In this document: positions 1 to 64,000 of the stretch, in pieces | Layout: each line of letters starts with the position of its first letter | Numbering within the stretch: the first letter of the stretch is position 1 | DNA from: Nitrosopumilus sp. | Lineage (GTDB): Archaea > Thermoproteota > Nitrososphaeria > Nitrososphaerales > Nitrosopumilaceae | DNA length: 64,000 nt | Reading direction: 5' to 3' | Assembly: GCA_965224195.1 (NCBI GenBank) | Contig: OZ245040.1 | Coordinates: forward strand, 1,312,001-1,376,000 | Notes under the pieces: model-generated | What the model saw: only the letters and a program-made list of their open reading frames with translations | The model's database searches: none | What the model was told of the DNA's origin: nothing | Program-made: the position numbers and the translations under genes

Positions 1-305
1 AGTACATGAAAAACATTAGAATTCTGCCTTTGAAGGACAAGTCAAACTTGTGTCCTGCACCAATGTCCCTTTCTCTGTTTTTGGACAGTCCCTTTTGTTC
101 TGCAGTTTTGCAATTTTTCTTTATTTCCTTGTATGGGGAATCAAACTGTGGAACGGTTAGTCCTGCTATTGGCAGGAATTGCTTTGGTTTTTTTGCCAGT
201 TTGTGCAATTAAACATGAATTGAAAATAATTCAGCCTTAGCTTTGGATCTTATGATTAGAAAATGTTGAGATTATGCTCAAATTGGACTAATTGCACAAC
301 TCATC
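1..305 (-). mobile_element. End of an IS5-family (ISL2-group-like) element, cut by the window edge
   Basis: Near-identical to about 52426-52731; ends in TAATTGCACAACTCATC followed by TA. Confidence 0.9.
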
Positions 306-349
306 TAATATGGATCAAAACTCAATAATTTTTTGAAATTTCTGTGAAC

Positions 350-634
350 TTAAGCGTATTGGAGTTTAGATTTTATGCTATTTTTTTTCCAGTCTTTCCA
401 TCTACTGTTGAATTCTATCTCTTCTTTTCGTTCTATAATCTTTCGCCGATTCATTTCCAGTTGTTTCATCTTTTTTTGTAGATCGTCCCATTTTTCTTTA
501 ATTTCTGCTCTAAGTGTGGGATCTTTTGTACTGCGGTATTCATGTTTTAGAACTGTCCATTGTTTAGTAACATCATCTATTTCATAATTTGCTGCTATCA
601 ATTCCTTTGATACTTCCACGATTGGTTCATCCAT
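350..634 (-). CDS. Hypothetical coiled-coil protein
   Basis: 94-aa ORF, K/E-rich, ATG start. Confidence 0.7.
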   Translation of the reverse strand: MDEPIVEVSKELIAANYEIDDVTKQWTVLKHEYRSTKDPTLRAEIKEKWDDLQKKMKQLEMNRRKIIERKEEIEFNSRWKDWKKNSIKSKLQYA

Positions 635-916
635 TGATTACTATTCACTGATTTCTAAACTTAAGCCTATTGATAATTTTCCATTTTTGGAATTTAAAAA
701 ATGAATATGTTGTTAACTATTGGTTTGTGGTAATTAAAAAGAGAAGATTATTTCTCTGAATATTCTATATTGTTCTATGATGACTGAGAAAGAAATTCAA
801 ATGTTGAAAAAAGAATTACTTGGGAAAATAAATACTAAAGACAGTTCCTACTATGGGCTGTCTCTAGAAAATTTAGTTCTTAAAAATTAATTTTTTGAAA
901 CCAAAATTAGTTTAAA

Positions 917-980
917 CTAATTAGAAGAAGCTAATTAGAAGAAGCTAATTAGAAGAAGCTAATTAGAAGAAGCTAATTAG
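917..980. repeat. Tandem repeat of 14-bp CTAATTAGAAGAAG, 4 full copies plus a partial copy
   Basis: Directly visible; each unit contains the palindrome CTAATTAG. Confidence 0.95.
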
Positions 981-1030
981 GTGGCTCTAATTTTCCTAGT
1001 GTTTAAATCCATTAATGTGTATAGTATTCC

Positions 1031-1204
1031 ATGAAACAAGATTCATGCAGACGATGTGGTAACGAATTGGAAGTTAACAAGAAATGTGATATTTGTAACA
1101 AAGAAAATCAACTCTATTGTCATGAATGTGGTTGTGTAACTATAGAACAAATTCATTTTGAATGCATGATGACTAGTATTGAAAAAACTTCTATTGTAAA
1201 TTAA
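1031..1204 (+). CDS. Small Cys-rich zinc-ribbon protein (57 aa)
   Basis: Manual translation MKQDSCRRCG...CDIC...CHECG, three CxxC motifs; below the ORF-track cutoff. Confidence 0.75.
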   Translation: MKQDSCRRCGNELEVNKKCDICNKENQLYCHECGCVTIEQIHFECMMTSIEKTSIVN

Positions 1205-1237
1205 ATAACACAAAAATAAATTATATTAAAAGTAATA

Positions 1238-1588
1238 TTATTCATTCCAAATTGCTTGAGTTTTAAGCCAGGCAATCAAATCCTTGTAGAGTTTACTTTT
1301 TTGCATATTTAGTACTCCGATTTCTAAATTGGTTGATGACTTTACTGTCTTTGTATAGTTATCATAAATTGCAAAAATTATCTTATCTAGAAACATTTCA
1401 TTTTGCATCTCTTTTTTTGCCAATTCTTCAGATTCAGTCATTGCAAAGCTTGCAAATAACACACCGTCTACCCAGTATGCGTTTGCTGCATCTAATGATG
1501 ACATCATGCCTATTAGATCATCGGGATTCAGCTTTATCATGTCTCTAACGTAGATTTTGTCATATGGTTTATGGACAAATTCTGTCAT
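1238..1588 (-). CDS. Conserved archaeal hypothetical protein
   Basis: 116-aa ORF with YWVDGVLF motif. Confidence 0.75.
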   Translation of the reverse strand: MTEFVHKPYDKIYVRDMIKLNPDDLIGMMSSLDAANAYWVDGVLFASFAMTESEELAKKEMQNEMFLDKIIFAIYDNYTKTVKSSTNLEIGVLNMQKSKLYKDLIAWLKTQAIWNE

Positions 1589-1658
1589 GACGTTTCCTTT
1601 TTGTTTGGTTTAAAGAACATTTTGGAAATTTTATAACTAGTTTTTTTGAAATAATGTC

Positions 1659-1883
1659 ATGAGTAATGATGAACCTTCAGAACCTGAAATGTTTGTGACA
1701 GAATTTCCAAAGAAAGGTTTTGGAATTGTTGATTATCTTCAAGGTAGAGTACATTTCTCCTTAATGGATCAGATGAAATTAATGCATAAATCTGGAATGA
1801 GCCAAGAGGAAATTAAAAAGACATTGCTTGCTAGTGTTACTGAAATAATAGATAATTTTGAGCCTGAATCAAAAAGTCCTTGA
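1659..1883 (+). CDS. Hypothetical protein
   Basis: 74-aa ORF, ATG start. Confidence 0.6.
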   Translation: MSNDEPSEPEMFVTEFPKKGFGIVDYLQGRVHFSLMDQMKLMHKSGMSQEEIKKTLLASVTEIIDNFEPESKSP

Positions 1884-2077
1884 GTCTAGTTTTGTAGATT
1901 CGGCCATGATGATTTTGTGACACTGACATGTACAATTAGTATGGGGCATATCATTATCCATTCTGTATTTGCATTCTTTGGTGTGCTCTAACATCATTTT
2001 TTAGCATCTTCTAACATATTATGATATTTTTCATATACTAGAAAAGAGTTGAGTTTTTTTAAAAAATAGTACTAAAT

Positions 2078-2379
2078 TCAAGATTTTGCAATATCATAAT
2101 CTTCTTTACCATTGCCAAATTTCTGTGTAATGATTTTTACTCTGTATTTTTTCCTCTTTGAATATCTTGAGCTAATACAGTTGGTTTACCATTATCATAA
2201 AATTTTGCAACAATCATCTTTCTTGAAGTGTAAAAGTTCTTTATTCCATCAAACTCTTCTTTGGTTTCAATATTTATTTCAATGATCTTTTCTTTGCCCA
2301 CTTTTCTTTCTATATTTTCAATTTTTACAATAGTGAAAACTCCTTTGTCATCTAGTTTTGAAAGTGAGGCTTCGGCCAT
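2078..2379 (-). pseudogene. Hypothetical protein frameshifted at an A6 run
   Basis: ORF 2137-2379 continues in another frame as YRVKIITQKFGNGKEDYDIAKS* if one A is added at 2147-2152. Confidence 0.6.
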
Positions 2380-2532
2380 ATTTCACTTCTCATCTTGTCC
2401 ATCAGTATTGATGTTATCACATTCAGGCATTGACATTGAAATTTGATCATTTTGTTTTATCAAATAATCCAGTGTATTCATGAGTTTTCTATTAAATTTT
2501 TGAACTTAAGCGTATTGTAATTTGGAATTTAA

Positions 2533-2796
2533 TCACTCAAAATCCCATTCCGGAACAAAAACGATTTCATCTCTTCCTAAATCTAGCATGGAAATTGGCA
2601 TATTCTTCGTTAATTTCATGGCTGGTTCATAGCAATTTAGGCTATTACAGTCCAAGCATATCCAACTACCTCCGTCCACATGAGTCATAATCATTTGAAG
2701 ATCATCACTGTTGCAATTGTAACAGATTTCAGGAATTTTATCTAACTGTTTGGCTCTGCAAATTATTAGTCGTCCTGCTTCATCATAATCCGTCAT
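2533..2796 (-). CDS. Zinc-finger-like hypothetical protein
   Basis: CYNC and CLDC motifs. Confidence 0.7.
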   Translation of the reverse strand: MTDYDEAGRLIICRAKQLDKIPEICYNCNSDDLQMIMTHVDGGSWICLDCNSLNCYEPAMKLTKNMPISMLDLGRDEIVFVPEWDFE

Positions 2797-3011
2797 ATGC
2801 TTTCTGTAAAAATTATGAACTTAAATCTTATTTCGATGATTTCTTCAAATCAAAATATTCTACTAATGCATCGCTGAATTCTTTTAATTTTATTTCATCA
2901 AATTTTGATTCTTTAAGATCTTCCCAACTTTTTTCAATATTTTCCTTAAGAACAAAAAGAGTTCGCTTGTCATCACAATGCATGATTGTACAACTGCAAC
3001 TCAGAATTTAT

Positions 3012-3635
3012 CTATATTGTTGATTTTACTGGGGTGGATATTTTCTTTTTTGCAACTTTGACTGCAATTATCCCCATAACTGCCCCGGGAATACTCATTA
3101 GCCCTAAAATCATTCCTAATGTTTCTGAAAATTCTGGTATCAATGAATATCCTGAAACTCCACTGAATACATAAAATTGAATGTAGGCCATACCTACTAG
3201 TGGCATACTGTATACCTAGATGTTCCTCCTACTATTCCTCCTGCAATCTCTTCTCTAAATTTATTGATTTTAATTTTATTTGAAATTATTGCATCTGCAA
3301 CTATTGCTGTAATCAATGCTATGGCAAACCATGGTAAGTAACTCCACAATGCTTCTGCCGGAATTACATTTGCAGTGATATTGAAGAATATCAATAACGC
3401 TACAACACTGCTTGCCCAACCAAAGTTTTTCATAGATTTTGCTGCTCCCCAAAAAACTAATGTACAAAAAAGTGGCATTGTGACTGCAAGGATTATTCTT
3501 GCTACATATGGGTCGGGATTAAGATTCATAGTTTCTCCTCTTGATACTGGCAAAGTGAATTGAAAGATAAATGCGATTACAATAAACCACAATGCTGAAA
3601 ATGATACGACTGTTGCAGGCTTCACAATTTTAAAA
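3012..3635 (-). pseudogene. C-terminal half of a polytopic membrane protein, internally frameshifted near 3200
   Basis: Hydrophobic ORFs 3197-3625 and 3012-3206 abut; the likely N-terminal half lies at 7412-7841 on the opposite strand. Confidence 0.7.
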
Positions 3636-3733
3636 CAATAATCAAAGTAGAATTATTGCCATAGAATAGCTGGATATTGGTAATCGCTAAAGCACTCGAC
3701 ATTGATTACCAATTTTATCTGTGGCCTAAAATT

Positions 3734-3988
3734 TTAATTTGGATGAGAATTTTTCAAATAATTAGATTTTTGTTCATCTGAAAATAAATTTTCATTAAAT
3801 GAGATTAATTTCAAAGCATTTTGAAATGCAGGACATTCACAATCTACAGAAAAGAGTTCTTCACATTTTGGACAATGGATAACAGTATGATTTCCCCAAT
3901 CACATTCAATATCATCAATAATTTCAAAAATAACATCTTCATTGCAGATACAGTGTAAATTGTTTTGAAATTTATCATTAATAGACAT
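3734..3988 (-). CDS. Cys-rich hypothetical protein
   Basis: HCIC, CPKC and CECP motifs. Confidence 0.7.
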   Translation of the reverse strand: MSINDKFQNNLHCICNEDVIFEIIDDIECDWGNHTVIHCPKCEELFSVDCECPAFQNALKLISFNENLFSDEQKSNYLKNSHPN

Positions 3989-4048
3989 ACTAGACTATTT
4001 AGAAAATCAAATATAATTTAATAACCATAAAGTTTTGATAAATTTGAC

Positions 4049-4252
4049 TTGACTGAATGCCCTACGTGTAAACTTGCAATGGAGTCACATTCTACAGAAG
4101 AATTAATGGAATGTTGTATGAAGCAAGTAGGTGATGAATTTTCTGAGGAACAATCAGGCATCTGTCCCAATTGTAAACATGATATTAAAAAACATTCAAG
4201 CAAAGAACTTGCAGAATGCACCATAGAATTTCTCAAATCAGGAATAAACTAG
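4049..4252 (+). CDS. Small protein with two tandem CPxC...HS..EL.EC zinc-binding repeats
   Basis: CPTCK..HSTEELMEC and CPNCK..HSSKELAEC. Confidence 0.75.
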   Translation: MTECPTCKLAMESHSTEELMECCMKQVGDEFSEEQSGICPNCKHDIKKHSSKELAECTIEFLKSGIN

Positions 4253-4293
4253 GTCAAGATAAGATTAAACAGAAGAAAAAAACATGAAATTTA

Positions 4294-4881
4294 TTGGATC
4301 AGACTACTAGAAAATTAATTCAAGATTATTCGCCAATGTGGACTAACAAACAGATTTGGGAATTTGAGCAATTAAATGAAGAATTAACTTTTGATACAGT
4401 CTATGCAGAACGAAATAATTTTGAATCATGGAATTCAAAAATGGCAAATCAAGATACATTCATTCGAGATGTCATGGTTAGAACATTTGATAATTTCTTA
4501 GATGGATACGAGTTGTGGATTTCAAACAAAAACCAAGAAAAAATAGACTCAAAATATGTGGCTTATCTCATGTCAGTTATGGCAGATATCATGATAGAAG
4601 AAGAAATTTGCCTTAATTTTAGAATTGAAAATGATTCCTTAGTGGTTGTAATAGATGAGAAAGCAGATGTAATTGACTGTAAAGAATTTTTTGAAGAATT
4701 TTATCATTTGGCAACGGGGTTTAATTTTGATACAGATACTGGAATACCAGGCGATGAAACAGAAGCTGAACTATACCTTGTACGATTACAAGAAGAATTT
4801 GATGAAAGAATGCAAAATAAATTAGGAGTGAATTATTTGCCAGGTAACAATGATCCAGATACTCTACATGCAAAGGATTGA
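4294..4881 (+). CDS. Acidic hypothetical protein
   Basis: 195-aa ORF. Confidence 0.7.
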   Translation: MDQTTRKLIQDYSPMWTNKQIWEFEQLNEELTFDTVYAERNNFESWNSKMANQDTFIRDVMVRTFDNFLDGYELWISNKNQEKIDSKYVAYLMSVMADIMIEEEICLNFRIENDSLVVVIDEKADVIDCKEFFEEFYHLATGFNFDTDTGIPGDETEAELYLVRLQEEFDERMQNKLGVNYLPGNNDPDTLHAKD

Positions 4882-4913
4882 TCTAAAATACAAGATGAGG
4901 CTATAGACAGATA

Positions 4914-5270
4914 ATGTCAGAGGGAAAACCATATAGAAATTTCAAAGAGAGAGAGCCTTCTCTAACAACAGAACAAAAAGTAGAAAGTTTTGTAAAGAGG
5001 AATTCTCAAAGTGGGTATTTTACCAAAGTTTCAACCATCTCACACAAATTTGGTGTAACTGAAGACATGGCATGGAGTATTGTGGGAGAATTATTATCCA
5101 GTGGCGCCTTTGAATCAACTCACAATGATTACACAGGTGAGATGAAACTATGTGAAATGGGGAAAATATATTCAATTTTAAATTTGGAACAAAAGAGGAA
5201 AAGAGAAAAATATCGTAATAACAATAAAAAATCTAAAGATAAACCCAAACCAAAAAAAGTAAACTCTTAA
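4914..5270 (+). CDS. Hypothetical protein, possibly winged-helix, with basic tail
   Basis: 118-aa ORF with ISHKFGV..AWSIVGELL helix-turn-helix-like pattern. Confidence 0.65.
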   Translation: MSEGKPYRNFKEREPSLTTEQKVESFVKRNSQSGYFTKVSTISHKFGVTEDMAWSIVGELLSSGAFESTHNDYTGEMKLCEMGKIYSILNLEQKRKREKYRNNNKKSKDKPKPKKVNS

Positions 5271-5370
5271 TTCTAAATTAATTATATAAAATCATGGATG
5301 ATGAAAATTTACCAGTACAATGTCATCCTGCAATAAAATCAAAAAAGAAAAAACCAAAAGAGGAAAAAAA

Positions 5371-5517
5371 ATGATACAATGTAAATTATGTGGAACACCA
5401 TTAGGAAAAGAGCCAACTACCGAAGAATTAGAAACTCATTGGAAGAAACATCATAATTGGCATTGAGAATCAAACAAAGATAAAACACCTCAAGATGCAT
5501 TATTGAAAAAGAGATAA
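5371..5517 (+). pseudogene. Small C2H2-like zinc-finger protein with in-frame TGA
   Basis: MIQCKYCG...HWKKHHNWH*ESNKDK; TGA at 5464-5466 probably replaces TGG. Confidence 0.6.
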
Positions 5518-5684
5518 TCAATGTCTTGGAATAGTGGTCATTTATAGCATGTCTAGACCACTAAACGAAGGCGTCATTAATCATTCAGGCTCGAGATATA
5601 AAAGATGAATTGAACATTTTTCAAACATTTGTTTAATGAAATAAAAATAACGAAACTAATTTTTAGAATATAACTATCTGAAAA

Positions 5685-5909
5685 TTAAGCATCCCATGAC
5701 TTGGTGTTTGTTCTTTTGAATTTACCTTTATCTCGTTTGGAATGTTTTGCTTTGTAATTTAGTAGAAATATACCGCTGACAAAACCAATACCAGTAATTA
5801 CTAAAAGTGGCATAATTGTCTCTTTTGGCAAACTATCCAAGCTTACAGTAATAATTCCAATAATGGCTGAAGCAATTATCAAAGCTAACCCCGTACGCCG
5901 ATTATTCAA
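5685..5909 (-). CDS. Small two-helix membrane protein
   Basis: Two hydrophobic segments and a basic tail. Confidence 0.65.
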   Translation of the reverse strand: MNNRRTGLALIIASAIIGIITVSLDSLPKETIMPLLVITGIGFVSGIFLLNYKAKHSKRDKGKFKRTNTKSWDA

Positions 5910-6079
5910 TACAATAGTAAATTTTCTATGAACTTAAGCTTTAATTGATTATTCATCTCTTTTTTAATTCTACAAGAATTCATTTAGGCATGATTTATTT
6001 TTGTAATTATAATTCACGCATGATGAAAAATTATTTTTAAGCTTATCACTGAGAAAAAACTTACTTTGAATCTGTAATA

Positions 6080-6334
6080 GTGATTTTGTCATTATGGGTC
6101 ATGTCAACAATAGAGGCATATGATATCAAAGCAAAAAAGAAAGTGTCAATGAACAATCCAAAACCATATCTTATGAAAAATGGATCATGGGCACTAAAAG
6201 GAACTAGTTCTGAGACTGGAATTAATCTATTCAAAATTGTCGGAAGACAAAAACCGGTAATTGGCCAGTCAAGATTTGAAGCATTCAAAAATTTGTTTAC
6301 TAGTAGACAATGTGAATGTGAAAAACAGTGCTAG
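6080..6334 (+). CDS. DUF5679-like small protein
   Basis: EAYDIKAKKKVSM.NPK...MKNG.WALKGTS..TG.NLFKIVG pattern; real start probably the ATG at 6101. Confidence 0.65.
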   Translation: MILSLWVMSTIEAYDIKAKKKVSMNNPKPYLMKNGSWALKGTSSETGINLFKIVGRQKPVIGQSRFEAFKNLFTSRQCECEKQC

Positions 6335-6540
6335 ATTGGTTTTTTTTATTTATGCTCAAAGTTAGATACAATTAGGTAGATGGGTATAATTCCACCTAGG
6401 AAACCAAGTTTATCATGTTTTTCCCAATTCCAGCAAGATGTTATTTTTTAAAAGATGACTGTAGATGTGAGTTAGAAATGTGTCATGATGGAGATCATGA
6501 TGTTGAATGTACAGAGTCTTGATAATTAGAAAGCATTAAT

Positions 6541-7032
6541 TTGATTAGTCATCAAATGAGAATCATGTCTTTAGATATTACCTGGAAGAACAACTTTTAC
6601 GGAATTTCTTGGGCATATGAGAAAGATAGATTGGTAGTATCCACAGTTTTTGAGGATAAAAATGAGGCCCTATCCATTGCCAAAGAAATTGAAGATTGGA
6701 GTGACAAATTTACAAGATTAACAATCATTGAGAAAGATAATGATGAATTTGCAATTTGCTGTTATCAGGATCCGCAGATTTCAAAAAATAATAACCATTT
6801 AGGATTGTTTCGTACTGGTATGAGACAAAGTGGAGGATATGAACAAGCAAAACCAATGATTGTGGAAAAACCGCCATTGTTACAAATTGCATATGCTGCA
6901 GATGTCAGAGACATGAATACGTATGAGCAAATTTCACGACTAGTTCCAATGCGAAAATGCAGAATCATCTCAGAGAAAGACTTGAAGAAGCAAGAATACT
7001 ATTACGAAAAAACTGCGAACTCTCAGAATTAA
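6541..7032 (+). CDS. Hypothetical protein
   Basis: 163-aa ORF. Confidence 0.7.
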   Translation: MISHQMRIMSLDITWKNNFYGISWAYEKDRLVVSTVFEDKNEALSIAKEIEDWSDKFTRLTIIEKDNDEFAICCYQDPQISKNNNHLGLFRTGMRQSGGYEQAKPMIVEKPPLLQIAYAADVRDMNTYEQISRLVPMRKCRIISEKDLKKQEYYYEKTANSQN

Positions 7033-7411
7033 GAAAAAGGTGAGATTCAAAAATTCTAGGATTGAATCGTTACCAGGTATGGTCGGGTAACAATAATTAT
7101 CAAATTTGAATATAAGATGTTACTACTCTTTTGTACTGAGAAATTGTACTAAGAAATCGTTCATCTTCGTTAAATAGAAAATTCTGTAATTGTATAATAT
7201 GCAAGATAACAATAATCAACAAAATTGGGAAGAAGTAATTGATCTTTCCTGGCTAGTATCAGACGAATAAATTGTCTGGTAATGTTTGTAGTCCCAACTG
7301 TTGGTGCAAATTAGAAAAATCTAATAATACCGACGAACTGCTTTAGATGATTCTAAAGCATTTATTTTTTAATTCGCAATATTCATAAAGTAATATTTTT
7401 GTGTTTCATAT

Positions 7412-7854
7412 ATGAATAAACCATCAAAATTCATTGTAATTATTCTTCTATTATCATTAGTGGGTAGCGTTTTAGAGATTTGGGGAGGAAGTGGGATATT
7501 ACCAGTCATTTACTGGGAGCCCCTGAAACATTTTTCACACCCCCACATGCAGTATTGTATTCTGGAGTTGGAATTAGTTTGATTGCAGCTATTCTTGTTA
7601 GTATCATATTGTTCAAAGACCGAGAATTACGTAGTTCACCATTATCATTTAGTTTGAAATTAATCATTATTGCTAGTGTTATTCAGATTTTTGCTGGACC
7701 TAGTGATTATGCATGGCATGAGATGTTTGGAACAGACGGATTACTTAGCCCAACACATCTAACTCTAATTACAGGGATATTGATTCAGTCAGTTGGAATT
7801 GTTCTCGGATTAACCAGATTAATTCTACACGATTTTAAAATAAAAAAAGTATGA
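7412..7854 (+). pseudogene. N-terminal half of a polytopic membrane protein (WDITSH...HAVLYSG...HEMFG.DGLLSPTH)
   Basis: ATG at 7412, 1-nt deletion near 7492 (GGS-W-D), truncated after HDFKI. Confidence 0.7.
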
Positions 7855-7946
7855 AAAAGTTGATTTAATTTATTAAAAAATTCAATTGAGCCTGAATCTG
7901 TAAATCTCATCGAAAGTTTTAGGACCCCAATCTGTTTGATTGGTTA

Positions 7947-8846
7947 TTGAAAGCAGTAATTGTAGTAATTGTACTCATGGTGGGTTTTGGATATGCATGG
8001 TATGCAGATTTACTTCCGTTTAACACTGAAACCAGTAAGGGATTATCTCCATCAATTGAAAATCTTCAATAAATATCAAATGTAGTTACATCCAAAGAAC
8101 ATCAAATTATTTACTATTCCTTTGAAGATGTACCTGATGTTCCAGACAAACAAATTCCAATTGACGCATTAAAAAAAGCACTAGATACTTGGGAGGGATA
8201 CAATCCAAATTTAGAATTTATACAATCTAAAAACTCTAACATTGAAATTAACTGGCAAAAATATGCATCATCTACACATACTGGTTTAGCAACATGTAAC
8301 ACTGTTTTGTTTGAAATTTTGAGTCACTGTGTATTGGATATATCCATTGGTACACAAGATTGTAATTCCAATTTTGTTCAAAATGATGAAAATATGGTTG
8401 TAAATATTTTGATGCATGAGATTGGACATGCAATGGGATTAGGTCACACTAGTGAGGAAAACCATTTAATGTATTCTACTGAATCCCCTGAAATTGATTA
8501 TGACACAAAAGGGTACTCTATTCCAGAAATATTTGAAGAATTATACGTTGGACAAAAATTATTGCTATCCAAAGAAAAAGAAATTGAATCTCAAATCAAA
8601 TTATTAGATGGTAAAATTGTTCGTGAAGAATCACAATATGATGAATACTATAAACAGTATGAATTTTATGAAGGAAAGACTCTTCCTCCAAAAGAATTTG
8701 AAAAAGCACAACGAGCTCATGATAAAATAAATGACCAAGCAGAAAAAATAAATGACTTGATTGATCAACAAAATGAATTAATTGTGCAAATCAATGATAT
8801 TTTGAATCAACTTGGCTGTAATCCTAATTTTGAAATTATATCTTAA
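7947..8846 (+). pseudogene. Matrixin-like (M10) zinc metalloprotease with premature TAA
   Basis: HEIGHAMGLGH...LMY metzincin motif; N-terminal transmembrane segment in the same frame upstream of TAA at 8070-8072. Confidence 0.8.
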
Positions 8847-9381
8847 CTATCCAAACAACAAAATTAATCCTACAATTAATGCAGATACTGAAATTCCCAT
8901 CCACACATAAAATTTCTTCATCATGAATTGCTTTAAAATCATCTGAGATTAATAGTTTGGAATTGAGAAAGCAAGCAAATTTGATATCCTATCATCGGCC
9001 CTTTGGGGGTTACAGTAGATACCAAATCCGCAATCATCTTGCTTTCAATATTTGTATTGACTGGTATTTTGAAAAATTCATAAAATTAACCATGTCTTGA
9101 ATTTTAATCAAAAAGGGTTGAAAAAGTGATCCATTATTTCATGTATGGTTGAGCCTGATCTTTTAAAAAATTCATGTATGGATAATTTTGTTCAATTTAT
9201 ACACGCGTTTTCTTTTAGTCTGATCCACTAATCAATAACAGAGTCATCTGTTTGACGGCACCCTACATGCTTAGTCGACCATACTTGGAATTCATTTGCC
9301 GTCAAACATTCCTCTTTTCAAAATCAAATTCATACCTAAAAAATAAAGAATAATTTTATTCTCATAGAAATACAGTCTGGT

Positions 9382-9918
9382 ATGGGTGAAAAATCAACTT
9401 TGGAATGGAATCCTAACTCTACACTCACATGGTCTGATTTTCAAGCAGAATCGAACCCTGCAGTATTTGAAGACAGTCATAGTGTGATAAAATATAGATT
9501 CACTTGGGTTGTGGATTCAGAAAAAATTGATGATGATATTGTTTTCTTGATTAATGGTATTTCCCTCTATGTAGAGTTTCATCCTTTGTTGTCATGGGTG
9601 AGACAATCTGAAGCAAACAAATCATTACTAAATCATGAGCAAGGCAATTTTGACTTGGCTGAACTAGTAAAACGTGAAAATATCGCAAATCTACAAGAAG
9701 AATTTTACAAAAAACATTTTTCAACTCGAGGACAAAATGATGAACAACAAAAACAATTTGCAAAAGAAGATTCTGGTAAAATGATTAATGAACAAGTGGA
9801 AAAATTACAAAATCTCTTTGATGAAAGATCTCAGAAATACCAAAATGAAACAAATTATGGAAAGAATCTTGAGGAACAATCAGGGTATAATTTGGCTTTC
9901 AAGCAATTACACACATAA
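9382..9918 (+). CDS. DUF922-like putative zinc-dependent protease
   Basis: LTWSDFQ, SWV and LLNHEQGNFDLAEL motifs; the second His of HExxH is Asn here. Confidence 0.7.
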   Translation: MGEKSTLEWNPNSTLTWSDFQAESNPAVFEDSHSVIKYRFTWVVDSEKIDDDIVFLINGISLYVEFHPLLSWVRQSEANKSLLNHEQGNFDLAELVKRENIANLQEEFYKKHFSTRGQNDEQQKQFAKEDSGKMINEQVEKLQNLFDERSQKYQNETNYGKNLEEQSGYNLAFKQLHT

Positions 9919-10112
9919 TTTGTCTTGCAGTGTAGTCTGCTTTGTTATATGGAAATAATGCTGTTCTAATTTATGGAAACTGCCAAGTTACCGAAATTTA
10001 AATGAGGTGAATTATCAGAACTTAATTCAGGTCACACTGAAAATGTATGGGGATTACAACAGAAGAAATCTACATCTAGAACTTTTGTATCATATACTGT
10101 ATCTTGGGATGA

Positions 10113-10409
10113 TTAGGTTCTGTGTTCTAAAATTTTATTTTCAGGAACTGAATTAATGTAATTTACTAGGCTTCTATAATATTTCAAATGAAAATTTAAA
10201 TCTCTCATTTCTGTTTGCTTTAATTCTTCTAGTTCTGGACCAAAATCTGTTTTGTTTGTTTCAATATGATTTAATGTATTTTCATTTACTTCAATCATGT
10301 GGAAAAGACTGTGCAATACTTCGCCCTTTGTAAGAGTTCTATCACATGATTTTTGTAGTAATGTTTCAACCCAATCCATATCATTTGTAAAAATAATTCT
10401 TATATCCAC
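10113..10409 (-). CDS. Hypothetical protein
   Basis: 98-aa ORF. Confidence 0.65.
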   Translation of the reverse strand: MDIRIIFTNDMDWVETLLQKSCDRTLTKGEVLHSLFHMIEVNENTLNHIETNKTDFGPELEELKQTEMRDLNFHLKYYRSLVNYINSVPENKILEHRT

Positions 10410-10448
10410 TTCAGAATTTGAAATATTCTGACCTTTGCTCTATTTTTT

Positions 10449-10637
10449 TTAGTCTAGGCTGGAATATCTATTTTTTGATGCCTGTTTTTTCCTTTCCTTG
10501 ATTTCTTGATTTCTTTCATTATCTGAATGAACTTCAACATGGTTGTACAGCTCTTCTTTTGAATCAAACAATTGTTCGCAATAGTAGCACTGGTGCATTG
10601 CTATATTACACATATCTCTGATAAATCCCTTTTCCAA
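10449..10637 (-). CDS. C2H2 zinc-finger protein
   Basis: CYYC..F...EELYNHVEVH; likely start at MHQ. Confidence 0.7.
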   Translation of the reverse strand: MEKGFIRDMCNIAMHQCYYCEQLFDSKEELYNHVEVHSDNERNQEIKERKKQASKNRYSSLD

Positions 10638-10685
10638 TTAAATACATAATTTATTCATAAATTGAATATATTTGGTAAAAATTTT

Positions 10686-10949
10686 AAAAATAATATGGAT
10701 GATAATCCGTTTTAGATTATCTTCTCTAACTTTTTGTGCTATATCGCCAAATGGATCTGCATGTCATTGTTCTTTGTTTAAGTCAGCTCCCAAAACTCCT
10801 GTTTTTGGTAATAGTCCTTGCTCTGCTACTTAAGATAAAACAGCATCTTCTGGAATGCAGTTCTTTTGGTTTTTAGTACCGTATGCAATTGCTCCTACCA
10901 TTACTACAACAGCTACGGCGATTGCAACATAAATTAATACGTTTGACAT
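10686..10949 (-). pseudogene. Small membrane-anchored protein with two in-frame stops
   Basis: MSNVLIYVAIAVAVVVMVGAIAY...VLS*VAEQ...KEQ*HADPFGDIAQKVRE. Confidence 0.55.
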
Positions 10950-11007
10950 GCAAATAATTGGTAATTTTTTATATTAATGAAGTAAGATTATATTGCAATG
11001 TAATTAT

Positions 11008-11325
11008 TCAAGGTGTTTCTATCTTGATTTCTGCATTACAAACAGGAATATTTCCAGTCTGATTTTTAAAATCTTCAATTAATTGTAGTTGCATCTCTTT
11101 TGGATTCTCTGCAAAGACTCTCTGATAGAATGATGTTTTTTGTTTACATTCATCTCCCTCAAATTCTGTATCTACATATTTTGCAAATTTTACTGCTAGG
11201 CTATCTGTTTCTCCAATAAATATTGGATCTCTATTTCTGGTATACAATACATACACACCTGGATTTGCTTTTACATATTGGGAGCTATCTGTCCACACTC
11301 TCATTTTATCATCTAATAATTCCAT
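11008..11325 (-). CDS. GIY-YIG-like protein
   Basis: PGVYVLY....IFIGET motif and C-terminal P.CN. Confidence 0.7.
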   Translation of the reverse strand: MELLDDKMRVWTDSSQYVKANPGVYVLYTRNRDPIFIGETDSLAVKFAKYVDTEFEGDECKQKTSFYQRVFAENPKEMQLQLIEDFKNQTGNIPVCNAEIKIETP

Positions 11326-11390
11326 GATCTAATCTAATGACAGTATCTATTAAACTAGATTACAACATCTATGATACTCCAATAACCCTT

Positions 11391-13102
11391 ATGCTTTTAA
11401 TACTGAGCAAAAAAGATGTAATCCTGTCTTTATTAGAAAAATTCCCAGATCATTTCACTCCTAGAGAAATTCAAAAAGAGATCATTTCACAAATAGAGGA
11501 GAAATTGAAATCTGGATTTAAAAAAATCATTCTATGTGCTCCTACTGGTGTAGGAAATCCCTTGTTGGTGCAACCATTTCAAATTATTTTGAAAGTTCAT
11601 TCACAGTAACTGCATCAAAACACCTTCAAGATCAATATATCAAAGATATTCCATTTCTAAAGCCTGTAAAAGGCAAGCAAAACTTCCCATGTCTCAAACT
11701 TATGGAATCTGAAAAAGTTGAGAATGATAGAAGAGCCATGAGGTGGGGTTTGACCTGTGACAAAGGTGAATGTCAGGAAAGAGTCTCGAAAAATGGCAAG
11801 GAAGTTTTTGAGGTATGTAAATTCAAGCCTACCATAAAACAGGTAGAAGATAACATTACAGACACAAAATCTTGTCACTATTACATGCAAAAATACGATG
11901 CACTAGTTTCCAATCATTCTCTCTGGAATTATCACGCATTTTTCACAATTATGAAATTCAACAAAAAACTTTTTGAAGACTATCTTGATAGAAAAGTAAC
12001 TGTTTTTGATGAGGCTCATAAAATTGAAGACCAAATAATCCAATTTGTTGGGTTTGACATTTTTGCAGGCTAAGTTGATGAATGTAATCTAAATTCAGAA
12101 AAATATGATTTTACAGATTTGGATTCTATGATTCAGTTAACTGACGATATGGCATTTTCATATGCTAAAAAAATCAAAGATATTAAAGAAAGTGCAGCTT
12201 TTCAAAATGATCCTGATTATGAATTGCTTACAGGATTAGAACGAAGACATGATAGGTCTGCACAAGCTAAAATTGACATAATGACTGACAAGGATAACTT
12301 TGTTGTAAATGATCCTCTTAAAGATTTGAATGGAAACTTTAGAACAATTTCTGTAAAGCCCATTGATGTTTCAAAGTTTGCAAATTCTTTTTTTGAAACA
12401 GAATACCAATTATTCATGTCTGCGACAATTGATAAAAATAGTTTCTGTGAAAACATGGGGTTGATAAAAGATGATGTTGCATTTGTCGATACTCCCAAAT
12501 CTCCTTTCCCAATTGAACATAGAAGTATAGATCTTCTAAATATTAAGAGACTTAGCTATGGCTCTACTGATGAAGATGAACTTGAAGTAATCAAAACAAT
12601 TGATAGGATAATGGATGAGCATTCAAACGAACGTGGATTAATTCTTACATCTTCTATTCCTAGATGCCAAAAAATTATTCGCTATCTTTCTCCAAAAAAT
12701 ACTCAAAGAATTAGACTCTGTCATAGTAAAAATAAGGATGACAAAACACAGGATGAAGTCATTTCTGAACATGCAACTGATCCTACGGGAGTTTTATTAT
12801 CTTCTTCTTTATGGGAAGGTGTTGATTTGAAAGATGATTTATCTAGGTTTCAAATTATTGCCAAAGTTCCATACCCAAATTATACTGAAAAGAGAACAAA
12901 AGCTAAAATGAATAAATTTCCATCATGGTACACTTCACAGACTTTGACTAAAATTCTACAAGGTTTTGGTCGCTCTATCCGAAGTGATGATGATTGGGCA
13001 AAAACATATGTCTTGGATACTGCTGTGAACAATGTATTTTTCAAGGGTCAACAAATAATTCCAAAGGCATACTATGATGTTTTAGGAATGGATGAGGTTT
13101 AA
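11391..13102 (+). pseudogene. XPD/DinG (Rad3)-like SF2 helicase, disrupted
   Basis: Q-motif, Walker A APTGVG(K)S broken by 1-nt loss at 11555-11557, DEAH box, in-frame TAA at 12071-12073, EGVDL and QGFGRSIR motifs. Confidence 0.9.
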
Positions 13103-13111
13103 TTTTTTTAA

Positions 13112-13309
13112 TTATTTTCTTTCTGCACATGCACATTTGACATAAACCATTTTGAATTCGTCATCTGATTTTATGTTATGTGCCATTGGCTTTCTACATT
13201 GCTGACATTCTGTAAATCCAAAATATTCATCAACTTTGATCATTTTATAATCCCAGGATTTTTTTTCCTCATTCCAAAATACTGAGTTTATTTCAGATGG
13301 GCCATCCAT
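13112..13309 (-). CDS. Small zinc-binding protein
   Basis: CQQC and CAC motifs. Confidence 0.7.
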   Translation of the reverse strand: MDGPSEINSVFWNEEKKSWDYKMIKVDEYFGFTECQQCRKPMAHNIKSDDEFKMVYVKCACAERK

Positions 13310-13620
13310 GAATAATTATGGAAATTGTTTCATTAATTAATTTTCTATCTATTTAGATTTTTAAAATATGATGATGTGGATAAAGATACTGAAAATCCAT
13401 ACATACCTGATAAAGGAAAACATGATGGTGAATTTTCAGAAAAATCTGGAACAATAATTACACTTAGAAAATTCCATAAACGAAGAACTCCAGAATGTTG
13501 GGATGGAGAGGGTGCTGTTATGTATGGGTTACAAGCTACCAGCATCATAATATGGATAATCATATAGATTACGTAATAAATATAAATATAAATATAAAAA
13601 AACTACAATAGTAACAGCCT

Positions 13621-14388
13621 ATGATTTCTGAGAGGACAATAATTATCTGCTCGTTTATTTTTGCACTGGCTGCAATCTCCTTTGCTTTTGAAGAGGTTTT
13701 TGAAGACATGTCAGGCCAGTATTTTATATCGCCAATAATTGAGCAAGATATGTACTTGGTAAGACAAGAACTTGCACAGCAGGCAGCATTTTTACAAAAC
13801 ATAAACAATGACTCGTACTTTCATGACATGATAAGTAAAACAGATGTTTATCAGGCCTTTGTAACAAAGTACCCACAACATCAGATTGACAGGACAGATA
13901 CAAACGATACCAGCATCATTTATACTGTATTTTATTCTGATTATGTAAGCCCCTATGCTGCAATTATGGTTGACTTTGAGATCTCATGGGTGGGAGCCAT
14001 ATCCACAGAACATAGATGCATGGTCGATGGCTATCACCTAAAAAAACACAACGCCATGCCTACTACAATGTGGATAAATGCAGGAGTATGCCAAGATGTC
14101 ATCTCTGAGAGCAGAGAAGAAAGGGGAGCCTCAGATGTAACGTATTTTGATACCGAGTTTGATGATATGTTACTTGATGCATTTGATGAACTCCAAGAAA
14201 GGATTGCAGGCAATTACTCGCCTGTCAGCGGCGTTACGCTAGATAGTGTAAATCTTGAAGGTGACGTCATAATACTGTTTGTAGATGTCTCAGATATGGA
14301 TTCATCGCAGCCATTGACAGGTGTAACTGATAGTGTTTTGGATCTCTTTGAGCATACAGTACCAATAGAGATTGTATTTCTTGAATAG
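13621..14388 (+). CDS. Secreted or membrane-anchored hypothetical protein
   Basis: N-terminal hydrophobic signal; starts a visibly GC-richer block. Confidence 0.75.
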   Translation: MISERTIIICSFIFALAAISFAFEEVFEDMSGQYFISPIIEQDMYLVRQELAQQAAFLQNINNDSYFHDMISKTDVYQAFVTKYPQHQIDRTDTNDTSIIYTVFYSDYVSPYAAIMVDFEISWVGAISTEHRCMVDGYHLKKHNAMPTTMWINAGVCQDVISESREERGASDVTYFDTEFDDMLLDAFDELQERIAGNYSPVSGVTLDSVNLEGDVIILFVDVSDMDSSQPLTGVTDSVLDLFEHTVPIEIVFLE

Positions 14389-14501
14389 CATGTCGTATTG
14401 TGCATTTATACTTGTTTTACGGATATTACTCCCCAGACTTTGCCGTCGTACCAATAGAGATTGTATTTCTTGAATAGCATGTCGTATTGTGCATTTATAC
14501 T
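14359..14501 (+). repeat. 54-bp exact direct repeat (14359-14412 and 14448-14501) enclosing a unique 35-bp insert
   Basis: GTACCAATAG...GCATTTATACT occurs twice around TGTTTTACGGATATTACTCCCCAGACTTTGCCGTC. Confidence 0.95.
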
Positions 14502-17500
14502 GCTACTTTTTACAGCATATTGCACTGTTACATATGGTACGGCATATGCTACAATAGTTGATGATCGTGAATTTCCCGAAGCCCCAATCAAAATTAAACC
14601 AGTTACATATGGTACGGCATATGCTACAATAGTTGATGCCTCAGAAGGCTCATCTATACCAGGATGTGAAACCACATCGACATGTTTTGTGCCTTACCAG
14701 ACAACAGTAGGCAAAGGAGAGACTGTCAACTGGCGCAACCCAACATCTACTGCACATACTGTCACAAGCGGCACACTTGGTACGCCTAATGGTGTGTTTG
14801 ATAGTGGCTTTATGAACCCTGGCACAGAGTATTCTTTTACGTTTGATAATACGGGAGACTATCACTACTTTTGCATGTTTCATCCGTGGATGAAAGGTGT
14901 CATCACGTCAACTGACAACCACAAGGCTGCAAAGCAAACGACTCCAGAGACTCAAAGGCATTGCAAGAACCCAAAACAATTTTTCATGCAGGGGATAGTG
15001 CAAAATACAATATTTGAGGATTTTGAAGTGTACTGCAGGTATGCCAAGGCATCACAAGATGATGCGTTCTCATATGATATCCAACCGCCAAAAAAACCTC
15101 AAAGGACAATGTATGGCATTACATCTGATGACGCACTTGGAACGCGCTCCCTTAATGCAATGCTTTCTGTAAAGCGCACATCAGACAGTAATGCAAACAA
15201 CTATGGTAGTACAAACAACGGCCAGCTGCATGTTGCATCGTTTGTGCCAAAACTGCATATGCTATCAGCTGATGTATATTCTAAGGACATTTCAGCTGCA
15301 AGCTACAGCGGGACTGGCGGCTCTACTACAAAAGTTACCATCATATATCATACCCAAGACAATGACCAAAATGCATTAATTATTACGCCTCACTATGTGG
15401 GAAACCTACACAGCAAGGCATACACGCTTGAGCAAAGCCTGAACACAAAGCGCATAATGCTTGAGAACACCGGACAGATGTCTTGGAAGCATATACAGTA
15501 TGACGTTAGGGACATTTACAACCAAAGCGGTTTTGGCAACTATGACTCTGATGTTGTCTTGTGGAGCCTGTACATTGGAGGCCAGTCATACACGTCATCT
15601 TTGGGCATTGCGTCATGGAGCATAAACATTGACAACCTGTTTGTAACTGATGGTACCTCAGATGCAATCCCGCCTGCATCATACCAGCTTGCAGTAGGTG
15701 TAAAGCCTGAAAACATCTTTTGCAAAAAAGACAAAACCCTTGTATTTAGGATATCTGATAGTGCACCAGTATGCATAAAGGACTCTAGCACAGAAAAAAT
15801 ATACAGTATAGGATATGCAATACCTGCACACACGACAGATGGCACGGCATTGTCTGAGAAGATAAAGTTAAAAAAACAGATGCTTGCATCAATTCTCACT
15901 GATCACTTTTCCCAAAAACCAGACATGTCTACGACCTCTTTTGCCAATGACATTGATGCATACAAGCATCGCATCGCATACAAGATATCTGTCCTAAACA
16001 AACTGGCATCGCCTTCTGGCAACATATCCCTTGACCGGGGGTTTGCAATGTCTACCGGCGGTAATTTTGGGGATGAAAGTTCATGGAATCTTAGAGAGTC
16101 AGGCGAATCATTTGGCATGATCCAAAGAGGCCCAGAATCTGCTACTGAAGCAGAACATGCAGGTTCGGACATATCCCTGCAGTACACTGATTATGTGGAA
16201 TTCTCAAAGACAAATGTGCATGTGATTGGAGTAGACGAACCAGATTTTGTAAAAAATGACGCCAAAAGCATCTATGTGATATCAAACGAAAACGACATCG
16301 CCGTACTTGATGCATCACATGCCAAAGGCCTTGAGATTTTATCTGAGACATCACCGCATAACGATGATGCAAAATCAATACTGCTATACCAAGACATGCT
16401 AATTGTCCTATCTGATGTTGATGAAAAGACGCAGATTACAATGCTTGATGCTGCCGTGTTTCCTCCTGCAAAAAAGCACCAGTTTGCAATTGATTCAAAG
16501 CTACACGATGTAAGGATGATACAAGATACAATCTATATAATTACCCGCTCAAGTGCGCCACAGTCACCTGTGCTATATGACATGATCCAAGGCACACATG
16601 TAATTGAAAGGCCTGCAATGCATTATTTTGAGCACAACCTAATGGCTGATTCCTTGTATACTGTTACTGCCATGCAGATGCAAGACGGTAATGTGCTAAA
16701 GGCCAGTTCTGACTCTTATGTACTAGGCCAGTATGATGTGGTCTATGTCTCAGAGGATAACATCTACCTTTCGTACGTACAGCCATACTCCCAGGCCTCG
16801 TCTGCACTCTTTGATGACGGGTTTTTCTTTGGGTATGCCATAGACAGCCTAAAGCCGCAACAGCTTGCATACCTGTACAGCCTGGCATCAGAGATTGGCA
16901 TGGGCTCTGACAGCATGGTAAAAGACGAGATGGCTGATGTAGTATTTGCAGCATTTGACAGGAATGATGTAGGAGACATAAAAGCTGGCCTGACTGATGC
17001 TGGTATGGATTTCTCAGTGTTTGGTGCCATGCCGCATACTGTAATACATAAGATTGGAGTTGATGAAACAGAGATAAACTATGTTGCATCGGCAAGCATA
17101 AAGGGAACACTGCTAAACCAGTTTGCACTTGACCAGAAGGGAGATGATACCCTCAGGGCAGTTACAAGCTTTTGGCAAGACGGCGTGCTCTCAAGCAACA
17201 TATATGTCTTAGATGATACACTAAAACTTGCCGGCTCCCTTGAAGGCATAGCGCCAGGCGAGACACTGCACTCTACGCGCTTTGCAGGTGACTGGTTGTA
17301 TCTTGTCACATTTAGGCAGGTTGATCCGTTCTTTGTAATAGATGTCTCCTCTGAACATCCAATGGTATTGGGGGAACTGAAGATACCTGGGTACTCAGAG
17401 TACCTGCAAAACTATGATGAGGGGCACGTCATTGGGATTGGAAGGGACACCAACCGCAACCAATGGGACCAGACAACTGATGCGGGCATCAAGATATCGA

Positions 17501-17868
17501 TGTTTGATGTGACAGACTTTGAGAATCCAAAGGAGACGCACAGCATAATAATAGGGGATCACTCAACAGCCTCTGTAGGACTGGTGGAGCACAAGTCCAT
17601 ACTCCTTGACAAAAACAAAAAGATAATCAGCATACCTGTAAGGTTTGGAAACGAACTGTTCTTCTACCTGTATACAGTAGATGACAAATACATGCTTCAT
17701 GAACACTCCAAGATACCACATACACTGGATCCTGCAAACCCACAGCATGTGCGCTCATTTTACATTAAAGACACACTGTACACTGTGACACCTGCAATGG
17801 TAAAGGCAAACAGCCTCCTTGAGCATGATTTAACCCATGGCAGTATATCCCTTGGCATGAAGAAATGA
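14461..17868 (+). CDS. Large secreted protein with a cupredoxin domain, a Cys-pair module and a C-terminal beta-propeller (Beta_propel/YkkA-like)
   Basis: HTVTSG...YFCMFHPWM type-1 copper site; FSKTNVHVIGVDEPDFVKND, YLVTFRQVDPFFVID and GELKIPGYSEYL propeller motifs; likely start ATG near 14479. Confidence 0.85.
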   Translation: MYFLNSMSYCAFILLLFTAYCTVTYGTAYATIVDDREFPEAPIKIKPVTYGTAYATIVDASEGSSIPGCETTSTCFVPYQTTVGKGETVNWRNPTSTAHTVTSGTLGTPNGVFDSGFMNPGTEYSFTFDNTGDYHYFCMFHPWMKGVITSTDNHKAAKQTTPETQRHCKNPKQFFMQGIVQNTIFEDFEVYCRYAKASQDDAFSYDIQPPKKPQRTMYGITSDDALGTRSLNAMLSVKRTSDSNANNYGSTNNGQLHVASFVPKLHMLSADVYSKDISAASYSGTGGSTTKVTIIYHTQDNDQNALIITPHYVGNLHSKAYTLEQSLNTKRIMLENTGQMSWKHIQYDVRDIYNQSGFGNYDSDVVLWSLYIGGQSYTSSLGIASWSINIDNLFVTDGTSDAIPPASYQLAVGVKPENIFCKKDKTLVFRISDSAPVCIKDSSTEKIYSIGYAIPAHTTDGTALSEKIKLKKQMLASILTDHFSQKPDMSTTSFANDIDAYKHRIAYKISVLNKLASPSGNISLDRGFAMSTGGNFGDESSWNLRESGESFGMIQRGPESATEAEHAGSDISLQYTDYVEFSKTNVHVIGVDEPDFVKNDAKSIYVISNENDIAVLDASHAKGLEILSETSPHNDDAKSILLYQDMLIVLSDVDEKTQITMLDAAVFPPAKKHQFAIDSKLHDVRMIQDTIYIITRSSAPQSPVLYDMIQGTHVIERPAMHYFEHNLMADSLYTVTAMQMQDGNVLKASSDSYVLGQYDVVYVSEDNIYLSYVQPYSQASSALFDDGFFFGYAIDSLKPQQLAYLYSLASEIGMGSDSMVKDEMADVVFAAFDRNDVGDIKAGLTDAGMDFSVFGAMPHTVIHKIGVDETEINYVASASIKGTLLNQFALDQKGDDTLRAVTSFWQDGVLSSNIYVLDDTLKLAGSLEGIAPGETLHSTRFAGDWLYLVTFRQVDPFFVIDVSSEHPMVLGELKIPGYSEYLQNYDEGHVIGIGRDTNRNQWDQTTDAGIKISMFDVTDFENPKETHSIIIGDHSTASVGLVEHKSILLDKNKKIISIPVRFGNELFFYLYTVDDKYMLHEHSKIPHTLDPANPQHVRSFYIKDTLYTVTPAMVKANSLLEHDLTHGSISLGMKK
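14527..14638 (+). repeat. 37-bp exact direct repeat (14527-14563 and 14602-14638) enclosing a unique 38-bp insert
   Basis: GTTACATATGGTACGGCATATGCTACAATAGTTGATG occurs twice; net +75 bp, in frame. Confidence 0.95.
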
Positions 17869-18344
17869 GCAGGCTTTGCTTTCTTACAAAGAAGAGGTTT
17901 GCAGTGCCCATACTTGTAATGGCAGGCATTGGAGTTTTATTTACTGCGATAATTTTTGCAGTTGCATTTTCATCGTTTCTTACTTTCGTGTCTGCAGAGT
18001 TTGCAAAGACATTTGGTCCTACATACAAGGATGTTGCAGTAAACAGGTGTCAGCTTTATGACAAAGGCTCAAGCGGCATATTCAACGGAACCTATTCAGA
18101 CGGCACAAAGAACTGGAACAATGCTAACTTCCCTGACAACAGATGCACGCACAGCATAATACTGCTTTTACCTGATAAGACAAAACCGATAACAGATGAG
18201 GTACAGTGCCATGGTCAGTATGATAAAATGGTACAACATACACGCAACGCTAATGTGGAGTTTTGCACAACAGAGAGCTTACAGGTGTGCCAGGACGCAC
18301 TGACGCTGATACATTATGATGAATTTAAAAAAGACGTTTGCTAA
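17865..18344 (+). CDS. Membrane-anchored Cys-containing hypothetical protein
   Basis: Overlaps the upstream stop (ATGA); N-terminal transmembrane segment. Confidence 0.7.
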   Translation: MSRLCFLTKKRFAVPILVMAGIGVLFTAIIFAVAFSSFLTFVSAEFAKTFGPTYKDVAVNRCQLYDKGSSGIFNGTYSDGTKNWNNANFPDNRCTHSIILLLPDKTKPITDEVQCHGQYDKMVQHTRNANVEFCTTESLQVCQDALTLIHYDEFKKDVC

Positions 18345-18666
18345 TGCAGCTTTGCTAACTGACTACACACATTACAGCCAGTCTTGTGCAGCAGTTTCTG
18401 CAACAATCAATGCGGCATGAAATGGTATTACCTGAATCACTTATATTATAAACCAAGTTCCTACCAAAAAACTTGAATCAGATAAGGACCATGCCACATC
18501 ATTGTTTAACCACATCCCAACTGACACACCTGAGATCATACAGATAGTTCTGTCGGGTTATCGTCAGCTAGACACAAAATATGAATTTTCTCTAAATTGA
18601 AAAATTTGAAACCAGATAGAATTTACTTGTATGTAATACAATTTCACAACATCAAATCAATTAAAT

Positions 18667-18885
18667 TTAAGTAATCAAATTTTGACTTTTAAAATCAAGA
18701 CATTTTTCATCAAATTCATTGAGATATTTTTTAGTGTTAATGTTTGCATCCATTATGTATATTTCACATGTTTCTGAATCAATTAGTTGCTGAGAATTGC
18801 TACTGTTAGTCATTACTTGTAATGCAAGAATGCTTACTAGCGCAATTATCACAATTATTGCAAATTTCCTAGAGTAAATGTCCAT
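18667..18885 (-). CDS. Small membrane-anchored protein
   Basis: 72-aa ORF with transmembrane segment and two Cys. Confidence 0.65.
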   Translation of the reverse strand: MDIYSRKFAIIVIIALVSILALQVMTNSSNSQQLIDSETCEIYIMDANINTKKYLNEFDEKCLDFKSQNLIT

Positions 18886-19230
18886 AAATCATACCCGTTC
18901 ATTTTGAACTTAAATCTAATGATTCGAATATTGAATTGTCTGTTTTATTGTAATTGTAAGGGGTTTTTATGGTACACTTTACTCTGCAATGTGTGACTGA
19001 TATTGTTGTTTGCTCAAATTGTGGTTTATCATACTCTACAAAAGAAAATGATCTTTGTACTCATTGTAACTTTACCAACAAACCTCGTACCTAAAATTAA
19101 TAGTTCTTGATATAGTTATTATCAGGATTAGAAAAAACTTCTGATGTGGGATTCAAAAAAGGTATTCACAAATGTGTGGAATGTGAAAAGAAGATCAAAG
19201 AAAATCCTGATGATGCAGGTATGTGTAGTA

Positions 19231-19328
19231 GATGAGTTGCGCAATTACAAGCAAAAATCTAACTTTTCTGTCATTTAATTCTTAATTTTATGGAATTGCA
19301 ATGAATTCTTCTTTCCATTTAATCTTGA
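19231..19328 (-). mobile_element. 98-bp terminal fragment of the ISL2-like element
   Basis: Matches 51665-51762, including the GATGAGTTG terminus preceded by TA. Confidence 0.9.
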
Positions 19329-19725
19329 TTAATGATATTTCCCTCTATGTAGAGTTTCATCCTTTGCTGTCATGGGTGAGACAATCTGAAGCAGATGAAT
19401 CATTACTAAATCACGAGCAAGGCAATTTTGACTTGGCTGAACTAGTAAAACGTGAAAATATTATAAATCTACAAGAGCAATTTTACAAAAAACATTTCTC
19501 AACCCGAGGACAAAATGATGAACAACGAAAACAATTTGCAAAAGAAGATTCTGGTAAAATGATTAATGAACAAGTGGAAAAATTACAAAATCTCTTTGAT
19601 GAAAGATCTCAGAAATACCAAAATGAAACAGATTATGGAGAGAATCTTGAGGAACAATCCGGGTATAATTTGACTTTCAAGCAATTACGGACATAATTTG
19701 TCTTGCAGTGTAGTCTGCTTTGTTA
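19323..19725 (+). pseudogene. Diverged 403-bp duplicate of the 3' part of the DUF922-like gene (9545-9947)
   Basis: Colinear at a constant offset of 9778 with scattered substitutions. Confidence 0.9.
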
Positions 19726-19871
19726 ATGGTAAAACGAGGTTTTTTTGGGTAAAGTAAGGTTACTAGCTTGTGTAGATTTCAGCTTGTGTGAATATTATAG
19801 TCTTCAGACAAAGCTGTTTTTACTCAAATTATATATTAGATATTTTTGTTTTGCAATTATGGGTGTCTTTA

Positions 19872-20369
19872 GTGATAACTGAAAACGACGTAAACGAATT
19901 ATTGACCAAATATACAGTAAAAGAATTTTTAGACTTGGTTGATGCTGAAACAGCATCTTTAGATTATAGATCCAAAGTTATAGTTGCTAATATCCGAATT
20001 GAACAATTAATGGAATGTATCATCATTAAAAATTTCAAGAACCATGAAGATTTAATTGAATTTGATTCTTCTAAAAAACAAAAAATCCTCTTTGGATTAG
20101 GAATACTTGGTAAAGACTTGAACTATTAACTCAAAATTACTAATCAAATACGAAACACATTTGCACATGAAATTAATCCAATAGAAAACAAAGTACCACA
20201 TCTCATAAAGAAATCCAAATTTTATGATAAAACTAAAGCATCCAAAACCGATAACCCAATTAATCAGGCTGTAAAATATGGGATGGTTGCAGGCATGATT
20301 ATAGGCCTGTTGACGAGGTATTTGGCAGAAATTCTTTGGGAAACTAATTCTAAGAATAAAAAGCAGTAA
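19872..20369 (+). pseudogene. HEPN/MtlR-like protein with premature TAA
   Basis: Reading through TAA at 20127-20129 gives IRNTFAHE (RxxxxH) and an open frame to 20369. Confidence 0.65.
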
Positions 20370-20380
20370 CAATCGCTAAA

Positions 20381-20820
20381 CTAGTTCAAATCTTGTAGAT
20401 TTGGTAATCTACATTTTAAAAAATTAGAAAAAGTTGCTTTAGGAAACAAAGTAAAGGTTGTAATATCCACAGGTGATTTTGAAAAGATTAGATGATGAGG
20501 ACAGAATATTTTATCGCAAACAAAAAAAAATCCAATAAATATGTCACCAGTATCAGGAAATTCTAACACAATATCTAAAAAGAATCGAATTGGATCAAAA
20601 ATATGAATCAGGACATCATAAAATAACTACACATAGCTTTCGAGCGTTTTTCATTACAAAGGTGTCACGTCACGATCCAAACTTGGCAAAATATTTTGCA
20701 GGGCAAGAACAATCAAGGGATCTTTTGATGTATGACAGGTTGACAGTAGATGAAAAGCTAGAAAACTATATCAAATTTGAGCCTGATTTATTGATAGGAC
20801 AAGTTGATTCCATAAAATGA
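20381..20820 (+). pseudogene. Tyrosine recombinase/integrase C-terminal remnant
   Basis: ITTHSFRAFFIT (HxxR), AKYFAGQ and LMYDR; upstream part degraded. Confidence 0.75.
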
Positions 20821-20919
20821 AATTATTAGATAATGTCAGGTGTGATAATTGTTTTTAATGCTCTGCAGGATGACACATAAAAATACTAGCATGATCTTTA
20901 AATCAAATCATAGGATCAG

Positions 20920-21738
20920 ATGATTGTTTTGGTTACAATGTATGTTGATGAATCAGGGTCAGAAAGCTACAAGGATTCTACCAAGTATTTTGTATTGTCA
21001 GGAATCATAGTTTCCGATGACAAAATAAAGAAGATTCAACGATCTTCTTTTGAATACAAACTGAAATATTTTATTGACAAATACATAGATTCAGAGATTC
21101 ACACACATGACATCTATCAATCTAAAAATGATTTTTCAAGTTTGAATTTAATCAAGAAACAAGAGATACTAAATGCATTATACAAAATGATCAACACACT
21201 GAATATTACCATAATATCTATAGTAATTAACAAAGAGTTGTTGAAATCACAATATCCAAGTTGGAAGGTAATTGATACTGCATGGATATATCTGATAGAA
21301 CGTTTTGACAAATTTTTAGAATGTAATGACGAGATTAATGGCAGTATCAAAATCGACAAGAGTACACATCGATCTCAGAGATGCATCTTTGATGTAATTG
21401 ATGATGTAAGAAAAAATGGAACTGACTTTCAACGAAGGGCATGTATAGATAATATCCAATTTGTTGATTCTTCTGGTGTTGAGGGAATTCAGATTGCAGA
21501 TGCTGTTGCATACTGTTCATTGATGCATGCAAAGAACAACAATGCCTTTGAAGATTATTGGAATTTGATCAAGTCTAAAATTCGACAAAGCAGTGATGGA
21601 CACACAAAAAGTTATGGATGGAAAGAATTTCCAGGATTTTTAAAAAACAAGAGCATGCAACAAGGAACCCCCCATTCAACACACTCTCTCGTAATGCGAC
21701 CCGCATCACTTGACATTAATACAGCAGCATACTATTAA
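20920..21738 (+). CDS. DUF3800 family protein (RNase H-like fold)
   Basis: YVDESG, EIHT, GIQIADAVAY and YGWKEFP motifs. Confidence 0.85.
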   Translation: MIVLVTMYVDESGSESYKDSTKYFVLSGIIVSDDKIKKIQRSSFEYKLKYFIDKYIDSEIHTHDIYQSKNDFSSLNLIKKQEILNALYKMINTLNITIISIVINKELLKSQYPSWKVIDTAWIYLIERFDKFLECNDEINGSIKIDKSTHRSQRCIFDVIDDVRKNGTDFQRRACIDNIQFVDSSGVEGIQIADAVAYCSLMHAKNNNAFEDYWNLIKSKIRQSSDGHTKSYGWKEFPGFLKNKSMQQGTPHSTHSLVMRPASLDINTAAYY

Positions 21739-21954
21739 AATGTACATTTAAGGATTAACGAGGTATGATAAGAAATATGGATCTTCTCCAAATTTGAACC
21801 GAAATTTACGAAAAATTTTCGGAACTAGTAAGTTTGCGGTAGATAATTCTGCCTGGAAAGTGTCGGTAGATACCTAATAACGCCAATCAAAAACGATATT
21901 TGTGTCAGGCAACAAGTACGTAAATTCTGTATCTGATGAGTATTTTTTAAAACA

Positions 21955-22158
21955 ATGGTAAAGCCTAGCATTATTTATTATCAAATTGATTATGATGAAG
22001 ATTCTAAAATCTATACTGGTTATTGCTCAAGTATGAGACCAGTACGATTTTCAGACAAAGATGAATCCAAAGTAAAAGAACTAGTGGAAGATGGAATAGA
22101 TGTATATCTAGAGAAATATCCTAATTTCTCTGATAGTTTCAACTCAAAAGAGGTTTAA
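21955..22158 (+). CDS. HicB-like antitoxin
   Basis: YQIDYDEDSKIYTGYC......FSD.....VKELVEDGIDVYLE pattern. Confidence 0.6.
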   Translation: MVKPSIIYYQIDYDEDSKIYTGYCSSMRPVRFSDKDESKVKELVEDGIDVYLEKYPNFSDSFNSKEV

Positions 22159-22170
22159 TTATTTTGTGGA

Positions 22171-22421
22171 ATGAACAGCGTGTAGACTCCAAATCACGAT
22201 ATTTATCGTGTGAAAAAATCAATAAAAGTTTTTGAGAAATTAGGTTTTGGAATTACAGGTACTAAATCTGTTCTACTTTCTTTTTCAGATGAAAAAAAAT
22301 AGAAGATTTTATGCTGCCAAAAGCAGATGAGGGAGTATTATCAAAACACATTACCGATATTTTGGAAAAGATTGGTTTACTTATTGCCTACTTTGATTTT
22401 CTATATGATAGTACAGAATAA
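22171..22421 (+). pseudogene. Degraded HicA-like toxin
   Basis: IKVFEKLGF.ITGTK... and ...MLPK..EGVLSKHITDILEKIGL, with a stop and frameshift. Confidence 0.5.
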
Positions 22422-22610
22422 TTTACAAAACAAGAAACAGTAATTCAAAATGCGGCCAAGTCTGATCTACCTACACTTTCCAGGCAGAATTATCTACCGC
22501 AAACTTACCGGTTCCCAAAAATATGTACACTGTTCAATCTGCGGCGGTTTTGCCTTTTTTTAGGTACAAAATTTTGCTTATGGTGGATTGTCTGAATACG
22601 TATCAGAACC

Positions 22611-22811
22611 TTATTTTTCGTCTGCATGATTTTTAGGGTCTAAAATATACTCTACATCATCAGCTATCTGACGCGGAATAGCAGGCAGCGCAGTATCATG
22701 ACCTCTGAGGCCACTCCCCTTACTGCGTTGTATGTCCTCGATGGACAGTTGCAGTATTTCAAAGGCATCCTTCATTCTTTTCATCATTTCTTCGTATTCT
22801 GTGTGTATCAT
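22611..22811 (-). CDS. Hypothetical protein
   Basis: 66-aa ORF. Confidence 0.45.
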   Translation of the reverse strand: MIHTEYEEMMKRMKDAFEILQLSIEDIQRSKGSGLRGHDTALPAIPRQIADDVEYILDPKNHADEK

Positions 22812-22847
22812 TGTTTCAAAAAAATAAGGGTTAGGATGTTTTAAAAA

Positions 22848-23990
22848 TTAGACTATTCTATAGTAACCTGAGAAGTCTTCATTACCGGAGGTATCGGTTC
22901 CGGAAGATGGTTCGTAGGTTGTTTCAACTCCCCACAACAAAAGATTACCTGACTCTAAGCCACATACGCAGCTTTGATTATTGACATCAAATGCGCGGTT
23001 TATTACCACATCATTACATCTTTGTCCCTGTTGTGAAAGGTTCCTAACACCTATTTTTGCCTCCTCAAAGAATACATCAGTACATCCTATCCAGGCAGCC
23101 CATCCCATACTCTTTTCAGAAGTAAAGTCAGTTACCCATGATATGCTTGCACCTGAATTAGGTGCTGCAGTACCTATGCTACCTGCTCCACTGGAATACA
23201 TATGGACACTCCAATCATCACATTGTCTGTGGGATTTGTCAAAGGTAATTGTTGTACCTTCAAGAACTGCAGCAAAAAGGAATCTGGAGGAAGATTCTAT
23301 CTGAACTAATCAAAACAGCTCACAAGTACAGCAAGATTAACATGCAGAAAATATCAGTTGACTCATCAACAATCCACAATAAAAAAGGGGCGACGTAACC
23401 GGATATGACGGATTCAAGAAGATTCTAGGCACAAAGATACATGTTGCAGTAGAGCAAAATGGATTGCCAATATCAATTGTAATGAGTCCTGCAAATAAGC
23501 ATGACAGTACCAAATTCATTGACGTTATGGAAAACATTTCAGAATTCATAGATGATAAAATGGCTCAACAAATTATTTCAGTCTATGCAGACAAGGGTTA
23601 TGATGCTGCATACATTAGAAATTATTTGAGATGTAATGGAATTGGATGTTGTATTCCATACAAGAGTAATTCCAAATTTATCGTACCAAAAAAACATACA
23701 GAACAATACAGCAAGACAAGGTTTGTAGTGGAACGGTTCTTTGCATGGTTGAAAAATGGTTTGCACAGAACAAGAATTAGATATGAGAAGAATTGTGATA
23801 ACTATCTGGGATTTGTTTACTTGGCATGTATCATGATGTATTGGAGGGTTTTAGGATAAGTTGATAATCTGTCTCCACAAACATGAGGATCAGATTCCAC
23901 TCCGCCTTCATATCCAAAAGATTCCTGTACTCCAATGATTCCAACTAAAACTAGTAGAATTACTGCCCACACAAATCTGATTTCTCATAA
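22848..23990 (-). pseudogene. Secreted protein gene interrupted by an IS5 copy
   Basis: Signal peptide IRFVWAVILLVLVGIIGVQESFG...VCGDRL at about 23866-23985; C-terminal part at 22848-23256. Confidence 0.55.
23257..23865 (+). mobile_element. IS5-family element (two-ORF frameshift type), 5'-truncated
   Basis: LQQKGIW..ISVDSSTI, A6G4 slippery site at 23381-23390, GTKIHVAV, ADKGYD, RFVVERFFAWLK and IRYEK motifs. Confidence 0.9.
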
Positions 23991-24168
23991 GAACCTCATA
24001 AAGTTTTCTACTCTTGAGTTCCGTTATCTAATGTGGTAACCGTCTTGATGGCAATTGTCTTTAGTAGATAACAGTAATTTGATAAGCATAAGTTGATTTC
24101 TTTTTCCTGTTATCTCTGATGAGTATCTGAGATCGCGATCTATAAATCTTATGGATAAACTGTTCTTT

Positions 24169-25842
24169 CTATGGATTTGCAGTATTGATTGCACCTTGTG
24201 CTGCAGAACCTACAAGTGTTGCATATTTTGCTAATGCTCCTGATGTGTAGTTTGGTTTAGGTTTACTCCATGATTCTTTTCTTTTTGCCATCTCTTCTTC
24301 TGAAACATGAAGATCAATTGTGCTAGTTTCTGTATCGATTGTAATTTCATCCCCGTTTTTCACAAGAGCAATTGGTCCACCCACATATGCTTCTGGTGCA
24401 ACATGTCCTACCATGAATCCTCTAGTTCCTCCTGAAAACCTTCCATCAGTTACCATTGCAACTTTTTTACCTAAACCTTGACCTACAAGTGCTGCAGTAG
24501 TTGCAAGCATTTCTCGCATCCCTGGGCCGCCTTTTGGTCCTTCATATCTAATTACTACAACATCTCCTTCTTCTACATCTCCTTTGGCAACTGCATCAAA
24601 GGCATATTCTTCTCTATCGTACACTTTGGCTTTACCTGTAAATTTTGTCATCTCTACACCTGCTGTTTTAATTACTGCTCCATCTGGTGCAAGACTTCCT
24701 TTGAGTACTACTGCAGTTCCTACTGAATGCAGTGGATTCTCAATTGGTCGAATAATTGATTGTTCAGGTTCTGGAATATTCATAGCGTCAAGATTTTGTT
24801 GAATTGTTTTCCCAGTTACTGTAATACAATCTCCATTTAGTAATCCATTAGCCGCTAATTTTTTGAGAACAAATGGAATTCCGCCAATTTTATCCAGACT
24901 GTTCATTACATAATTTCCACCTGGTTTCATATCTGCAATATGAGGCGTCTTTTTTCTAATTCTTTCAAAATCGTCATATGTCAATTTGATTCCAGCTTCG
25001 TTGGCCATTGATAACAAATGTAAAATTCCATTTGTAGATCCTCCTACTGCATTTAGCATTACAATTGAATTTTCAAATGCTTCATACGTCATAATGTCTC
25101 TTGGTTTAATGTTTAATTCTAATAATTTGGCACATGCAGCACCTGTGTCATAAACCATTTTGCTTCTACGTTTATCTTCTGCTGGAGGACTAGCACTACC
25201 TGGCAAAGCTAATCCGATGGCTTCTGAAATTGATGCCATTGTATTTGCAGTAAACATTCCACCACATGATCCAGAACTAGGACATGCCGTATTTTCAATA
25301 TTTTTTAGCATCTCTAAAGAGATTTGACCTGAATCATATGCTCCAACTGCTTCGTAAACATCTACAACTGTTAGTTCCTTACCATCTAGAATTCCTGGCA
25401 TAATTGTTCCACCATACACAAAGACTGATGGCAAGTTCAATCTGGCCATGGCCATCATTGTACCTGGTAAACTTTTGTCACAACCTGCTATTCCAACAAT
25501 TCCATCATACTGGTGGGCTCTGACCATTAATTCAATAGAGTCTGCAATAACTTCACGAGAAATCAAAGAAGATTTCATTCCTTCATGACCCATAGCAATT
25601 CCATCACTAACTGCAATTGTTGAGAAAATTCTTGGGGTCGCTCCGTTTTCTGCAACTCCTCTTTTTGCATCTTCAGCTAATGCTGGTAGTAATATGTTAC
25701 AAGGAGTTGCCTCATTTCCTGTATGACAAACTCCAATGAATGGTTTACTGAGATCGTTATCGTCTAGTCCCATGGCCTTGTACATGGCTCTATGAGGAGA
25801 ACGGGCTGTTCCATCAACTACATTCTTACTAGAAATTTCCAT
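24169..25842 (-). CDS. ilvD: Dihydroxy-acid dehydratase
   Basis: [29 protein letters not shown] and TDGRFSG motifs. Confidence 0.97.
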
Positions 25843-26213
25843 AATATGTCAAATTTGAATTGCTATAATTTAGACTTTCGTCAGATTGTCAAAGGGTATC
25901 GGTTTACATGAAATTGTGTTATTTTAGGCACAAATCTACTTTGAAAACTTAATTCACATCTAAACAATATGGAATAGATTGGTTTGTTTCAGATGTGATG
26001 GAAAAGGCGAGTACAAGAATCAATTTGGTATTATGGAAAAATGTGAGTCTTGTCAAAAAATGAGTATGAGTTTTGAAAAGGTGGATGCTGAAGCAGATTT
26101 AGATGAAGAAGGATATTGAGAAATTTTCAATAGAATGGCGTTACATAATTTACTGAGATTTTCTAATTGAGCACTTTCATTGAGTTTAAATTGTAAATAT
26201 TTTCAACATTTTC

Positions 26214-26414
26214 ATGGAACAAAAAGCACTAGAATGCCCAGTTTGTAAGAATAACAAAGCTGAGATTGCAGGAGATGACGTGAAACTTAGTGGACGATTT
26301 GAAGATAAGGAATTTCTTACAACAGAGTTGACTGTTCTAAGATGTTCTATGTGTGGATATTATATGATGTTTGACAAAACTGCTTCATCATTTACTACCA
26401 AAGATAAATCCTAA
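26214..26414 (+). CDS. Zinc-ribbon protein
   Basis: CPVC and CSMC motifs. Confidence 0.7.
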   Translation: MEQKALECPVCKNNKAEIAGDDVKLSGRFEDKEFLTTELTVLRCSMCGYYMMFDKTASSFTTKDKS

Positions 26415-26419
26415 AAAAT

Positions 26420-27028
26420 TTATTTGACTAGTTCTTGATTGTCTAATTGTAACAAGTATTCATCTATCTCTTCAGGAGTTTCAGCACCATATACAATTAA
26501 CACTCTATCACCTTCCATGATTTCGTATTCTCTAATATCTGGTACTTGTTCACTGTTTATGAAGAATTTTAATTCATAATCTTCGTTTGAACAGAATTGT
26601 TTTCCATCTGTGAATACATAACATTGATCATCAAGACCTATTGCTAGAGTTTCAAATAGATAACCTAGTTTAACTCCTGTTGCATGTTTGTGAATTGTTG
26701 TCCCATCATTACCTTCAAAATGAATCCAACTTGATTTGATTTGGAATGCCGGACTTGCAAATTCAAATGTATCACCAAATATTTTTACCAAAAGTGCTGC
26801 GTGTGAGTGTTCACTTCCTAATGCCCCTGCGCCATCTGGACCTCCAGGTGCAGTTTCAGTCATGTTGAGGAACACGTAGACTGAATATCCAACGATTACT
26901 GTAATTATAGCTAGAACCCCTATTGCGATAAGAGTTTCTTTTCTTTTTGCTGCAGAATGTTTTGTAGCGTAGTTTTCACGTTTTACTTCACGCTCTTTTC
27001 TTTCTTTTCGGCCCATAGTATAATTCAA
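26420..27028 (-). CDS. Conserved thaumarchaeal membrane-anchored protein
   Basis: Transmembrane segment plus EHSHA, WIHFE and IHKHA His-rich motifs. Confidence 0.8.
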   Translation of the reverse strand: MNYTMGRKERKEREVKRENYATKHSAAKRKETLIAIGVLAIITVIVGYSVYVFLNMTETAPGGPDGAGALGSEHSHAALLVKIFGDTFEFASPAFQIKSSWIHFEGNDGTTIHKHATGVKLGYLFETLAIGLDDQCYVFTDGKQFCSNEDYELKFFINSEQVPDIREYEIMEGDRVLIVYGAETPEEIDEYLLQLDNQELVK

Positions 27029-27378
27029 CTCGGAAATTTGCCCTAATTAACCATTCGTCACTTGTTTATTTCAAATTGAAGATATTGTATTGATTTTGAA
27101 TCTGTGAATATTTCTTGAAAAGAGTTAATGTTGATCGATACTGTTTTTGACTAGACTCTTTGTAATGATATTCCTACTAAAACACATGTGAATTGCAAAG
27201 AGGGATTTATTCATGATTTTGTGTGGTTTGAGATACTATCCTCAAAAAGATGTATGCATTGTGGAAAAGAAGAAAATTAGGCCATTGGGATTTACTTTCT
27301 ATAGTTAAGTTTTACACGCCTAAATCATATTAGTTTGAATTGAATAATAATAAATAAAATTACAAATCGCTGTTCTAT

Positions 27379-27783
27379 ATGGGATGTATTTTTTGTGATA
27401 TTTTGGACGGTAAACGCGATGGACATTTCTTGTATAAGGATGAATCACATGTTGCATTTTTAGATAAATATCCTATAGATGTGGGACACAGTTTGATAAT
27501 TCCAAGAAAACATCATGAAAGAATCACTGATATGGATTCTAAAGATGTTGGAAATGTATTTGCGATAGTTCCTAAAATTGCAAAGGCGATTTTAGATGCT
27601 ACAGGAGCTGATGCTTTTAGTCTTGGACAAAATAATGGACGTGCCGCAAAACAAATCATTCCTCATGTTCACATTCATATTATTCCAAGATATAATAGCA
27701 AGGGTACAGTGTGGACTAAACGCCAGATTTCTACTGATGCTGAACTTTTAGAATTGGCAAAAAAAATCCGTAGTCTTATTTAG
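27379..27783 (+). CDS. HIT family hydrolase
   Basis: CIFC and HVHIHII motifs. Confidence 0.95.
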   Translation: MGCIFCDILDGKRDGHFLYKDESHVAFLDKYPIDVGHSLIIPRKHHERITDMDSKDVGNVFAIVPKIAKAILDATGADAFSLGQNNGRAAKQIIPHVHIHIIPRYNSKGTVWTKRQISTDAELLELAKKIRSLI

Positions 27784-29056
27784 AATGACCTGGATTGTAT
27801 CTCAAAATAGCTCCAACTTTTCCTAAACTTGAAAGCATGTTTCCATGCTCTGCACTCCCAGAAACAACTTCTAACTGAGAACCAGCTTTTGATGATAGAA
27901 TTTGTAAATAATCTACAATATCTTGTTCGTTGACTTCAACATCCATAGTATTGCATCCTGGGCATGGTTTTGAAGAAAATTCCCTCTTTTTTGGAATTAC
28001 TAGTGGTCTTTCAACAATTTCTTCTTGGATATGTTGACAACGTTTGCATTTCCCCTCAACTCTGTGAAGATTTGTGTTATCAGTAATTAACAAAGTTTGA
28101 ACTACATTATTTTTTAGATACTCAATTACCTCTTGCAATCCGTAAGATCCTTTTCCGGTATTTGTATTAATTTCTCTAAACAAGTCTTCAACCATTTTCT
28201 TCTCTTCAACTAATCTGAAATTTCCTAAAATATCTGCAGATTTTGCAAAAGCTTCTCTGATACCCTCAGCTCCTGAATAGGATGCATCGATTGTATTGAT
28301 GATGTTATTTTGTAATCTATATTCTAGATAATTTCCATTTATGAAATCCTCTTTTGTAGGGCCTGGACCTGAAATGATTAATCCTTTTACTGGGTAAATA
28401 TCAATAAAATATTCTCTAGTAGTTTGTGCCACTCTGTTGTAAAAATAACTCAATTCCATCTCTCTTAGTTTTTGAAATCTTTTTGCAGACTGTCCACCTT
28501 GTCTGTGTTTACCTGCAACCCCTGAACCTGTCTGAGATAACACTTCAATTTTATCTCCATATAGTAATCCCCACCCTGCATCTTTTGCATCAATTGCTAA
28601 AAATCCAATTAGGTTGTCATCCTTTAACATGTCCTTTAGAATATCTACGTGGAAATGATCATCACATCTGTAAAGATATTGATTCAAATCTTTTGGGGGG
28701 TCTATCTCCCAAACTGTAACTATCTCACTTCCTAGAGGCCCACCTTCTTCTGGAGGTAATGCTCCACAAAACATAACCAGTCCTTTATCGGGGGTTTTTT
28801 TGTACATCTTTAGTCTTTGAACAACTTTACCTAGCGAATCAACAACATGTGATCTTGTTAAATCTGATTTGATATTATCTGCAGTTCCCTGCTCTTGTTG
28901 TAATGAATTGATAATTTCGTGTAGTTGCTTTCCTTTTGGAATATACACTGTGATTAGTTCAGTCCCTCTGCCTGATTTTTGAGATAACTCTTCTAAAGTT
29001 TTCCTGATTTTGTAAATTTTAACAGAATCTTGTTTTTCAATGTCAATCTTGGGCAT
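27776..29056 (-). CDS. prf1: Peptide chain release factor aRF1
   Basis: NIKS and GGQS motifs, YRCD. Confidence 0.97.
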   Translation of the reverse strand: MPKIDIEKQDSVKIYKIRKTLEELSQKSGRGTELITVYIPKGKQLHEIINSLQQEQGTADNIKSDLTRSHVVDSLGKVVQRLKMYKKTPDKGLVMFCGALPPEEGGPLGSEIVTVWEIDPPKDLNQYLYRCDDHFHVDILKDMLKDDNLIGFLAIDAKDAGWGLLYGDKIEVLSQTGSGVAGKHRQGGQSAKRFQKLREMELSYFYNRVAQTTREYFIDIYPVKGLIISGPGPTKEDFINGNYLEYRLQNNIINTIDASYSGAEGIREAFAKSADILGNFRLVEEKKMVEDLFREINTNTGKGSYGLQEVIEYLKNNVVQTLLITDNTNLHRVEGKCKRCQHIQEEIVERPLVIPKKREFSSKPCPGCNTMDVEVNEQDIVDYLQILSSKAGSQLEVVSGSAEHGNMLSSLGKVGAILRYNPGHSK

Positions 29057-29108
29057 TATGCTATGTCTCTAAATTGCGAATATATCTTTTTGATTAATTT
29101 TTCAAAAA

Positions 29109-29753
29109 TCATAATTCCGCAAATGTTTTTAGAAATACTTCTAAAGGTTGATTCCCTCGAATTTTAATAATTTTTTCTCCATTAAAGACCAAAAATGATG
29201 GCGTTGCATCAATTCCTATCTTTTTTCCAAACTCATGGATGGTTTTTACTTTGTTTTGGTATTTATAATCATCAAGACATTTGTTAAATTCATTTAAATC
29301 CAAATCCGCTGTATTTGCAAAATTTTCTAATGATTCTCTTGTAACCCAACCTGTTCTTTCTCCTCCCCAATTCTTGTACAATTCATCATGGTATTGCCAA
29401 TACTTTTCTTGGTCTTCTGCACAATACGATGCTTCTGCAGCAAGAAGTGAATCCGGACCATTTAGTGAAAAGTCTTTGAAAATTAATTTGACTTTACCTG
29501 TATTGATAAAATTTTCCTGAATTGTATTTAGAGTATTTTGATGAAATTTGTAACAAAATGTACATTGATAGTCTCCCTATTCTAAGATTGTAATTGGTGC
29601 ATTTGAATTGCCCATAATTGGGGAACCCCCATCAATCAAATTTGAGACTGTAAGTAAATTGGGCTCAGTTTCAGTTTCTGGATAAAATGCCAAAAACATT
29701 CCTGCAATTATTCCAATTAACACTGGAATGACTAGCACGTAAAATTGTACCAT
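29109..29753 (-). pseudogene. DsbA/thioredoxin-like oxidoreductase with premature TAG
   Basis: APITILE*GDYQCTFC with TAG at 29577-29579; GIDATPSF and GNQP motifs. Confidence 0.85.
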
Positions 29754-29799
29754 ATATGAACAAATTTTATTTCAAGTAAATATCTTGTCTAATTTTATT

Positions 29800-30678
29800 T
29801 TAAATCTGGTTTTCTAATACTGTCATTATTTCTGATAATTTTTTACTGAGTTCTTTTTCTTCCTGATTGATAGTAATCTTGTCTAATTTATCAAACACTT
29901 CTGTATTGTTAATCATATGTTCTAATACATCCAGTGAAAATGGTTTTTCAATTACTGCAATTGCTTTGTTTATCTTTGTCAATACTTCAAGTAATGTTTT
30001 TTCAAGATGTCCTGATGCAAATATAATCTTTTGACGAGGATTGATATTTAGAATTTCTACTGCATCTTGTAAACCTGTCATAAATGGCATTTTTTGATCT
30101 AGAATCACCACATCAAAATAATTCTCTTCCTAATTAGTTAATTTCTTGTAGATATTTACACATTTTTGTCCGTCAGTAGCAGTTGTAATTTCTTTTCCCT
30201 TTGTTTCTAAAAATATCTTGCAGAGTTTTAGAATATCTGTATCATCATCTGCAATTAATAATTTTAATGATTTTTTTTCTATTGATTTTTGCTGTTGGAT
30301 ATTATCCTCTCCGATTTTTAGCATTTCTAATTTTATTGGGTCTAGGATTTTTGATTCTGCAAGTCTCCCAAAAACACCTTCAGCTAATCCTGCAAATAAA
30401 TCATAATTTGTGATAATTTCTTCTTCATTTCTACCACTGATTTTTACCATGGTTTGCATGATTGACTTGTATCCACTGCCTTCATACAGATCAATTAGCT
30501 CTCCTTGAATGATCTCTGAAAGTTGTTTTTCATATCTTTTATTTGGAGAGTCTGTATTTGATGTGCCCATTTTTCTAATTTTATTAGGATTTTTTAGATC
30601 AAAAAGAATAGTATGTATGATCGAATACAAACAGATTTTGTAAAAATAATCTAATTTCTTTATAAATAATACAGTCAT
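29800..30678 (-). pseudogene. Response regulator split by in-frame TAG
   Basis: LIADDD...DGQ then TAG at 30130-30132; VILDQKMP and EKPF continue in the same frame. Confidence 0.8.
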
Positions 30679-30706
30679 CCAAGAGCTTAAATATATTCAG
30701 AGAAAC

Positions 30707-30943
30707 ATGTTTTTTATGTCTGAATCACAACAAATCAGTGTTTCAAAATCTGATGTTTCAAAATTAGCAATTCTAGCATTGGGCATCATCTTTGCAGTAG
30801 GATTGTTTGTTGTAGGATTTGATAATGGGCATATTATGAATTTTGTATTTGCTGAAGATGGCTCTACAGGTGGTATTGATCCCCTAGTCATTCATGAACT
30901 TACACACGATATGCGACATGCAGCAGGCTTTCCTTGCCATTAG
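30707..30943 (+). CDS. cbtB: Cobalt transporter subunit CbtB
   Basis: HELTHDMRHAAGFPCH C-terminus. Confidence 0.9.
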   Translation: MFFMSESQQISVSKSDVSKLAILALGIIFAVGLFVVGFDNGHIMNFVFAEDGSTGGIDPLVIHELTHDMRHAAGFPCH

Positions 30944-30952
30944 CTGTTTGAA

Positions 30953-31672
30953 TTGAAAACCATTCCTTTCATTGTAATTATTTTATTTTCAGGGGCATTA
31001 GCTGGATTAGTTCATGGAACTGTAAATTTTGCAATTGTAGAACCTTATCTTGATCAAGCAATTGGAATTGAAAATCATAATTTGTTTGAATCTGGTGAAG
31101 AGGAAGACACTCCTGAATTTTGGGTCGAATATGAGGGATATCGAATATGGCAAAAAAGTGGACAAATACTAGCTGGTATAATTTTAGGAATTTCGATGGG
31201 GGCACTCTTTGGAATTGTATTTGCATTATCTAAAAATTCACTTCCTGGAAATCATATTATAAAAAAATCTGTTTTGTTGGCAGGAATCATGTGGTTTTCT
31301 TTGTACATCATACCTTTTCTCAAATACCCTGCAAATCCTCCAACCGTTGGTGACAGTGAAACTATCATTCTTAGAGCAATTCTTTATCTTTCTTTTATTG
31401 CAATATCTGGAATAGGTGCATTGGTATTTTACAAACTGTCTAAGAAATTTAAAAATAGTAAAAAATTTATTTCTGTAATTGGATATGGTGTTTTCATTAG
31501 TGTAGTATTTTTTATAATGCCTGAAAATCCTGATGAAATTACTGCTCCGATGAATTTAGTAAATGAATTTAGATTGATGTCTATGCTAGGGGTTTCATCA
31601 TTTTGGATTTCAATAGGAGTAATTTTTGGACTATTTCTGAATCAATTCGATTCTGATAAAACAATTCAATAA
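30953..31672 (+). CDS. cbtA: Cobalt transporter subunit CbtA
   Basis: PFLKYPANPPTVG motif, several transmembrane segments, follows cbtB. Confidence 0.9.
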   Translation: MKTIPFIVIILFSGALAGLVHGTVNFAIVEPYLDQAIGIENHNLFESGEEEDTPEFWVEYEGYRIWQKSGQILAGIILGISMGALFGIVFALSKNSLPGNHIIKKSVLLAGIMWFSLYIIPFLKYPANPPTVGDSETIILRAILYLSFIAISGIGALVFYKLSKKFKNSKKFISVIGYGVFISVVFFIMPENPDEITAPMNLVNEFRLMSMLGVSSFWISIGVIFGLFLNQFDSDKTIQ

Positions 31673-31682
31673 TACAATATTT

Positions 31683-32033
31683 TTATGAATTTAATTTTGG
31701 GTTTGAAGTGTTTGAATACAAATTTAGGCTTGGCTCCAAATTATCCAAAGTAATTTCCACTTTTCCAATTCTACTTTGATACATTTTGATTTTTTTCCCT
31801 TCAGAAGATATTACATACTTGTCAACCTCTGCAAGGGCAAGCTCCTCCAAAGTAGACAATATCTTGTAAACTGTAGAAAGTGAAATTTTTAATTCATTAG
31901 CAATTTGTGTTGCATCTTTTGATTCATTTTTGACTGAAAACAACACGGATCTTGTACAAACATTGCTAAGGGATTCAACAATTCTTTGCGTAATGTCAAA
32001 TTCAGATAGTTGGATTATGGTTGGTTTTTGCAT
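31683..32033 (-). CDS. ArsR-like winged-helix regulator
   Basis: ATQIANELKISLSTVYKIL. Confidence 0.85.
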   Translation of the reverse strand: MQKPTIIQLSEFDITQRIVESLSNVCTRSVLFSVKNESKDATQIANELKISLSTVYKILSTLEELALAEVDKYVISSEGKKIKMYQSRIGKVEITLDNLEPSLNLYSNTSNPKLNS

Positions 32034-32041
32034 GATATACC

Positions 32042-32395
32042 TTAATTTGGAATTAATGTCAAAACCGGTTCTGGTTTTCTAATGGAGATATCGGCCTTGC
32101 TTATTCTACTTCGATACATTTTGTATTTCCTACCTTTGTCTGAAATCATCCATTTTTCTACTTTAATCAGTGTCAATTCCTCAAGATCATTCAATTTTTT
32201 ATACACCGAACTGAGAGGGATTTTTAATTTATCCGATAATTCAGCTGCAGTGTTGCCTTTTTTTATTATTGAAAATAATATTGCTCTTGATTCGGAATCA
32301 GCCAAGGATTCTATTACTTTTTGAGTGATATCATATTTTTTTAATTGTGGTAAAGTTAATTTTCTCGACATGTAAATACCAGAAATATTGTTCAT
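32042..32395 (-). CDS. ArsR-like winged-helix regulator, paralog of its neighbour
   Basis: AAELSDKLKIPLSSVYKKL. Confidence 0.85.
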   Translation of the reverse strand: MNNISGIYMSRKLTLPQLKKYDITQKVIESLADSESRAILFSIIKKGNTAAELSDKLKIPLSSVYKKLNDLEELTLIKVEKWMISDKGRKYKMYRSRISKADISIRKPEPVLTLIPN

Positions 32396-32500
32396 GTATT
32401 TAAACGGGATGTCATTATTCTCGTTCTATAGACTTAGAATGATATTTTAGAATGAAACCCTGATTTAAATAATTTAGCTTATCCTAACTTTTTGTAAATC

Positions 32501-33589
32501 ATGAAACGACAAATTACATTAACACTAATTGCTGTATTTGCAGTAATTGGTGTATTGTCTGTACCATTAACTCAGACAGCACAAGCAGAAAGCTTAGTCC
32601 CTGAATGGATTAAAACAAATGCTGGCTGGTGGGCTGATGGTGCTTTAGATGATGAAACTTTTCTTAATGGAATTAAGTTTCTGTTAGAAAATGGAGTTAT
32701 CGATGTTTCATCTGAATCAAACACTGCAATTACCGAAACTCTTACCATTGGATTTATTCCAGTTGAAAAAGCTGATGAATTAACTCCTAAAGCTCAAGCA
32801 CTAGAAACATTTCTAGAAAATGAACTGGGTGTAGATGTTGAAATTGTAGTACCAACAAACTATGAGACTATCATTGAAGGAATGAGATTTGGTCACATTG
32901 ATGCCGCTTTTATGGATACTGGTCCTGCATGGATTACCCATCAAAGAACTGGTGCAGAAGCTGTAATGGCTGAACTTGTTGCAGGTAAAGTAAATTACCA
33001 GGCGACTGTTTGGACATTGGCTGATAATGACTCAATTCAATCTTTGGAAGACACAGTTGGTAAAAAAGTAGCATTTACCAGTATTACAGGTTCTTCAGGT
33101 TTTGTTAGACCTATGGGAACTCTAGTTACTGATGGACACATTACAATTGAAGGTGATGATATTGTTGCATTGGAATCTGCATTGGCAAATAACTTTGAAA
33201 GTTATACCTTTGCTGGCGGTTACAAAGCTGCGTTAACACTACTTCTTGAGAATAAAGTTGATGTTGCATTTGGTTCAGATATTGCTCCACAAAAATATCT
33301 TGAATTAGAAGATCAAGTAAAATTACGTCCAGTTACTACAATTGGACCTGTACCATCACATGTTGTTATGGTAAGTTCAGACATGTCTGACTCTACTAAA
33401 GACGCACTAGTTGATGCATTGATTCAACTCAATTATGATGAAAATAATCATATTTTGACAGATTTGTATGGTGCAGAAGCTCTAGTTCCAACAACCACTA
33501 CTATGCACATTGGTGAATTTGGTGACTTTATTGATGCTTTAACAGGACTTGATCAGAAGATTCTTGACAAACATGACAAGAGCAAATAA
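32501..33589 (+). CDS. phnD: Phosphonate/phosphite ABC transporter substrate-binding protein
   Basis: Signal peptide, LTIGFIP, Y..IIEGMRFGHIDAA and SITGSSGF motifs; first gene of a D-C-E operon. Confidence 0.88.
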   Translation: MKRQITLTLIAVFAVIGVLSVPLTQTAQAESLVPEWIKTNAGWWADGALDDETFLNGIKFLLENGVIDVSSESNTAITETLTIGFIPVEKADELTPKAQALETFLENELGVDVEIVVPTNYETIIEGMRFGHIDAAFMDTGPAWITHQRTGAEAVMAELVAGKVNYQATVWTLADNDSIQSLEDTVGKKVAFTSITGSSGFVRPMGTLVTDGHITIEGDDIVALESALANNFESYTFAGGYKAALTLLLENKVDVAFGSDIAPQKYLELEDQVKLRPVTTIGPVPSHVVMVSSDMSDSTKDALVDALIQLNYDENNHILTDLYGAEALVPTTTTMHIGEFGDFIDALTGLDQKILDKHDKSK

Positions 33590-34436
33590 AACCCGGGATT
33601 CTGGAAATGAAACAATTCAGATGACCAAAAACCCTTCTTTTTCATTAATTTCTACTAACAAAATCATTCAGATGAGTGATATATCAACATCTTATGATTC
33701 AAAGAATTTTGCATTAGAAAAAATTAATCTTTCAATTGATAGGGGTACAAATTATGCTATTGTTGGTCAATCTGGTTCTGGCAAATCCACTTTATTGAAA
33801 TTAATGAACGGTATGATGATTCCAAGTAGTGGAACGATCAAAATTGATTATATTTCCCCCAACATGAACAATAAAAAATTTAAAAAAATGATGCATACTA
33901 TTGGATATATTCCTCAAAGTTTGGGATTGGTTAAAAATATCACAGTACTTGATAATATTTTGATTGGTGCTTTACCTAGATTAAATAAAATACAATCTTT
34001 TTTTAAAAAATTTCCTGAACATGAGATAACTGAAGCTAAAAGAATAATTTCACTTGTTGGACTAACTGGTAAAGAAAATAAACAAACCTACATGTTGAGT
34101 GGTGGTGAAAAGCGTAGAGTTGCTATTGCTAGAGCATTAATGCAAAAACCTACCATTTTACTAGCTGATGAAATTGTTTCAGAACTTGATCATGTTACAG
34201 CAAAAGAAATAATGAATTTAATTACCGATGCTCAAAAAAGAATGAATTTGACTGCCATTATGGTTCATCATGATATGCAATTGGCATTAGAATATGCAAA
34301 TAGGGTTGCGGTAATTCAGGAAGGTCATAAAATTTTAGAAATTGGTGTTGAAGGTGACACTATAGTTGATTTTCAAACAGGGGATATGACTACTGAGGAA
34401 ATAATGGAGATGCATGCTGATGACACCAAAAAATAA
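33549..34436 (+). CDS. phnC: Phosphonate ABC transporter ATPase
   Basis: GQSGSGKS, LSGGEKRRVAIARAL and LADE motifs. Confidence 0.88.
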   Translation: MIRRFLTNMTRANKTRDSGNETIQMTKNPSFSLISTNKIIQMSDISTSYDSKNFALEKINLSIDRGTNYAIVGQSGSGKSTLLKLMNGMMIPSSGTIKIDYISPNMNNKKFKKMMHTIGYIPQSLGLVKNITVLDNILIGALPRLNKIQSFFKKFPEHEITEAKRIISLVGLTGKENKQTYMLSGGEKRRVAIARALMQKPTILLADEIVSELDHVTAKEIMNLITDAQKRMNLTAIMVHHDMQLALEYANRVAVIQEGHKILEIGVEGDTIVDFQTGDMTTEEIMEMHADDTKK

Positions 34437-35220
34437 TATTTTAATCGGTGTTATTGTAGGGCTTATCGTTATTGCATCCTATAATGTCGATGCTAACCCT
34501 TTAGATTTTGTAGATGGTTTTTCTAATCTTGGAATTATTCTTGAAGAAATTCTAGTTTTAGAAAACATTATTGATAATATGAAATATGTCCCAAGTGCTC
34601 TTTTAACAATGCTTGAAACATTACAAATGGCGTTTATTGGAACTGTGATTGGTGTTGTTATTGGATTGCCATTTAGTATGCTTGCTGCACGTAACTTGAA
34701 TAGTAAATTCGTTTATGCTCCAATTAGAACATTATTGGCAATAGTTCGTACATTTCCTTCTATATTGTGGGCTATGTTATTTGTAATTGTAGTGGGGCTT
34801 GGACCATTTGCAGGTGTCTTGGCAATTATTTTGTATACAATTGGATTTGTAACCAAATTACAATTTGAATCAATAGAGACAATTGATTCTGATCCTATGG
34901 ATGCAGTTAGTTCTATTGGTGTTTCAAAATTTCAATTAATTAGATATGTTGTGATTCCTGAGGCTGCCTCTCATCTTCTTGGGCAAATGCTTTACATGTT
35001 TGACTATAATGTACGTCAGAGTGCCATTCTTGGTATTGTTGGTGCCGGAGGTATTGGTTTCTTTATCATCCAATACATCAAATTCTTTGAATATGGGAAA
35101 GCAGCTGTTTATCTCTTTGTTGTGCTAATTGTGGTTTTGGGAATTGAATGGATTAGTGTTAAAATCCGGGACAAGTATATTGTAAAATCTCAACATGGAA
35201 TGAAAGTTACTACAAAATAA
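34414..35220 (+). CDS. phnE: Phosphonate ABC transporter permease
   Basis: ETLQMAFIGT, GLGPFAGVLA and NVRQSAILGIVGAGGIG motifs. Confidence 0.9.
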   Translation: MLMTPKNNILIGVIVGLIVIASYNVDANPLDFVDGFSNLGIILEEILVLENIIDNMKYVPSALLTMLETLQMAFIGTVIGVVIGLPFSMLAARNLNSKFVYAPIRTLLAIVRTFPSILWAMLFVIVVGLGPFAGVLAIILYTIGFVTKLQFESIETIDSDPMDAVSSIGVSKFQLIRYVVIPEAASHLLGQMLYMFDYNVRQSAILGIVGAGGIGFFIIQYIKFFEYGKAAVYLFVVLIVVLGIEWISVKIRDKYIVKSQHGMKVTTK

Positions 35221-35224
35221 TTTT

Positions 35225-36250
35225 CTAGGTAGTAATTTTATCTAATTGATTGGTTTCTGTGGCTGTCTTTATCTCTCTCGCAATTCTTTTCCCCATGCTC
35301 ATGGTCTCATTGAATAGCAGAGAATAGTATGGAGAGCCATCCATGTAGATGTTTGATCCTGCAACTATTCTTGCTGAAAATTCAAAAGATGTGAATTTTG
35401 CATTTTCATCATAAACCCCTTCAATACAAAATGGACCATTCATTCCTGGGGCAACTACTCTTTTAGATGCTTCTACAAAATTTTCTCCCATTTTGTACAC
35501 TTCATCTAATAGAGATTCTCGTAAAACAAGAGGACTATTACCAATAACGTTGAATGATGGAACTTTGTTTGATTTCATTTGTTGCTGGGCGGGGATTCTT
35601 CCCAATCCTTCAATGTCCGATTCATGTCGTTGATCAACTCCAAAGAATTCTAACTCTTCTTTTAATGGAGAATAGAAAAATGTCAAATAAGCTAAAACCC
35701 CTGCTGCATATTCTTGAATGTATAAAGTCTCATCTTTAGAAATTATTCCTTGTGAAATTAGTTGATTCCTTTTTGAATTATAATCTTCTTCGCTTGCTGC
35801 CATAAAGTAACCTTTTCCACCTACGGCTCCTTGTCTTTTTACAATTACTAGTTTTTCAATTTGACTTGGTTCTGTAACTGGCTCGGGCATTGGTAATTTT
35901 GCTTCTCTCATGAGTTTTTCTTTCATTTCTCTGTCTGATTCCCATCTTAGAATCCATTTGTTACCAAAGACCGGAGTTTTGATTGATTCAATTTCTTCAG
36001 AACTCATTTGTGCAACTAATGTTCCGTGAGGTATTATGACTGCATTATTTTCTTCAAGGATTGTTTGACATTTTTGATCTAATACTTCTTTGAATGAATC
36101 TACAATTATCATTTCATCGATAAATGGGAATCTTTTGTATAATTTTTCGCGTTTTTTTTCACACACTAGAATTGTTTTCAATCCTTCATCTTTGGCACCT
36201 TTTAGAACTTGTAATGAACAGTGGGAGCCTAAAGTTGCAATTGAAGTCAT
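35225..36250 (-). CDS. purP: Formate--AICAR ligase (PurP, ATP-grasp)
   Basis: IATLGSHCSLQVLKGAKDEG, GGKGYF and FEFSARIVAG motifs. Confidence 0.92.
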   Translation of the reverse strand: MTSIATLGSHCSLQVLKGAKDEGLKTILVCEKKREKLYKRFPFIDEMIIVDSFKEVLDQKCQTILEENNAVIIPHGTLVAQMSSEEIESIKTPVFGNKWILRWESDREMKEKLMREAKLPMPEPVTEPSQIEKLVIVKRQGAVGGKGYFMAASEEDYNSKRNQLISQGIISKDETLYIQEYAAGVLAYLTFFYSPLKEELEFFGVDQRHESDIEGLGRIPAQQQMKSNKVPSFNVIGNSPLVLRESLLDEVYKMGENFVEASKRVVAPGMNGPFCIEGVYDENAKFTSFEFSARIVAGSNIYMDGSPYYSLLFNETMSMGKRIAREIKTATETNQLDKITT

Positions 36251-36276
36251 TGATATTTTGAGTATGCTATTGTACT

Positions 36277-36311
36277 TTATGAACTATTATGAACTATTAT
36301 GAACTATTATG
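36277..36311. repeat. Tandem repeat of 10-bp TTATGAACTA, 3.5 copies
   Basis: Directly visible between the upstream stop codon and the purP start. Confidence 0.9.
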
Positions 36312-36509
36312 TGCAGTTGTGACATACTGGAATACTTCATCAATTAATTCCACACTCAATTCAGACTTGATATCCTCGGGAATTACCTTTAGCACAAAAT
36401 CATACATTGTCGTATTTTTTGGTAATTCATCTCTTTCTTGAAGTAATGAGAATACTGCAATTCCGTTAGAAATTATTGCTATGATTTTTTCTTTATTTGA
36501 AAGTGTCAT
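36297..36509 (-). CDS. Conserved hypothetical protein
   Basis: 70-aa ORF. Confidence 0.7.
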   Translation of the reverse strand: MTLSNKEKIIAIISNGIAVFSLLQERDELPKNTTMYDFVLKVIPEDIKSELSVELIDEVFQYVTTAHNSS

Positions 36510-36556
36510 GACTTTATGAATAATTATTATAATTTAATATAAATCCGGCTCTAGTG

Positions 36557-36748
36557 CTAAAGGATTGATTTTTTGAATTCTGGATTTTGATAAATCTGAA
36601 CCATTCCTGATCTTTCACTTAATATTTCTAGTTCTATGGCAACATTGTGTTCTTCTGCCTCTTCTCCTACTTGCTGAGATGCGTGGTATCCAACATATGC
36701 TCCTACGATGACAAACATTGCAATAACTAGAAGCATCAGTATGTTCAA
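36557..36748 (-). CDS. Small membrane-anchored protein
   Basis: N-terminal transmembrane segment. Confidence 0.55.
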   Translation of the reverse strand: MNILMLLVIAMFVIVGAYVGYHASQQVGEEAEEHNVAIELEILSERSGMVQIYQNPEFKKSIL

Positions 36749-36860
36749 CTTGTTTTTTTGTGGAATTTAAACTGGCTATAAGCATTATGAAAATTAAGGA
36801 AATGGTTCAATATTTTATATAAAAATTAATTACACCATGATATCTGGAATAAAGTAAATT

Positions 36861-38171
36861 ATGATTGAAACAGAATTAAGAACTTTACGCAGATCTCATT
36901 ATTCTGATGAAATTAACTCCTCTATGGATGGAACTAGGGTCACTGTAATGGGATGGGTTTTGACAATTCGTGGACATGGAAACATTAGTTTTGCTACATT
37001 ACGTGACAAAAATGGTGATCTTTCAATTGTTGCAAAAAAAGGAGATTGCCCTGATGATATTCGCAAAAAAATCTCTTCATTAAAAGCACATTCTTCTATT
37101 GCAATTGTTGGTAATGTCAAGGCATCTGAAAAAGCATCTAGTGGCTATGAAATAATCCCCACGGAATTAAGAGTATTTTCAGATGTTGAAAAAATACCTC
37201 CATTTGAGCCTACTGTGAAAACTGTAAAAAATATTGATACTAGATTAGAAGTAAGACCTATTGATCTTAGACGTGATGTTTTACAACATATTTTCAAAAC
37301 AAGAAGTTTAGTTTTAAAATCAATTAGAGAATATTTTGGAAATCAAAATTTTATTGAAATCAACACTCCTAAAATGATTGTAACAGCTACAGAAGGTGGT
37401 GCTGCATTATTTCCAATTTTCTATTACAACAAAGAAGCATTCTTAGCTCAGAGTCCACAATTATACAAAGAACAATTAACAATGAGTTTTGAAAAAGTTT
37501 TTGAGATTGCACCTATATTTAGAGCAGAACCTTCTAGAACAAATCGCCATTTAGCTGAAGCAATTTCCATTGATTTGGAAGAAGCATTTGTTGATTACAA
37601 TGATGTGATGAATAGAATTGAAGAAATTATCAAAGTTTCTATTCAAACTACTATCGATTATGTGAAAGATAATCATGATTCAGAATTCCCTGCAATCTCA
37701 ATCCCTGACACAATTCCTCGATATACCTATGATGATTTAGTTGATAGAATGCAAAATGCAGGTGCAAAAACAGAATGGGGTGATGATTTGTATCCATCAA
37801 ACCTTAAAAAAATTGGATTAGATGGATTTTATTTCATTACTGATTGGCCTCTTGCACCAAAACCGTTTTACGTAAAAGATAGTAAATCAAACCCTAAAGT
37901 TTCTGAATCATTTGATTTGATGTATGGTGATTTAGAATTATCTTCTGGTAGTACAAGAATTGAAAAACGTGATGAATTAGCTGAGAGAATGAAAAACAAG
38001 GGAATGAAAACTGATGCATTTGAGTATCACTTGGGAGCATTTGATTATGGAGTTCCTCCTCACGCAGGCTGTGGAATAGGTTTAGAGAGGTTGATTATGG
38101 TTTTAACTGGCACTGAAAATATTCGTGATACTACATTTTACCCACGAGATGTGGATAGATTAACTCCGTAG
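36861..38171 (+). CDS. aspS: Non-discriminating aspartate--tRNA(Asp/Asn) ligase
   Basis: OB fold, LAQSPQLYK, FRAE and GIGLER motifs; adjacent to gatCAB. Confidence 0.96.
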   Translation: MIETELRTLRRSHYSDEINSSMDGTRVTVMGWVLTIRGHGNISFATLRDKNGDLSIVAKKGDCPDDIRKKISSLKAHSSIAIVGNVKASEKASSGYEIIPTELRVFSDVEKIPPFEPTVKTVKNIDTRLEVRPIDLRRDVLQHIFKTRSLVLKSIREYFGNQNFIEINTPKMIVTATEGGAALFPIFYYNKEAFLAQSPQLYKEQLTMSFEKVFEIAPIFRAEPSRTNRHLAEAISIDLEEAFVDYNDVMNRIEEIIKVSIQTTIDYVKDNHDSEFPAISIPDTIPRYTYDDLVDRMQNAGAKTEWGDDLYPSNLKKIGLDGFYFITDWPLAPKPFYVKDSKSNPKVSESFDLMYGDLELSSGSTRIEKRDELAERMKNKGMKTDAFEYHLGAFDYGVPPHAGCGIGLERLIMVLTGTENIRDTTFYPRDVDRLTP

Positions 38172-38450
38172 GTGCATGAAATGATAACTGAGGAAGAAAT
38201 AGAGAACGTTTCAAAATTAATGCGAATAGAGATTGATGATCATAAAGAATATGTTGAAAAAGTGCATATGATGATTGATTATTTTGATATTTTAGATTCT
38301 GCAGGAGTTGAATCTGAAGAAATTTCAATGCCCGAAATTTCAATTTCTAAATTAAGAGAAGATAAACATATTCCATTTGATGATAAATTAATAGAAAAAC
38401 TCAATCACTACAAGGGAACATACGTTCGTGCACCAAAGATGTCTTCATGA
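38172..38450 (+). CDS. gatC: Asp/Glu-tRNA amidotransferase subunit C
   Basis: LRED and YVRAPK motifs, operon position; likely start 38181. Confidence 0.88.
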   Translation: MHEMITEEEIENVSKLMRIEIDDHKEYVEKVHMMIDYFDILDSAGVESEEISMPEISISKLREDKHIPFDDKLIEKLNHYKGTYVRAPKMSS

Positions 38451-39892
38451 ATCTAAAAATATCTGCCCTTGATTATGTTCAAGAAGTAAAAACAGGAAAT
38501 ATCTCTGCAGAAGATTTTGTTGCAAAAACTATTGAAAGAATTCAAAGTGTGGATGATAAATTACATGCATTCTTGTCTGTAAATGACGATGCAGTTAATC
38601 AAGCCAGAGTAATTGACAAAAAAATAAAATCTGGTGAAAAAGTTGGAGACTGTTTTGGAATGCCTATATCTGTTAAAGATAACATGTGTATCAAAGATTC
38701 AAAAACTACATGTGCGTCTAAAATGCTTGAGAATTTTGTTGCGCCCTATGATGCAACTGTGATTTCAAAATTAAAACAACAAGATGCAATATTTGTTGGC
38801 AAAGTAAACATGGATGAGTTTGCTATGGGTATTACAACTGAGTTTAGTGCATATGGGCCAAGTAAAAATCCTTGGAATGTGGAATGTGTTCCAGGTGGCT
38901 CATCTGGTGGTAGTGCTGTTTCTGTTAGTGCATTTGAATGTGTAGCATCTCTTGGTTCTGATACTGGTGGTTCTGTGAGAAATCCTGCAAGTTTTTGTTC
39001 TACAGTTGGCTACAAGCCAACCTATGGTTTGATTAGCAGATATGGGTTAATTTCATATGCCAATAGTATTGAACAAATTGGTCCTCTTACAAGAACTGTA
39101 AAAGATACGGCATTCATGCTAAATCTCATTGCAGGAATGGATCCTAATGATAACACAACAATTGATAACAAAAATGAAGACTATCTATCAGGCATAGAAT
39201 CAGGCATAGAAGGTAAAAAAATAGGCATAATCAAAGAGATGATTGGAGAAGGAATTGATCCTGCAGTATTATCTGCAACAAAAGAGGCTGTTGCAAAATT
39301 AGAGGGATTAGGGGCAACATGTGAGGAAATATCTCTTGATATGGTGAAGTATTCTGTTGCAGCATACTATACAATTACTGCAACTGAAGCTGGCAGTAAT
39401 TTGGCAAGATATGATAATATCCGATATGGTTATGATTTCCCATTAGAAGGCTATGAGTTTAATTCATACATTTCCAAGGCCAGACGTAAATTTGGACCTG
39501 AAGTTACAAGAAGAATGATTATCGGTGGATTTGTTCCATCTGCAGGTCATGCTGGAAAATATTTCTTAAAAGCCCAAAAAGTAAAAAGTAAACTTACAAA
39601 AGAAGTTAATGATGCATTTAAGAAATTTGATTTTTTAATTTCTCCAACTGTACCAATTTTACCATTTAAACTAGGTGAAAAGATTGATGATCCTGTATCA
39701 TTATTCTTAGTTGACATTAACACCGTAACTGCAAATCTTACTGGAAAACCTGCAATCTCAATACCATTTGCAAATTCAAACGGATTACCAATTGGAATTC
39801 AATTAATGGCCGATTCAATGCAAGACAAATCATTACTTCAAGCTGCATATGCATTAGAACAAACTGTAAGTTTACCGGAGGTATCAATATGA
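38447..39892 (+). CDS. gatA: Asp/Glu-tRNA amidotransferase subunit A
   Basis: Amidase signature GGSSGGS and GSDTGGSVR. Confidence 0.96.
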   Translation: MNLKISALDYVQEVKTGNISAEDFVAKTIERIQSVDDKLHAFLSVNDDAVNQARVIDKKIKSGEKVGDCFGMPISVKDNMCIKDSKTTCASKMLENFVAPYDATVISKLKQQDAIFVGKVNMDEFAMGITTEFSAYGPSKNPWNVECVPGGSSGGSAVSVSAFECVASLGSDTGGSVRNPASFCSTVGYKPTYGLISRYGLISYANSIEQIGPLTRTVKDTAFMLNLIAGMDPNDNTTIDNKNEDYLSGIESGIEGKKIGIIKEMIGEGIDPAVLSATKEAVAKLEGLGATCEEISLDMVKYSVAAYYTITATEAGSNLARYDNIRYGYDFPLEGYEFNSYISKARRKFGPEVTRRMIIGGFVPSAGHAGKYFLKAQKVKSKLTKEVNDAFKKFDFLISPTVPILPFKLGEKIDDPVSLFLVDINTVTANLTGKPAISIPFANSNGLPIGIQLMADSMQDKSLLQAAYALEQTVSLPEVSI

Positions 39893-41295
39893 CAATGATT
39901 GGATTAGAAATTCACTGTCAATTAACAAACTTGAATAGTAAATTATTTTGTTCATGTAAAGCAAACTATCGGGAATTTGAAATCAATGGAAATATTTGTC
40001 CAGTATGTATGGGATTGCCTGGAAGTTTACCTAGATTAAATCAAGAAGCAGTAAAAAAAGCAACAATAATTGCAATGGCTCTAAACTGTACTACTCCTGA
40101 AAAAATTGCATTTTTTAGAAAAAATTATTTTTATCCTGATTCTCCTAAAAATTTTCAAATCACCCAATTGAACATCTATGGTGATACTAGTGTGGGCGGA
40201 ACTGGCTCTGTAATGATTGGTGACAAAAAAATCAGAATCACAAGAATTCAGCTTGAAGAGGACCCTGGACGACTAATTTATGAAGGAAGTTCATCAAAAA
40301 ATCAGATTACACTTGTAGATTACAATCGTGCTGGGACTCCATTAGTAGAAATTGTTACAGAGCCGGATTTTGAGACTCCTAAAGAAGTAAGAGATTTTCT
40401 AAATATTTTATCAGATATTCTTGTAAATCTTGGTGTTGCTGATCCTAGTTTAGAGGGTGCAATGAGGGCTGATTCAAATGTATCAATTAAAGGCGGTAAA
40501 AAAGTAGAAATAAAAAATATTGGTTCTTTTCATGATTTAGAAAAAGCAGTTCATTTTGAAATTACAAGACAAGAAAGTCTGCATTCTAGAGATATAGAGA
40601 TTGTTCAAGAAACTCGTCATTGGGATGATAGACGAAAAATCACAGTTTCATCACGTTCAAAAGAAGAAGATCTTGACTATAGATATTTCCTGGAAGGGGA
40701 TATTCCTTGGGTACACATTGATTCTGACATTCAAAAAAAATTACAAACTGAAATGCCTGAAAGTATCAGTTCTAAAAAAGAACGATACATTTCAAAATAT
40801 AACATTCCTGCACAAGTATCTGAGGTACTGTCATCTGACAAATATTATTCTGATTTATTTGAAGAGGCCCATACTGAATCAAATGCTAAAGAAGTGGCAA
40901 ATATTATCACAACTGAATTAATGGGCCTAGTTGATACTCGTGAAAAACGAGAAGCATCAAAATTTACATCCACTCATCTGAGAGATCTTGCTGATGCAAT
41001 TCAATCAGGAAAAGTTTCAAGAAACTCGTCTAAAAATGCATTACACGAAATTTTAAAATCTGGTAAAGAATTATCTGCTGTAATTTCAGAACTTGATCTT
41101 GGAAATGTTTCAGATGAATCAGAATTATCTGGAATTATTATAAAAGTAATTTCAGAAGAACCGCAGGCAGTTGAGCAAACCAAATCAAATCCCCAAACTA
41201 TCAACTATTTGGTAGGTAAAGTAATGCAGAAAACTAAAGGAAAAGCTGATCCTGTACTAACTCTTGATATATTGAAAAAACATCTTGGTATTTGA
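39889..41295 (+). CDS. gatB: Asp/Glu-tRNA amidotransferase subunit B
   Basis: IGLEIHCQL, RKNYFYPD, DYNRAGTPL and DYRYF motifs. Confidence 0.96.
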   Translation: MTMIGLEIHCQLTNLNSKLFCSCKANYREFEINGNICPVCMGLPGSLPRLNQEAVKKATIIAMALNCTTPEKIAFFRKNYFYPDSPKNFQITQLNIYGDTSVGGTGSVMIGDKKIRITRIQLEEDPGRLIYEGSSSKNQITLVDYNRAGTPLVEIVTEPDFETPKEVRDFLNILSDILVNLGVADPSLEGAMRADSNVSIKGGKKVEIKNIGSFHDLEKAVHFEITRQESLHSRDIEIVQETRHWDDRRKITVSSRSKEEDLDYRYFLEGDIPWVHIDSDIQKKLQTEMPESISSKKERYISKYNIPAQVSEVLSSDKYYSDLFEEAHTESNAKEVANIITTELMGLVDTREKREASKFTSTHLRDLADAIQSGKVSRNSSKNALHEILKSGKELSAVISELDLGNVSDESELSGIIIKVISEEPQAVEQTKSNPQTINYLVGKVMQKTKGKADPVLTLDILKKHLGI

Positions 41296-41558
41296 TGACT
41301 GAACTATCTTTAGAAAATATTGAATTTATCAAAATTTTAGCAACATCCGATGCCACAATTTTACAAGCTGGGATGAATGATGCTACCCGGCAAAAATTAG
41401 ATGATGAAATAGGCACAATTTTAAGAGAATATTACCGAGAAAATACAATGGGGACTGCAACTAAATGGACTCAAAAACTAGAAGATGTTGGTATTGATGA
41501 AGATGCTGGGAAGGCATCTATTGCTTGTGCAAGGCGATTGGGAATTGATATTTCATAA
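41292..41558 (+). CDS. Conserved hypothetical protein
   Basis: 88-aa ORF coupled to gatB. Confidence 0.75.
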   Translation: MMTELSLENIEFIKILATSDATILQAGMNDATRQKLDDEIGTILREYYRENTMGTATKWTQKLEDVGIDEDAGKASIACARRLGIDIS

Positions 41559-41602
41559 CAAAAAAATCTTTTTACTCTATCCAAGTAGAAAAAAATTAAA
41601 TA

Positions 41603-43528
41603 TTGTCTAAATTTGAATTTATTCCAACTGAAAAACAAATTCAAGAATCTAATATCTACAAATTTATGAAAAAACATGATCTTTCTTCATTGGATGAATT
41701 ATCTCTAAAATCTAAAAATGATCTCGAATGGTTTTGGAAATCTGTAGATGAAGATATTGGAATTGTCTGGGATTCTCCATATGAAAAAATTTTAGATGTT
41801 TCTAAAGGTATTGCATGGTCTAAATGGTTTGTTAACGGTAAAACAAATATCTACAAATCATCAGTAGAAAAATTTGTTAAAAAAACTCCAGATAAAATTG
41901 CATATTATTTTGAATCTGAAGATGGAAAAACATCTCAGATTACTTATTCTGAACTAGATTCTAAAGTTTCAAAACTTGCAAATGGATTAAAATCATTAGG
42001 TATAAGAAAAGGTGATGTAATTGCAATATACTTGCCTATGATTGAGGAGGCCATATTGTCTATTCTTGCTGCCGCAAAAATTGGTGCAATACAAACTATT
42101 GTTTTTTCAGGATATAGTTCTGACTCTTTACATGTGAGATTAAAAGATTGTAATGCCAAAATACTAATTGTATCTGATGGGTTTCATCGTAAAGGGAAAA
42201 TTGTTTCACAAAAAGAATCAATAGAAATTGCATTAAAAGATACTGTAGTTGAAAAGACTATTGTCATCCCATACAAAGGTGTAGATGAATATGTTAAATC
42301 TGAAAATATTGTTTTTTATGATAAACTGGTTTATTCTCAAGATATAATTTGTAAAACTGAAATTTTAGATTCAGAAGATCCTCTTTTCATTTTGTATACC
42401 TCTGGAACCACTGGAAAACCAAAAGGTGTAATTCACACCCATGGCGGTTTTTCTGTATTTGCTGGTCATCAATCTGCATATCTTATTGATACTCAGGCAC
42501 AAGATACCTTGTTTTGGCCTGCTGATATTGGTTGGATTACTGGATTGGTCTGGAATGTTTATGGTCTTTTGATGGTGGGTGCAAGTGCTGTAATTTACGA
42601 TGGGGCATTAGATTTTCCAACATCTGATAGAATTTGGAAGATGTTGTCTGATTATAACGCAACAATTTTTGGAATATCTCCAACTGCTGTAAGATTATTT
42701 AAAAAAAATAATGTTGAACCATTGAAATTATTTTCTTTAGATAAAATCAAAAACATTCCTACTACTGGTGAGCCACTTGATGAAGATTCTTGGTGGTGGC
42801 TGTATGAAAAAGTTGGAAACAAAAAAATCCCCATCATGAATTTGTCTGGTGGTACTGAAATAGGTGGTGCAATGTTATCTGTATTCCCTGGAATGAAATT
42901 AAAATCCTCTACTGTTGGAATACCTGTTCCTGGAATGAATTTGGATGTAGTTGATGATGATCTAAACTCCGTACGAGAGAAAAATGGTTATCTTGTTATA
43001 AAATCCCCCTGGCCTGCAATGACACGTGGTTTACTTAATGATGATAAAAGATATTTGGAAACTTATTGGAATAGATTTGAAAATATTTGGTTTCATGGTG
43101 ATTATGTTTTTGTTGATAAAGATAATCTTTGGTATATGCGTGGAAGAACTGATGATGTAATTAATGTTTCAGGCCATAGAATGAGTACTGTTGAAATTGA
43201 ACACACTGTTATTTCTCACAATAAAATATCTGATGCGGCATCTATTGCTATTTCTGATGATATCACCGGTGAGGCAATTGTAGTGTTTTTTGTAGCAGAT
43301 AAAAAATCTAAAAATATTACCTCTTCCGAAATTTCTGATTATGTCTCTGACAAAATTGGAAAAGTGGCTAGGCCTAAATTTATTTTTCAGTTATCTGATT
43401 TACCGAAAACTAGGACTGGGAAAATTATGCGCAGATTACTAAAATCTAAATTATTGGGAACTGAATTAGGCGATTTGTCTTCTCTTGAAAATGCATATGT
43501 CTTGGATGAAATTGAAAAATTAGGTTGA
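41603..43528 (+). CDS. AMP-forming acetyl/acyl-CoA synthetase
   Basis: YTSGTTGKPKG, DIGWITG, GRTDDVINVSGHR and PKTRTGKIMRR motifs. Confidence 0.92.
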   Translation: MSKFEFIPTEKQIQESNIYKFMKKHDLSSLDELSLKSKNDLEWFWKSVDEDIGIVWDSPYEKILDVSKGIAWSKWFVNGKTNIYKSSVEKFVKKTPDKIAYYFESEDGKTSQITYSELDSKVSKLANGLKSLGIRKGDVIAIYLPMIEEAILSILAAAKIGAIQTIVFSGYSSDSLHVRLKDCNAKILIVSDGFHRKGKIVSQKESIEIALKDTVVEKTIVIPYKGVDEYVKSENIVFYDKLVYSQDIICKTEILDSEDPLFILYTSGTTGKPKGVIHTHGGFSVFAGHQSAYLIDTQAQDTLFWPADIGWITGLVWNVYGLLMVGASAVIYDGALDFPTSDRIWKMLSDYNATIFGISPTAVRLFKKNNVEPLKLFSLDKIKNIPTTGEPLDEDSWWWLYEKVGNKKIPIMNLSGGTEIGGAMLSVFPGMKLKSSTVGIPVPGMNLDVVDDDLNSVREKNGYLVIKSPWPAMTRGLLNDDKRYLETYWNRFENIWFHGDYVFVDKDNLWYMRGRTDDVINVSGHRMSTVEIEHTVISHNKISDAASIAISDDITGEAIVVFFVADKKSKNITSSEISDYVSDKIGKVARPKFIFQLSDLPKTRTGKIMRRLLKSKLLGTELGDLSSLENAYVLDEIEKLG

Positions 43529-43597
43529 TAAAATCTAGCTCTTTGATATTTTCTATTTCACGTTTTATCTATAATTCATTCATGATTAGATACATCA

Positions 43598-44956
43598 TTG
43601 AAGTTTGTAGTTGATCAACATGTAGAGGACATTGAGATGCCTGAAAATCTCAAATTAAACACGTTTTTACAGGAATTCCATTCTGATTGCCCTCATTCTG
43701 AATGTAGTTTTGGATTCTATGGATTTGCATTTGGACAGTCTCCATTTCCAGTTCCTAAACAAATTCAAGAGGCGCTAATCAAAAATGCTGACAAAGGTGC
43801 ATATGCTGCAGTTCCTGGAATCCCTGAATTAAGATCTGCCATATCCAAATACAATAAACATTATTTTGGAATGGACGTAGCTCCTGAAAGAATCTATGTT
43901 GGCCCTGGCACTAAAGAACTAATTTTTAATCTTTTAGAGATTTTACATGGGACTGTGATATTGCCAACTCCTGCATGGTTAGGATATCTTCCACAAATTA
44001 GATTTTTGAAAAAAAACTACCACATGCTACCTACTCGTGCAAATAAAAAAATTTCTCCAAACGATTTGAGAAAATTAGCATTACGATTACAAGACCGACA
44101 AAAGATTCTGATACTAAATAATCCTCATAATCCTACTGGTCTATTGTATGATGAATTAGAATTAGAAGAAATAGCAGATGTGTGCAGAGAACAAAACATA
44201 GCAGTAATTTCTGATGAGATTTACGCTCTTACTACATATGATTTTTCAAAATTTGTAAGTATGGGAAAAATTTACCCTGAAGGGACCTTTGTAACAAACG
44301 GATTATCAAAATCTCATGCTGCAGGAGGATATAGACTAGGATATGTTATTTTCCCACAACATGCTATTGATCTAAGAAGACAATTTAAAAAAATACTTGC
44401 AACTGAATACACTGCGGTATCTACTCCAATACAACATGCTGCTGTTGCAGGATTTGAAATCACTAAAGAAATGGATGAATATTTTGATGTAACTCGAAAC
44501 ATTCATCAAATAATGGGGGACTATACTTATCATGCTTTAACTGCTATAGATGGTGTCAAAGCAACAAAACCTGATGCGACATTTTATCTCTTGGCTGATT
44601 TTAATGCATTTGCAACTGATTTACAAAAAGCAAAAATTAATACATCTCAAAAATTATCTGAATCTCTGATTATTCATCCTTATCATACTGCAATTGTTGG
44701 TGGAGATAGTCTTGTTTTGGAAAGAACTGATTTTAGTGCTAGAATTGCATATGTTGATTATGATGGAGCCAAAGTATACCAAAAATATCTTGAAAACAAA
44801 CCAAAATCTCATTCTGAAAAAATGGAATTTGTAAAAAAGAATGCTCCAAAAGTTGTAGCAGGCATTGACATGATTGCTGATTTCTTTACTAATCTTAGAA
44901 AAGACACACTACAAGAATTACAGGTTAAAAAAAATTCCATGATTGCTTCAAATTAA
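43598..44956 (+). CDS. PLP-dependent class I/II aminotransferase
   Basis: NNPHNPTG, DEIY and GLSKSHAAGGYRLG motifs. Confidence 0.92.
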   Translation: MKFVVDQHVEDIEMPENLKLNTFLQEFHSDCPHSECSFGFYGFAFGQSPFPVPKQIQEALIKNADKGAYAAVPGIPELRSAISKYNKHYFGMDVAPERIYVGPGTKELIFNLLEILHGTVILPTPAWLGYLPQIRFLKKNYHMLPTRANKKISPNDLRKLALRLQDRQKILILNNPHNPTGLLYDELELEEIADVCREQNIAVISDEIYALTTYDFSKFVSMGKIYPEGTFVTNGLSKSHAAGGYRLGYVIFPQHAIDLRRQFKKILATEYTAVSTPIQHAAVAGFEITKEMDEYFDVTRNIHQIMGDYTYHALTAIDGVKATKPDATFYLLADFNAFATDLQKAKINTSQKLSESLIIHPYHTAIVGGDSLVLERTDFSARIAYVDYDGAKVYQKYLENKPKSHSEKMEFVKKNAPKVVAGIDMIADFFTNLRKDTLQELQVKKNSMIASN

Positions 44957-44998
44957 TTTCAATTTTTCATATTCATCTATGTTTATTATATGCAAAAG

Positions 44999-45682
44999 TT
45001 AAATGCCAATTTCTTTTTTTTCGACAGATCTATTATTTTCTGATGCATTGATAGGTTTTTTTGGAATTTTAAAAAAGAATGTTGTTTGAATATTTTCTTC
45101 ACTTTCAACCCAAATTTTACCTCCTAAACCTTCAACGATACCTTTACAAATTGCTAAACCTAAACCGCTCCCTTCTTTTTTCCTCTTTGATGGTGTATCT
45201 ACTTGATAGAATTTTTTAAATAATTCCTTTTGGTTTTCATCTGGAATTCCTAAACCATTATCTTGAATAAAAAATTCTATATTTTTTAAATTATTTTTCA
45301 TTCCTATTACAACACATCCTGTATTTGGAGAAACATAATCTATTGAATTTTTAATTAAATTAGAAAATACTTGATTGATCCTATCTTTGTCACTAAGAAT
45401 TTGAATATCTTCATTGAAATTTGCAGTTATTTCTATTTTTTTCTCAATTGCTATTGGATCAAATTCTTTAATTAACCCATGTAGTAACTCTGAAACATCT
45501 ATATTTTCTTCATTAAAAACCAATTTTCCTAAATCTAATTTTTGTGTTGTTAAAATATCTCCAATTAATTTTTCTAGTTTAATTGTTGATGTATAAATCT
45601 CATCTACTGCATCTCTTTGACTTTCATTTAATTTTCCAAATAATTCTTCTTTTTGTAACATTTGGACAAGTTCAAAGAACAT
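44999..45682 (-). pseudogene. Histidine kinase fragment (HATPase_c without H-box or sensor)
   Basis: N-box QVFSNLIKNS, DNGLG, F-box and GSGLGL present; no phospho-acceptor His motif. Confidence 0.7.
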
Positions 45683-45772
45683 TCATCTCTAATAATATAA
45701 TACAATATTACTTGTTAGAATCAAACTCGTCTTCCTCTTTATATACAAAATTACCTTAGTTTTTCTATAGAT

Positions 45773-46509
45773 ATGGATTCAACCTATTCTAAAATAAAAA
45801 CAGCAATTCCGGGAGTAGATTCCGTAATATCTGGCGGATTAAAGCCTGGATGTTCAGTAACTGTGTCAGGACCTCCTGGTAGTGGAAAAACCACCTTTGG
45901 CTTACAATTTTTACATTCAGGAGCAAATAACTTTGATGAATCTGGGATTTACGTTACACTATCTCAAAATATTGAAGAGGTGAAAAAGGACTGTAAATTA
46001 TATGGCTGGGACTTTGATAATTTGATATCTCAGGATAAGATATTGATGATTGATGCTAGGCCATTCAAAATGCAAGACGAATTGATTGGCAAAGATGACT
46101 CATTATATCGTGGAGAGCAATTACCGTTTGAACATTTAACAAAATTGATACTTAGCAGTATTAAACGAGTTGAAGCTAAAAGAGTTGTAATTGATTCTGT
46201 TACAATTCTTGCCATGCAATATTCGGATAAATTTTACATGAGACAAGGATTACAGGGAATGGTTCAGGCATTAGAAAATTTTGGAGTTACTAGTTTGATA
46301 CTATCAGAATATTCTGAAAATAACGAAATCCCATTAGGTGGTTTGTAACTTCTGGAATTATTCATTTACGTCATACTAGAATTGAAGATACGATGGAGAG
46401 AACAATTCAAGTCACCAAAATGAGGGGAATTAAACATAGTGAACAAATTCACCCAATCGATCTTAATTCTGACGGCTTACAATTATTGCATCCGAGATTA
46501 ATGCCTTGA
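45773..46509 (+). pseudogene. KaiC/RAD55-like ATPase, frameshifted near 46338
   Basis: GPPGSGKT and VVIDS motifs; shifted frame continues WFVTSGII...TKMRGIKHS to TGA at 46509. Confidence 0.8.
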
Positions 46510-47733
46510 TTATTTCTTTTTTCTAATTTGCTGTGCAATTAATGGTAAAAAGGCTCCAACATCAGATACAATTCCTAATGCTTGCCAAGTTCCTCTATCC
46601 ATAAGTTTAGTGACAGTTGGTTGACTGATATCTACAACAATCACTTTAACATTTGCTGGAAGCATATTCCCTGTTGCAATAGAATGTAACATGGTAGAAA
46701 TCATAATAACCATACTTGCATCTTTTAGTACTTTTTTGTATTCTCTTTGAGCTTGTGCAACATCTATAATTACATCTGGTAATGGTCCGTCATCTCTAAT
46801 AGATCCTGCTAATACGAATGGTACTTTGTTTTTTACACATTCATACATTATTCCTTTGGTTAATTTTTTACTTTTTACCATGTTTGCAATAGAGCCTGCT
46901 TTGAACACTGCATTGATTGTATCCATATGATTCCTATGTCCATGATATGCTAGTGTTGCATCATGCACATTCATTCCTAAAGACGTGCCTAACGTCGCAT
47001 ATTCGATATCATGCACAGCTAATGCATTTCCAGCTAAAACTCCGTCAATGTATCCTAATCTAATTAATTCTGATACTGAATCATCTGCACCCGTGTGGAC
47101 AATCGCAGGACCGCCAACAATTATAATTTTTCCTCCATTCTTTTTTGTATTGTAAATATCATCTGCAACTTGTTTTGCAATATGTTGTGTTGGTCTTTCA
47201 CTAGAGTTTGAGCTTCCCATAAATTCAAAAACATTAACTCCACCCCTTGGGCGTTCTGGTGGTGTAATTTTGATACCGTTCTCACCTACAATTATTTGAT
47301 CACCTTTTTTTACATCTCTAACTGTAACACAAAATGCCCTGTTCCCTTTTACAACTATGCATTTATCCATCATCATGTTTTCTACTTGAATCCACTTTTC
47401 TTTATGAAAAACTTGAGTATGGTTATTTGTTGTACTGTAAAAGTTATCTGGCATGACATAATTTTTTGGAGATTTTTTTAAAGTGATTTGTTGTTGGATT
47501 TTTGATACTGCTCCTAATCTGTACACTGTCTCTAAAATTTCATCTAGGTGTTTTTGATTTTTCCCTGTAATTAATAATCGTGCAAATGATTGATCTTTTT
47601 TCTTTTTTCCAATTTCTATTTCTTGAACCTCAAATTCTCCTTGTAAATCCATAATTTTATCAAAAATCTTAGTCAAAATTGAAGAATCAATTAAATGTCC
47701 TTCTACTTCAATTTCTTGAAAAAATTTACTCAT
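46510..47733 (-). CDS. TIGR00300 / LOR-SDH-like protein (ornithine cyclodeaminase-like)
   Basis: GHLIDS, PDNFYSTTN, GNALAVHDIE and GSIRDDGPLP motifs. Confidence 0.88.
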   Translation of the reverse strand: MSKFFQEIEVEGHLIDSSILTKIFDKIMDLQGEFEVQEIEIGKKKKDQSFARLLITGKNQKHLDEILETVYRLGAVSKIQQQITLKKSPKNYVMPDNFYSTTNNHTQVFHKEKWIQVENMMMDKCIVVKGNRAFCVTVRDVKKGDQIIVGENGIKITPPERPRGGVNVFEFMGSSNSSERPTQHIAKQVADDIYNTKKNGGKIIIVGGPAIVHTGADDSVSELIRLGYIDGVLAGNALAVHDIEYATLGTSLGMNVHDATLAYHGHRNHMDTINAVFKAGSIANMVKSKKLTKGIMYECVKNKVPFVLAGSIRDDGPLPDVIIDVAQAQREYKKVLKDASMVIMISTMLHSIATGNMLPANVKVIVVDISQPTVTKLMDRGTWQALGIVSDVGAFLPLIAQQIRKKK

Positions 47734-47784
47734 TTATTACGTCTGAACTATATCATAACTAAAGCTTACGTTTTTTTTGTGAGC

Positions 47785-48162
47785 CTAAATAGGTAAGATT
47801 ACTTTACCTTCAAACTTTGGAATATTGTCTGATTGGAATGCTTTTTCCAATATTTCTTTCTGTTCTTTAGTGACCCCCTGAACAATTGTTTTAGACGCAC
47901 CTGTTTTATCCACTAGTGCAAGAATATAGCCACTATTATCAGTCAGTACAAAACCTGCTGATTCATCAACAAATGCATATAGATTTTCTTTGCCAACAGG
48001 TGACCATATGTTCGATTTATTTGCAGCAAGAGCTAATGCGGGCATGGCTTTACCATTTGTTAAAGTGTTAAGGTATTCTCTTGCCTCTGCTACTCTCTTT
48101 TGACCTAATTTTAAAGCCTGAAAATATTGCATGATTCCAACTAATGTAATTGTTATAACCAT
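47785..48162 (-). CDS. Conserved hypothetical protein
   Basis: ORF; likely start at MQYFQ. Confidence 0.75.
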   Translation of the reverse strand: MVITITLVGIMQYFQALKLGQKRVAEAREYLNTLTNGKAMPALALAANKSNIWSPVGKENLYAFVDESAGFVLTDNSGYILALVDKTGASKTIVQGVTKEQKEILEKAFQSDNIPKFEGKVILPI

Positions 48163-48209
48163 TTTACTTCTACTAAAGATTTGTATATAATCTCAAAACA
48201 ATACAAAAT

Positions 48210-48503
48210 ATGCCTCTGACAAATAATGTGATTGTCAAATTAAATGAAATTACTACTATTGTTGAAGATAAATCAAAACTTACAGAATCTGAAATTAATG
48301 AAATTAAATTAATTTTCAAAGAACTGGTTGAAAAAAATGAGCGATATGATCTTGATGAAATAGAATTTTGGTTTAAAAATGAAGGTAATTGGACTACTAG
48401 GGAACCTCGAATTAGAATAGTAAATCTTGCAAATTATGTCCAAGACAAATATCAACAAACAGCCCATCTTAGAATCATATCTGATGATGATTGTGGTTGT
48501 TGA
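48210..48503 (+). CDS. Conserved hypothetical protein
   Basis: 97-aa ORF. Confidence 0.75.
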   Translation: MPLTNNVIVKLNEITTIVEDKSKLTESEINEIKLIFKELVEKNERYDLDEIEFWFKNEGNWTTREPRIRIVNLANYVQDKYQQTAHLRIISDDDCGC

Positions 48504-48505
48504 AA

Positions 48506-48745
48506 CTAAGTCTCTAATTTTTCTAACAATCTGCCAACAATTTTAGCATTTTCTGTTCGCTCATCCATTATTACTTTAATCCGAATATCATTTTTGGTGC
48601 CATTTGAAATTATTTGGAAATATTCTTCATCTAGATCATTATTTGCTTGTAACCTTTTGATTACTTCAAATAATATTCCTATGACTTGTTTTTGAGCATC
48701 AATTAATTCATCTTTTTCAGCTTCTGACATGTTATTTACTCTCAA
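48506..48745 (-). CDS. Hypothetical protein
   Basis: Coupled to the HD-domain gene. Confidence 0.7.
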   Translation of the reverse strand: MRVNNMSEAEKDELIDAQKQVIGILFEVIKRLQANNDLDEEYFQIISNGTKNDIRIKVIMDERTENAKIVGRLLEKLET

Positions 48746-49265
48746 TTATATTTCTAAATAATTCTTTTAGTTTTGGATTGGTAATCCCTTTCTTTGCAGA
48801 TTGATAAAATGATTCTAGTTGTTCTTTAGAATAACCTCCCTCTTGGTATATTTTGGCTTGTAGGGCCATCTCTAATCTATCAAGTTGATGTACTATCTGA
48901 GATTCGGGAGAACTATTTTCCCGATATTCTTTCCACAAGTTCTCATATTGAGATTTTATTGAATTAGGCAAATCTTCTAAAATTTTTAAAAATGCAGTAT
49001 TTTCAATTTTATTCTTTTTCTCAAAATCTATCTGACCTGGAGTATAATCTCCTATTTTTGATTCAGCTAAATCATGTAGTAATATCATCTTGAGAATTTT
49101 CTCTGAATTGTAATTTTCCATATCCGATACTATCATACCCATCATTGCCATGGAATACGAATGATCAGCAACTGATTCAGGATTCGCTATAGATAATTTA
49201 TCAATCCATCCTTGCCGTAGAATTTTTTTTAAACCTATAGCAGTTTTGAAAAAATCTATTATCAT
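48732..49265 (-). CDS. HD-domain 5'-deoxynucleotidase-like hydrolase
   Basis: RQGW, ESVADHS, LHDLAE..GD and DRLE motifs. Confidence 0.92.
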   Translation of the reverse strand: MIIDFFKTAIGLKKILRQGWIDKLSIANPESVADHSYSMAMMGMIVSDMENYNSEKILKMILLHDLAESKIGDYTPGQIDFEKKNKIENTAFLKILEDLPNSIKSQYENLWKEYRENSSPESQIVHQLDRLEMALQAKIYQEGGYSKEQLESFYQSAKKGITNPKLKELFRNIIESK

Positions 49266-49854
49266 GATATTACATCATTTCGAATCACATAATAGTTATT
49301 TCAAATTTAGTAAATTATTGAAAATCTACACTAAAACGGGAGATGATGGAAATACAGGCTTGCAAGGAAATTACAGAATAGGCAAATCTCATCCCAGAAT
49401 AATTTCATATGGTACGGTAGATGAGGCAAATGCTGCACTTGGCATTGTTTTATCAAATTTACTAGATAGTGATGTAAATGCTGTTTTGACTGAAATTCAA
49501 AATGATTTATTTTTGCTTGGTGCTGATCTTTCTAATCCCAATCTTAATGATCTTAAAAATAGAGTTTCTTTAGAAATGATAGAAAAATTGGAACAATATA
49601 TTGATAAATTTGAACTAGAATTGCCCCCTTTGACAAATTTTATACTACCAGGAGGGGATCCTTCTGCTGCACAATTACATTATGTGAGAACTGTTGTGAG
49701 AAGGGCAGAATCACAAACTGTTCTACTTAGTGAAAAAGACGAAATTAACTCAAATTGTATAAAATATCTTAATCGTTTATCTGATCTATTTTTTGTAATG
49801 GGTCGTCTTATCAATAAAAGAAAAAACATAGACGATATTCCTTGGAAGATCTGA
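49246..49854 (+). CDS. pduO: PduO-type cob(I)alamin adenosyltransferase
   Basis: KIYTKTGDDG.T, GTVDE, FILPGG and YLNRLSDL motifs; likely start TTG at 49318. Confidence 0.93.
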   Translation: MKKSIIMILHHFESHNSYFKFSKLLKIYTKTGDDGNTGLQGNYRIGKSHPRIISYGTVDEANAALGIVLSNLLDSDVNAVLTEIQNDLFLLGADLSNPNLNDLKNRVSLEMIEKLEQYIDKFELELPPLTNFILPGGDPSAAQLHYVRTVVRRAESQTVLLSEKDEINSNCIKYLNRLSDLFFVMGRLINKRKNIDDIPWKI

Positions 49855-49897
49855 AAAGACAAACTTTAATTCCTCAACATTATTCATTTTTTTAAGT

Positions 49898-49974
49898 GCC
49901 GAGGTAGCTCAGCCTGGAAGAGCACTCGGCTGAAGACCGGGCTGTCGCTTGTTCAAATCATGCCCTCGGCACCA
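49898..49974 (+). tRNA. tRNA-Phe (GAA) with encoded CCA
   Basis: Acceptor stem GCCGAGG/CCTCGGC, anticodon loop CTGAAGA, T-loop TTCAAAT. Confidence 0.93.
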
Positions 49975-50473
49975 TTTTACATTGAAAAGGCATAGGTCTA
50001 TTTTTGAAATCCCCCTTCAATATTATTAAAAAACTTGATATTGTCAAATTGATAAAATCTTACATAGCACTACCATGTAATTTCTTAAAAGTTATTTTTA
50101 AGATAATTTAGTAATTTTCAAATAAGAGTAAACCTACAATTCAAAGTAATGGTACAATGATATTTTCAAATAGTGTATCTGTAACTAATGTATCTGTATC
50201 TGGCATATACCTCATAATATTATACCATTATGCGGGAGATGATATTATTGGTATTGATTATTCTTTACCTTTTATGGTTAGTTAACAATAATCATAACAC
50301 ATGTGGTTCTGTCAAGTTTTGAGGATCAGAACACTATAGTCTGTCAGAACCATTTCTTTGAGAGATTCGACATGACTTTGATTATTTTAGCTCAATTTCC
50401 AATCCTCTTTTCAAGAATTTAAGACAAGACCAGACAAGCTGGCAGAACCCAAAAATAGGAAATATTATTTACT

Positions 50474-51665
50474 GTAAAAATTAAAGTTTGGTGTGAACTG
50501 CCTTTTTTTATACTTGCATTGGCTCTAGTCGGAGTCTCATCTGTGGCATATGCTGATAATACGCCGCAAGGCGTATCACTAACACGTAACGATAATGGCA
50601 CGGCCACACTGTCATGAAATGCACAAGATGGTGTTACTCAATACATCATAAAGAGTGCCTGTCTAGCTACCACAAATAATGATGGTAGTAAAATAAAGGG
50701 CAAAATAGCACTAGATGGTGATGTACAATCACATACCTTTGATGCTGCTGATGAGAAATCTTGCAAGGTTAGTATCCGTACATTAGATGAAAATAATGTC
50801 AGATCAGACAATGTAAAGATAGTCATGGCAAGTAACGAGTCCACTGGAGAGTTAGTACAGGATATCAACAACAGATACACTCGTACGCCTAGCTTTGACC
50901 AAGGTCTAAAGCCAACCTCTGTAACTGCTACGGCATGGCCTGATGATACAGCAACTGTAACATGGGCTACACCATCAAACACTGGTGGTAGAACCGTTGA
51001 GTCATACAATGTAAAGGAGACAGCTGACTGCTTTAACAACTTGGCACATTCTGAACCAACATATGAAGAAAGTGTTGATGGCAATACCTTGAGCATTGAG
51101 ACTGGTCCGGCATCACCAAACGCTGATGACTGCATATTTCAGGTTCAAGCAGTCTATGCTGGCGACCTTCAATCTATGTGGTCTTCACGTACAGGCACAG
51201 ATACCTCATACCGCGATGCATATGGCGGCGGCAAGCTAGGAAAAGTCACAAGCTTTTCTGCCACAGCAGTAAAGGATGGTAACGGTGCAGACTTTACAGT
51301 AGAGTGGAATCCACCTGCAAACGTTAGTGACGTTCCAGTAGACAGATACCATGTCAATTTATGTGTAGAGTCTAGCAAGTCAAAATACAGTCAGATCCTC
51401 TCAGGAGGTGATGCCTCGTACACTGCTACAATAAGTGACGTGTCCAAAGACGAATTCCGCCATCCCGCTCCAAGCCATTGAGATCCCATCCTATCGCGCT
51501 ACAATAAGTGACGTGTCCAAAGACGAATTCCGCCAAACCAAGTTCTATTCTTCTGGCACGGATTTCACGAATGCGGAAAAAACCAAACGTGGTGAGGTAA
51601 TTCTCGACGCCAACGATCCTTTTGTGTGTACTGTTACAGTAACTGCAGTAGGTGAAGGCAACTAG
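50474..51665 (+). pseudogene. Secreted fibronectin type III repeat protein, disrupted
   Basis: Signal-like segment; ATLS*NA (TGA at 50615), ATVTWATP..YNV and VEWNPP..YHV; frameshifting insert at 51463; ends at the IS. Confidence 0.75.
51425..51535 (+). repeat. 38-bp exact direct repeat (51425-51462 and 51498-51535) enclosing a unique 35-bp insert
   Basis: GCTACAATAAGTGACGTGTCCAAAGACGAATTCCGCCA occurs twice around TCCCGCTCCAAGCCATTGAGATCCCATCCTATCGC. Confidence 0.95.
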
Positions 51666-52731
51666 ATGAGTTGCGTAATTACAAACAAAAATCTAACTTT
51701 TCTGTCATTTAATTCTTAATTTTATGGAATTGCAATGAATTCTTCTTTCCATTTAATCTTGAAACTGACAGTCCCACAAACAATTTCACTTATCACATCA
51801 TATCTGCATAATTTGTTTCTAAACACATCGCGATTTATCCGAAATTGCCTGACTTGTGCAATGACACGTTCAACTTTTATTCTAATTTTTGACCGCATCC
51901 TGTTCCACTTCTTTTGAGTAACAGTCAATTTTTTTCCTTTCTTTTTCTTGTATGGCAAAACACTTGCCTGTTCTAGAAAGTCTTTTTCCATCCCCAAATA
52001 TCCAAGATCATAAGACTGCGACAACCCTTCAGACAATGTTGGATGCTTTGATTTGTAAATTCTGCAATCATGATGGCTGCCAGGCGAATGTGCAGATTTG
52101 TGGACTGTTATCCCATCAAGATTTATGGTGACTTGATTTTGTACTGCATGTTTTTTCTTTTTGCCTGAATGGCGTGTCCTTCTTTTCTTTTTGTTTTTTG
52201 GTCTTGGGATGGGCTGTTCTGTGCCATCAGTGATTGCAATTAATTCCGGAAAGAATTCTTGCAATTCCTGCATGCCGTTAATCTTTTTTGAATCTGCATA
52301 TTTTTTGGCAGCAATTATAATGGACTGCTTCACTGCAGGCTCCAAACATCTGATGTTTCTCATTACGTTTGGTTTATCCAAATCAAACATCATCCCTGGC
52401 ATGTCATATGTTGTGTACATTCTGTAGTACATGAAAAACATTAGAATTCTGCCTTTGAAGGACAAGTCAAACTTGTGTCCTGCACCAATGTCCCTTTCTC
52501 TATTTTTGGACAATCCCTTTTGTTCTGCAGTTTTGCAATTTTTCTTTGTTTCCTTGTATAGGGAATCAAATTGTGGAACAGTTAGTCCTGCTATTGACAG
52601 GAATTGCTTTGGTTTTTTTGCCAGTTTTGTGCAATTAAACATGAATTGAAAATAATTCAGCCTTAGCTTTGGATCTTATGATTAGAAAATGTTGAGATTA
52701 TGCTCAAATTGGACTAGTTGCACAACTCATC
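51665..52731 (-). mobile_element. Full-length IS5-family (ISL2-group-like) insertion sequence
   Basis: Terminal inverted repeats GATGAGTTGCGTAATTA and TAGTTGCACAACTCATC, TA on both flanks. Confidence 0.92.
51722..52642 (-). CDS. DDE transposase (HTH_Tnp_4 plus DDE_Tnp_4-like)
   Basis: DGTEQP, DLGYLG and RIKVERVI catalytic triad motifs. Confidence 0.9.
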   Translation of the reverse strand: MFNCTKLAKKPKQFLSIAGLTVPQFDSLYKETKKNCKTAEQKGLSKNRERDIGAGHKFDLSFKGRILMFFMYYRMYTTYDMPGMMFDLDKPNVMRNIRCLEPAVKQSIIIAAKKYADSKKINGMQELQEFFPELIAITDGTEQPIPRPKNKKKRRTRHSGKKKKHAVQNQVTINLDGITVHKSAHSPGSHHDCRIYKSKHPTLSEGLSQSYDLGYLGMEKDFLEQASVLPYKKKKGKKLTVTQKKWNRMRSKIRIKVERVIAQVRQFRINRDVFRNKLCRYDVISEIVCGTVSFKIKWKEEFIAIP

Positions 52732-53060
52732 TACATCAGAATTGATGCCAGGTAGACAAATGATAGATAATTCTCACAGTTCTTTTCACAACGAATTCTA
52801 GTCTTGTGAGATCCACATTTGAGCCAGGCAAAGAATCCCTCAACTACAAATCCTGTCTTGTTGTAATTGCTGTAACTATACTTTTCATTGCTGCTTTTCT
52901 TGAAATTTCTTTTTGGAATGCATGGGGTGATGTTTCTATTCTTCAAACAATCTCTGATTGTCATACTGTCATATCGCCCCTTTTTTAAAATGGATAGATG
53001 AGGAATCAACTGATGCTTTTTGCAGGTTGATCTTGTTTTGCTTGTGTCACCATGATGTAT
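52732..53060 (-). mobile_element. Degraded IS5-family copy of the 23257-23865 type, 3' end cut by the ISL2-like element
   Basis: FVVEGFFAWLK...IRCEKNCENYL. Confidence 0.8.
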
Positions 53061-53099
53061 TCCGACTAGGCTCTATTCCTACAGATGTAATCTCAGGCA

Positions 53100-53581
53100 T
53101 GCATTTACAAAACGCTCAGCAGGATCTGACATGAAAACACAATTAATTTGTGCAGTTGTAATCCAACATCATCCCATATCTCATGACACAAAGCATTTCC
53201 CAAAATTATTCTCTCAAATGCTTGATATCATTTCAATGAATGTTATGGTGTCAGACAAGGGATATGATGCAGAACCCGTACACAAGATGATTCGAAATGA
53301 GAATGTTCTATCTATGATTCCTGTAAGAAACAAAGACTGCCTGATTGGCAGAACAAAAGGAGGATACAGAAAATTGATGAGGCAAGAATTTGATTGTTCA
53401 TTGTACCATGAGCGAAACAAGACTGAGACGATATTTTCTGTAGTTAAAAGAAGGTTTGACTCTGAAATCAAGTCGTATGATAATACCATAAAGACAAAAG
53501 AGCTGGCTGTACCGTGTGCTGGCTTGTTGTCACAGGACGTGTGTCATTTCCTTGGTTTGGATTGTGGTTTCCAGGAAGCCT
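53100..53581 (+). mobile_element. Remnant of a distinct IS5/IS4-like DDE transposase
   Basis: HDTKHF, SDKGYDAE and YHERNKTETIFSVVKRRF motifs. Confidence 0.8.
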
Positions 53582-53660
53582 CTAAATCAGAATATTTCAC
53601 ATATTATTTAGATAAAAGTGAGACTAGGTTGTTTTTCATCTAAAAATAACTTCACACAAT

Positions 53661-54797
53661 TCAATAACCCCTGTAATAAAAATCACTAAATATAGGTGTA
53701 GAATAACTGATTGTGTGGCTTGGGTCCCATGTTCCGTCTTTTACTTTATTCATATACGTGTTCATTGCATTTACAGTTTTTCCTACGTTGCCACCATAAG
53801 GCAGATCAAAAACACAATAATCATGATATCGATCTGAGCCAGTTATTGGATCATCATGCCCAAAATACGAAGAACAGTCTTTTTGATCCAAATATACCCT
53901 CAACCCACCATCTGAAACCTTGGCAGGCCCCTCCACCTTAACTTGTGGCTCAAAACTATCATCATACCTGGAAGAAGGTGCATAACCTTTAGACGTGAAT
54001 ATCTCTAATCTACATATCGATGTTCCTGCACAACTCCTTTCATATTCTTTTCCTACCCAATCCTCAGACTTTACATAGTTTACCATGTTTTTTTGTATGT
54101 ATGACGGATCCTCATCTGGGCTAAGCTCATGCAAGCAATATTTGTCATACAGGAATTCTTCTAGATTTGGTTCATAACTATGAAAAAAGGCTATACTTCC
54201 CTCATTGCGTGCAAAAGCAACACTTTCCTCTAAAGTTTGTGCTTCATTATATGTAAAAAACCTATCAAAATAACTTACATCGACTAATGTTATCAGTCTA
54301 GCACAAGCATGTTCATCCCAAAAAACACTGGTGCCGTCATCTGATATATACGGCATGCTTAGTGCGGATGTGTCGATATAATCTACACCTAAAATGGAAA
54401 ATGAAAGTAAGGCAAAATGAACTATAAAAGGAGTAAATGTACTTACCCGATACTCATCAGATGGGTGAGGCAATGTAATTATAAGGTGCAATCTATTGTA
54501 TATTTTTTCAACACTTACTATGGTTGTCTTTGATTCAAAACCAGGCTGTATCTCGTCATACTTTAATGTAAAATCAACAAAGCCCCAACCCCTATCTATC
54601 AATGTATCAGCTGATGACTCTTTTACACAAGCATATGATTTTCCATTTGATTTAAAGAGTAAAACGTAACTGTCTTTGCATACGTTGCTATCTTCCATCG
54701 TAAAATCATATGCAAAATCCTCTGCAAATGCAGAAACTGAAGAGGCTGCTGAAACTGCAATCAATGCAAAAACCATCCAAACTGTTTTTTTCTGCAT
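53661..54797 (-). CDS. Secreted protein with N-terminal thaumarchaeal Cys-pair module
   Basis: Signal peptide ending AFA; CKDSYVLLFKSNGKSYACVKESSADTLIDRGWG. Confidence 0.8.
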   Translation of the reverse strand: MQKKTVWMVFALIAVSAASSVSAFAEDFAYDFTMEDSNVCKDSYVLLFKSNGKSYACVKESSADTLIDRGWGFVDFTLKYDEIQPGFESKTTIVSVEKIYNRLHLIITLPHPSDEYRVSTFTPFIVHFALLSFSILGVDYIDTSALSMPYISDDGTSVFWDEHACARLITLVDVSYFDRFFTYNEAQTLEESVAFARNEGSIAFFHSYEPNLEEFLYDKYCLHELSPDEDPSYIQKNMVNYVKSEDWVGKEYERSCAGTSICRLEIFTSKGYAPSSRYDDSFEPQVKVEGPAKVSDGGLRVYLDQKDCSSYFGHDDPITGSDRYHDYCVFDLPYGGNVGKTVNAMNTYMNKVKDGTWDPSHTISYSTPIFSDFYYRGY

Positions 54798-54899
54798 AAT
54801 TTAACTCAGATCAAACGATTCTAAAATACCTATTTACTAGGAGTTAACAGGAATTTCACGTCTCCATCATACCAAGCTTTTCGATCTATTGTGTAATAA

Positions 54900-55025
54900 T
54901 CACCGTTCAGGAATGACAAATGTGGGCATAGAGTCATGCATTGCAGCTGCTAACATGACAATAGTAATTGACCAAAATGCAATAAATGTACAAACACCTG
55001 TAATAATTACAATTTTTTTATTCAT
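54900..55025 (-). CDS. Small membrane peptide with MHDSMPT motif (41 aa, possibly truncated)
   Basis: Manual translation MNKKIVIITGVCTFIAFWSITIVMLAAAMHDSMPTFVIPER*. Confidence 0.5.
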   Translation of the reverse strand: MNKKIVIITGVCTFIAFWSITIVMLAAAMHDSMPTFVIPER

Positions 55026-55111
55026 GTTAAGACAGATACGAGATTAACATTATTAATCCAAAACAGATGACAACAACCAAGAAACCTACCAATATGGATG
55101 CTTTTAATGTG

Positions 55112-55375
55112 CTAAGGGATAACATCTAACTCCCCAACAATACTTGCATATTCTGATAAAACCTTCGGAGTAGATGGATGACAGAACTCCCACTCTGTTA
55201 TCGTTTTGCCTTCAGGATCCCCGATGGATTTTAGGAATTCTGGATATTTTTGGATACATACATCCAACCATGCCCTATCTTCCAAGTGGAGTAAAAGACT
55301 GTTTATTGTAACTATAAGTAGAGAGACCAAAATAAGAGTTACAAAAATGTAAAACGCATATTTTTTCTTACTCAT
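55112..55375 (-). CDS. Small membrane-anchored protein
   Basis: Transmembrane segment and Cys pair; start lies in a 16-bp tandem duplication. Confidence 0.65.
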   Translation of the reverse strand: MSKKKYAFYIFVTLILVSLLIVTINSLLLHLEDRAWLDVCIQKYPEFLKSIGDPEGKTITEWEFCHPSTPKVLSEYASIVGELDVIP

Positions 55376-55518
55376 ATTTTTTCTTACTCATATTTATTGT
55401 TTTATTTAACGTTTAATTCATTGATAATATTTTTCCAAGGTGAGAAAATACTATATGATTTACCGGGTTTACACACAGTAAAGTCAAAAGTGTTTTTTCC
55501 ATGAATTTTTCTGTTAAT

Positions 55519-55760
55519 CTAAATACAATTATTTGTATATAATTCCACAAGTGAATCATATCCGCCTGTAATTGTTTTTCTGTTCTTTGATTCTAAAAAT
55601 CTACCCAGAAATTCATCTAATGTTTCAGTACAATTTTTTGGGATTGGAAGTGTTATAATTGTAGGCATTGAGTCATGCATTGACAAATAAGCTAATGAAA
55701 AAAACCTATCCAAAATGTAAGAAAAATTACTAATATAATAATTACAATTTTTTTATTCAA
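55519..55760 (-). pseudogene. MHDSMPT-motif membrane protein frameshifted at a T7 run
   Basis: LNKKIVIILVIFLTFWIGFF joins SLAYLSMHDSMPT if one T is added at 55698-55704. Confidence 0.6.
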
Positions 55761-55762
55761 TT

Positions 55763-57436
55763 TTAAGGCCAATTAAAATGATAGCTAGATCTGAGCTGTG
55801 TCATGTAATTTGTATGACGACAAACTTGGTCAGAGTCTATGTAAAGTGCACATCCATTTTCATCAATCATTGCAGTACCGTTTGAATAAACCATAAGATA
55901 CGGAAATCCATGATTATCAGAAAAATCAGATTGTATGTAATCATTCATGGTAGCAAAACATTTACGTAAATTACTACCATCATTATAAAATATACAGTAT
56001 GGTTTGCCTTTGATATCTATTGTTATTGGTTTTAACATTGTTATACGTTGACAGTCTTTTCCCATACCTTTAGAAAGTGCACATCCATTTTCATCAATCA
56101 TTGCAGTACCGTTTGAATAAACCATAAGATACGGTCCATGATCTGTAAATGAAGATCCTTGGTATTGTTTTAATTCCTGAATATTCCTAAAACATGCATA
56201 AAGATCAGACCAATCAGGATAAAAGATACAATATGGCTCATATCTACGATCAAGTTTGTCAAGCGGTTCTGCTAATTCTATCAAGGAATCCATTGAAGTA
56301 CCACTATCCAAGTTTACATTTACACATGCATTAAGATTGACAGGACAGTGATGCATGTATTGTTGATTTTCATTATCTGGTGAAAATTGCATGACACCTT
56401 CTTTGTCTGGATATGCTTCTAGCAATTCTTTGATATATTCTGATGGAAATGAGGTGTTGTCATGCAACCACTGTTTCATGTCATCAGTATCAATAGTTTC
56501 TAAAAATTTTGCAAGTTTATCTATTGGAGGCAGAATTTCATTGCCTTGTGTTGGAATGGTAACTTTTTCAGGGGTTGTATCAACAGGATACTTTTTTACG
56601 GTACCATCTGTGTTGTTGATGGAGTCAATAGAACCAAACCCATCTATTTGAGGCCATGGTACATCATAAAAAGTTACAATATTTCCCGTAACCCTTGGAT
56701 AGACATAATGCAATAGACTATTCTTTCCTATTATTATAGGACTATCAATGTGATCTAGTTTGTCATTTACACTCATTTTTATTTCAAAAATCTGCCCATC
56801 AGCAGTATTATTGAAGAAAAAATTAACAAGTGTGGTATGTGTAGTTTTTCTGTATTGCTCATCAAAGCCAGTATAGTCGATTATAGAGCCGGGATTTAAG
56901 ACAGCTGTCTTGTTTGAATGCGTTACAAATAAGGCATCATCATAACAAATTGATCTGGGCATTTCTAGCTGTTCTACTATCTCATCATCTTCATCAAATA
57001 TTGCAAATGTATGATTATAACTAATTATAAACTCGTCACCAAGTCTTACCTGTTTTGGCATGTTAACAGAGATGTTCTTTGGGTATTCAGCACATATATG
57101 AGTAATTGATGATACATGCTGGCTGGTTTGTAAAGTCAGTACATCAGAACTTGGAACATCAATGACATTAGTTTTTTCAGATGATGTTTTAAGAGTTGTT
57201 TGCAAACTGAGTTTTTGCATTAGTTTATCACTACTACATACAACTTTTCCATTATCACGTAATGCTATTTTGTGTTCTGGGTTTTTGCACTGTATGTTAT
57301 CTAGTGGAACGCCATTTGCATATTGTTTTAGTATTGATGAAATGCCATCTCCTGGCAGCTGGTTTGCAAATGCACTGCCAGGTACAAGCAATACAGCAGA
57401 AAACATCACTACAGATGCCAGAAGATGAGGTTTCAT
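55763..57436 (-). CDS. Secreted protein with Cys-pair module and duplicated C-terminal Cys-rich domain
   Basis: Signal MKPHLLASVV...AFA from ATG 57436; PYCIFY...PYLMVYSNGTAMIDENGCAL occurs twice. Confidence 0.8.
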   Translation of the reverse strand: MKPHLLASVVMFSAVLLVPGSAFANQLPGDGISSILKQYANGVPLDNIQCKNPEHKIALRDNGKVVCSSDKLMQKLSLQTTLKTSSEKTNVIDVPSSDVLTLQTSQHVSSITHICAEYPKNISVNMPKQVRLGDEFIISYNHTFAIFDEDDEIVEQLEMPRSICYDDALFVTHSNKTAVLNPGSIIDYTGFDEQYRKTTHTTLVNFFFNNTADGQIFEIKMSVNDKLDHIDSPIIIGKNSLLHYVYPRVTGNIVTFYDVPWPQIDGFGSIDSINNTDGTVKKYPVDTTPEKVTIPTQGNEILPPIDKLAKFLETIDTDDMKQWLHDNTSFPSEYIKELLEAYPDKEGVMQFSPDNENQQYMHHCPVNLNACVNVNLDSGTSMDSLIELAEPLDKLDRRYEPYCIFYPDWSDLYACFRNIQELKQYQGSSFTDHGPYLMVYSNGTAMIDENGCALSKGMGKDCQRITMLKPITIDIKGKPYCIFYNDGSNLRKCFATMNDYIQSDFSDNHGFPYLMVYSNGTAMIDENGCALYIDSDQVCRHTNYMTQLRSSYHFNWP

Positions 57437-57438
57437 AA

Positions 57439-58180
57439 TCAACTCATCCCAATACTCTCCAGTACATAATGATTGATGCCAGGTAAACAAGTCCAAGATA
57501 GTTCTCGCAGTTCCTTTCATATCTTATGGCAGTTCTTCTAAATCCACACTTGAGCCATGCAAAGAATCTCTCCACTACAAACATGGTCCTGCTGTAATTG
57601 CTTTGCATGTTTTTTGGCACAACAAGCTTGAAATTATTCCTGTATGGAATGCAGCAAACCATTCCGTTGCATCTCAGATAGTCTCTGATGCATCTTGCAT
57701 CATGGCCCTTCTCTGCATGGACTGAAACAGTCCCTTCTGCCATCTCATCATCATCATCCAAAAACTCTGAAATGTTTTGCATGACATCAATGAATTTTGT
57801 ACTGTCATGAATATTTGCAGTACTCATTACAATTGATATTGGCAATCCGTTTTGCTCTGCTGCAACATGTATCTTTGTGCCTAGAATCTTCTTGAATCCG
57901 TCATATCCAGTTACGTTGCCCCCCTTTTTTTATTGTGGATTGTTGATGAGTCAGCTGATATTTTCTGCATGTTAATCTTGTTTTGCTTGTATGCTGATTT
58001 TATTGCACATCTGAGAATCTTTTTTCAAATTCCTTTCTGCTGCAGATTTTGGAATCTCCTGTGTGCAGATGATTTGGAGCCATACCTTGAAGGCAGGTCA
58101 ATCCATCTGCAGCCCGTAATCAGTACAAACATTATTGCATCAATTGTGGTCCTGTCGTCTGCTCTTGGCCACTTGTGGCA
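57439..58180 (-). mobile_element. IS5-family element (two-ORF type), degraded and 5'-truncated
   Basis: RADDRTTIDAIMFVLITGCRWIDLP..YG, TGA at 58025-58027, A7G6 slippery site, VVERFFAWLK. Confidence 0.9.
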
Positions 58181-58938
58181 TTTGGGTTAACTCCAAACCA
58201 AAGTAAAATATTTTTCTATTTAGGGAAAATTGGTGCAAAAACTGCCTCAGATATTGCAAAAGCTGTTGGGTACCAAGAAGTGAAACATATCATTTACTAA
58301 CAGCATTACAAAACAAAGGAATTGTAGAAGCATCATTTCAACACCCAATTCAATTTTCAGCATTAACAATCAAAAACGCAATTAATCTTCTAATCAGTAC
58401 AGAAACAGAAAGATTAAACAAATTAAAAAAATCAGGACCAGAACTAGAAGAAATATGGGAAAAAGTTCCAAATGCTACATCAACAATTGAAGAAGACGAA
58501 GAAGAAAAATTCAAAGTATTACAAGGAGGAAATCAAGTTAATAGTAAAATTTTTGATATGATATTAAATGCAAAAGAAGAATGCAGAATTTTAGGTTCAG
58601 AAAAAGACTTTATGAAGTTTTATCATGCAAACTTTCTTGATGCATTAGAAGAGAGAAAAATAGATTACAAATTATTAACTCCAATTACAAAAAAATCAAA
58701 ATACATTTTTGAAGATAACCATCAATCTAAAGTCAAAAAATTATGTTCATCAGTAAAAGGAAACTTGTGCTTTTTGATCAAAGATGATGATGAAGTGTTA
58801 TTTTTTATCAAAAATGAAGGCAATAATAAAGAAATGAGAGCAATTTGGACAAACTCTGAAACTATCATTTGTTCTAAAGCATTATTGTTTAACAGTATTT
58901 GGTCAAAATCAGATTCAACTGAGGTAGATAGTCAATGA
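58181..58938 (+). pseudogene. TrmB-family regulator, N-terminally cut by the IS and frameshifted
   Basis: FGLTPNQSKIFFYL..G..TASDIA then shifted VPRSETYHLLTALQNKGIV. Confidence 0.8.
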
Positions 58939-59039
58939 GCAGATGTAGTTGTGGATACAGCACTAGATGCAGAGATGAATTTTGTGCACATTTAGCAGAA
59001 ACTTGGAATGATTTTAGAAACGTACACGATTTAAGATAA

Positions 59040-59453
59040 TTAAACTAAGGAATCATCATTAACTTCAATAGGTTTACGGCCCATAAAACCAGAATCTTTT
59101 TCATGCCAGAATTTAATTTCAGTCTCACCGTATTTCCAACAGAGCCAAACTTCCTCTTCAAATCGTTTGGATGGAAAATCAAGTAATCCTTGTTCAATAC
59201 TTTTTACGACTACGCCAGTATTTTCCAATATTTCCACAGAATCATAGAATTTAGTAATTGCAGAATTTAGTTTTTGTTTTAGATTAACATAAGATTCAAA
59301 GGAATTCGTAGTAGAGATGCTAATTTGTAATTCTTGTTCAATTTTTCTTACTTCAGTATTTTTTACAAGAGCATATTCAAATTTCTTTATCACATCAGGT
59401 AATGCAGTGTTTGCTTCATTTGTAGTAAAAAACGAAAACATGTAATTTCTCAT
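59040..59453 (-). CDS. DUF2203 family protein
   Basis: FT..EAN..LP, GLLDFP, LCWKYGE and WHEKDSGFMGRKP motifs. Confidence 0.9.
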   Translation of the reverse strand: MRNYMFSFFTTNEANTALPDVIKKFEYALVKNTEVRKIEQELQISISTTNSFESYVNLKQKLNSAITKFYDSVEILENTGVVVKSIEQGLLDFPSKRFEEEVWLCWKYGETEIKFWHEKDSGFMGRKPIEVNDDSLV

Positions 59454-59500
59454 AAAATAGAGATTAAAAATCTTAGGTGCAGATTTATTAAGAAATAAAA

Positions 59501-59791
59501 TTGAGAATATTCATGAGTGAGGATCAATTAGAGGCATTAATTATTCAAGTAATCAATGGAGCAGTAACTACAATTCCATCATATCTAGATGAAATTAAAG
59601 AAAACAAAGAAATGTTAAAAGTTGAAAACCCACAAGAGTTTGTTTATGGAATAGTAATGGGAATGGCACTTGGAATGGGAGGAGCAATACTCAGCGCTCA
59701 AAAAGAAATGCCAACAGAAGAAGATCAAATAAAAATTAGAGATATAGTATACAAGCATATTCCAGAAATAAGAGAACGAATTTTTAGTTGA
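59501..59791 (+). CDS. Conserved hypothetical protein
   Basis: 96-aa ORF. Confidence 0.75.
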   Translation: MRIFMSEDQLEALIIQVINGAVTTIPSYLDEIKENKEMLKVENPQEFVYGIVMGMALGMGGAILSAQKEMPTEEDQIKIRDIVYKHIPEIRERIFS

Positions 59792-60186
59792 TTGAATTTA
59801 ACGGTAAAGAAAAAAAATTTCTAAACGAATTAGAAGAAGCAAGAATAGATACATCACATGACAATATTCCACATGTAAAACCAGTGTCATTTGTATTTGT
59901 AGATAATTCAATTATTGTGGCAACTGACTATAACACAAGAACATACAATAACATCAAAATAAATTCAAAGACAGGAATTGTAATTGATATTTACAAAACT
60001 GGAGAACATAAAGCAATCTGCATTCAAGGCGATGTAGAAATAATTGAAGCCGGATCTGATTTTAAAAAATTCTATAGTATTTTTTATAAAAAATTTACAT
60101 GGGTAAGAAAAGACCCATGGAAAGAAAACGAAGCCCCATTTTTGAAAATCATACCCAATAACAAAATTAGTTGGGGATTATCCTAA
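59788..60186 (+). CDS. Pyridoxamine 5'-phosphate oxidase-like FMN-binding protein
   Basis: PHVKPVSF, IQG.VE and ISWGL motifs. Confidence 0.85.
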   Translation: MIEFNGKEKKFLNELEEARIDTSHDNIPHVKPVSFVFVDNSIIVATDYNTRTYNNIKINSKTGIVIDIYKTGEHKAICIQGDVEIIEAGSDFKKFYSIFYKKFTWVRKDPWKENEAPFLKIIPNNKISWGLS

Positions 60187-60617
60187 GAAATTACTTCTTG
60201 TTCAATTTGAGACAAGAGCCCCTGAACAGAGATGGGTTTTCTTAAGACTGACCGAATTCCTATATTCAATAGTTCTTGTTCTTGGATAGGATTCATTTCA
60301 AGGGCACTGACAATTACCACTTTAGATAACCCTGAAGGACGTCTATGCTTTAGGTCTAAAAGGAAATCCACTCCACTATACTTTGGCATACACATGTCAA
60401 GTAAAATTAAATCATAGTCTTTGTAGACTGCCAATTCCAAACCAGCTCTACCATCAGATACACTGTCAAAATCATAATTTTTAGTAGATAAAATGTCTGC
60501 AAAAATCTGGCTTATTTCAGATACATCTTCAATATGAAGTATTTCCATACTATATGAAATAAAGTTAGAGTGATAAGAACAAGTTTGCTCATTTGAACAA
60601 ACTAGAATATTTATCAA
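60183..60617 (-). CDS. Single-domain response regulator
   Basis: ILHIED, DLILLDMCMP, SA and RKP motifs; likely start ATG at 60548. Confidence 0.88.
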   Translation of the reverse strand: MINILVCSNEQTCSYHSNFISYSMEILHIEDVSEISQIFADILSTKNYDFDSVSDGRAGLELAVYKDYDLILLDMCMPKYSGVDFLLDLKHRRPSGLSKVVIVSALEMNPIQEQELLNIGIRSVLRKPISVQGLLSQIEQEVIS

Positions 60618-60837
60618 AATACATCATAGATTTGAATTGCTTCTAAAACTTTTAGAATATGGAATATTTTTTATTTATGACAATCACAATTACAGATATC
60701 AGGAACACATCTATGAGATAAACAGTCTTTGCAGCCTTTACTTCGTCCACTTTTTACCCTTAACCAATCTTTATCCAATTCGTAATTTCTTGAAGAAATA
60801 CTAACAAATAAAGAGATGAAATTATTTTACACTTGTA

Positions 60838-61116
60838 TCGAGTAACAAGATAAAATGTTCCCACATACTAGTAGCAAAACAAAGTGAAGCATTAATCATT
60901 CTAGAAAAGATCAAAAACGGTGAAAAATTTGCTAATTTGGCAAAAGAATTTTCAACTGACACAGGCAGTGGCAAAAAAGAAGGGAATCTAGGCTATTTTA
61001 CAAAAGGAATGATGGTAAAACCATTTGAAGATGCAGCATTCAGACTTCAAGTTGGAGAAATTTCAGAACCAATCAAATCAGAGTTTGGATATCACATTAT
61101 CAAAAGACAAGGATAA
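60838..61116 (+). CDS. Parvulin-type peptidyl-prolyl isomerase lacking a canonical start codon
   Basis: Manual translation SNKIKCSHILV...GNLGYF..GMMVKPFEDAAF.L..GEISEPIKSEFGYHIIKR*; first codon is TCG. Confidence 0.85.
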   Translation, partial: SSNKIKCSHILVAKQSEALIILEKIKNGEKFANLAKEFSTDTGSGKKEGNLGYFTKGMMVKPFEDAAFRLQVGEISEPIKSEFGYHIIKRQG

Positions 61117-61375
61117 TTCAAAGTGAAGATTTTGATTGTTTAACCTTTTCAAAATCATCATTAATTTTCTGACTAATTTTCTTAAAATCTTCTTTAATTT
61201 CCTTGTGGAGTTTTTTCTCTTTTTGAACTAAATCTCTCATTTCTTTTGATTTGTTACTAATTGACAATACTCAATAATGAATTTGAACAGTTTAGAAGAT
61301 AATTATCAATTTCAACATCTAAAAAACCAAAATAAAATACACAACATTTTTTTCAGCTAAAAAAGGGACAAAAAT

Positions 61376-61648
61376 ATGGTGCTAGATGACAAAATTCTGG
61401 ATGAAATCTTGGATTATCTAGAAAAATCAATTAATAATTTAGCAAAAGAAGCATTTGAGAATCTTGAATTGGAAGGAGGGTTTCAAGGAGTGGAAAATTT
61501 TCTTAAAAATCAATACGATATTAGATTAGAAAATCTATTGTCTGCAAAAAAGAGCAGTATACACCATTTAGAGTCTAGTATGAAAAATAAAATAATTCAA
61601 AGAAAACAATCTATTTTTGAAAACATTACAAGTAAATATCAAAATTAG
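61376..61648 (+). CDS. Conserved hypothetical protein
   Basis: 90-aa ORF. Confidence 0.7.
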   Translation: MVLDDKILDEILDYLEKSINNLAKEAFENLELEGGFQGVENFLKNQYDIRLENLLSAKKSSIHHLESSMKNKIIQRKQSIFENITSKYQN

Positions 61649-63153
61649 AGAAAAGCATCCAGTCCAGATTTTTTAGAATCAATTTCTTGATTTTTCTCCA
61701 ATACTTGTGTCATTTTTTCCCCCATTGATTTTGCTGCAGTCATCTTTCGTTTTCCTATCCAATAATATGTTTCATCAATAGTGTTTTTTGCTATTAGCAC
61801 TACTAGTTTACCAGTATCTTTTCTACCCGTTCTCCCTCTTCGTTGGATAAATCGTACAGAACTTGGAACGTTATCGTAAAAAATTACCTGATTAACTTCT
61901 GCAATATCCAATCCTTCTTCACCAACACGTGTGGCAACAAGTACTCTAAAAAGCCCATCTCGAAAATTTTGGACAGTTTCAATCTGTTTTTTCTGTTTCA
62001 ATCCAGTATCTCCGGCTTTTCCAATTAAAATTCCAGCAGAAATTCCCAATTCAGTAAGTTTAGTATAAATTAAATCAACAGAGTCACGATAGCTTGTAAA
62101 GATCAATGCTTTTCCAGGAACAGATTCAATGATTTCTTTGAGTTTAGGAATCTTTGAATGTTCAATGCCATGAGATTGTGCTTCATTTGCCAATTGAATT
62201 GCTCGTGTAAAATTTGGATCAATTTCAAATAATTCTTTAACACCCACACCTTTCTTTGCTTTTGCACGTTCACAGAATTTTAGAAATGGTGTAATTCCAT
62301 GAGCCTCTAAAATATTTAGTGCATAATGAATTCTAATTGCAGTGAAGAGAGGTTTTGCAGAACGTCTGTTCTGATTTAATACAAATTGTCTTATTCGGAG
62401 AAGAGCTGATAGTGATTGTTGTTCTGCCAAACGTATTCCGTTTTTTCTTAAAAGGTCATATCTTTCATCCAATGCTAGTTTCAATAATTTTTGTATAGCC
62501 TTCAACTCAGGAGGAAGTTCAACGTTAATCCATTCAGTATGGGTTTCTTGGGTGTAAGGTTTTACATCTGGACTATCTTCAGTACGCTCAGCCACACTAG
62601 AAATTCGAAGTTTTGTTAGAATTTCAGTAGCTTTATCTTTTTCGCTAGGTAAAGTAGCAGTCATCCCTACAATTCTAGCAGAAGAATTTTCAAATCGTTC
62701 TGCTATTCCAGAGTATGCATAATCACCTACAGTTCTATGTACTTCATCAAACACCACAAGAGTAAATTGCTCTGGAGTAACAATACCACGAACTAAATCA
62801 TTCCTAGTAATTTCAGGAGTTGCACAAACAATGCTATTATTCCAAAGTTTAGTTCGCTTTGAAATTGGATCCTCGCCAGTAACTAGGGAGATATCATCTA
62901 GAGTAAGATTATTTTTTAAAAAATCATAGTGTTGATTGACCAAAACTCTAGTGGGTGCTAAAAATAATATACCTCCAGTACCTTTTGACAAATATTCAGA
63001 AATAACATGTAGTGCAACAGCAGTTTTTCCAAGACCTGTAGGTAAAACCACAATACAGTTTTCTTCAATAGCTTGATTTGCCAGATTAATTTGATAATCT
63101 CGTTTCTCTATAGAATTTTTTTTTACATACTTTTTTTCAACAAAATCCGTCAT
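61645..63153 (-). CDS. Hef/FANCM-like SF2 helicase (no nuclease domain)
   Basis: RDYQ, LPTGLGKT, DEVH, EEGLDI and QRRGRTGR motifs. Confidence 0.92.
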   Translation of the reverse strand: MTDFVEKKYVKKNSIEKRDYQINLANQAIEENCIVVLPTGLGKTAVALHVISEYLSKGTGGILFLAPTRVLVNQHYDFLKNNLTLDDISLVTGEDPISKRTKLWNNSIVCATPEITRNDLVRGIVTPEQFTLVVFDEVHRTVGDYAYSGIAERFENSSARIVGMTATLPSEKDKATEILTKLRISSVAERTEDSPDVKPYTQETHTEWINVELPPELKAIQKLLKLALDERYDLLRKNGIRLAEQQSLSALLRIRQFVLNQNRRSAKPLFTAIRIHYALNILEAHGITPFLKFCERAKAKKGVGVKELFEIDPNFTRAIQLANEAQSHGIEHSKIPKLKEIIESVPGKALIFTSYRDSVDLIYTKLTELGISAGILIGKAGDTGLKQKKQIETVQNFRDGLFRVLVATRVGEEGLDIAEVNQVIFYDNVPSSVRFIQRRGRTGRKDTGKLVVLIAKNTIDETYYWIGKRKMTAAKSMGEKMTQVLEKNQEIDSKKSGLDAFL

Positions 63154-63316
63154 TGTACATAGGAAGATCGTAATTTATTGATTTTATGCTTTCGTATAGT
63201 GAAATACTATGTCACAGTCACTTTTTTTTGAAATATCATTCATCATTTACAATAATGATCGCATATACAATTCCAATTAGCGTGATCCATATATTGAACA
63301 GACAGACAGGATTCAT

Positions 63317-63844
63317 ATGAGTAGTTCTTTTGACAGACCAGATTGGGACGAATATTTTATGCTTCAAGCAGAACTAGCAAAACTTCGTTCCAACTGTATG
63401 ACTAGACAAGTAGGTGCAGTAATAGTCAGAAACCATAGACAGTTAGCAACCGGATATAATGGGACCCCACCTGGAATCAAAAATTGTTTTGAAGGAGGAT
63501 GTAAGAGATGCCAACTTCGCATGGAGGGAAAAATTGAGTCTGGAGCATCACTTGATAGATGTCTGTGCAATCATGCAGAAGCTAATGCAATCATGCATTG
63601 CGCAATCTTAGGAATTGAAGCAGGAACAGAAGGAGCAATTCTGTACACAACATTTGTGCCATGCCTAGAATGTACAAAAATGGCCATAACCATTGGAATT
63701 AGAAAATTTGTTTGTCTTGATGCATATCCTGAAACAGATTATGACTTGCTGGAAGAAGCGGGAGTAGAAGTGGTTAGTTTGGACAAAAATAAAATTACAA
63801 AATGGGCAAAAGCACTGGTAGATAAATGCGAAAATTCAGAGTGA
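63317..63844 (+). CDS. dCMP deaminase
   Basis: WDEYFM, GYNG, HAEANA and PCLEC motifs. Confidence 0.93.
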   Translation: MSSSFDRPDWDEYFMLQAELAKLRSNCMTRQVGAVIVRNHRQLATGYNGTPPGIKNCFEGGCKRCQLRMEGKIESGASLDRCLCNHAEANAIMHCAILGIEAGTEGAILYTTFVPCLECTKMAITIGIRKFVCLDAYPETDYDLLEEAGVEVVSLDKNKITKWAKALVDKCENSE

Positions 63845-63848
63845 GAAA

Positions 63849-64000
63849 ATGCAAGTAAGTTTACCAAAAATTGAAAAAATTGAATCAATGTTACCTTCAA
63901 TGTTAGTGTCAGCTACATATGATAACATTTCTAAATCAGTTATTTTAAAATTCTATGAACCAGAATCAAAAAAGCTATTTTTATGGCATGATGAAACAAA
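63849..64000 (+). CDS. Family B DNA polymerase N-terminus (partial)
   Basis: SMLVSATYD...ILKFYEPES.KL.LW.DE resembles the thaumarchaeal PolB1 N-terminus. Confidence 0.7.
   Translation, partial: MQVSLPKIEKIESMLPSMLVSATYDNISKSVILKFYEPESKKLFLWHDET

Follow-up and report, generated by a model that had tools for sequence, protein, structure and literature searches.

Off-target integration by Cas1-Cas2 into the Escherichia coli chromosome, yielding 'neo-CRISPR' loci, is credited to Nivala, Shipman and Church (2018, Nat Microbiol 3:310) as cited in PMC6698737, PMC7054753, PMC9456107 and bioRxiv 10.1101/148544, in work for which, by these accounts, Cas1-Cas2 was overproduced. Dependence of such integration on IHF sites in E. 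coli is reported in PMC9456107, and the preprint (bioRxiv 10.1101/148544) describes the evidence for natural off-target events, in two other species, as 'circumstantial'. For Cas1-Cas2 of Pyrococcus furiosus, the off-target sites used in an in vitro plasmid assay are stated to share features with the repeat (PMC6698737). Ectopic spacer acquisition within arrays is described for Streptococcus thermophilus and S. mutans (PMC7999890, PMC8265633), and casposase integration for Candidatus Nitrosopumilus koreensis (family 1, PMC8464041).

The window analyzed here (64,000 nucleotides of Nitrosopumilus sp. assembly GCA_965224195.1, contig OZ245040.1, positions 1,312,001 to 1,376,000) contains three units in which a segment of host sequence is present twice, on either side of a short insert. 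The dimensions originally given for them (duplications of 54, 37 and 38 nt around inserts of 35, 38 and 35 nt, respectively) are exact, and the original observation that the inserts match nothing else in the window holds for the whole genome as well, where none has a significant second match and the sole extra is a 17-nt match (E 0.003). In window coordinates, the features are:

14359 to 14412: unit 1, first target copy, 54 nt, left edge agreeing with the repeat-end motif at 6 of 7 positions
14413 to 14447: unit 1, insert, 35 nt, spacer-sized
14448 to 14501: unit 1, second target copy, junctions present on spanning contigs
14461 to 17868, + strand: host gene of units 1 and 2, 1135 aa, cupredoxin and beta-propeller domains
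14527 to 14563: unit 2, first copy, 37 nt, within the 1135-aa ORF directly past the hydrophobic N-terminus
14564 to 14601: unit 2, insert, 38 nt
14602 to 14638: unit 2, second target copy
50825 to 51665, + strand: fn3-domain gene split by unit 3 (ORFs 50825-51481 and 51435-51665)
51425 to 51462: unit 3, first copy, 38 nt, inside the fn3-domain gene, left edge agreeing with the repeat-end motif at 7 of 7 positions
51463 to 51497: unit 3, insert, 35 nt
51498 to 51535: unit 3, second target copy, with displaced C-terminal coding sequence continuing to 51665

Unit 1 lies at the junction of two genes. Its two 54-nt copies are 100% identical; the first holds the final nine codons and stop (14386-14388) of an upstream 255-aa ORF and also duplicates the start of the downstream gene, and the second supplies the ATG (14479-14481) and opening codons of the 1135-aa protein (domain matches PF09826, 5.5e-109, and PF00127, 2.3e-07). 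A separate contig of 124 or 119 nt in runs X1 and X2 is equivalent to 14412-14444 with three mismatches; its flanks are unrelated, and it is therefore a candidate source of the unit 1 insert. The insert of unit 2 and one copy of its repeat amount to 25 extra in-frame codons. Unit 3 adds 73 nt, and the resulting frameshift ends the ORF at a stop at 51481; virtual excision of the unit lengthens the ORF from 287 to 324 aa (stop-to-stop). A further direct repeat of 61 nt at 55843 and 56074 (period 231), the fourth such pair in the window, was placed outside this class, being an in-frame 77-aa protein repeat.

A scan of the entire 2.06-Mb genome identified 41 curated units of the same build, with the clustering of insert lengths and the enrichment at the left edge for which a test had originally been proposed. 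The insert is 34-38 nt long in 33 of the 41 (full range 29-45 nt), and the duplication is 35-39 nt in 30 units and exactly 30 nt in two. The outliers are six duplications of 25-34 nt (with diverged copies in at least two cases) and five of 42, 43, 46, 49 and 54 nt, the last being that of unit 1, which thus falls off the ruler proposed below. Isolated direct repeats at periods of 40-130 nt amount to 49 pairs, 33 of them with periods of 70-76 nt, a clustering that far exceeds chance. As had been noticed for the three units of the window, neither the duplicated segments nor the inserts of the 41 are related among themselves, with chance matches of 10-11 nt only. The two copies differ by a single mismatch in 11 units, and at none of the 41 is there a third copy at or above 0.55 identity, the level of the excluded protein repeats (best, 0.52). 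The units do not qualify as CRISPR arrays: no unit exceeds two copies, and the repeats of one unit are neither those of another nor the canonical repeats, which the duplicated segments resemble over 8-10 nt at most.

The genome encodes three cas1-cas2 modules: one of type I-G with a Cas4/Cas1 fusion, one of type I-B, and one of type I that scores below every subtype cut-off. All three cas1 and all three cas2 genes are free of internal stops, and each adjoins an array. The arrays comprise 90, 69 and 132 repeats of 36, 30 and 37 nt, respectively, with spacers mostly of 35-37 nt. The dimensions of the units match those of the arrays, the 30-nt duplications corresponding to the repeat length of array B (30 nt), and the GC content of the inserts (0.413) is that of the 288 array spacers (0.404-0.423) rather than that of the genome (0.336). 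Off the arrays, near C1:1626225, is a degenerate pair of array-A-like repeats, which indicates that the genome holds orphan array fragments.

A resemblance to the end of the resident CRISPR repeats is also seen at the edges of the units. Best-end identity to a canonical repeat end averages 4.20, compared with 3.52 for the null (sd 0.19; maximum of 3000 draws, 4.22), and the same is found for 21 units of a relative, G009 (4.19 versus 3.16, sd 0.26; reached by none of 3000 null draws). The left-edge consensus originally proposed from the window survives in part: the enriched positions are C at -2, G at +1 and CA at +5/+6, but a good match is present in only about one quarter of the units (a score of at least 6 of the 7 specified positions in 11 of 41; null mean, 2.1), and many unit sites bear no resemblance to the repeat. 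No leader-like flank was recognized at the units.

Very probably, then, the organism's own Cas1-Cas2 gave rise to the units through off-target (non-canonical) spacer integration, a reading drawn from sequence comparison; ectopic integration, one of the two explanations offered originally, is strongly supported by the matching array dimensions, the repeat-end motif and the empty alleles described below. In the proposed mechanism, Cas1-Cas2 would catalyze the entry of a spacer-sized prespacer into ordinary chromosomal DNA by two staggered strand transfers, at sites that would tend to mimic the last 8 nt of the repeat, ATTGAARC (GYTTCAAT on the other strand). A ruler in the integrase would place the second cut about 36-38 nt away, or about 30 nt away were the I-B module responsible, and outliers such as the 54-nt duplication may also be explicable in terms of the ruler; gap repair would then duplicate the intervening stretch to leave target-insert-target. 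Each site would be used once because the leader is absent, and the inserts are probably never processed into crRNA since the flanking 'repeats' are arbitrary host sequence.

The other original explanation was an undescribed Cas1-like system, perhaps derived from a casposase, dedicated to inserting short DNA into genes, for instance to write foreign peptides into surface proteins for diversification. Two of the window's units are in or at a secreted cupredoxin/beta-propeller protein and the third is in an fn3 protein, eight units of the genome are in-frame insertions that keep an ORF open, and Cas1 matches of approximately 410-440 aa, taken as casposase-like by length alone, are found in other genomes of the genus. 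However, periods divisible by three are at chance level (14 of 41, no in-frame bias), 17 of the 41 sites have no ORF of at least 100 aa, and seven units, unit 3 of the window among them, split ORFs, with virtual excision lengthening the ORF at 7 of the 41 sites. The only Cas1 genes of this genome are the three in ordinary cas operons beside arrays; none was found outside cas operons, nor was any casposase-like Cas1 found. Because the dimensions and edge motif of the units are those of the resident arrays, extra machinery is unnecessary, and a dedicated system is highly improbable.

The origin of the inserts bears on a further alternative, Cas-independent duplication with filler DNA, in which template switching or end-joining repair would copy a short sequence. 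Eight of the 41 inserts do copy other chromosomal sequence, as templated insertions would; seven of these align end to end, with the match ending at the insert boundaries, and the eighth is a partial match of 28 nt. Three of the eight sources are in a 40-kb stretch around orc1/cdc6. No PAM is evident either, there being no consistent flank at the eight self-derived sources in either orientation, a point that also counts against spacer integration. By comparison, no match outside the arrays exists for any of the 288 array spacers; the probable lack of crRNA processing would explain why self-derived inserts are tolerated at units and not in arrays. No foreign source of an insert was found among phage records or, with exact 22-mers, in viral and metagenome contigs, and the array spacers likewise match none of the phage records, so that the phage-record test of the inserts has low power. 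Filler DNA would be expected to have broad lengths instead of mostly 35-39-nt duplications with 34-38-nt inserts, and it leaves both the repeat-end motif and the spacer-like GC content unexplained.

Comparison with relatives, for each of which one to two blocks were sampled and which are not mutually independent, indicates that the units co-occur with cas1. In 800 kb of G009, which has I-G and I-B modules, there are 22 isolated pairs, 19 of them with periods of 70-76 nt. The corresponding count in 800 kb of G007, which has no Cas1 match, is 2 of 8, both of them imperfect in-frame protein repeats, such that this stretch contains no units of the class, a lack that filler DNA again does not explain; of the alternatives weighed, Cas-independent duplication is marginally less probable than a dedicated system. 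Two candidate units were found in 400 kb of G051 (I-G only) and one in what was sampled of G017 (I-B only), few enough to indicate that an adaptation module alone is insufficient for high density.

Empty alleles, for which a comparison of orthologs had originally been suggested, were found as single-copy sites for units 2 and 3 of the window and for one unit elsewhere. A contig of run X3 joins 14526 straight to 14602, skipping the 75 nt of unit 2. A homologue of the gene split by unit 3 (P0001, 255 aa, 97% identical) is intact, with a single copy of the segment and no insert. At C1:1639458, a unit is located inside a copy of an insertion sequence (IS); a paralogue of this IS contains the 37-mer once and lacks the insert. 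For the unit at C1:739057, the comparison yielded no clean empty site. The original description of the insertions as fixed was too strong: a nearly identical strain in another run does not carry unit 2, and, to judge from hints in contig depth, unit 1 may be polymorphic within the source sample.

Mis-assembly, through chimeric reads or mis-joined repeats, can yield exact short duplications around unrelated filler, and the best-matching runs may be those from which the assembly itself was made. Contigs covering 14383-14477 (X1 and X2) and 14359-14477 (X4) nevertheless span the junctions of unit 1, running from first copy through insert into second copy in runs of two studies, with repeat-only contigs at approximately the summed depth; unit 2 is also carried in X1 and X2, from one study. 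The one-base divergence between copies in 11 units, the presence of the same class in the assembly of another species, and dimensions that follow the genome's own arrays likewise argue against an assembly or sequencing artefact, which is most improbable. Decayed former arrays, for which the degenerate pair near C1:1626225 might speak, or a group of short mobile elements that leave long target duplications are just as hard to credit, given duplicated segments that consist of host coding sequence, with no relation among themselves or, beyond 8-10 nt, to canonical repeats, inserts with no common sequence and hence no common element, and empty alleles that hold the segment as a single copy.

Tentatively, off-target integration may be frequent and probably still ongoing in these ammonia-oxidizing archaea, a proposal for which the odds are somewhat short of even. 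If so, CRISPR adaptation would carry a real mutational cost through split genes and in-frame peptide insertions, and would leave behind a genome-wide fossil record of unselected spacer uptake, with self-derived spacers that the arrays cannot keep; the within-culture polymorphism of unit 1 would point to a recent insertion or else to a reversible loss through recombination of its long direct repeats. The units provide a natural data set on integrase recognition, in which one repeat end and a ruler appear sufficient. They make the fitness cost of adaptation measurable (at least seven ORFs split) and pre-selection capture visible (8 of 41 inserts self-derived versus 0 of 288 array spacers). The seeding of new arrays might be followed through such units, and filled and empty alleles, which differ among near-identical strains, could serve as cheap strain markers.

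Read in this way, the units require no new insertion system. To the extent described in the reports cited above, they share with casposons target-site duplication, the same archaeal group and, as proposed, a Cas1-family integrase; casposons, however, are large and have terminal inverted repeats and their own genes, whereas the inserts here are 29-45 nt long and mutually unrelated, in a genome where no casposase-like Cas1 was found. Ectopic acquisition in Streptococcus, as reported, similarly takes place elsewhere than at the leader-proximal repeat, but at true repeats within arrays, whereas the targets here are scattered non-CRISPR chromosomal DNA. As in the account of P. furiosus (PMC6698737), an archaeal type I integrase, repeat-like sites and a spacing set from repeat-internal elements are implicated; the products here, in contrast to those of the in vitro assay, are inherited in the chromosome, some of them within genes, and the repeats measure 36-37 nt, against 30 nt there. 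The E. coli neo-CRISPR loci, as described, correspond in having a spacer-sized insert, duplication of non-CRISPR chromosomal sequence, sites like the native locus and active-looking adaptation genes. They differ in that the sites here resemble the repeat in its leader-distal 8 nt, with no leader-like flank found, and in that, unlike the events demonstrated in engineered E. coli, some 40 (41 curated) natural ones are preserved in a single archaeal genome of 2.06 Mb, with the same class present in a second species.

Three loci in the window each consist of a target segment, a short insert and a second copy of the segment, with the copies 100% identical in every pair; the coordinates and lengths of the original prediction are exactly borne out. 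These units, and others like them dispersed through the source genome, are very probably products of off-target integration by Cas1-Cas2. Mobile DNA is plentiful in the window, whose relevant features are as follows.

Features of the window
905-988: 14-nt tandem repeat, at least four copies
14359-14412 and 14448-14501: unit 1, 54-nt copies (100% identical) around a 35-nt insert
14527-14563 and 14602-14638: unit 2, 37-nt copies (100% identical) around a 38-nt insert
23269-23873 and 57435-58170: copies of an IS4/5-type multicopy element, another copy of which (1639458 on C1, the large contig) has an off-target unit
51425-51462 and 51498-51535: unit 3, 38-nt copies (100% identical) around a 35-nt insert
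51722-52642, minus strand: DDE_Tnp_4 transposase gene, immediately past unit 3
55843-56134, minus strand: a fourth exact pair (61 nt, period 231, at 55843 and 56074), not of the unit class but a 77-aa tandem protein repeat in a 585-aa ORF

Unit 1 lies at a gene boundary, its 54-nt segment including both the stop codon that closes a 255-aa ORF and the start codon of the gene that follows; thus, the upstream gene still ends in the first copy and the downstream gene starts in the second. Unit 2 adds 25 in-frame codons to that downstream gene, directly after the hydrophobic N-terminus of a product (1135 aa) that combines cupredoxin and beta-propeller domains. Unit 3 lengthens an fn3-domain gene by 73 nt and causes a frameshift, so that the ORF stops at 51481 and the remaining coding sequence, up to 51665, lies in another frame.

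The spanning-read check proposed with the original prediction bears out the junctions: the succession of first copy, insert and second copy in unit 1 is spanned by Logan contigs from two studies (sequencing runs X1 and X2; run X4), and unit 2 is present in the contigs of X1 and X2 as well, with repeat-only contigs at approximately double depth. The contig of the unit 1 insert has a depth of 54.1 in X1 and 272 in X2, versus 88.7 and 385 for its flanks (61% and 71%), and the 54-mer repeat contig has a depth of 140 and 665, approximately the sum of the insert and flank contigs; these depths, a weak measure with one figure per contig, hint that filled and empty alleles of unit 1 are mixed in the sample.

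Empty alleles, which the original prediction suggested looking for in orthologues, were found for unit 2, for unit 3 and for the unit in the IS4/5-type transposase copy at C1:1639458. A contig of run X3, from a third study, joins 14526 to 14602, with exactly 75 nt missing. Residues 1-213 of a homologous database protein (P0001, 255 aa, 97% identical) correspond to the ORF upstream of unit 3 and residues 198-255 to the ORF downstream, which indicates one unbroken gene in which the segment occurs once. In the colinear paralogue of the transposase copy, the 37-mer is single and the insert is absent. In-silico removal of one copy plus the insert regained a longer ORF at 7 of the 41 sites curated genome-wide. 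DNA orthologues of window positions 14100-14900 in 30 relatives matched in the cupredoxin part alone (70-79% identity), so that this route gave no empty site for unit 1 or unit 2. The unit at C1:739057 was not used as support because homology ends 1-2 nt before it and resumes beyond it in a different genome, which is not a clean case.

The source genome assembly (2.07 Mb in two contigs, 33.6% GC, encoding archaeal AmoA), in which the window occupies C1:1312001-1376000, was scanned on its large contig for direct repeats with periods of 40-130 nt, mismatches being allowed, and 33 of the 49 isolated pairs had a period of 70-76 nt. Curation reduced 60 loci to 49 with a period of 62-92 nt and, with eight dropped, to 41 units after boundary refinement; units 1 and 2 of the window, being neighbours, fail the isolation filter, and both are counted among the 41. 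The loci dropped were three collagen-like protein repeats near C1:1073-1074 kb, four loci with exact cores of 12-30 nt and inserts of 54-68 nt, and C1:196381. The last resembles a pair near G007:C1 1537562 (25-31-nt direct repeats, spacer of approximately 32-37 nt), and both are probably some other conserved element; its occurrence in G007, a relative with no Cas1 match, is consistent with the exclusion. The genome-wide search for repeat-insert-repeat structures suggested earlier thus yielded 41 units, and their lengths do cluster. Duplications measure 36 nt (8 units), 37 nt (10), 38 nt (7), 35 nt (2), 39 nt (3) or 30 nt (2), with a few outliers between 25 and 54 nt, and the insert is 34-38 nt long in 33 of the 41. 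The two copies are identical in 30 units and differ by one mismatch in 11. Comparison of the 41 units revealed no kinship among inserts or among duplicated segments, and no likeness of either to a decayed CRISPR repeat. Near C1:1626225, far from any array, a degenerate pair of array-A-like repeats (period 74) looks like an orphan mini-array fragment and not an off-target unit.

The genome encodes three Cas1 and three Cas2 proteins, each gene adjoining one of three CRISPR arrays.

Resident CRISPR arrays and adjacent systems
Array A: 90 repeats of 36 nt; spacers mostly 36-37 nt; type I-G (Cas4/Cas1 fusion, Cas3g, Csb1, Csb2)
Array B: 69 repeats of 30 nt; spacers mostly 36-37 nt; type I-B (Cas1b, Cas4, Cas6, Cas7, Cas5)
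Array C: 132 repeats of 37 nt; spacers mostly 35-36 nt; type I, below subtype cut-offs (Cas7, Cas5, Cas3, Cas1, Cas2, Cas4)

From these lengths, the array periods are 71-76 nt (A and C) and 65-68 nt (B), and the dispersed units fall in the same two period classes. The mean GC content of the inserts (0.413) is that of array spacers (0.404-0.423) versus 0.336 for the genome. Within 100 kb of an array there are 20 of the 41 units versus 11.9 expected (p 0.006 in a post hoc test), and the initial 680 kb of the contig has only two; the clustering near arrays could reflect either a local preference or the tolerance of variable regions.

The likeness originally seen at the left edges of the three duplications is real and is that of a CRISPR repeat end. 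The motif is preferred, not obligatory, and many units are without it. The array repeats end, in the transcribed sense as judged from cas-gene layout and repeat ends, in ATTGAAGC, ATTGAAAC or ATTGAAAT, which read GCTTCAAT, GTTTCAAT and ATTTCAAT on the opposite strand. When both ends of each unit were compared with the three 8-mers at zero offset, the mean best end score of the 41 units was 4.20, versus 3.52 (sd 0.19) at random sites, for which the highest of 3000 draws was 4.22. A degenerate form, GYTNCAAT, which was in part derived from the data themselves (the preceding test being restricted to canonical ends), matched at six or more of seven positions in 11 of the 41 units (null mean 2.1) and at all seven in four (null mean 0.16). 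The result was replicated with 21 units of G009, a relative (4.19 versus 3.16, sd 0.26; none of 3000 draws as high). No leader-like flank was seen at the units.

The anatomy of the units is what would result if Cas1-Cas2 carried out two staggered transesterifications and the gaps were then repaired, the stretch between the two cuts being duplicated on either side of the new spacer. The conserved feature is the leader-distal end of the pseudo-repeat; presumably the integrase recognises the sequence of this end and places the other cut at a measured distance from it, in which case a slipping ruler might produce the duplications of 42-54 nt, including that of unit 1. Array dimensions, the repeat-end motif and the empty alleles agree in supporting ectopic spacer integration by Cas1-Cas2, the first of two interpretations offered originally. 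The second, a Cas1-like system that writes peptides into surface-protein genes, is unsupported: the period is divisible by three in 14 of 41, which is the chance expectation. Eight units are in-frame insertions with the ORF kept. The remaining units are situated where there is no ORF of at least 100 aa (17 units), split an ORF (7), lie at an ORF edge (6) or are ambiguous (3).

Checks on the source of the inserts, also foreseen in the original prediction, succeeded in part: eight of the 41 trace to another site of the same chromosome, but neither viral, phage or metagenome matches nor a common PAM emerged. Seven of the eight self matches are full-length (34-39 nt, 0-3 mismatches) and end at the insert boundaries; the eighth is partial (28 nt). 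The source genes are ordinary: two HsdS copies, four giant fn3 proteins, a PD-(D/E)XK-like pair, GINS51, Cdc6/Orc1, a DUF7482 protein and two ORFs (137 and 66 aa), of which the one scanned has no Pfam family. Three of the eight sources lie at 195-235 kb around orc1/cdc6 (C1 195937-234901, a 40-kb stretch with cdc6/orc1 and GINS51), which may be a chromosomal spacer-capture hotspot near a replication origin, as viewed post hoc from small numbers. The 288 array spacers, compared with the chromosome outside the arrays, gave no match. Self-derived inserts in units and none in arrays would make sense if a functional array with self-targeting spacers kills the cell and such spacers are harmless where there is no crRNA; the units presumably make none, and self-derived inserts would hence be harmless there. 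The flanks of the eight self-derived sources have nothing in common that could serve as a PAM.

Runs X1 and X2 also contain a separate contig (124 and 119 nt, respectively) that matches insert 1 (14412-14444) with three mismatches between unrelated sequences on both sides; at depths of 22 and 84 versus approximately 89 and 385 for the host, and absent from the assembly, it may be an external source element of insert 1. A blastn search of phage records with both unit-bearing regions of the window gave one chance match (E 0.9) and otherwise none, and inserts 1 and 3, searched as exact 22-mers, had no match in viral and metagenome contigs. Arrays C and A had no match in the phage records either, so these blanks for the inserts say little. 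In the retrieved parts of relatives, matches of the 41 inserts and 288 spacers were limited to orthologues of two self sources and two short stretches at borderline E values.

A Cas1 match was present in 24 of 61 genomes drawn from the genus, several being proteins of 410-440 aa that were taken as casposases, judged by length alone. Four relatives were sampled in blocks with the same scan, under whose parameters 32 of the 46 isolated pairs in the source genome have a period of 70-76 nt.

Isolated repeat pairs at period 70-76 nt in four relatives
G009 (types I-G and I-B): 19 of 22 in 800 kb
G007 (no Cas1 match): 2 of 8 in 800 kb, both imperfect in-frame protein repeats
G051 (type I-G only): 2 of 5 in 400 kb
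G017 (type I-B only): 2 of 9 in 400 kb, both copies of one poly-G element

G017 also has one unit of 33 + 35 nt near its own array. Its poly-G element (C1 1221661, 1305769 and 1318828) is a repeated direct repeat of approximately 40 nt around a poly-G tract, which imitates the unit period and is a different thing. In these small samples of related genomes, units of this class thus go together with adaptation genes, at varying density. No single module stands out as responsible, units being many in G009 with both types and few per 400 kb in G051 with type I-G or G017 with type I-B.

The literature searched for Nitrosopumilus and Thaumarchaeota, including passages of PMC6563490, contained no report of dispersed off-target spacers. 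Off-target integration in E. coli chromosomal DNA, with the possible seeding of new arrays, was reported by Nivala et al. (2018), according to citing texts; such events are more frequent at IHF-like sites (PMC9456107), and P. furiosus Cas1-Cas2 integrates in vitro at non-CRISPR sites with repeat features (PMC6698737). A natural record of this size would be unexpected to specialists, and with it the specificity of the integrases and the cost of adaptation can be tested directly. The units of the source genome represent the same kind of event as in E. coli and P. furiosus; new here are how many natural, inherited events there are, their archaeal type I-G/I-B setting, the presence of such units in a second species as well, the inserts of self origin and the polymorphism of alleles.
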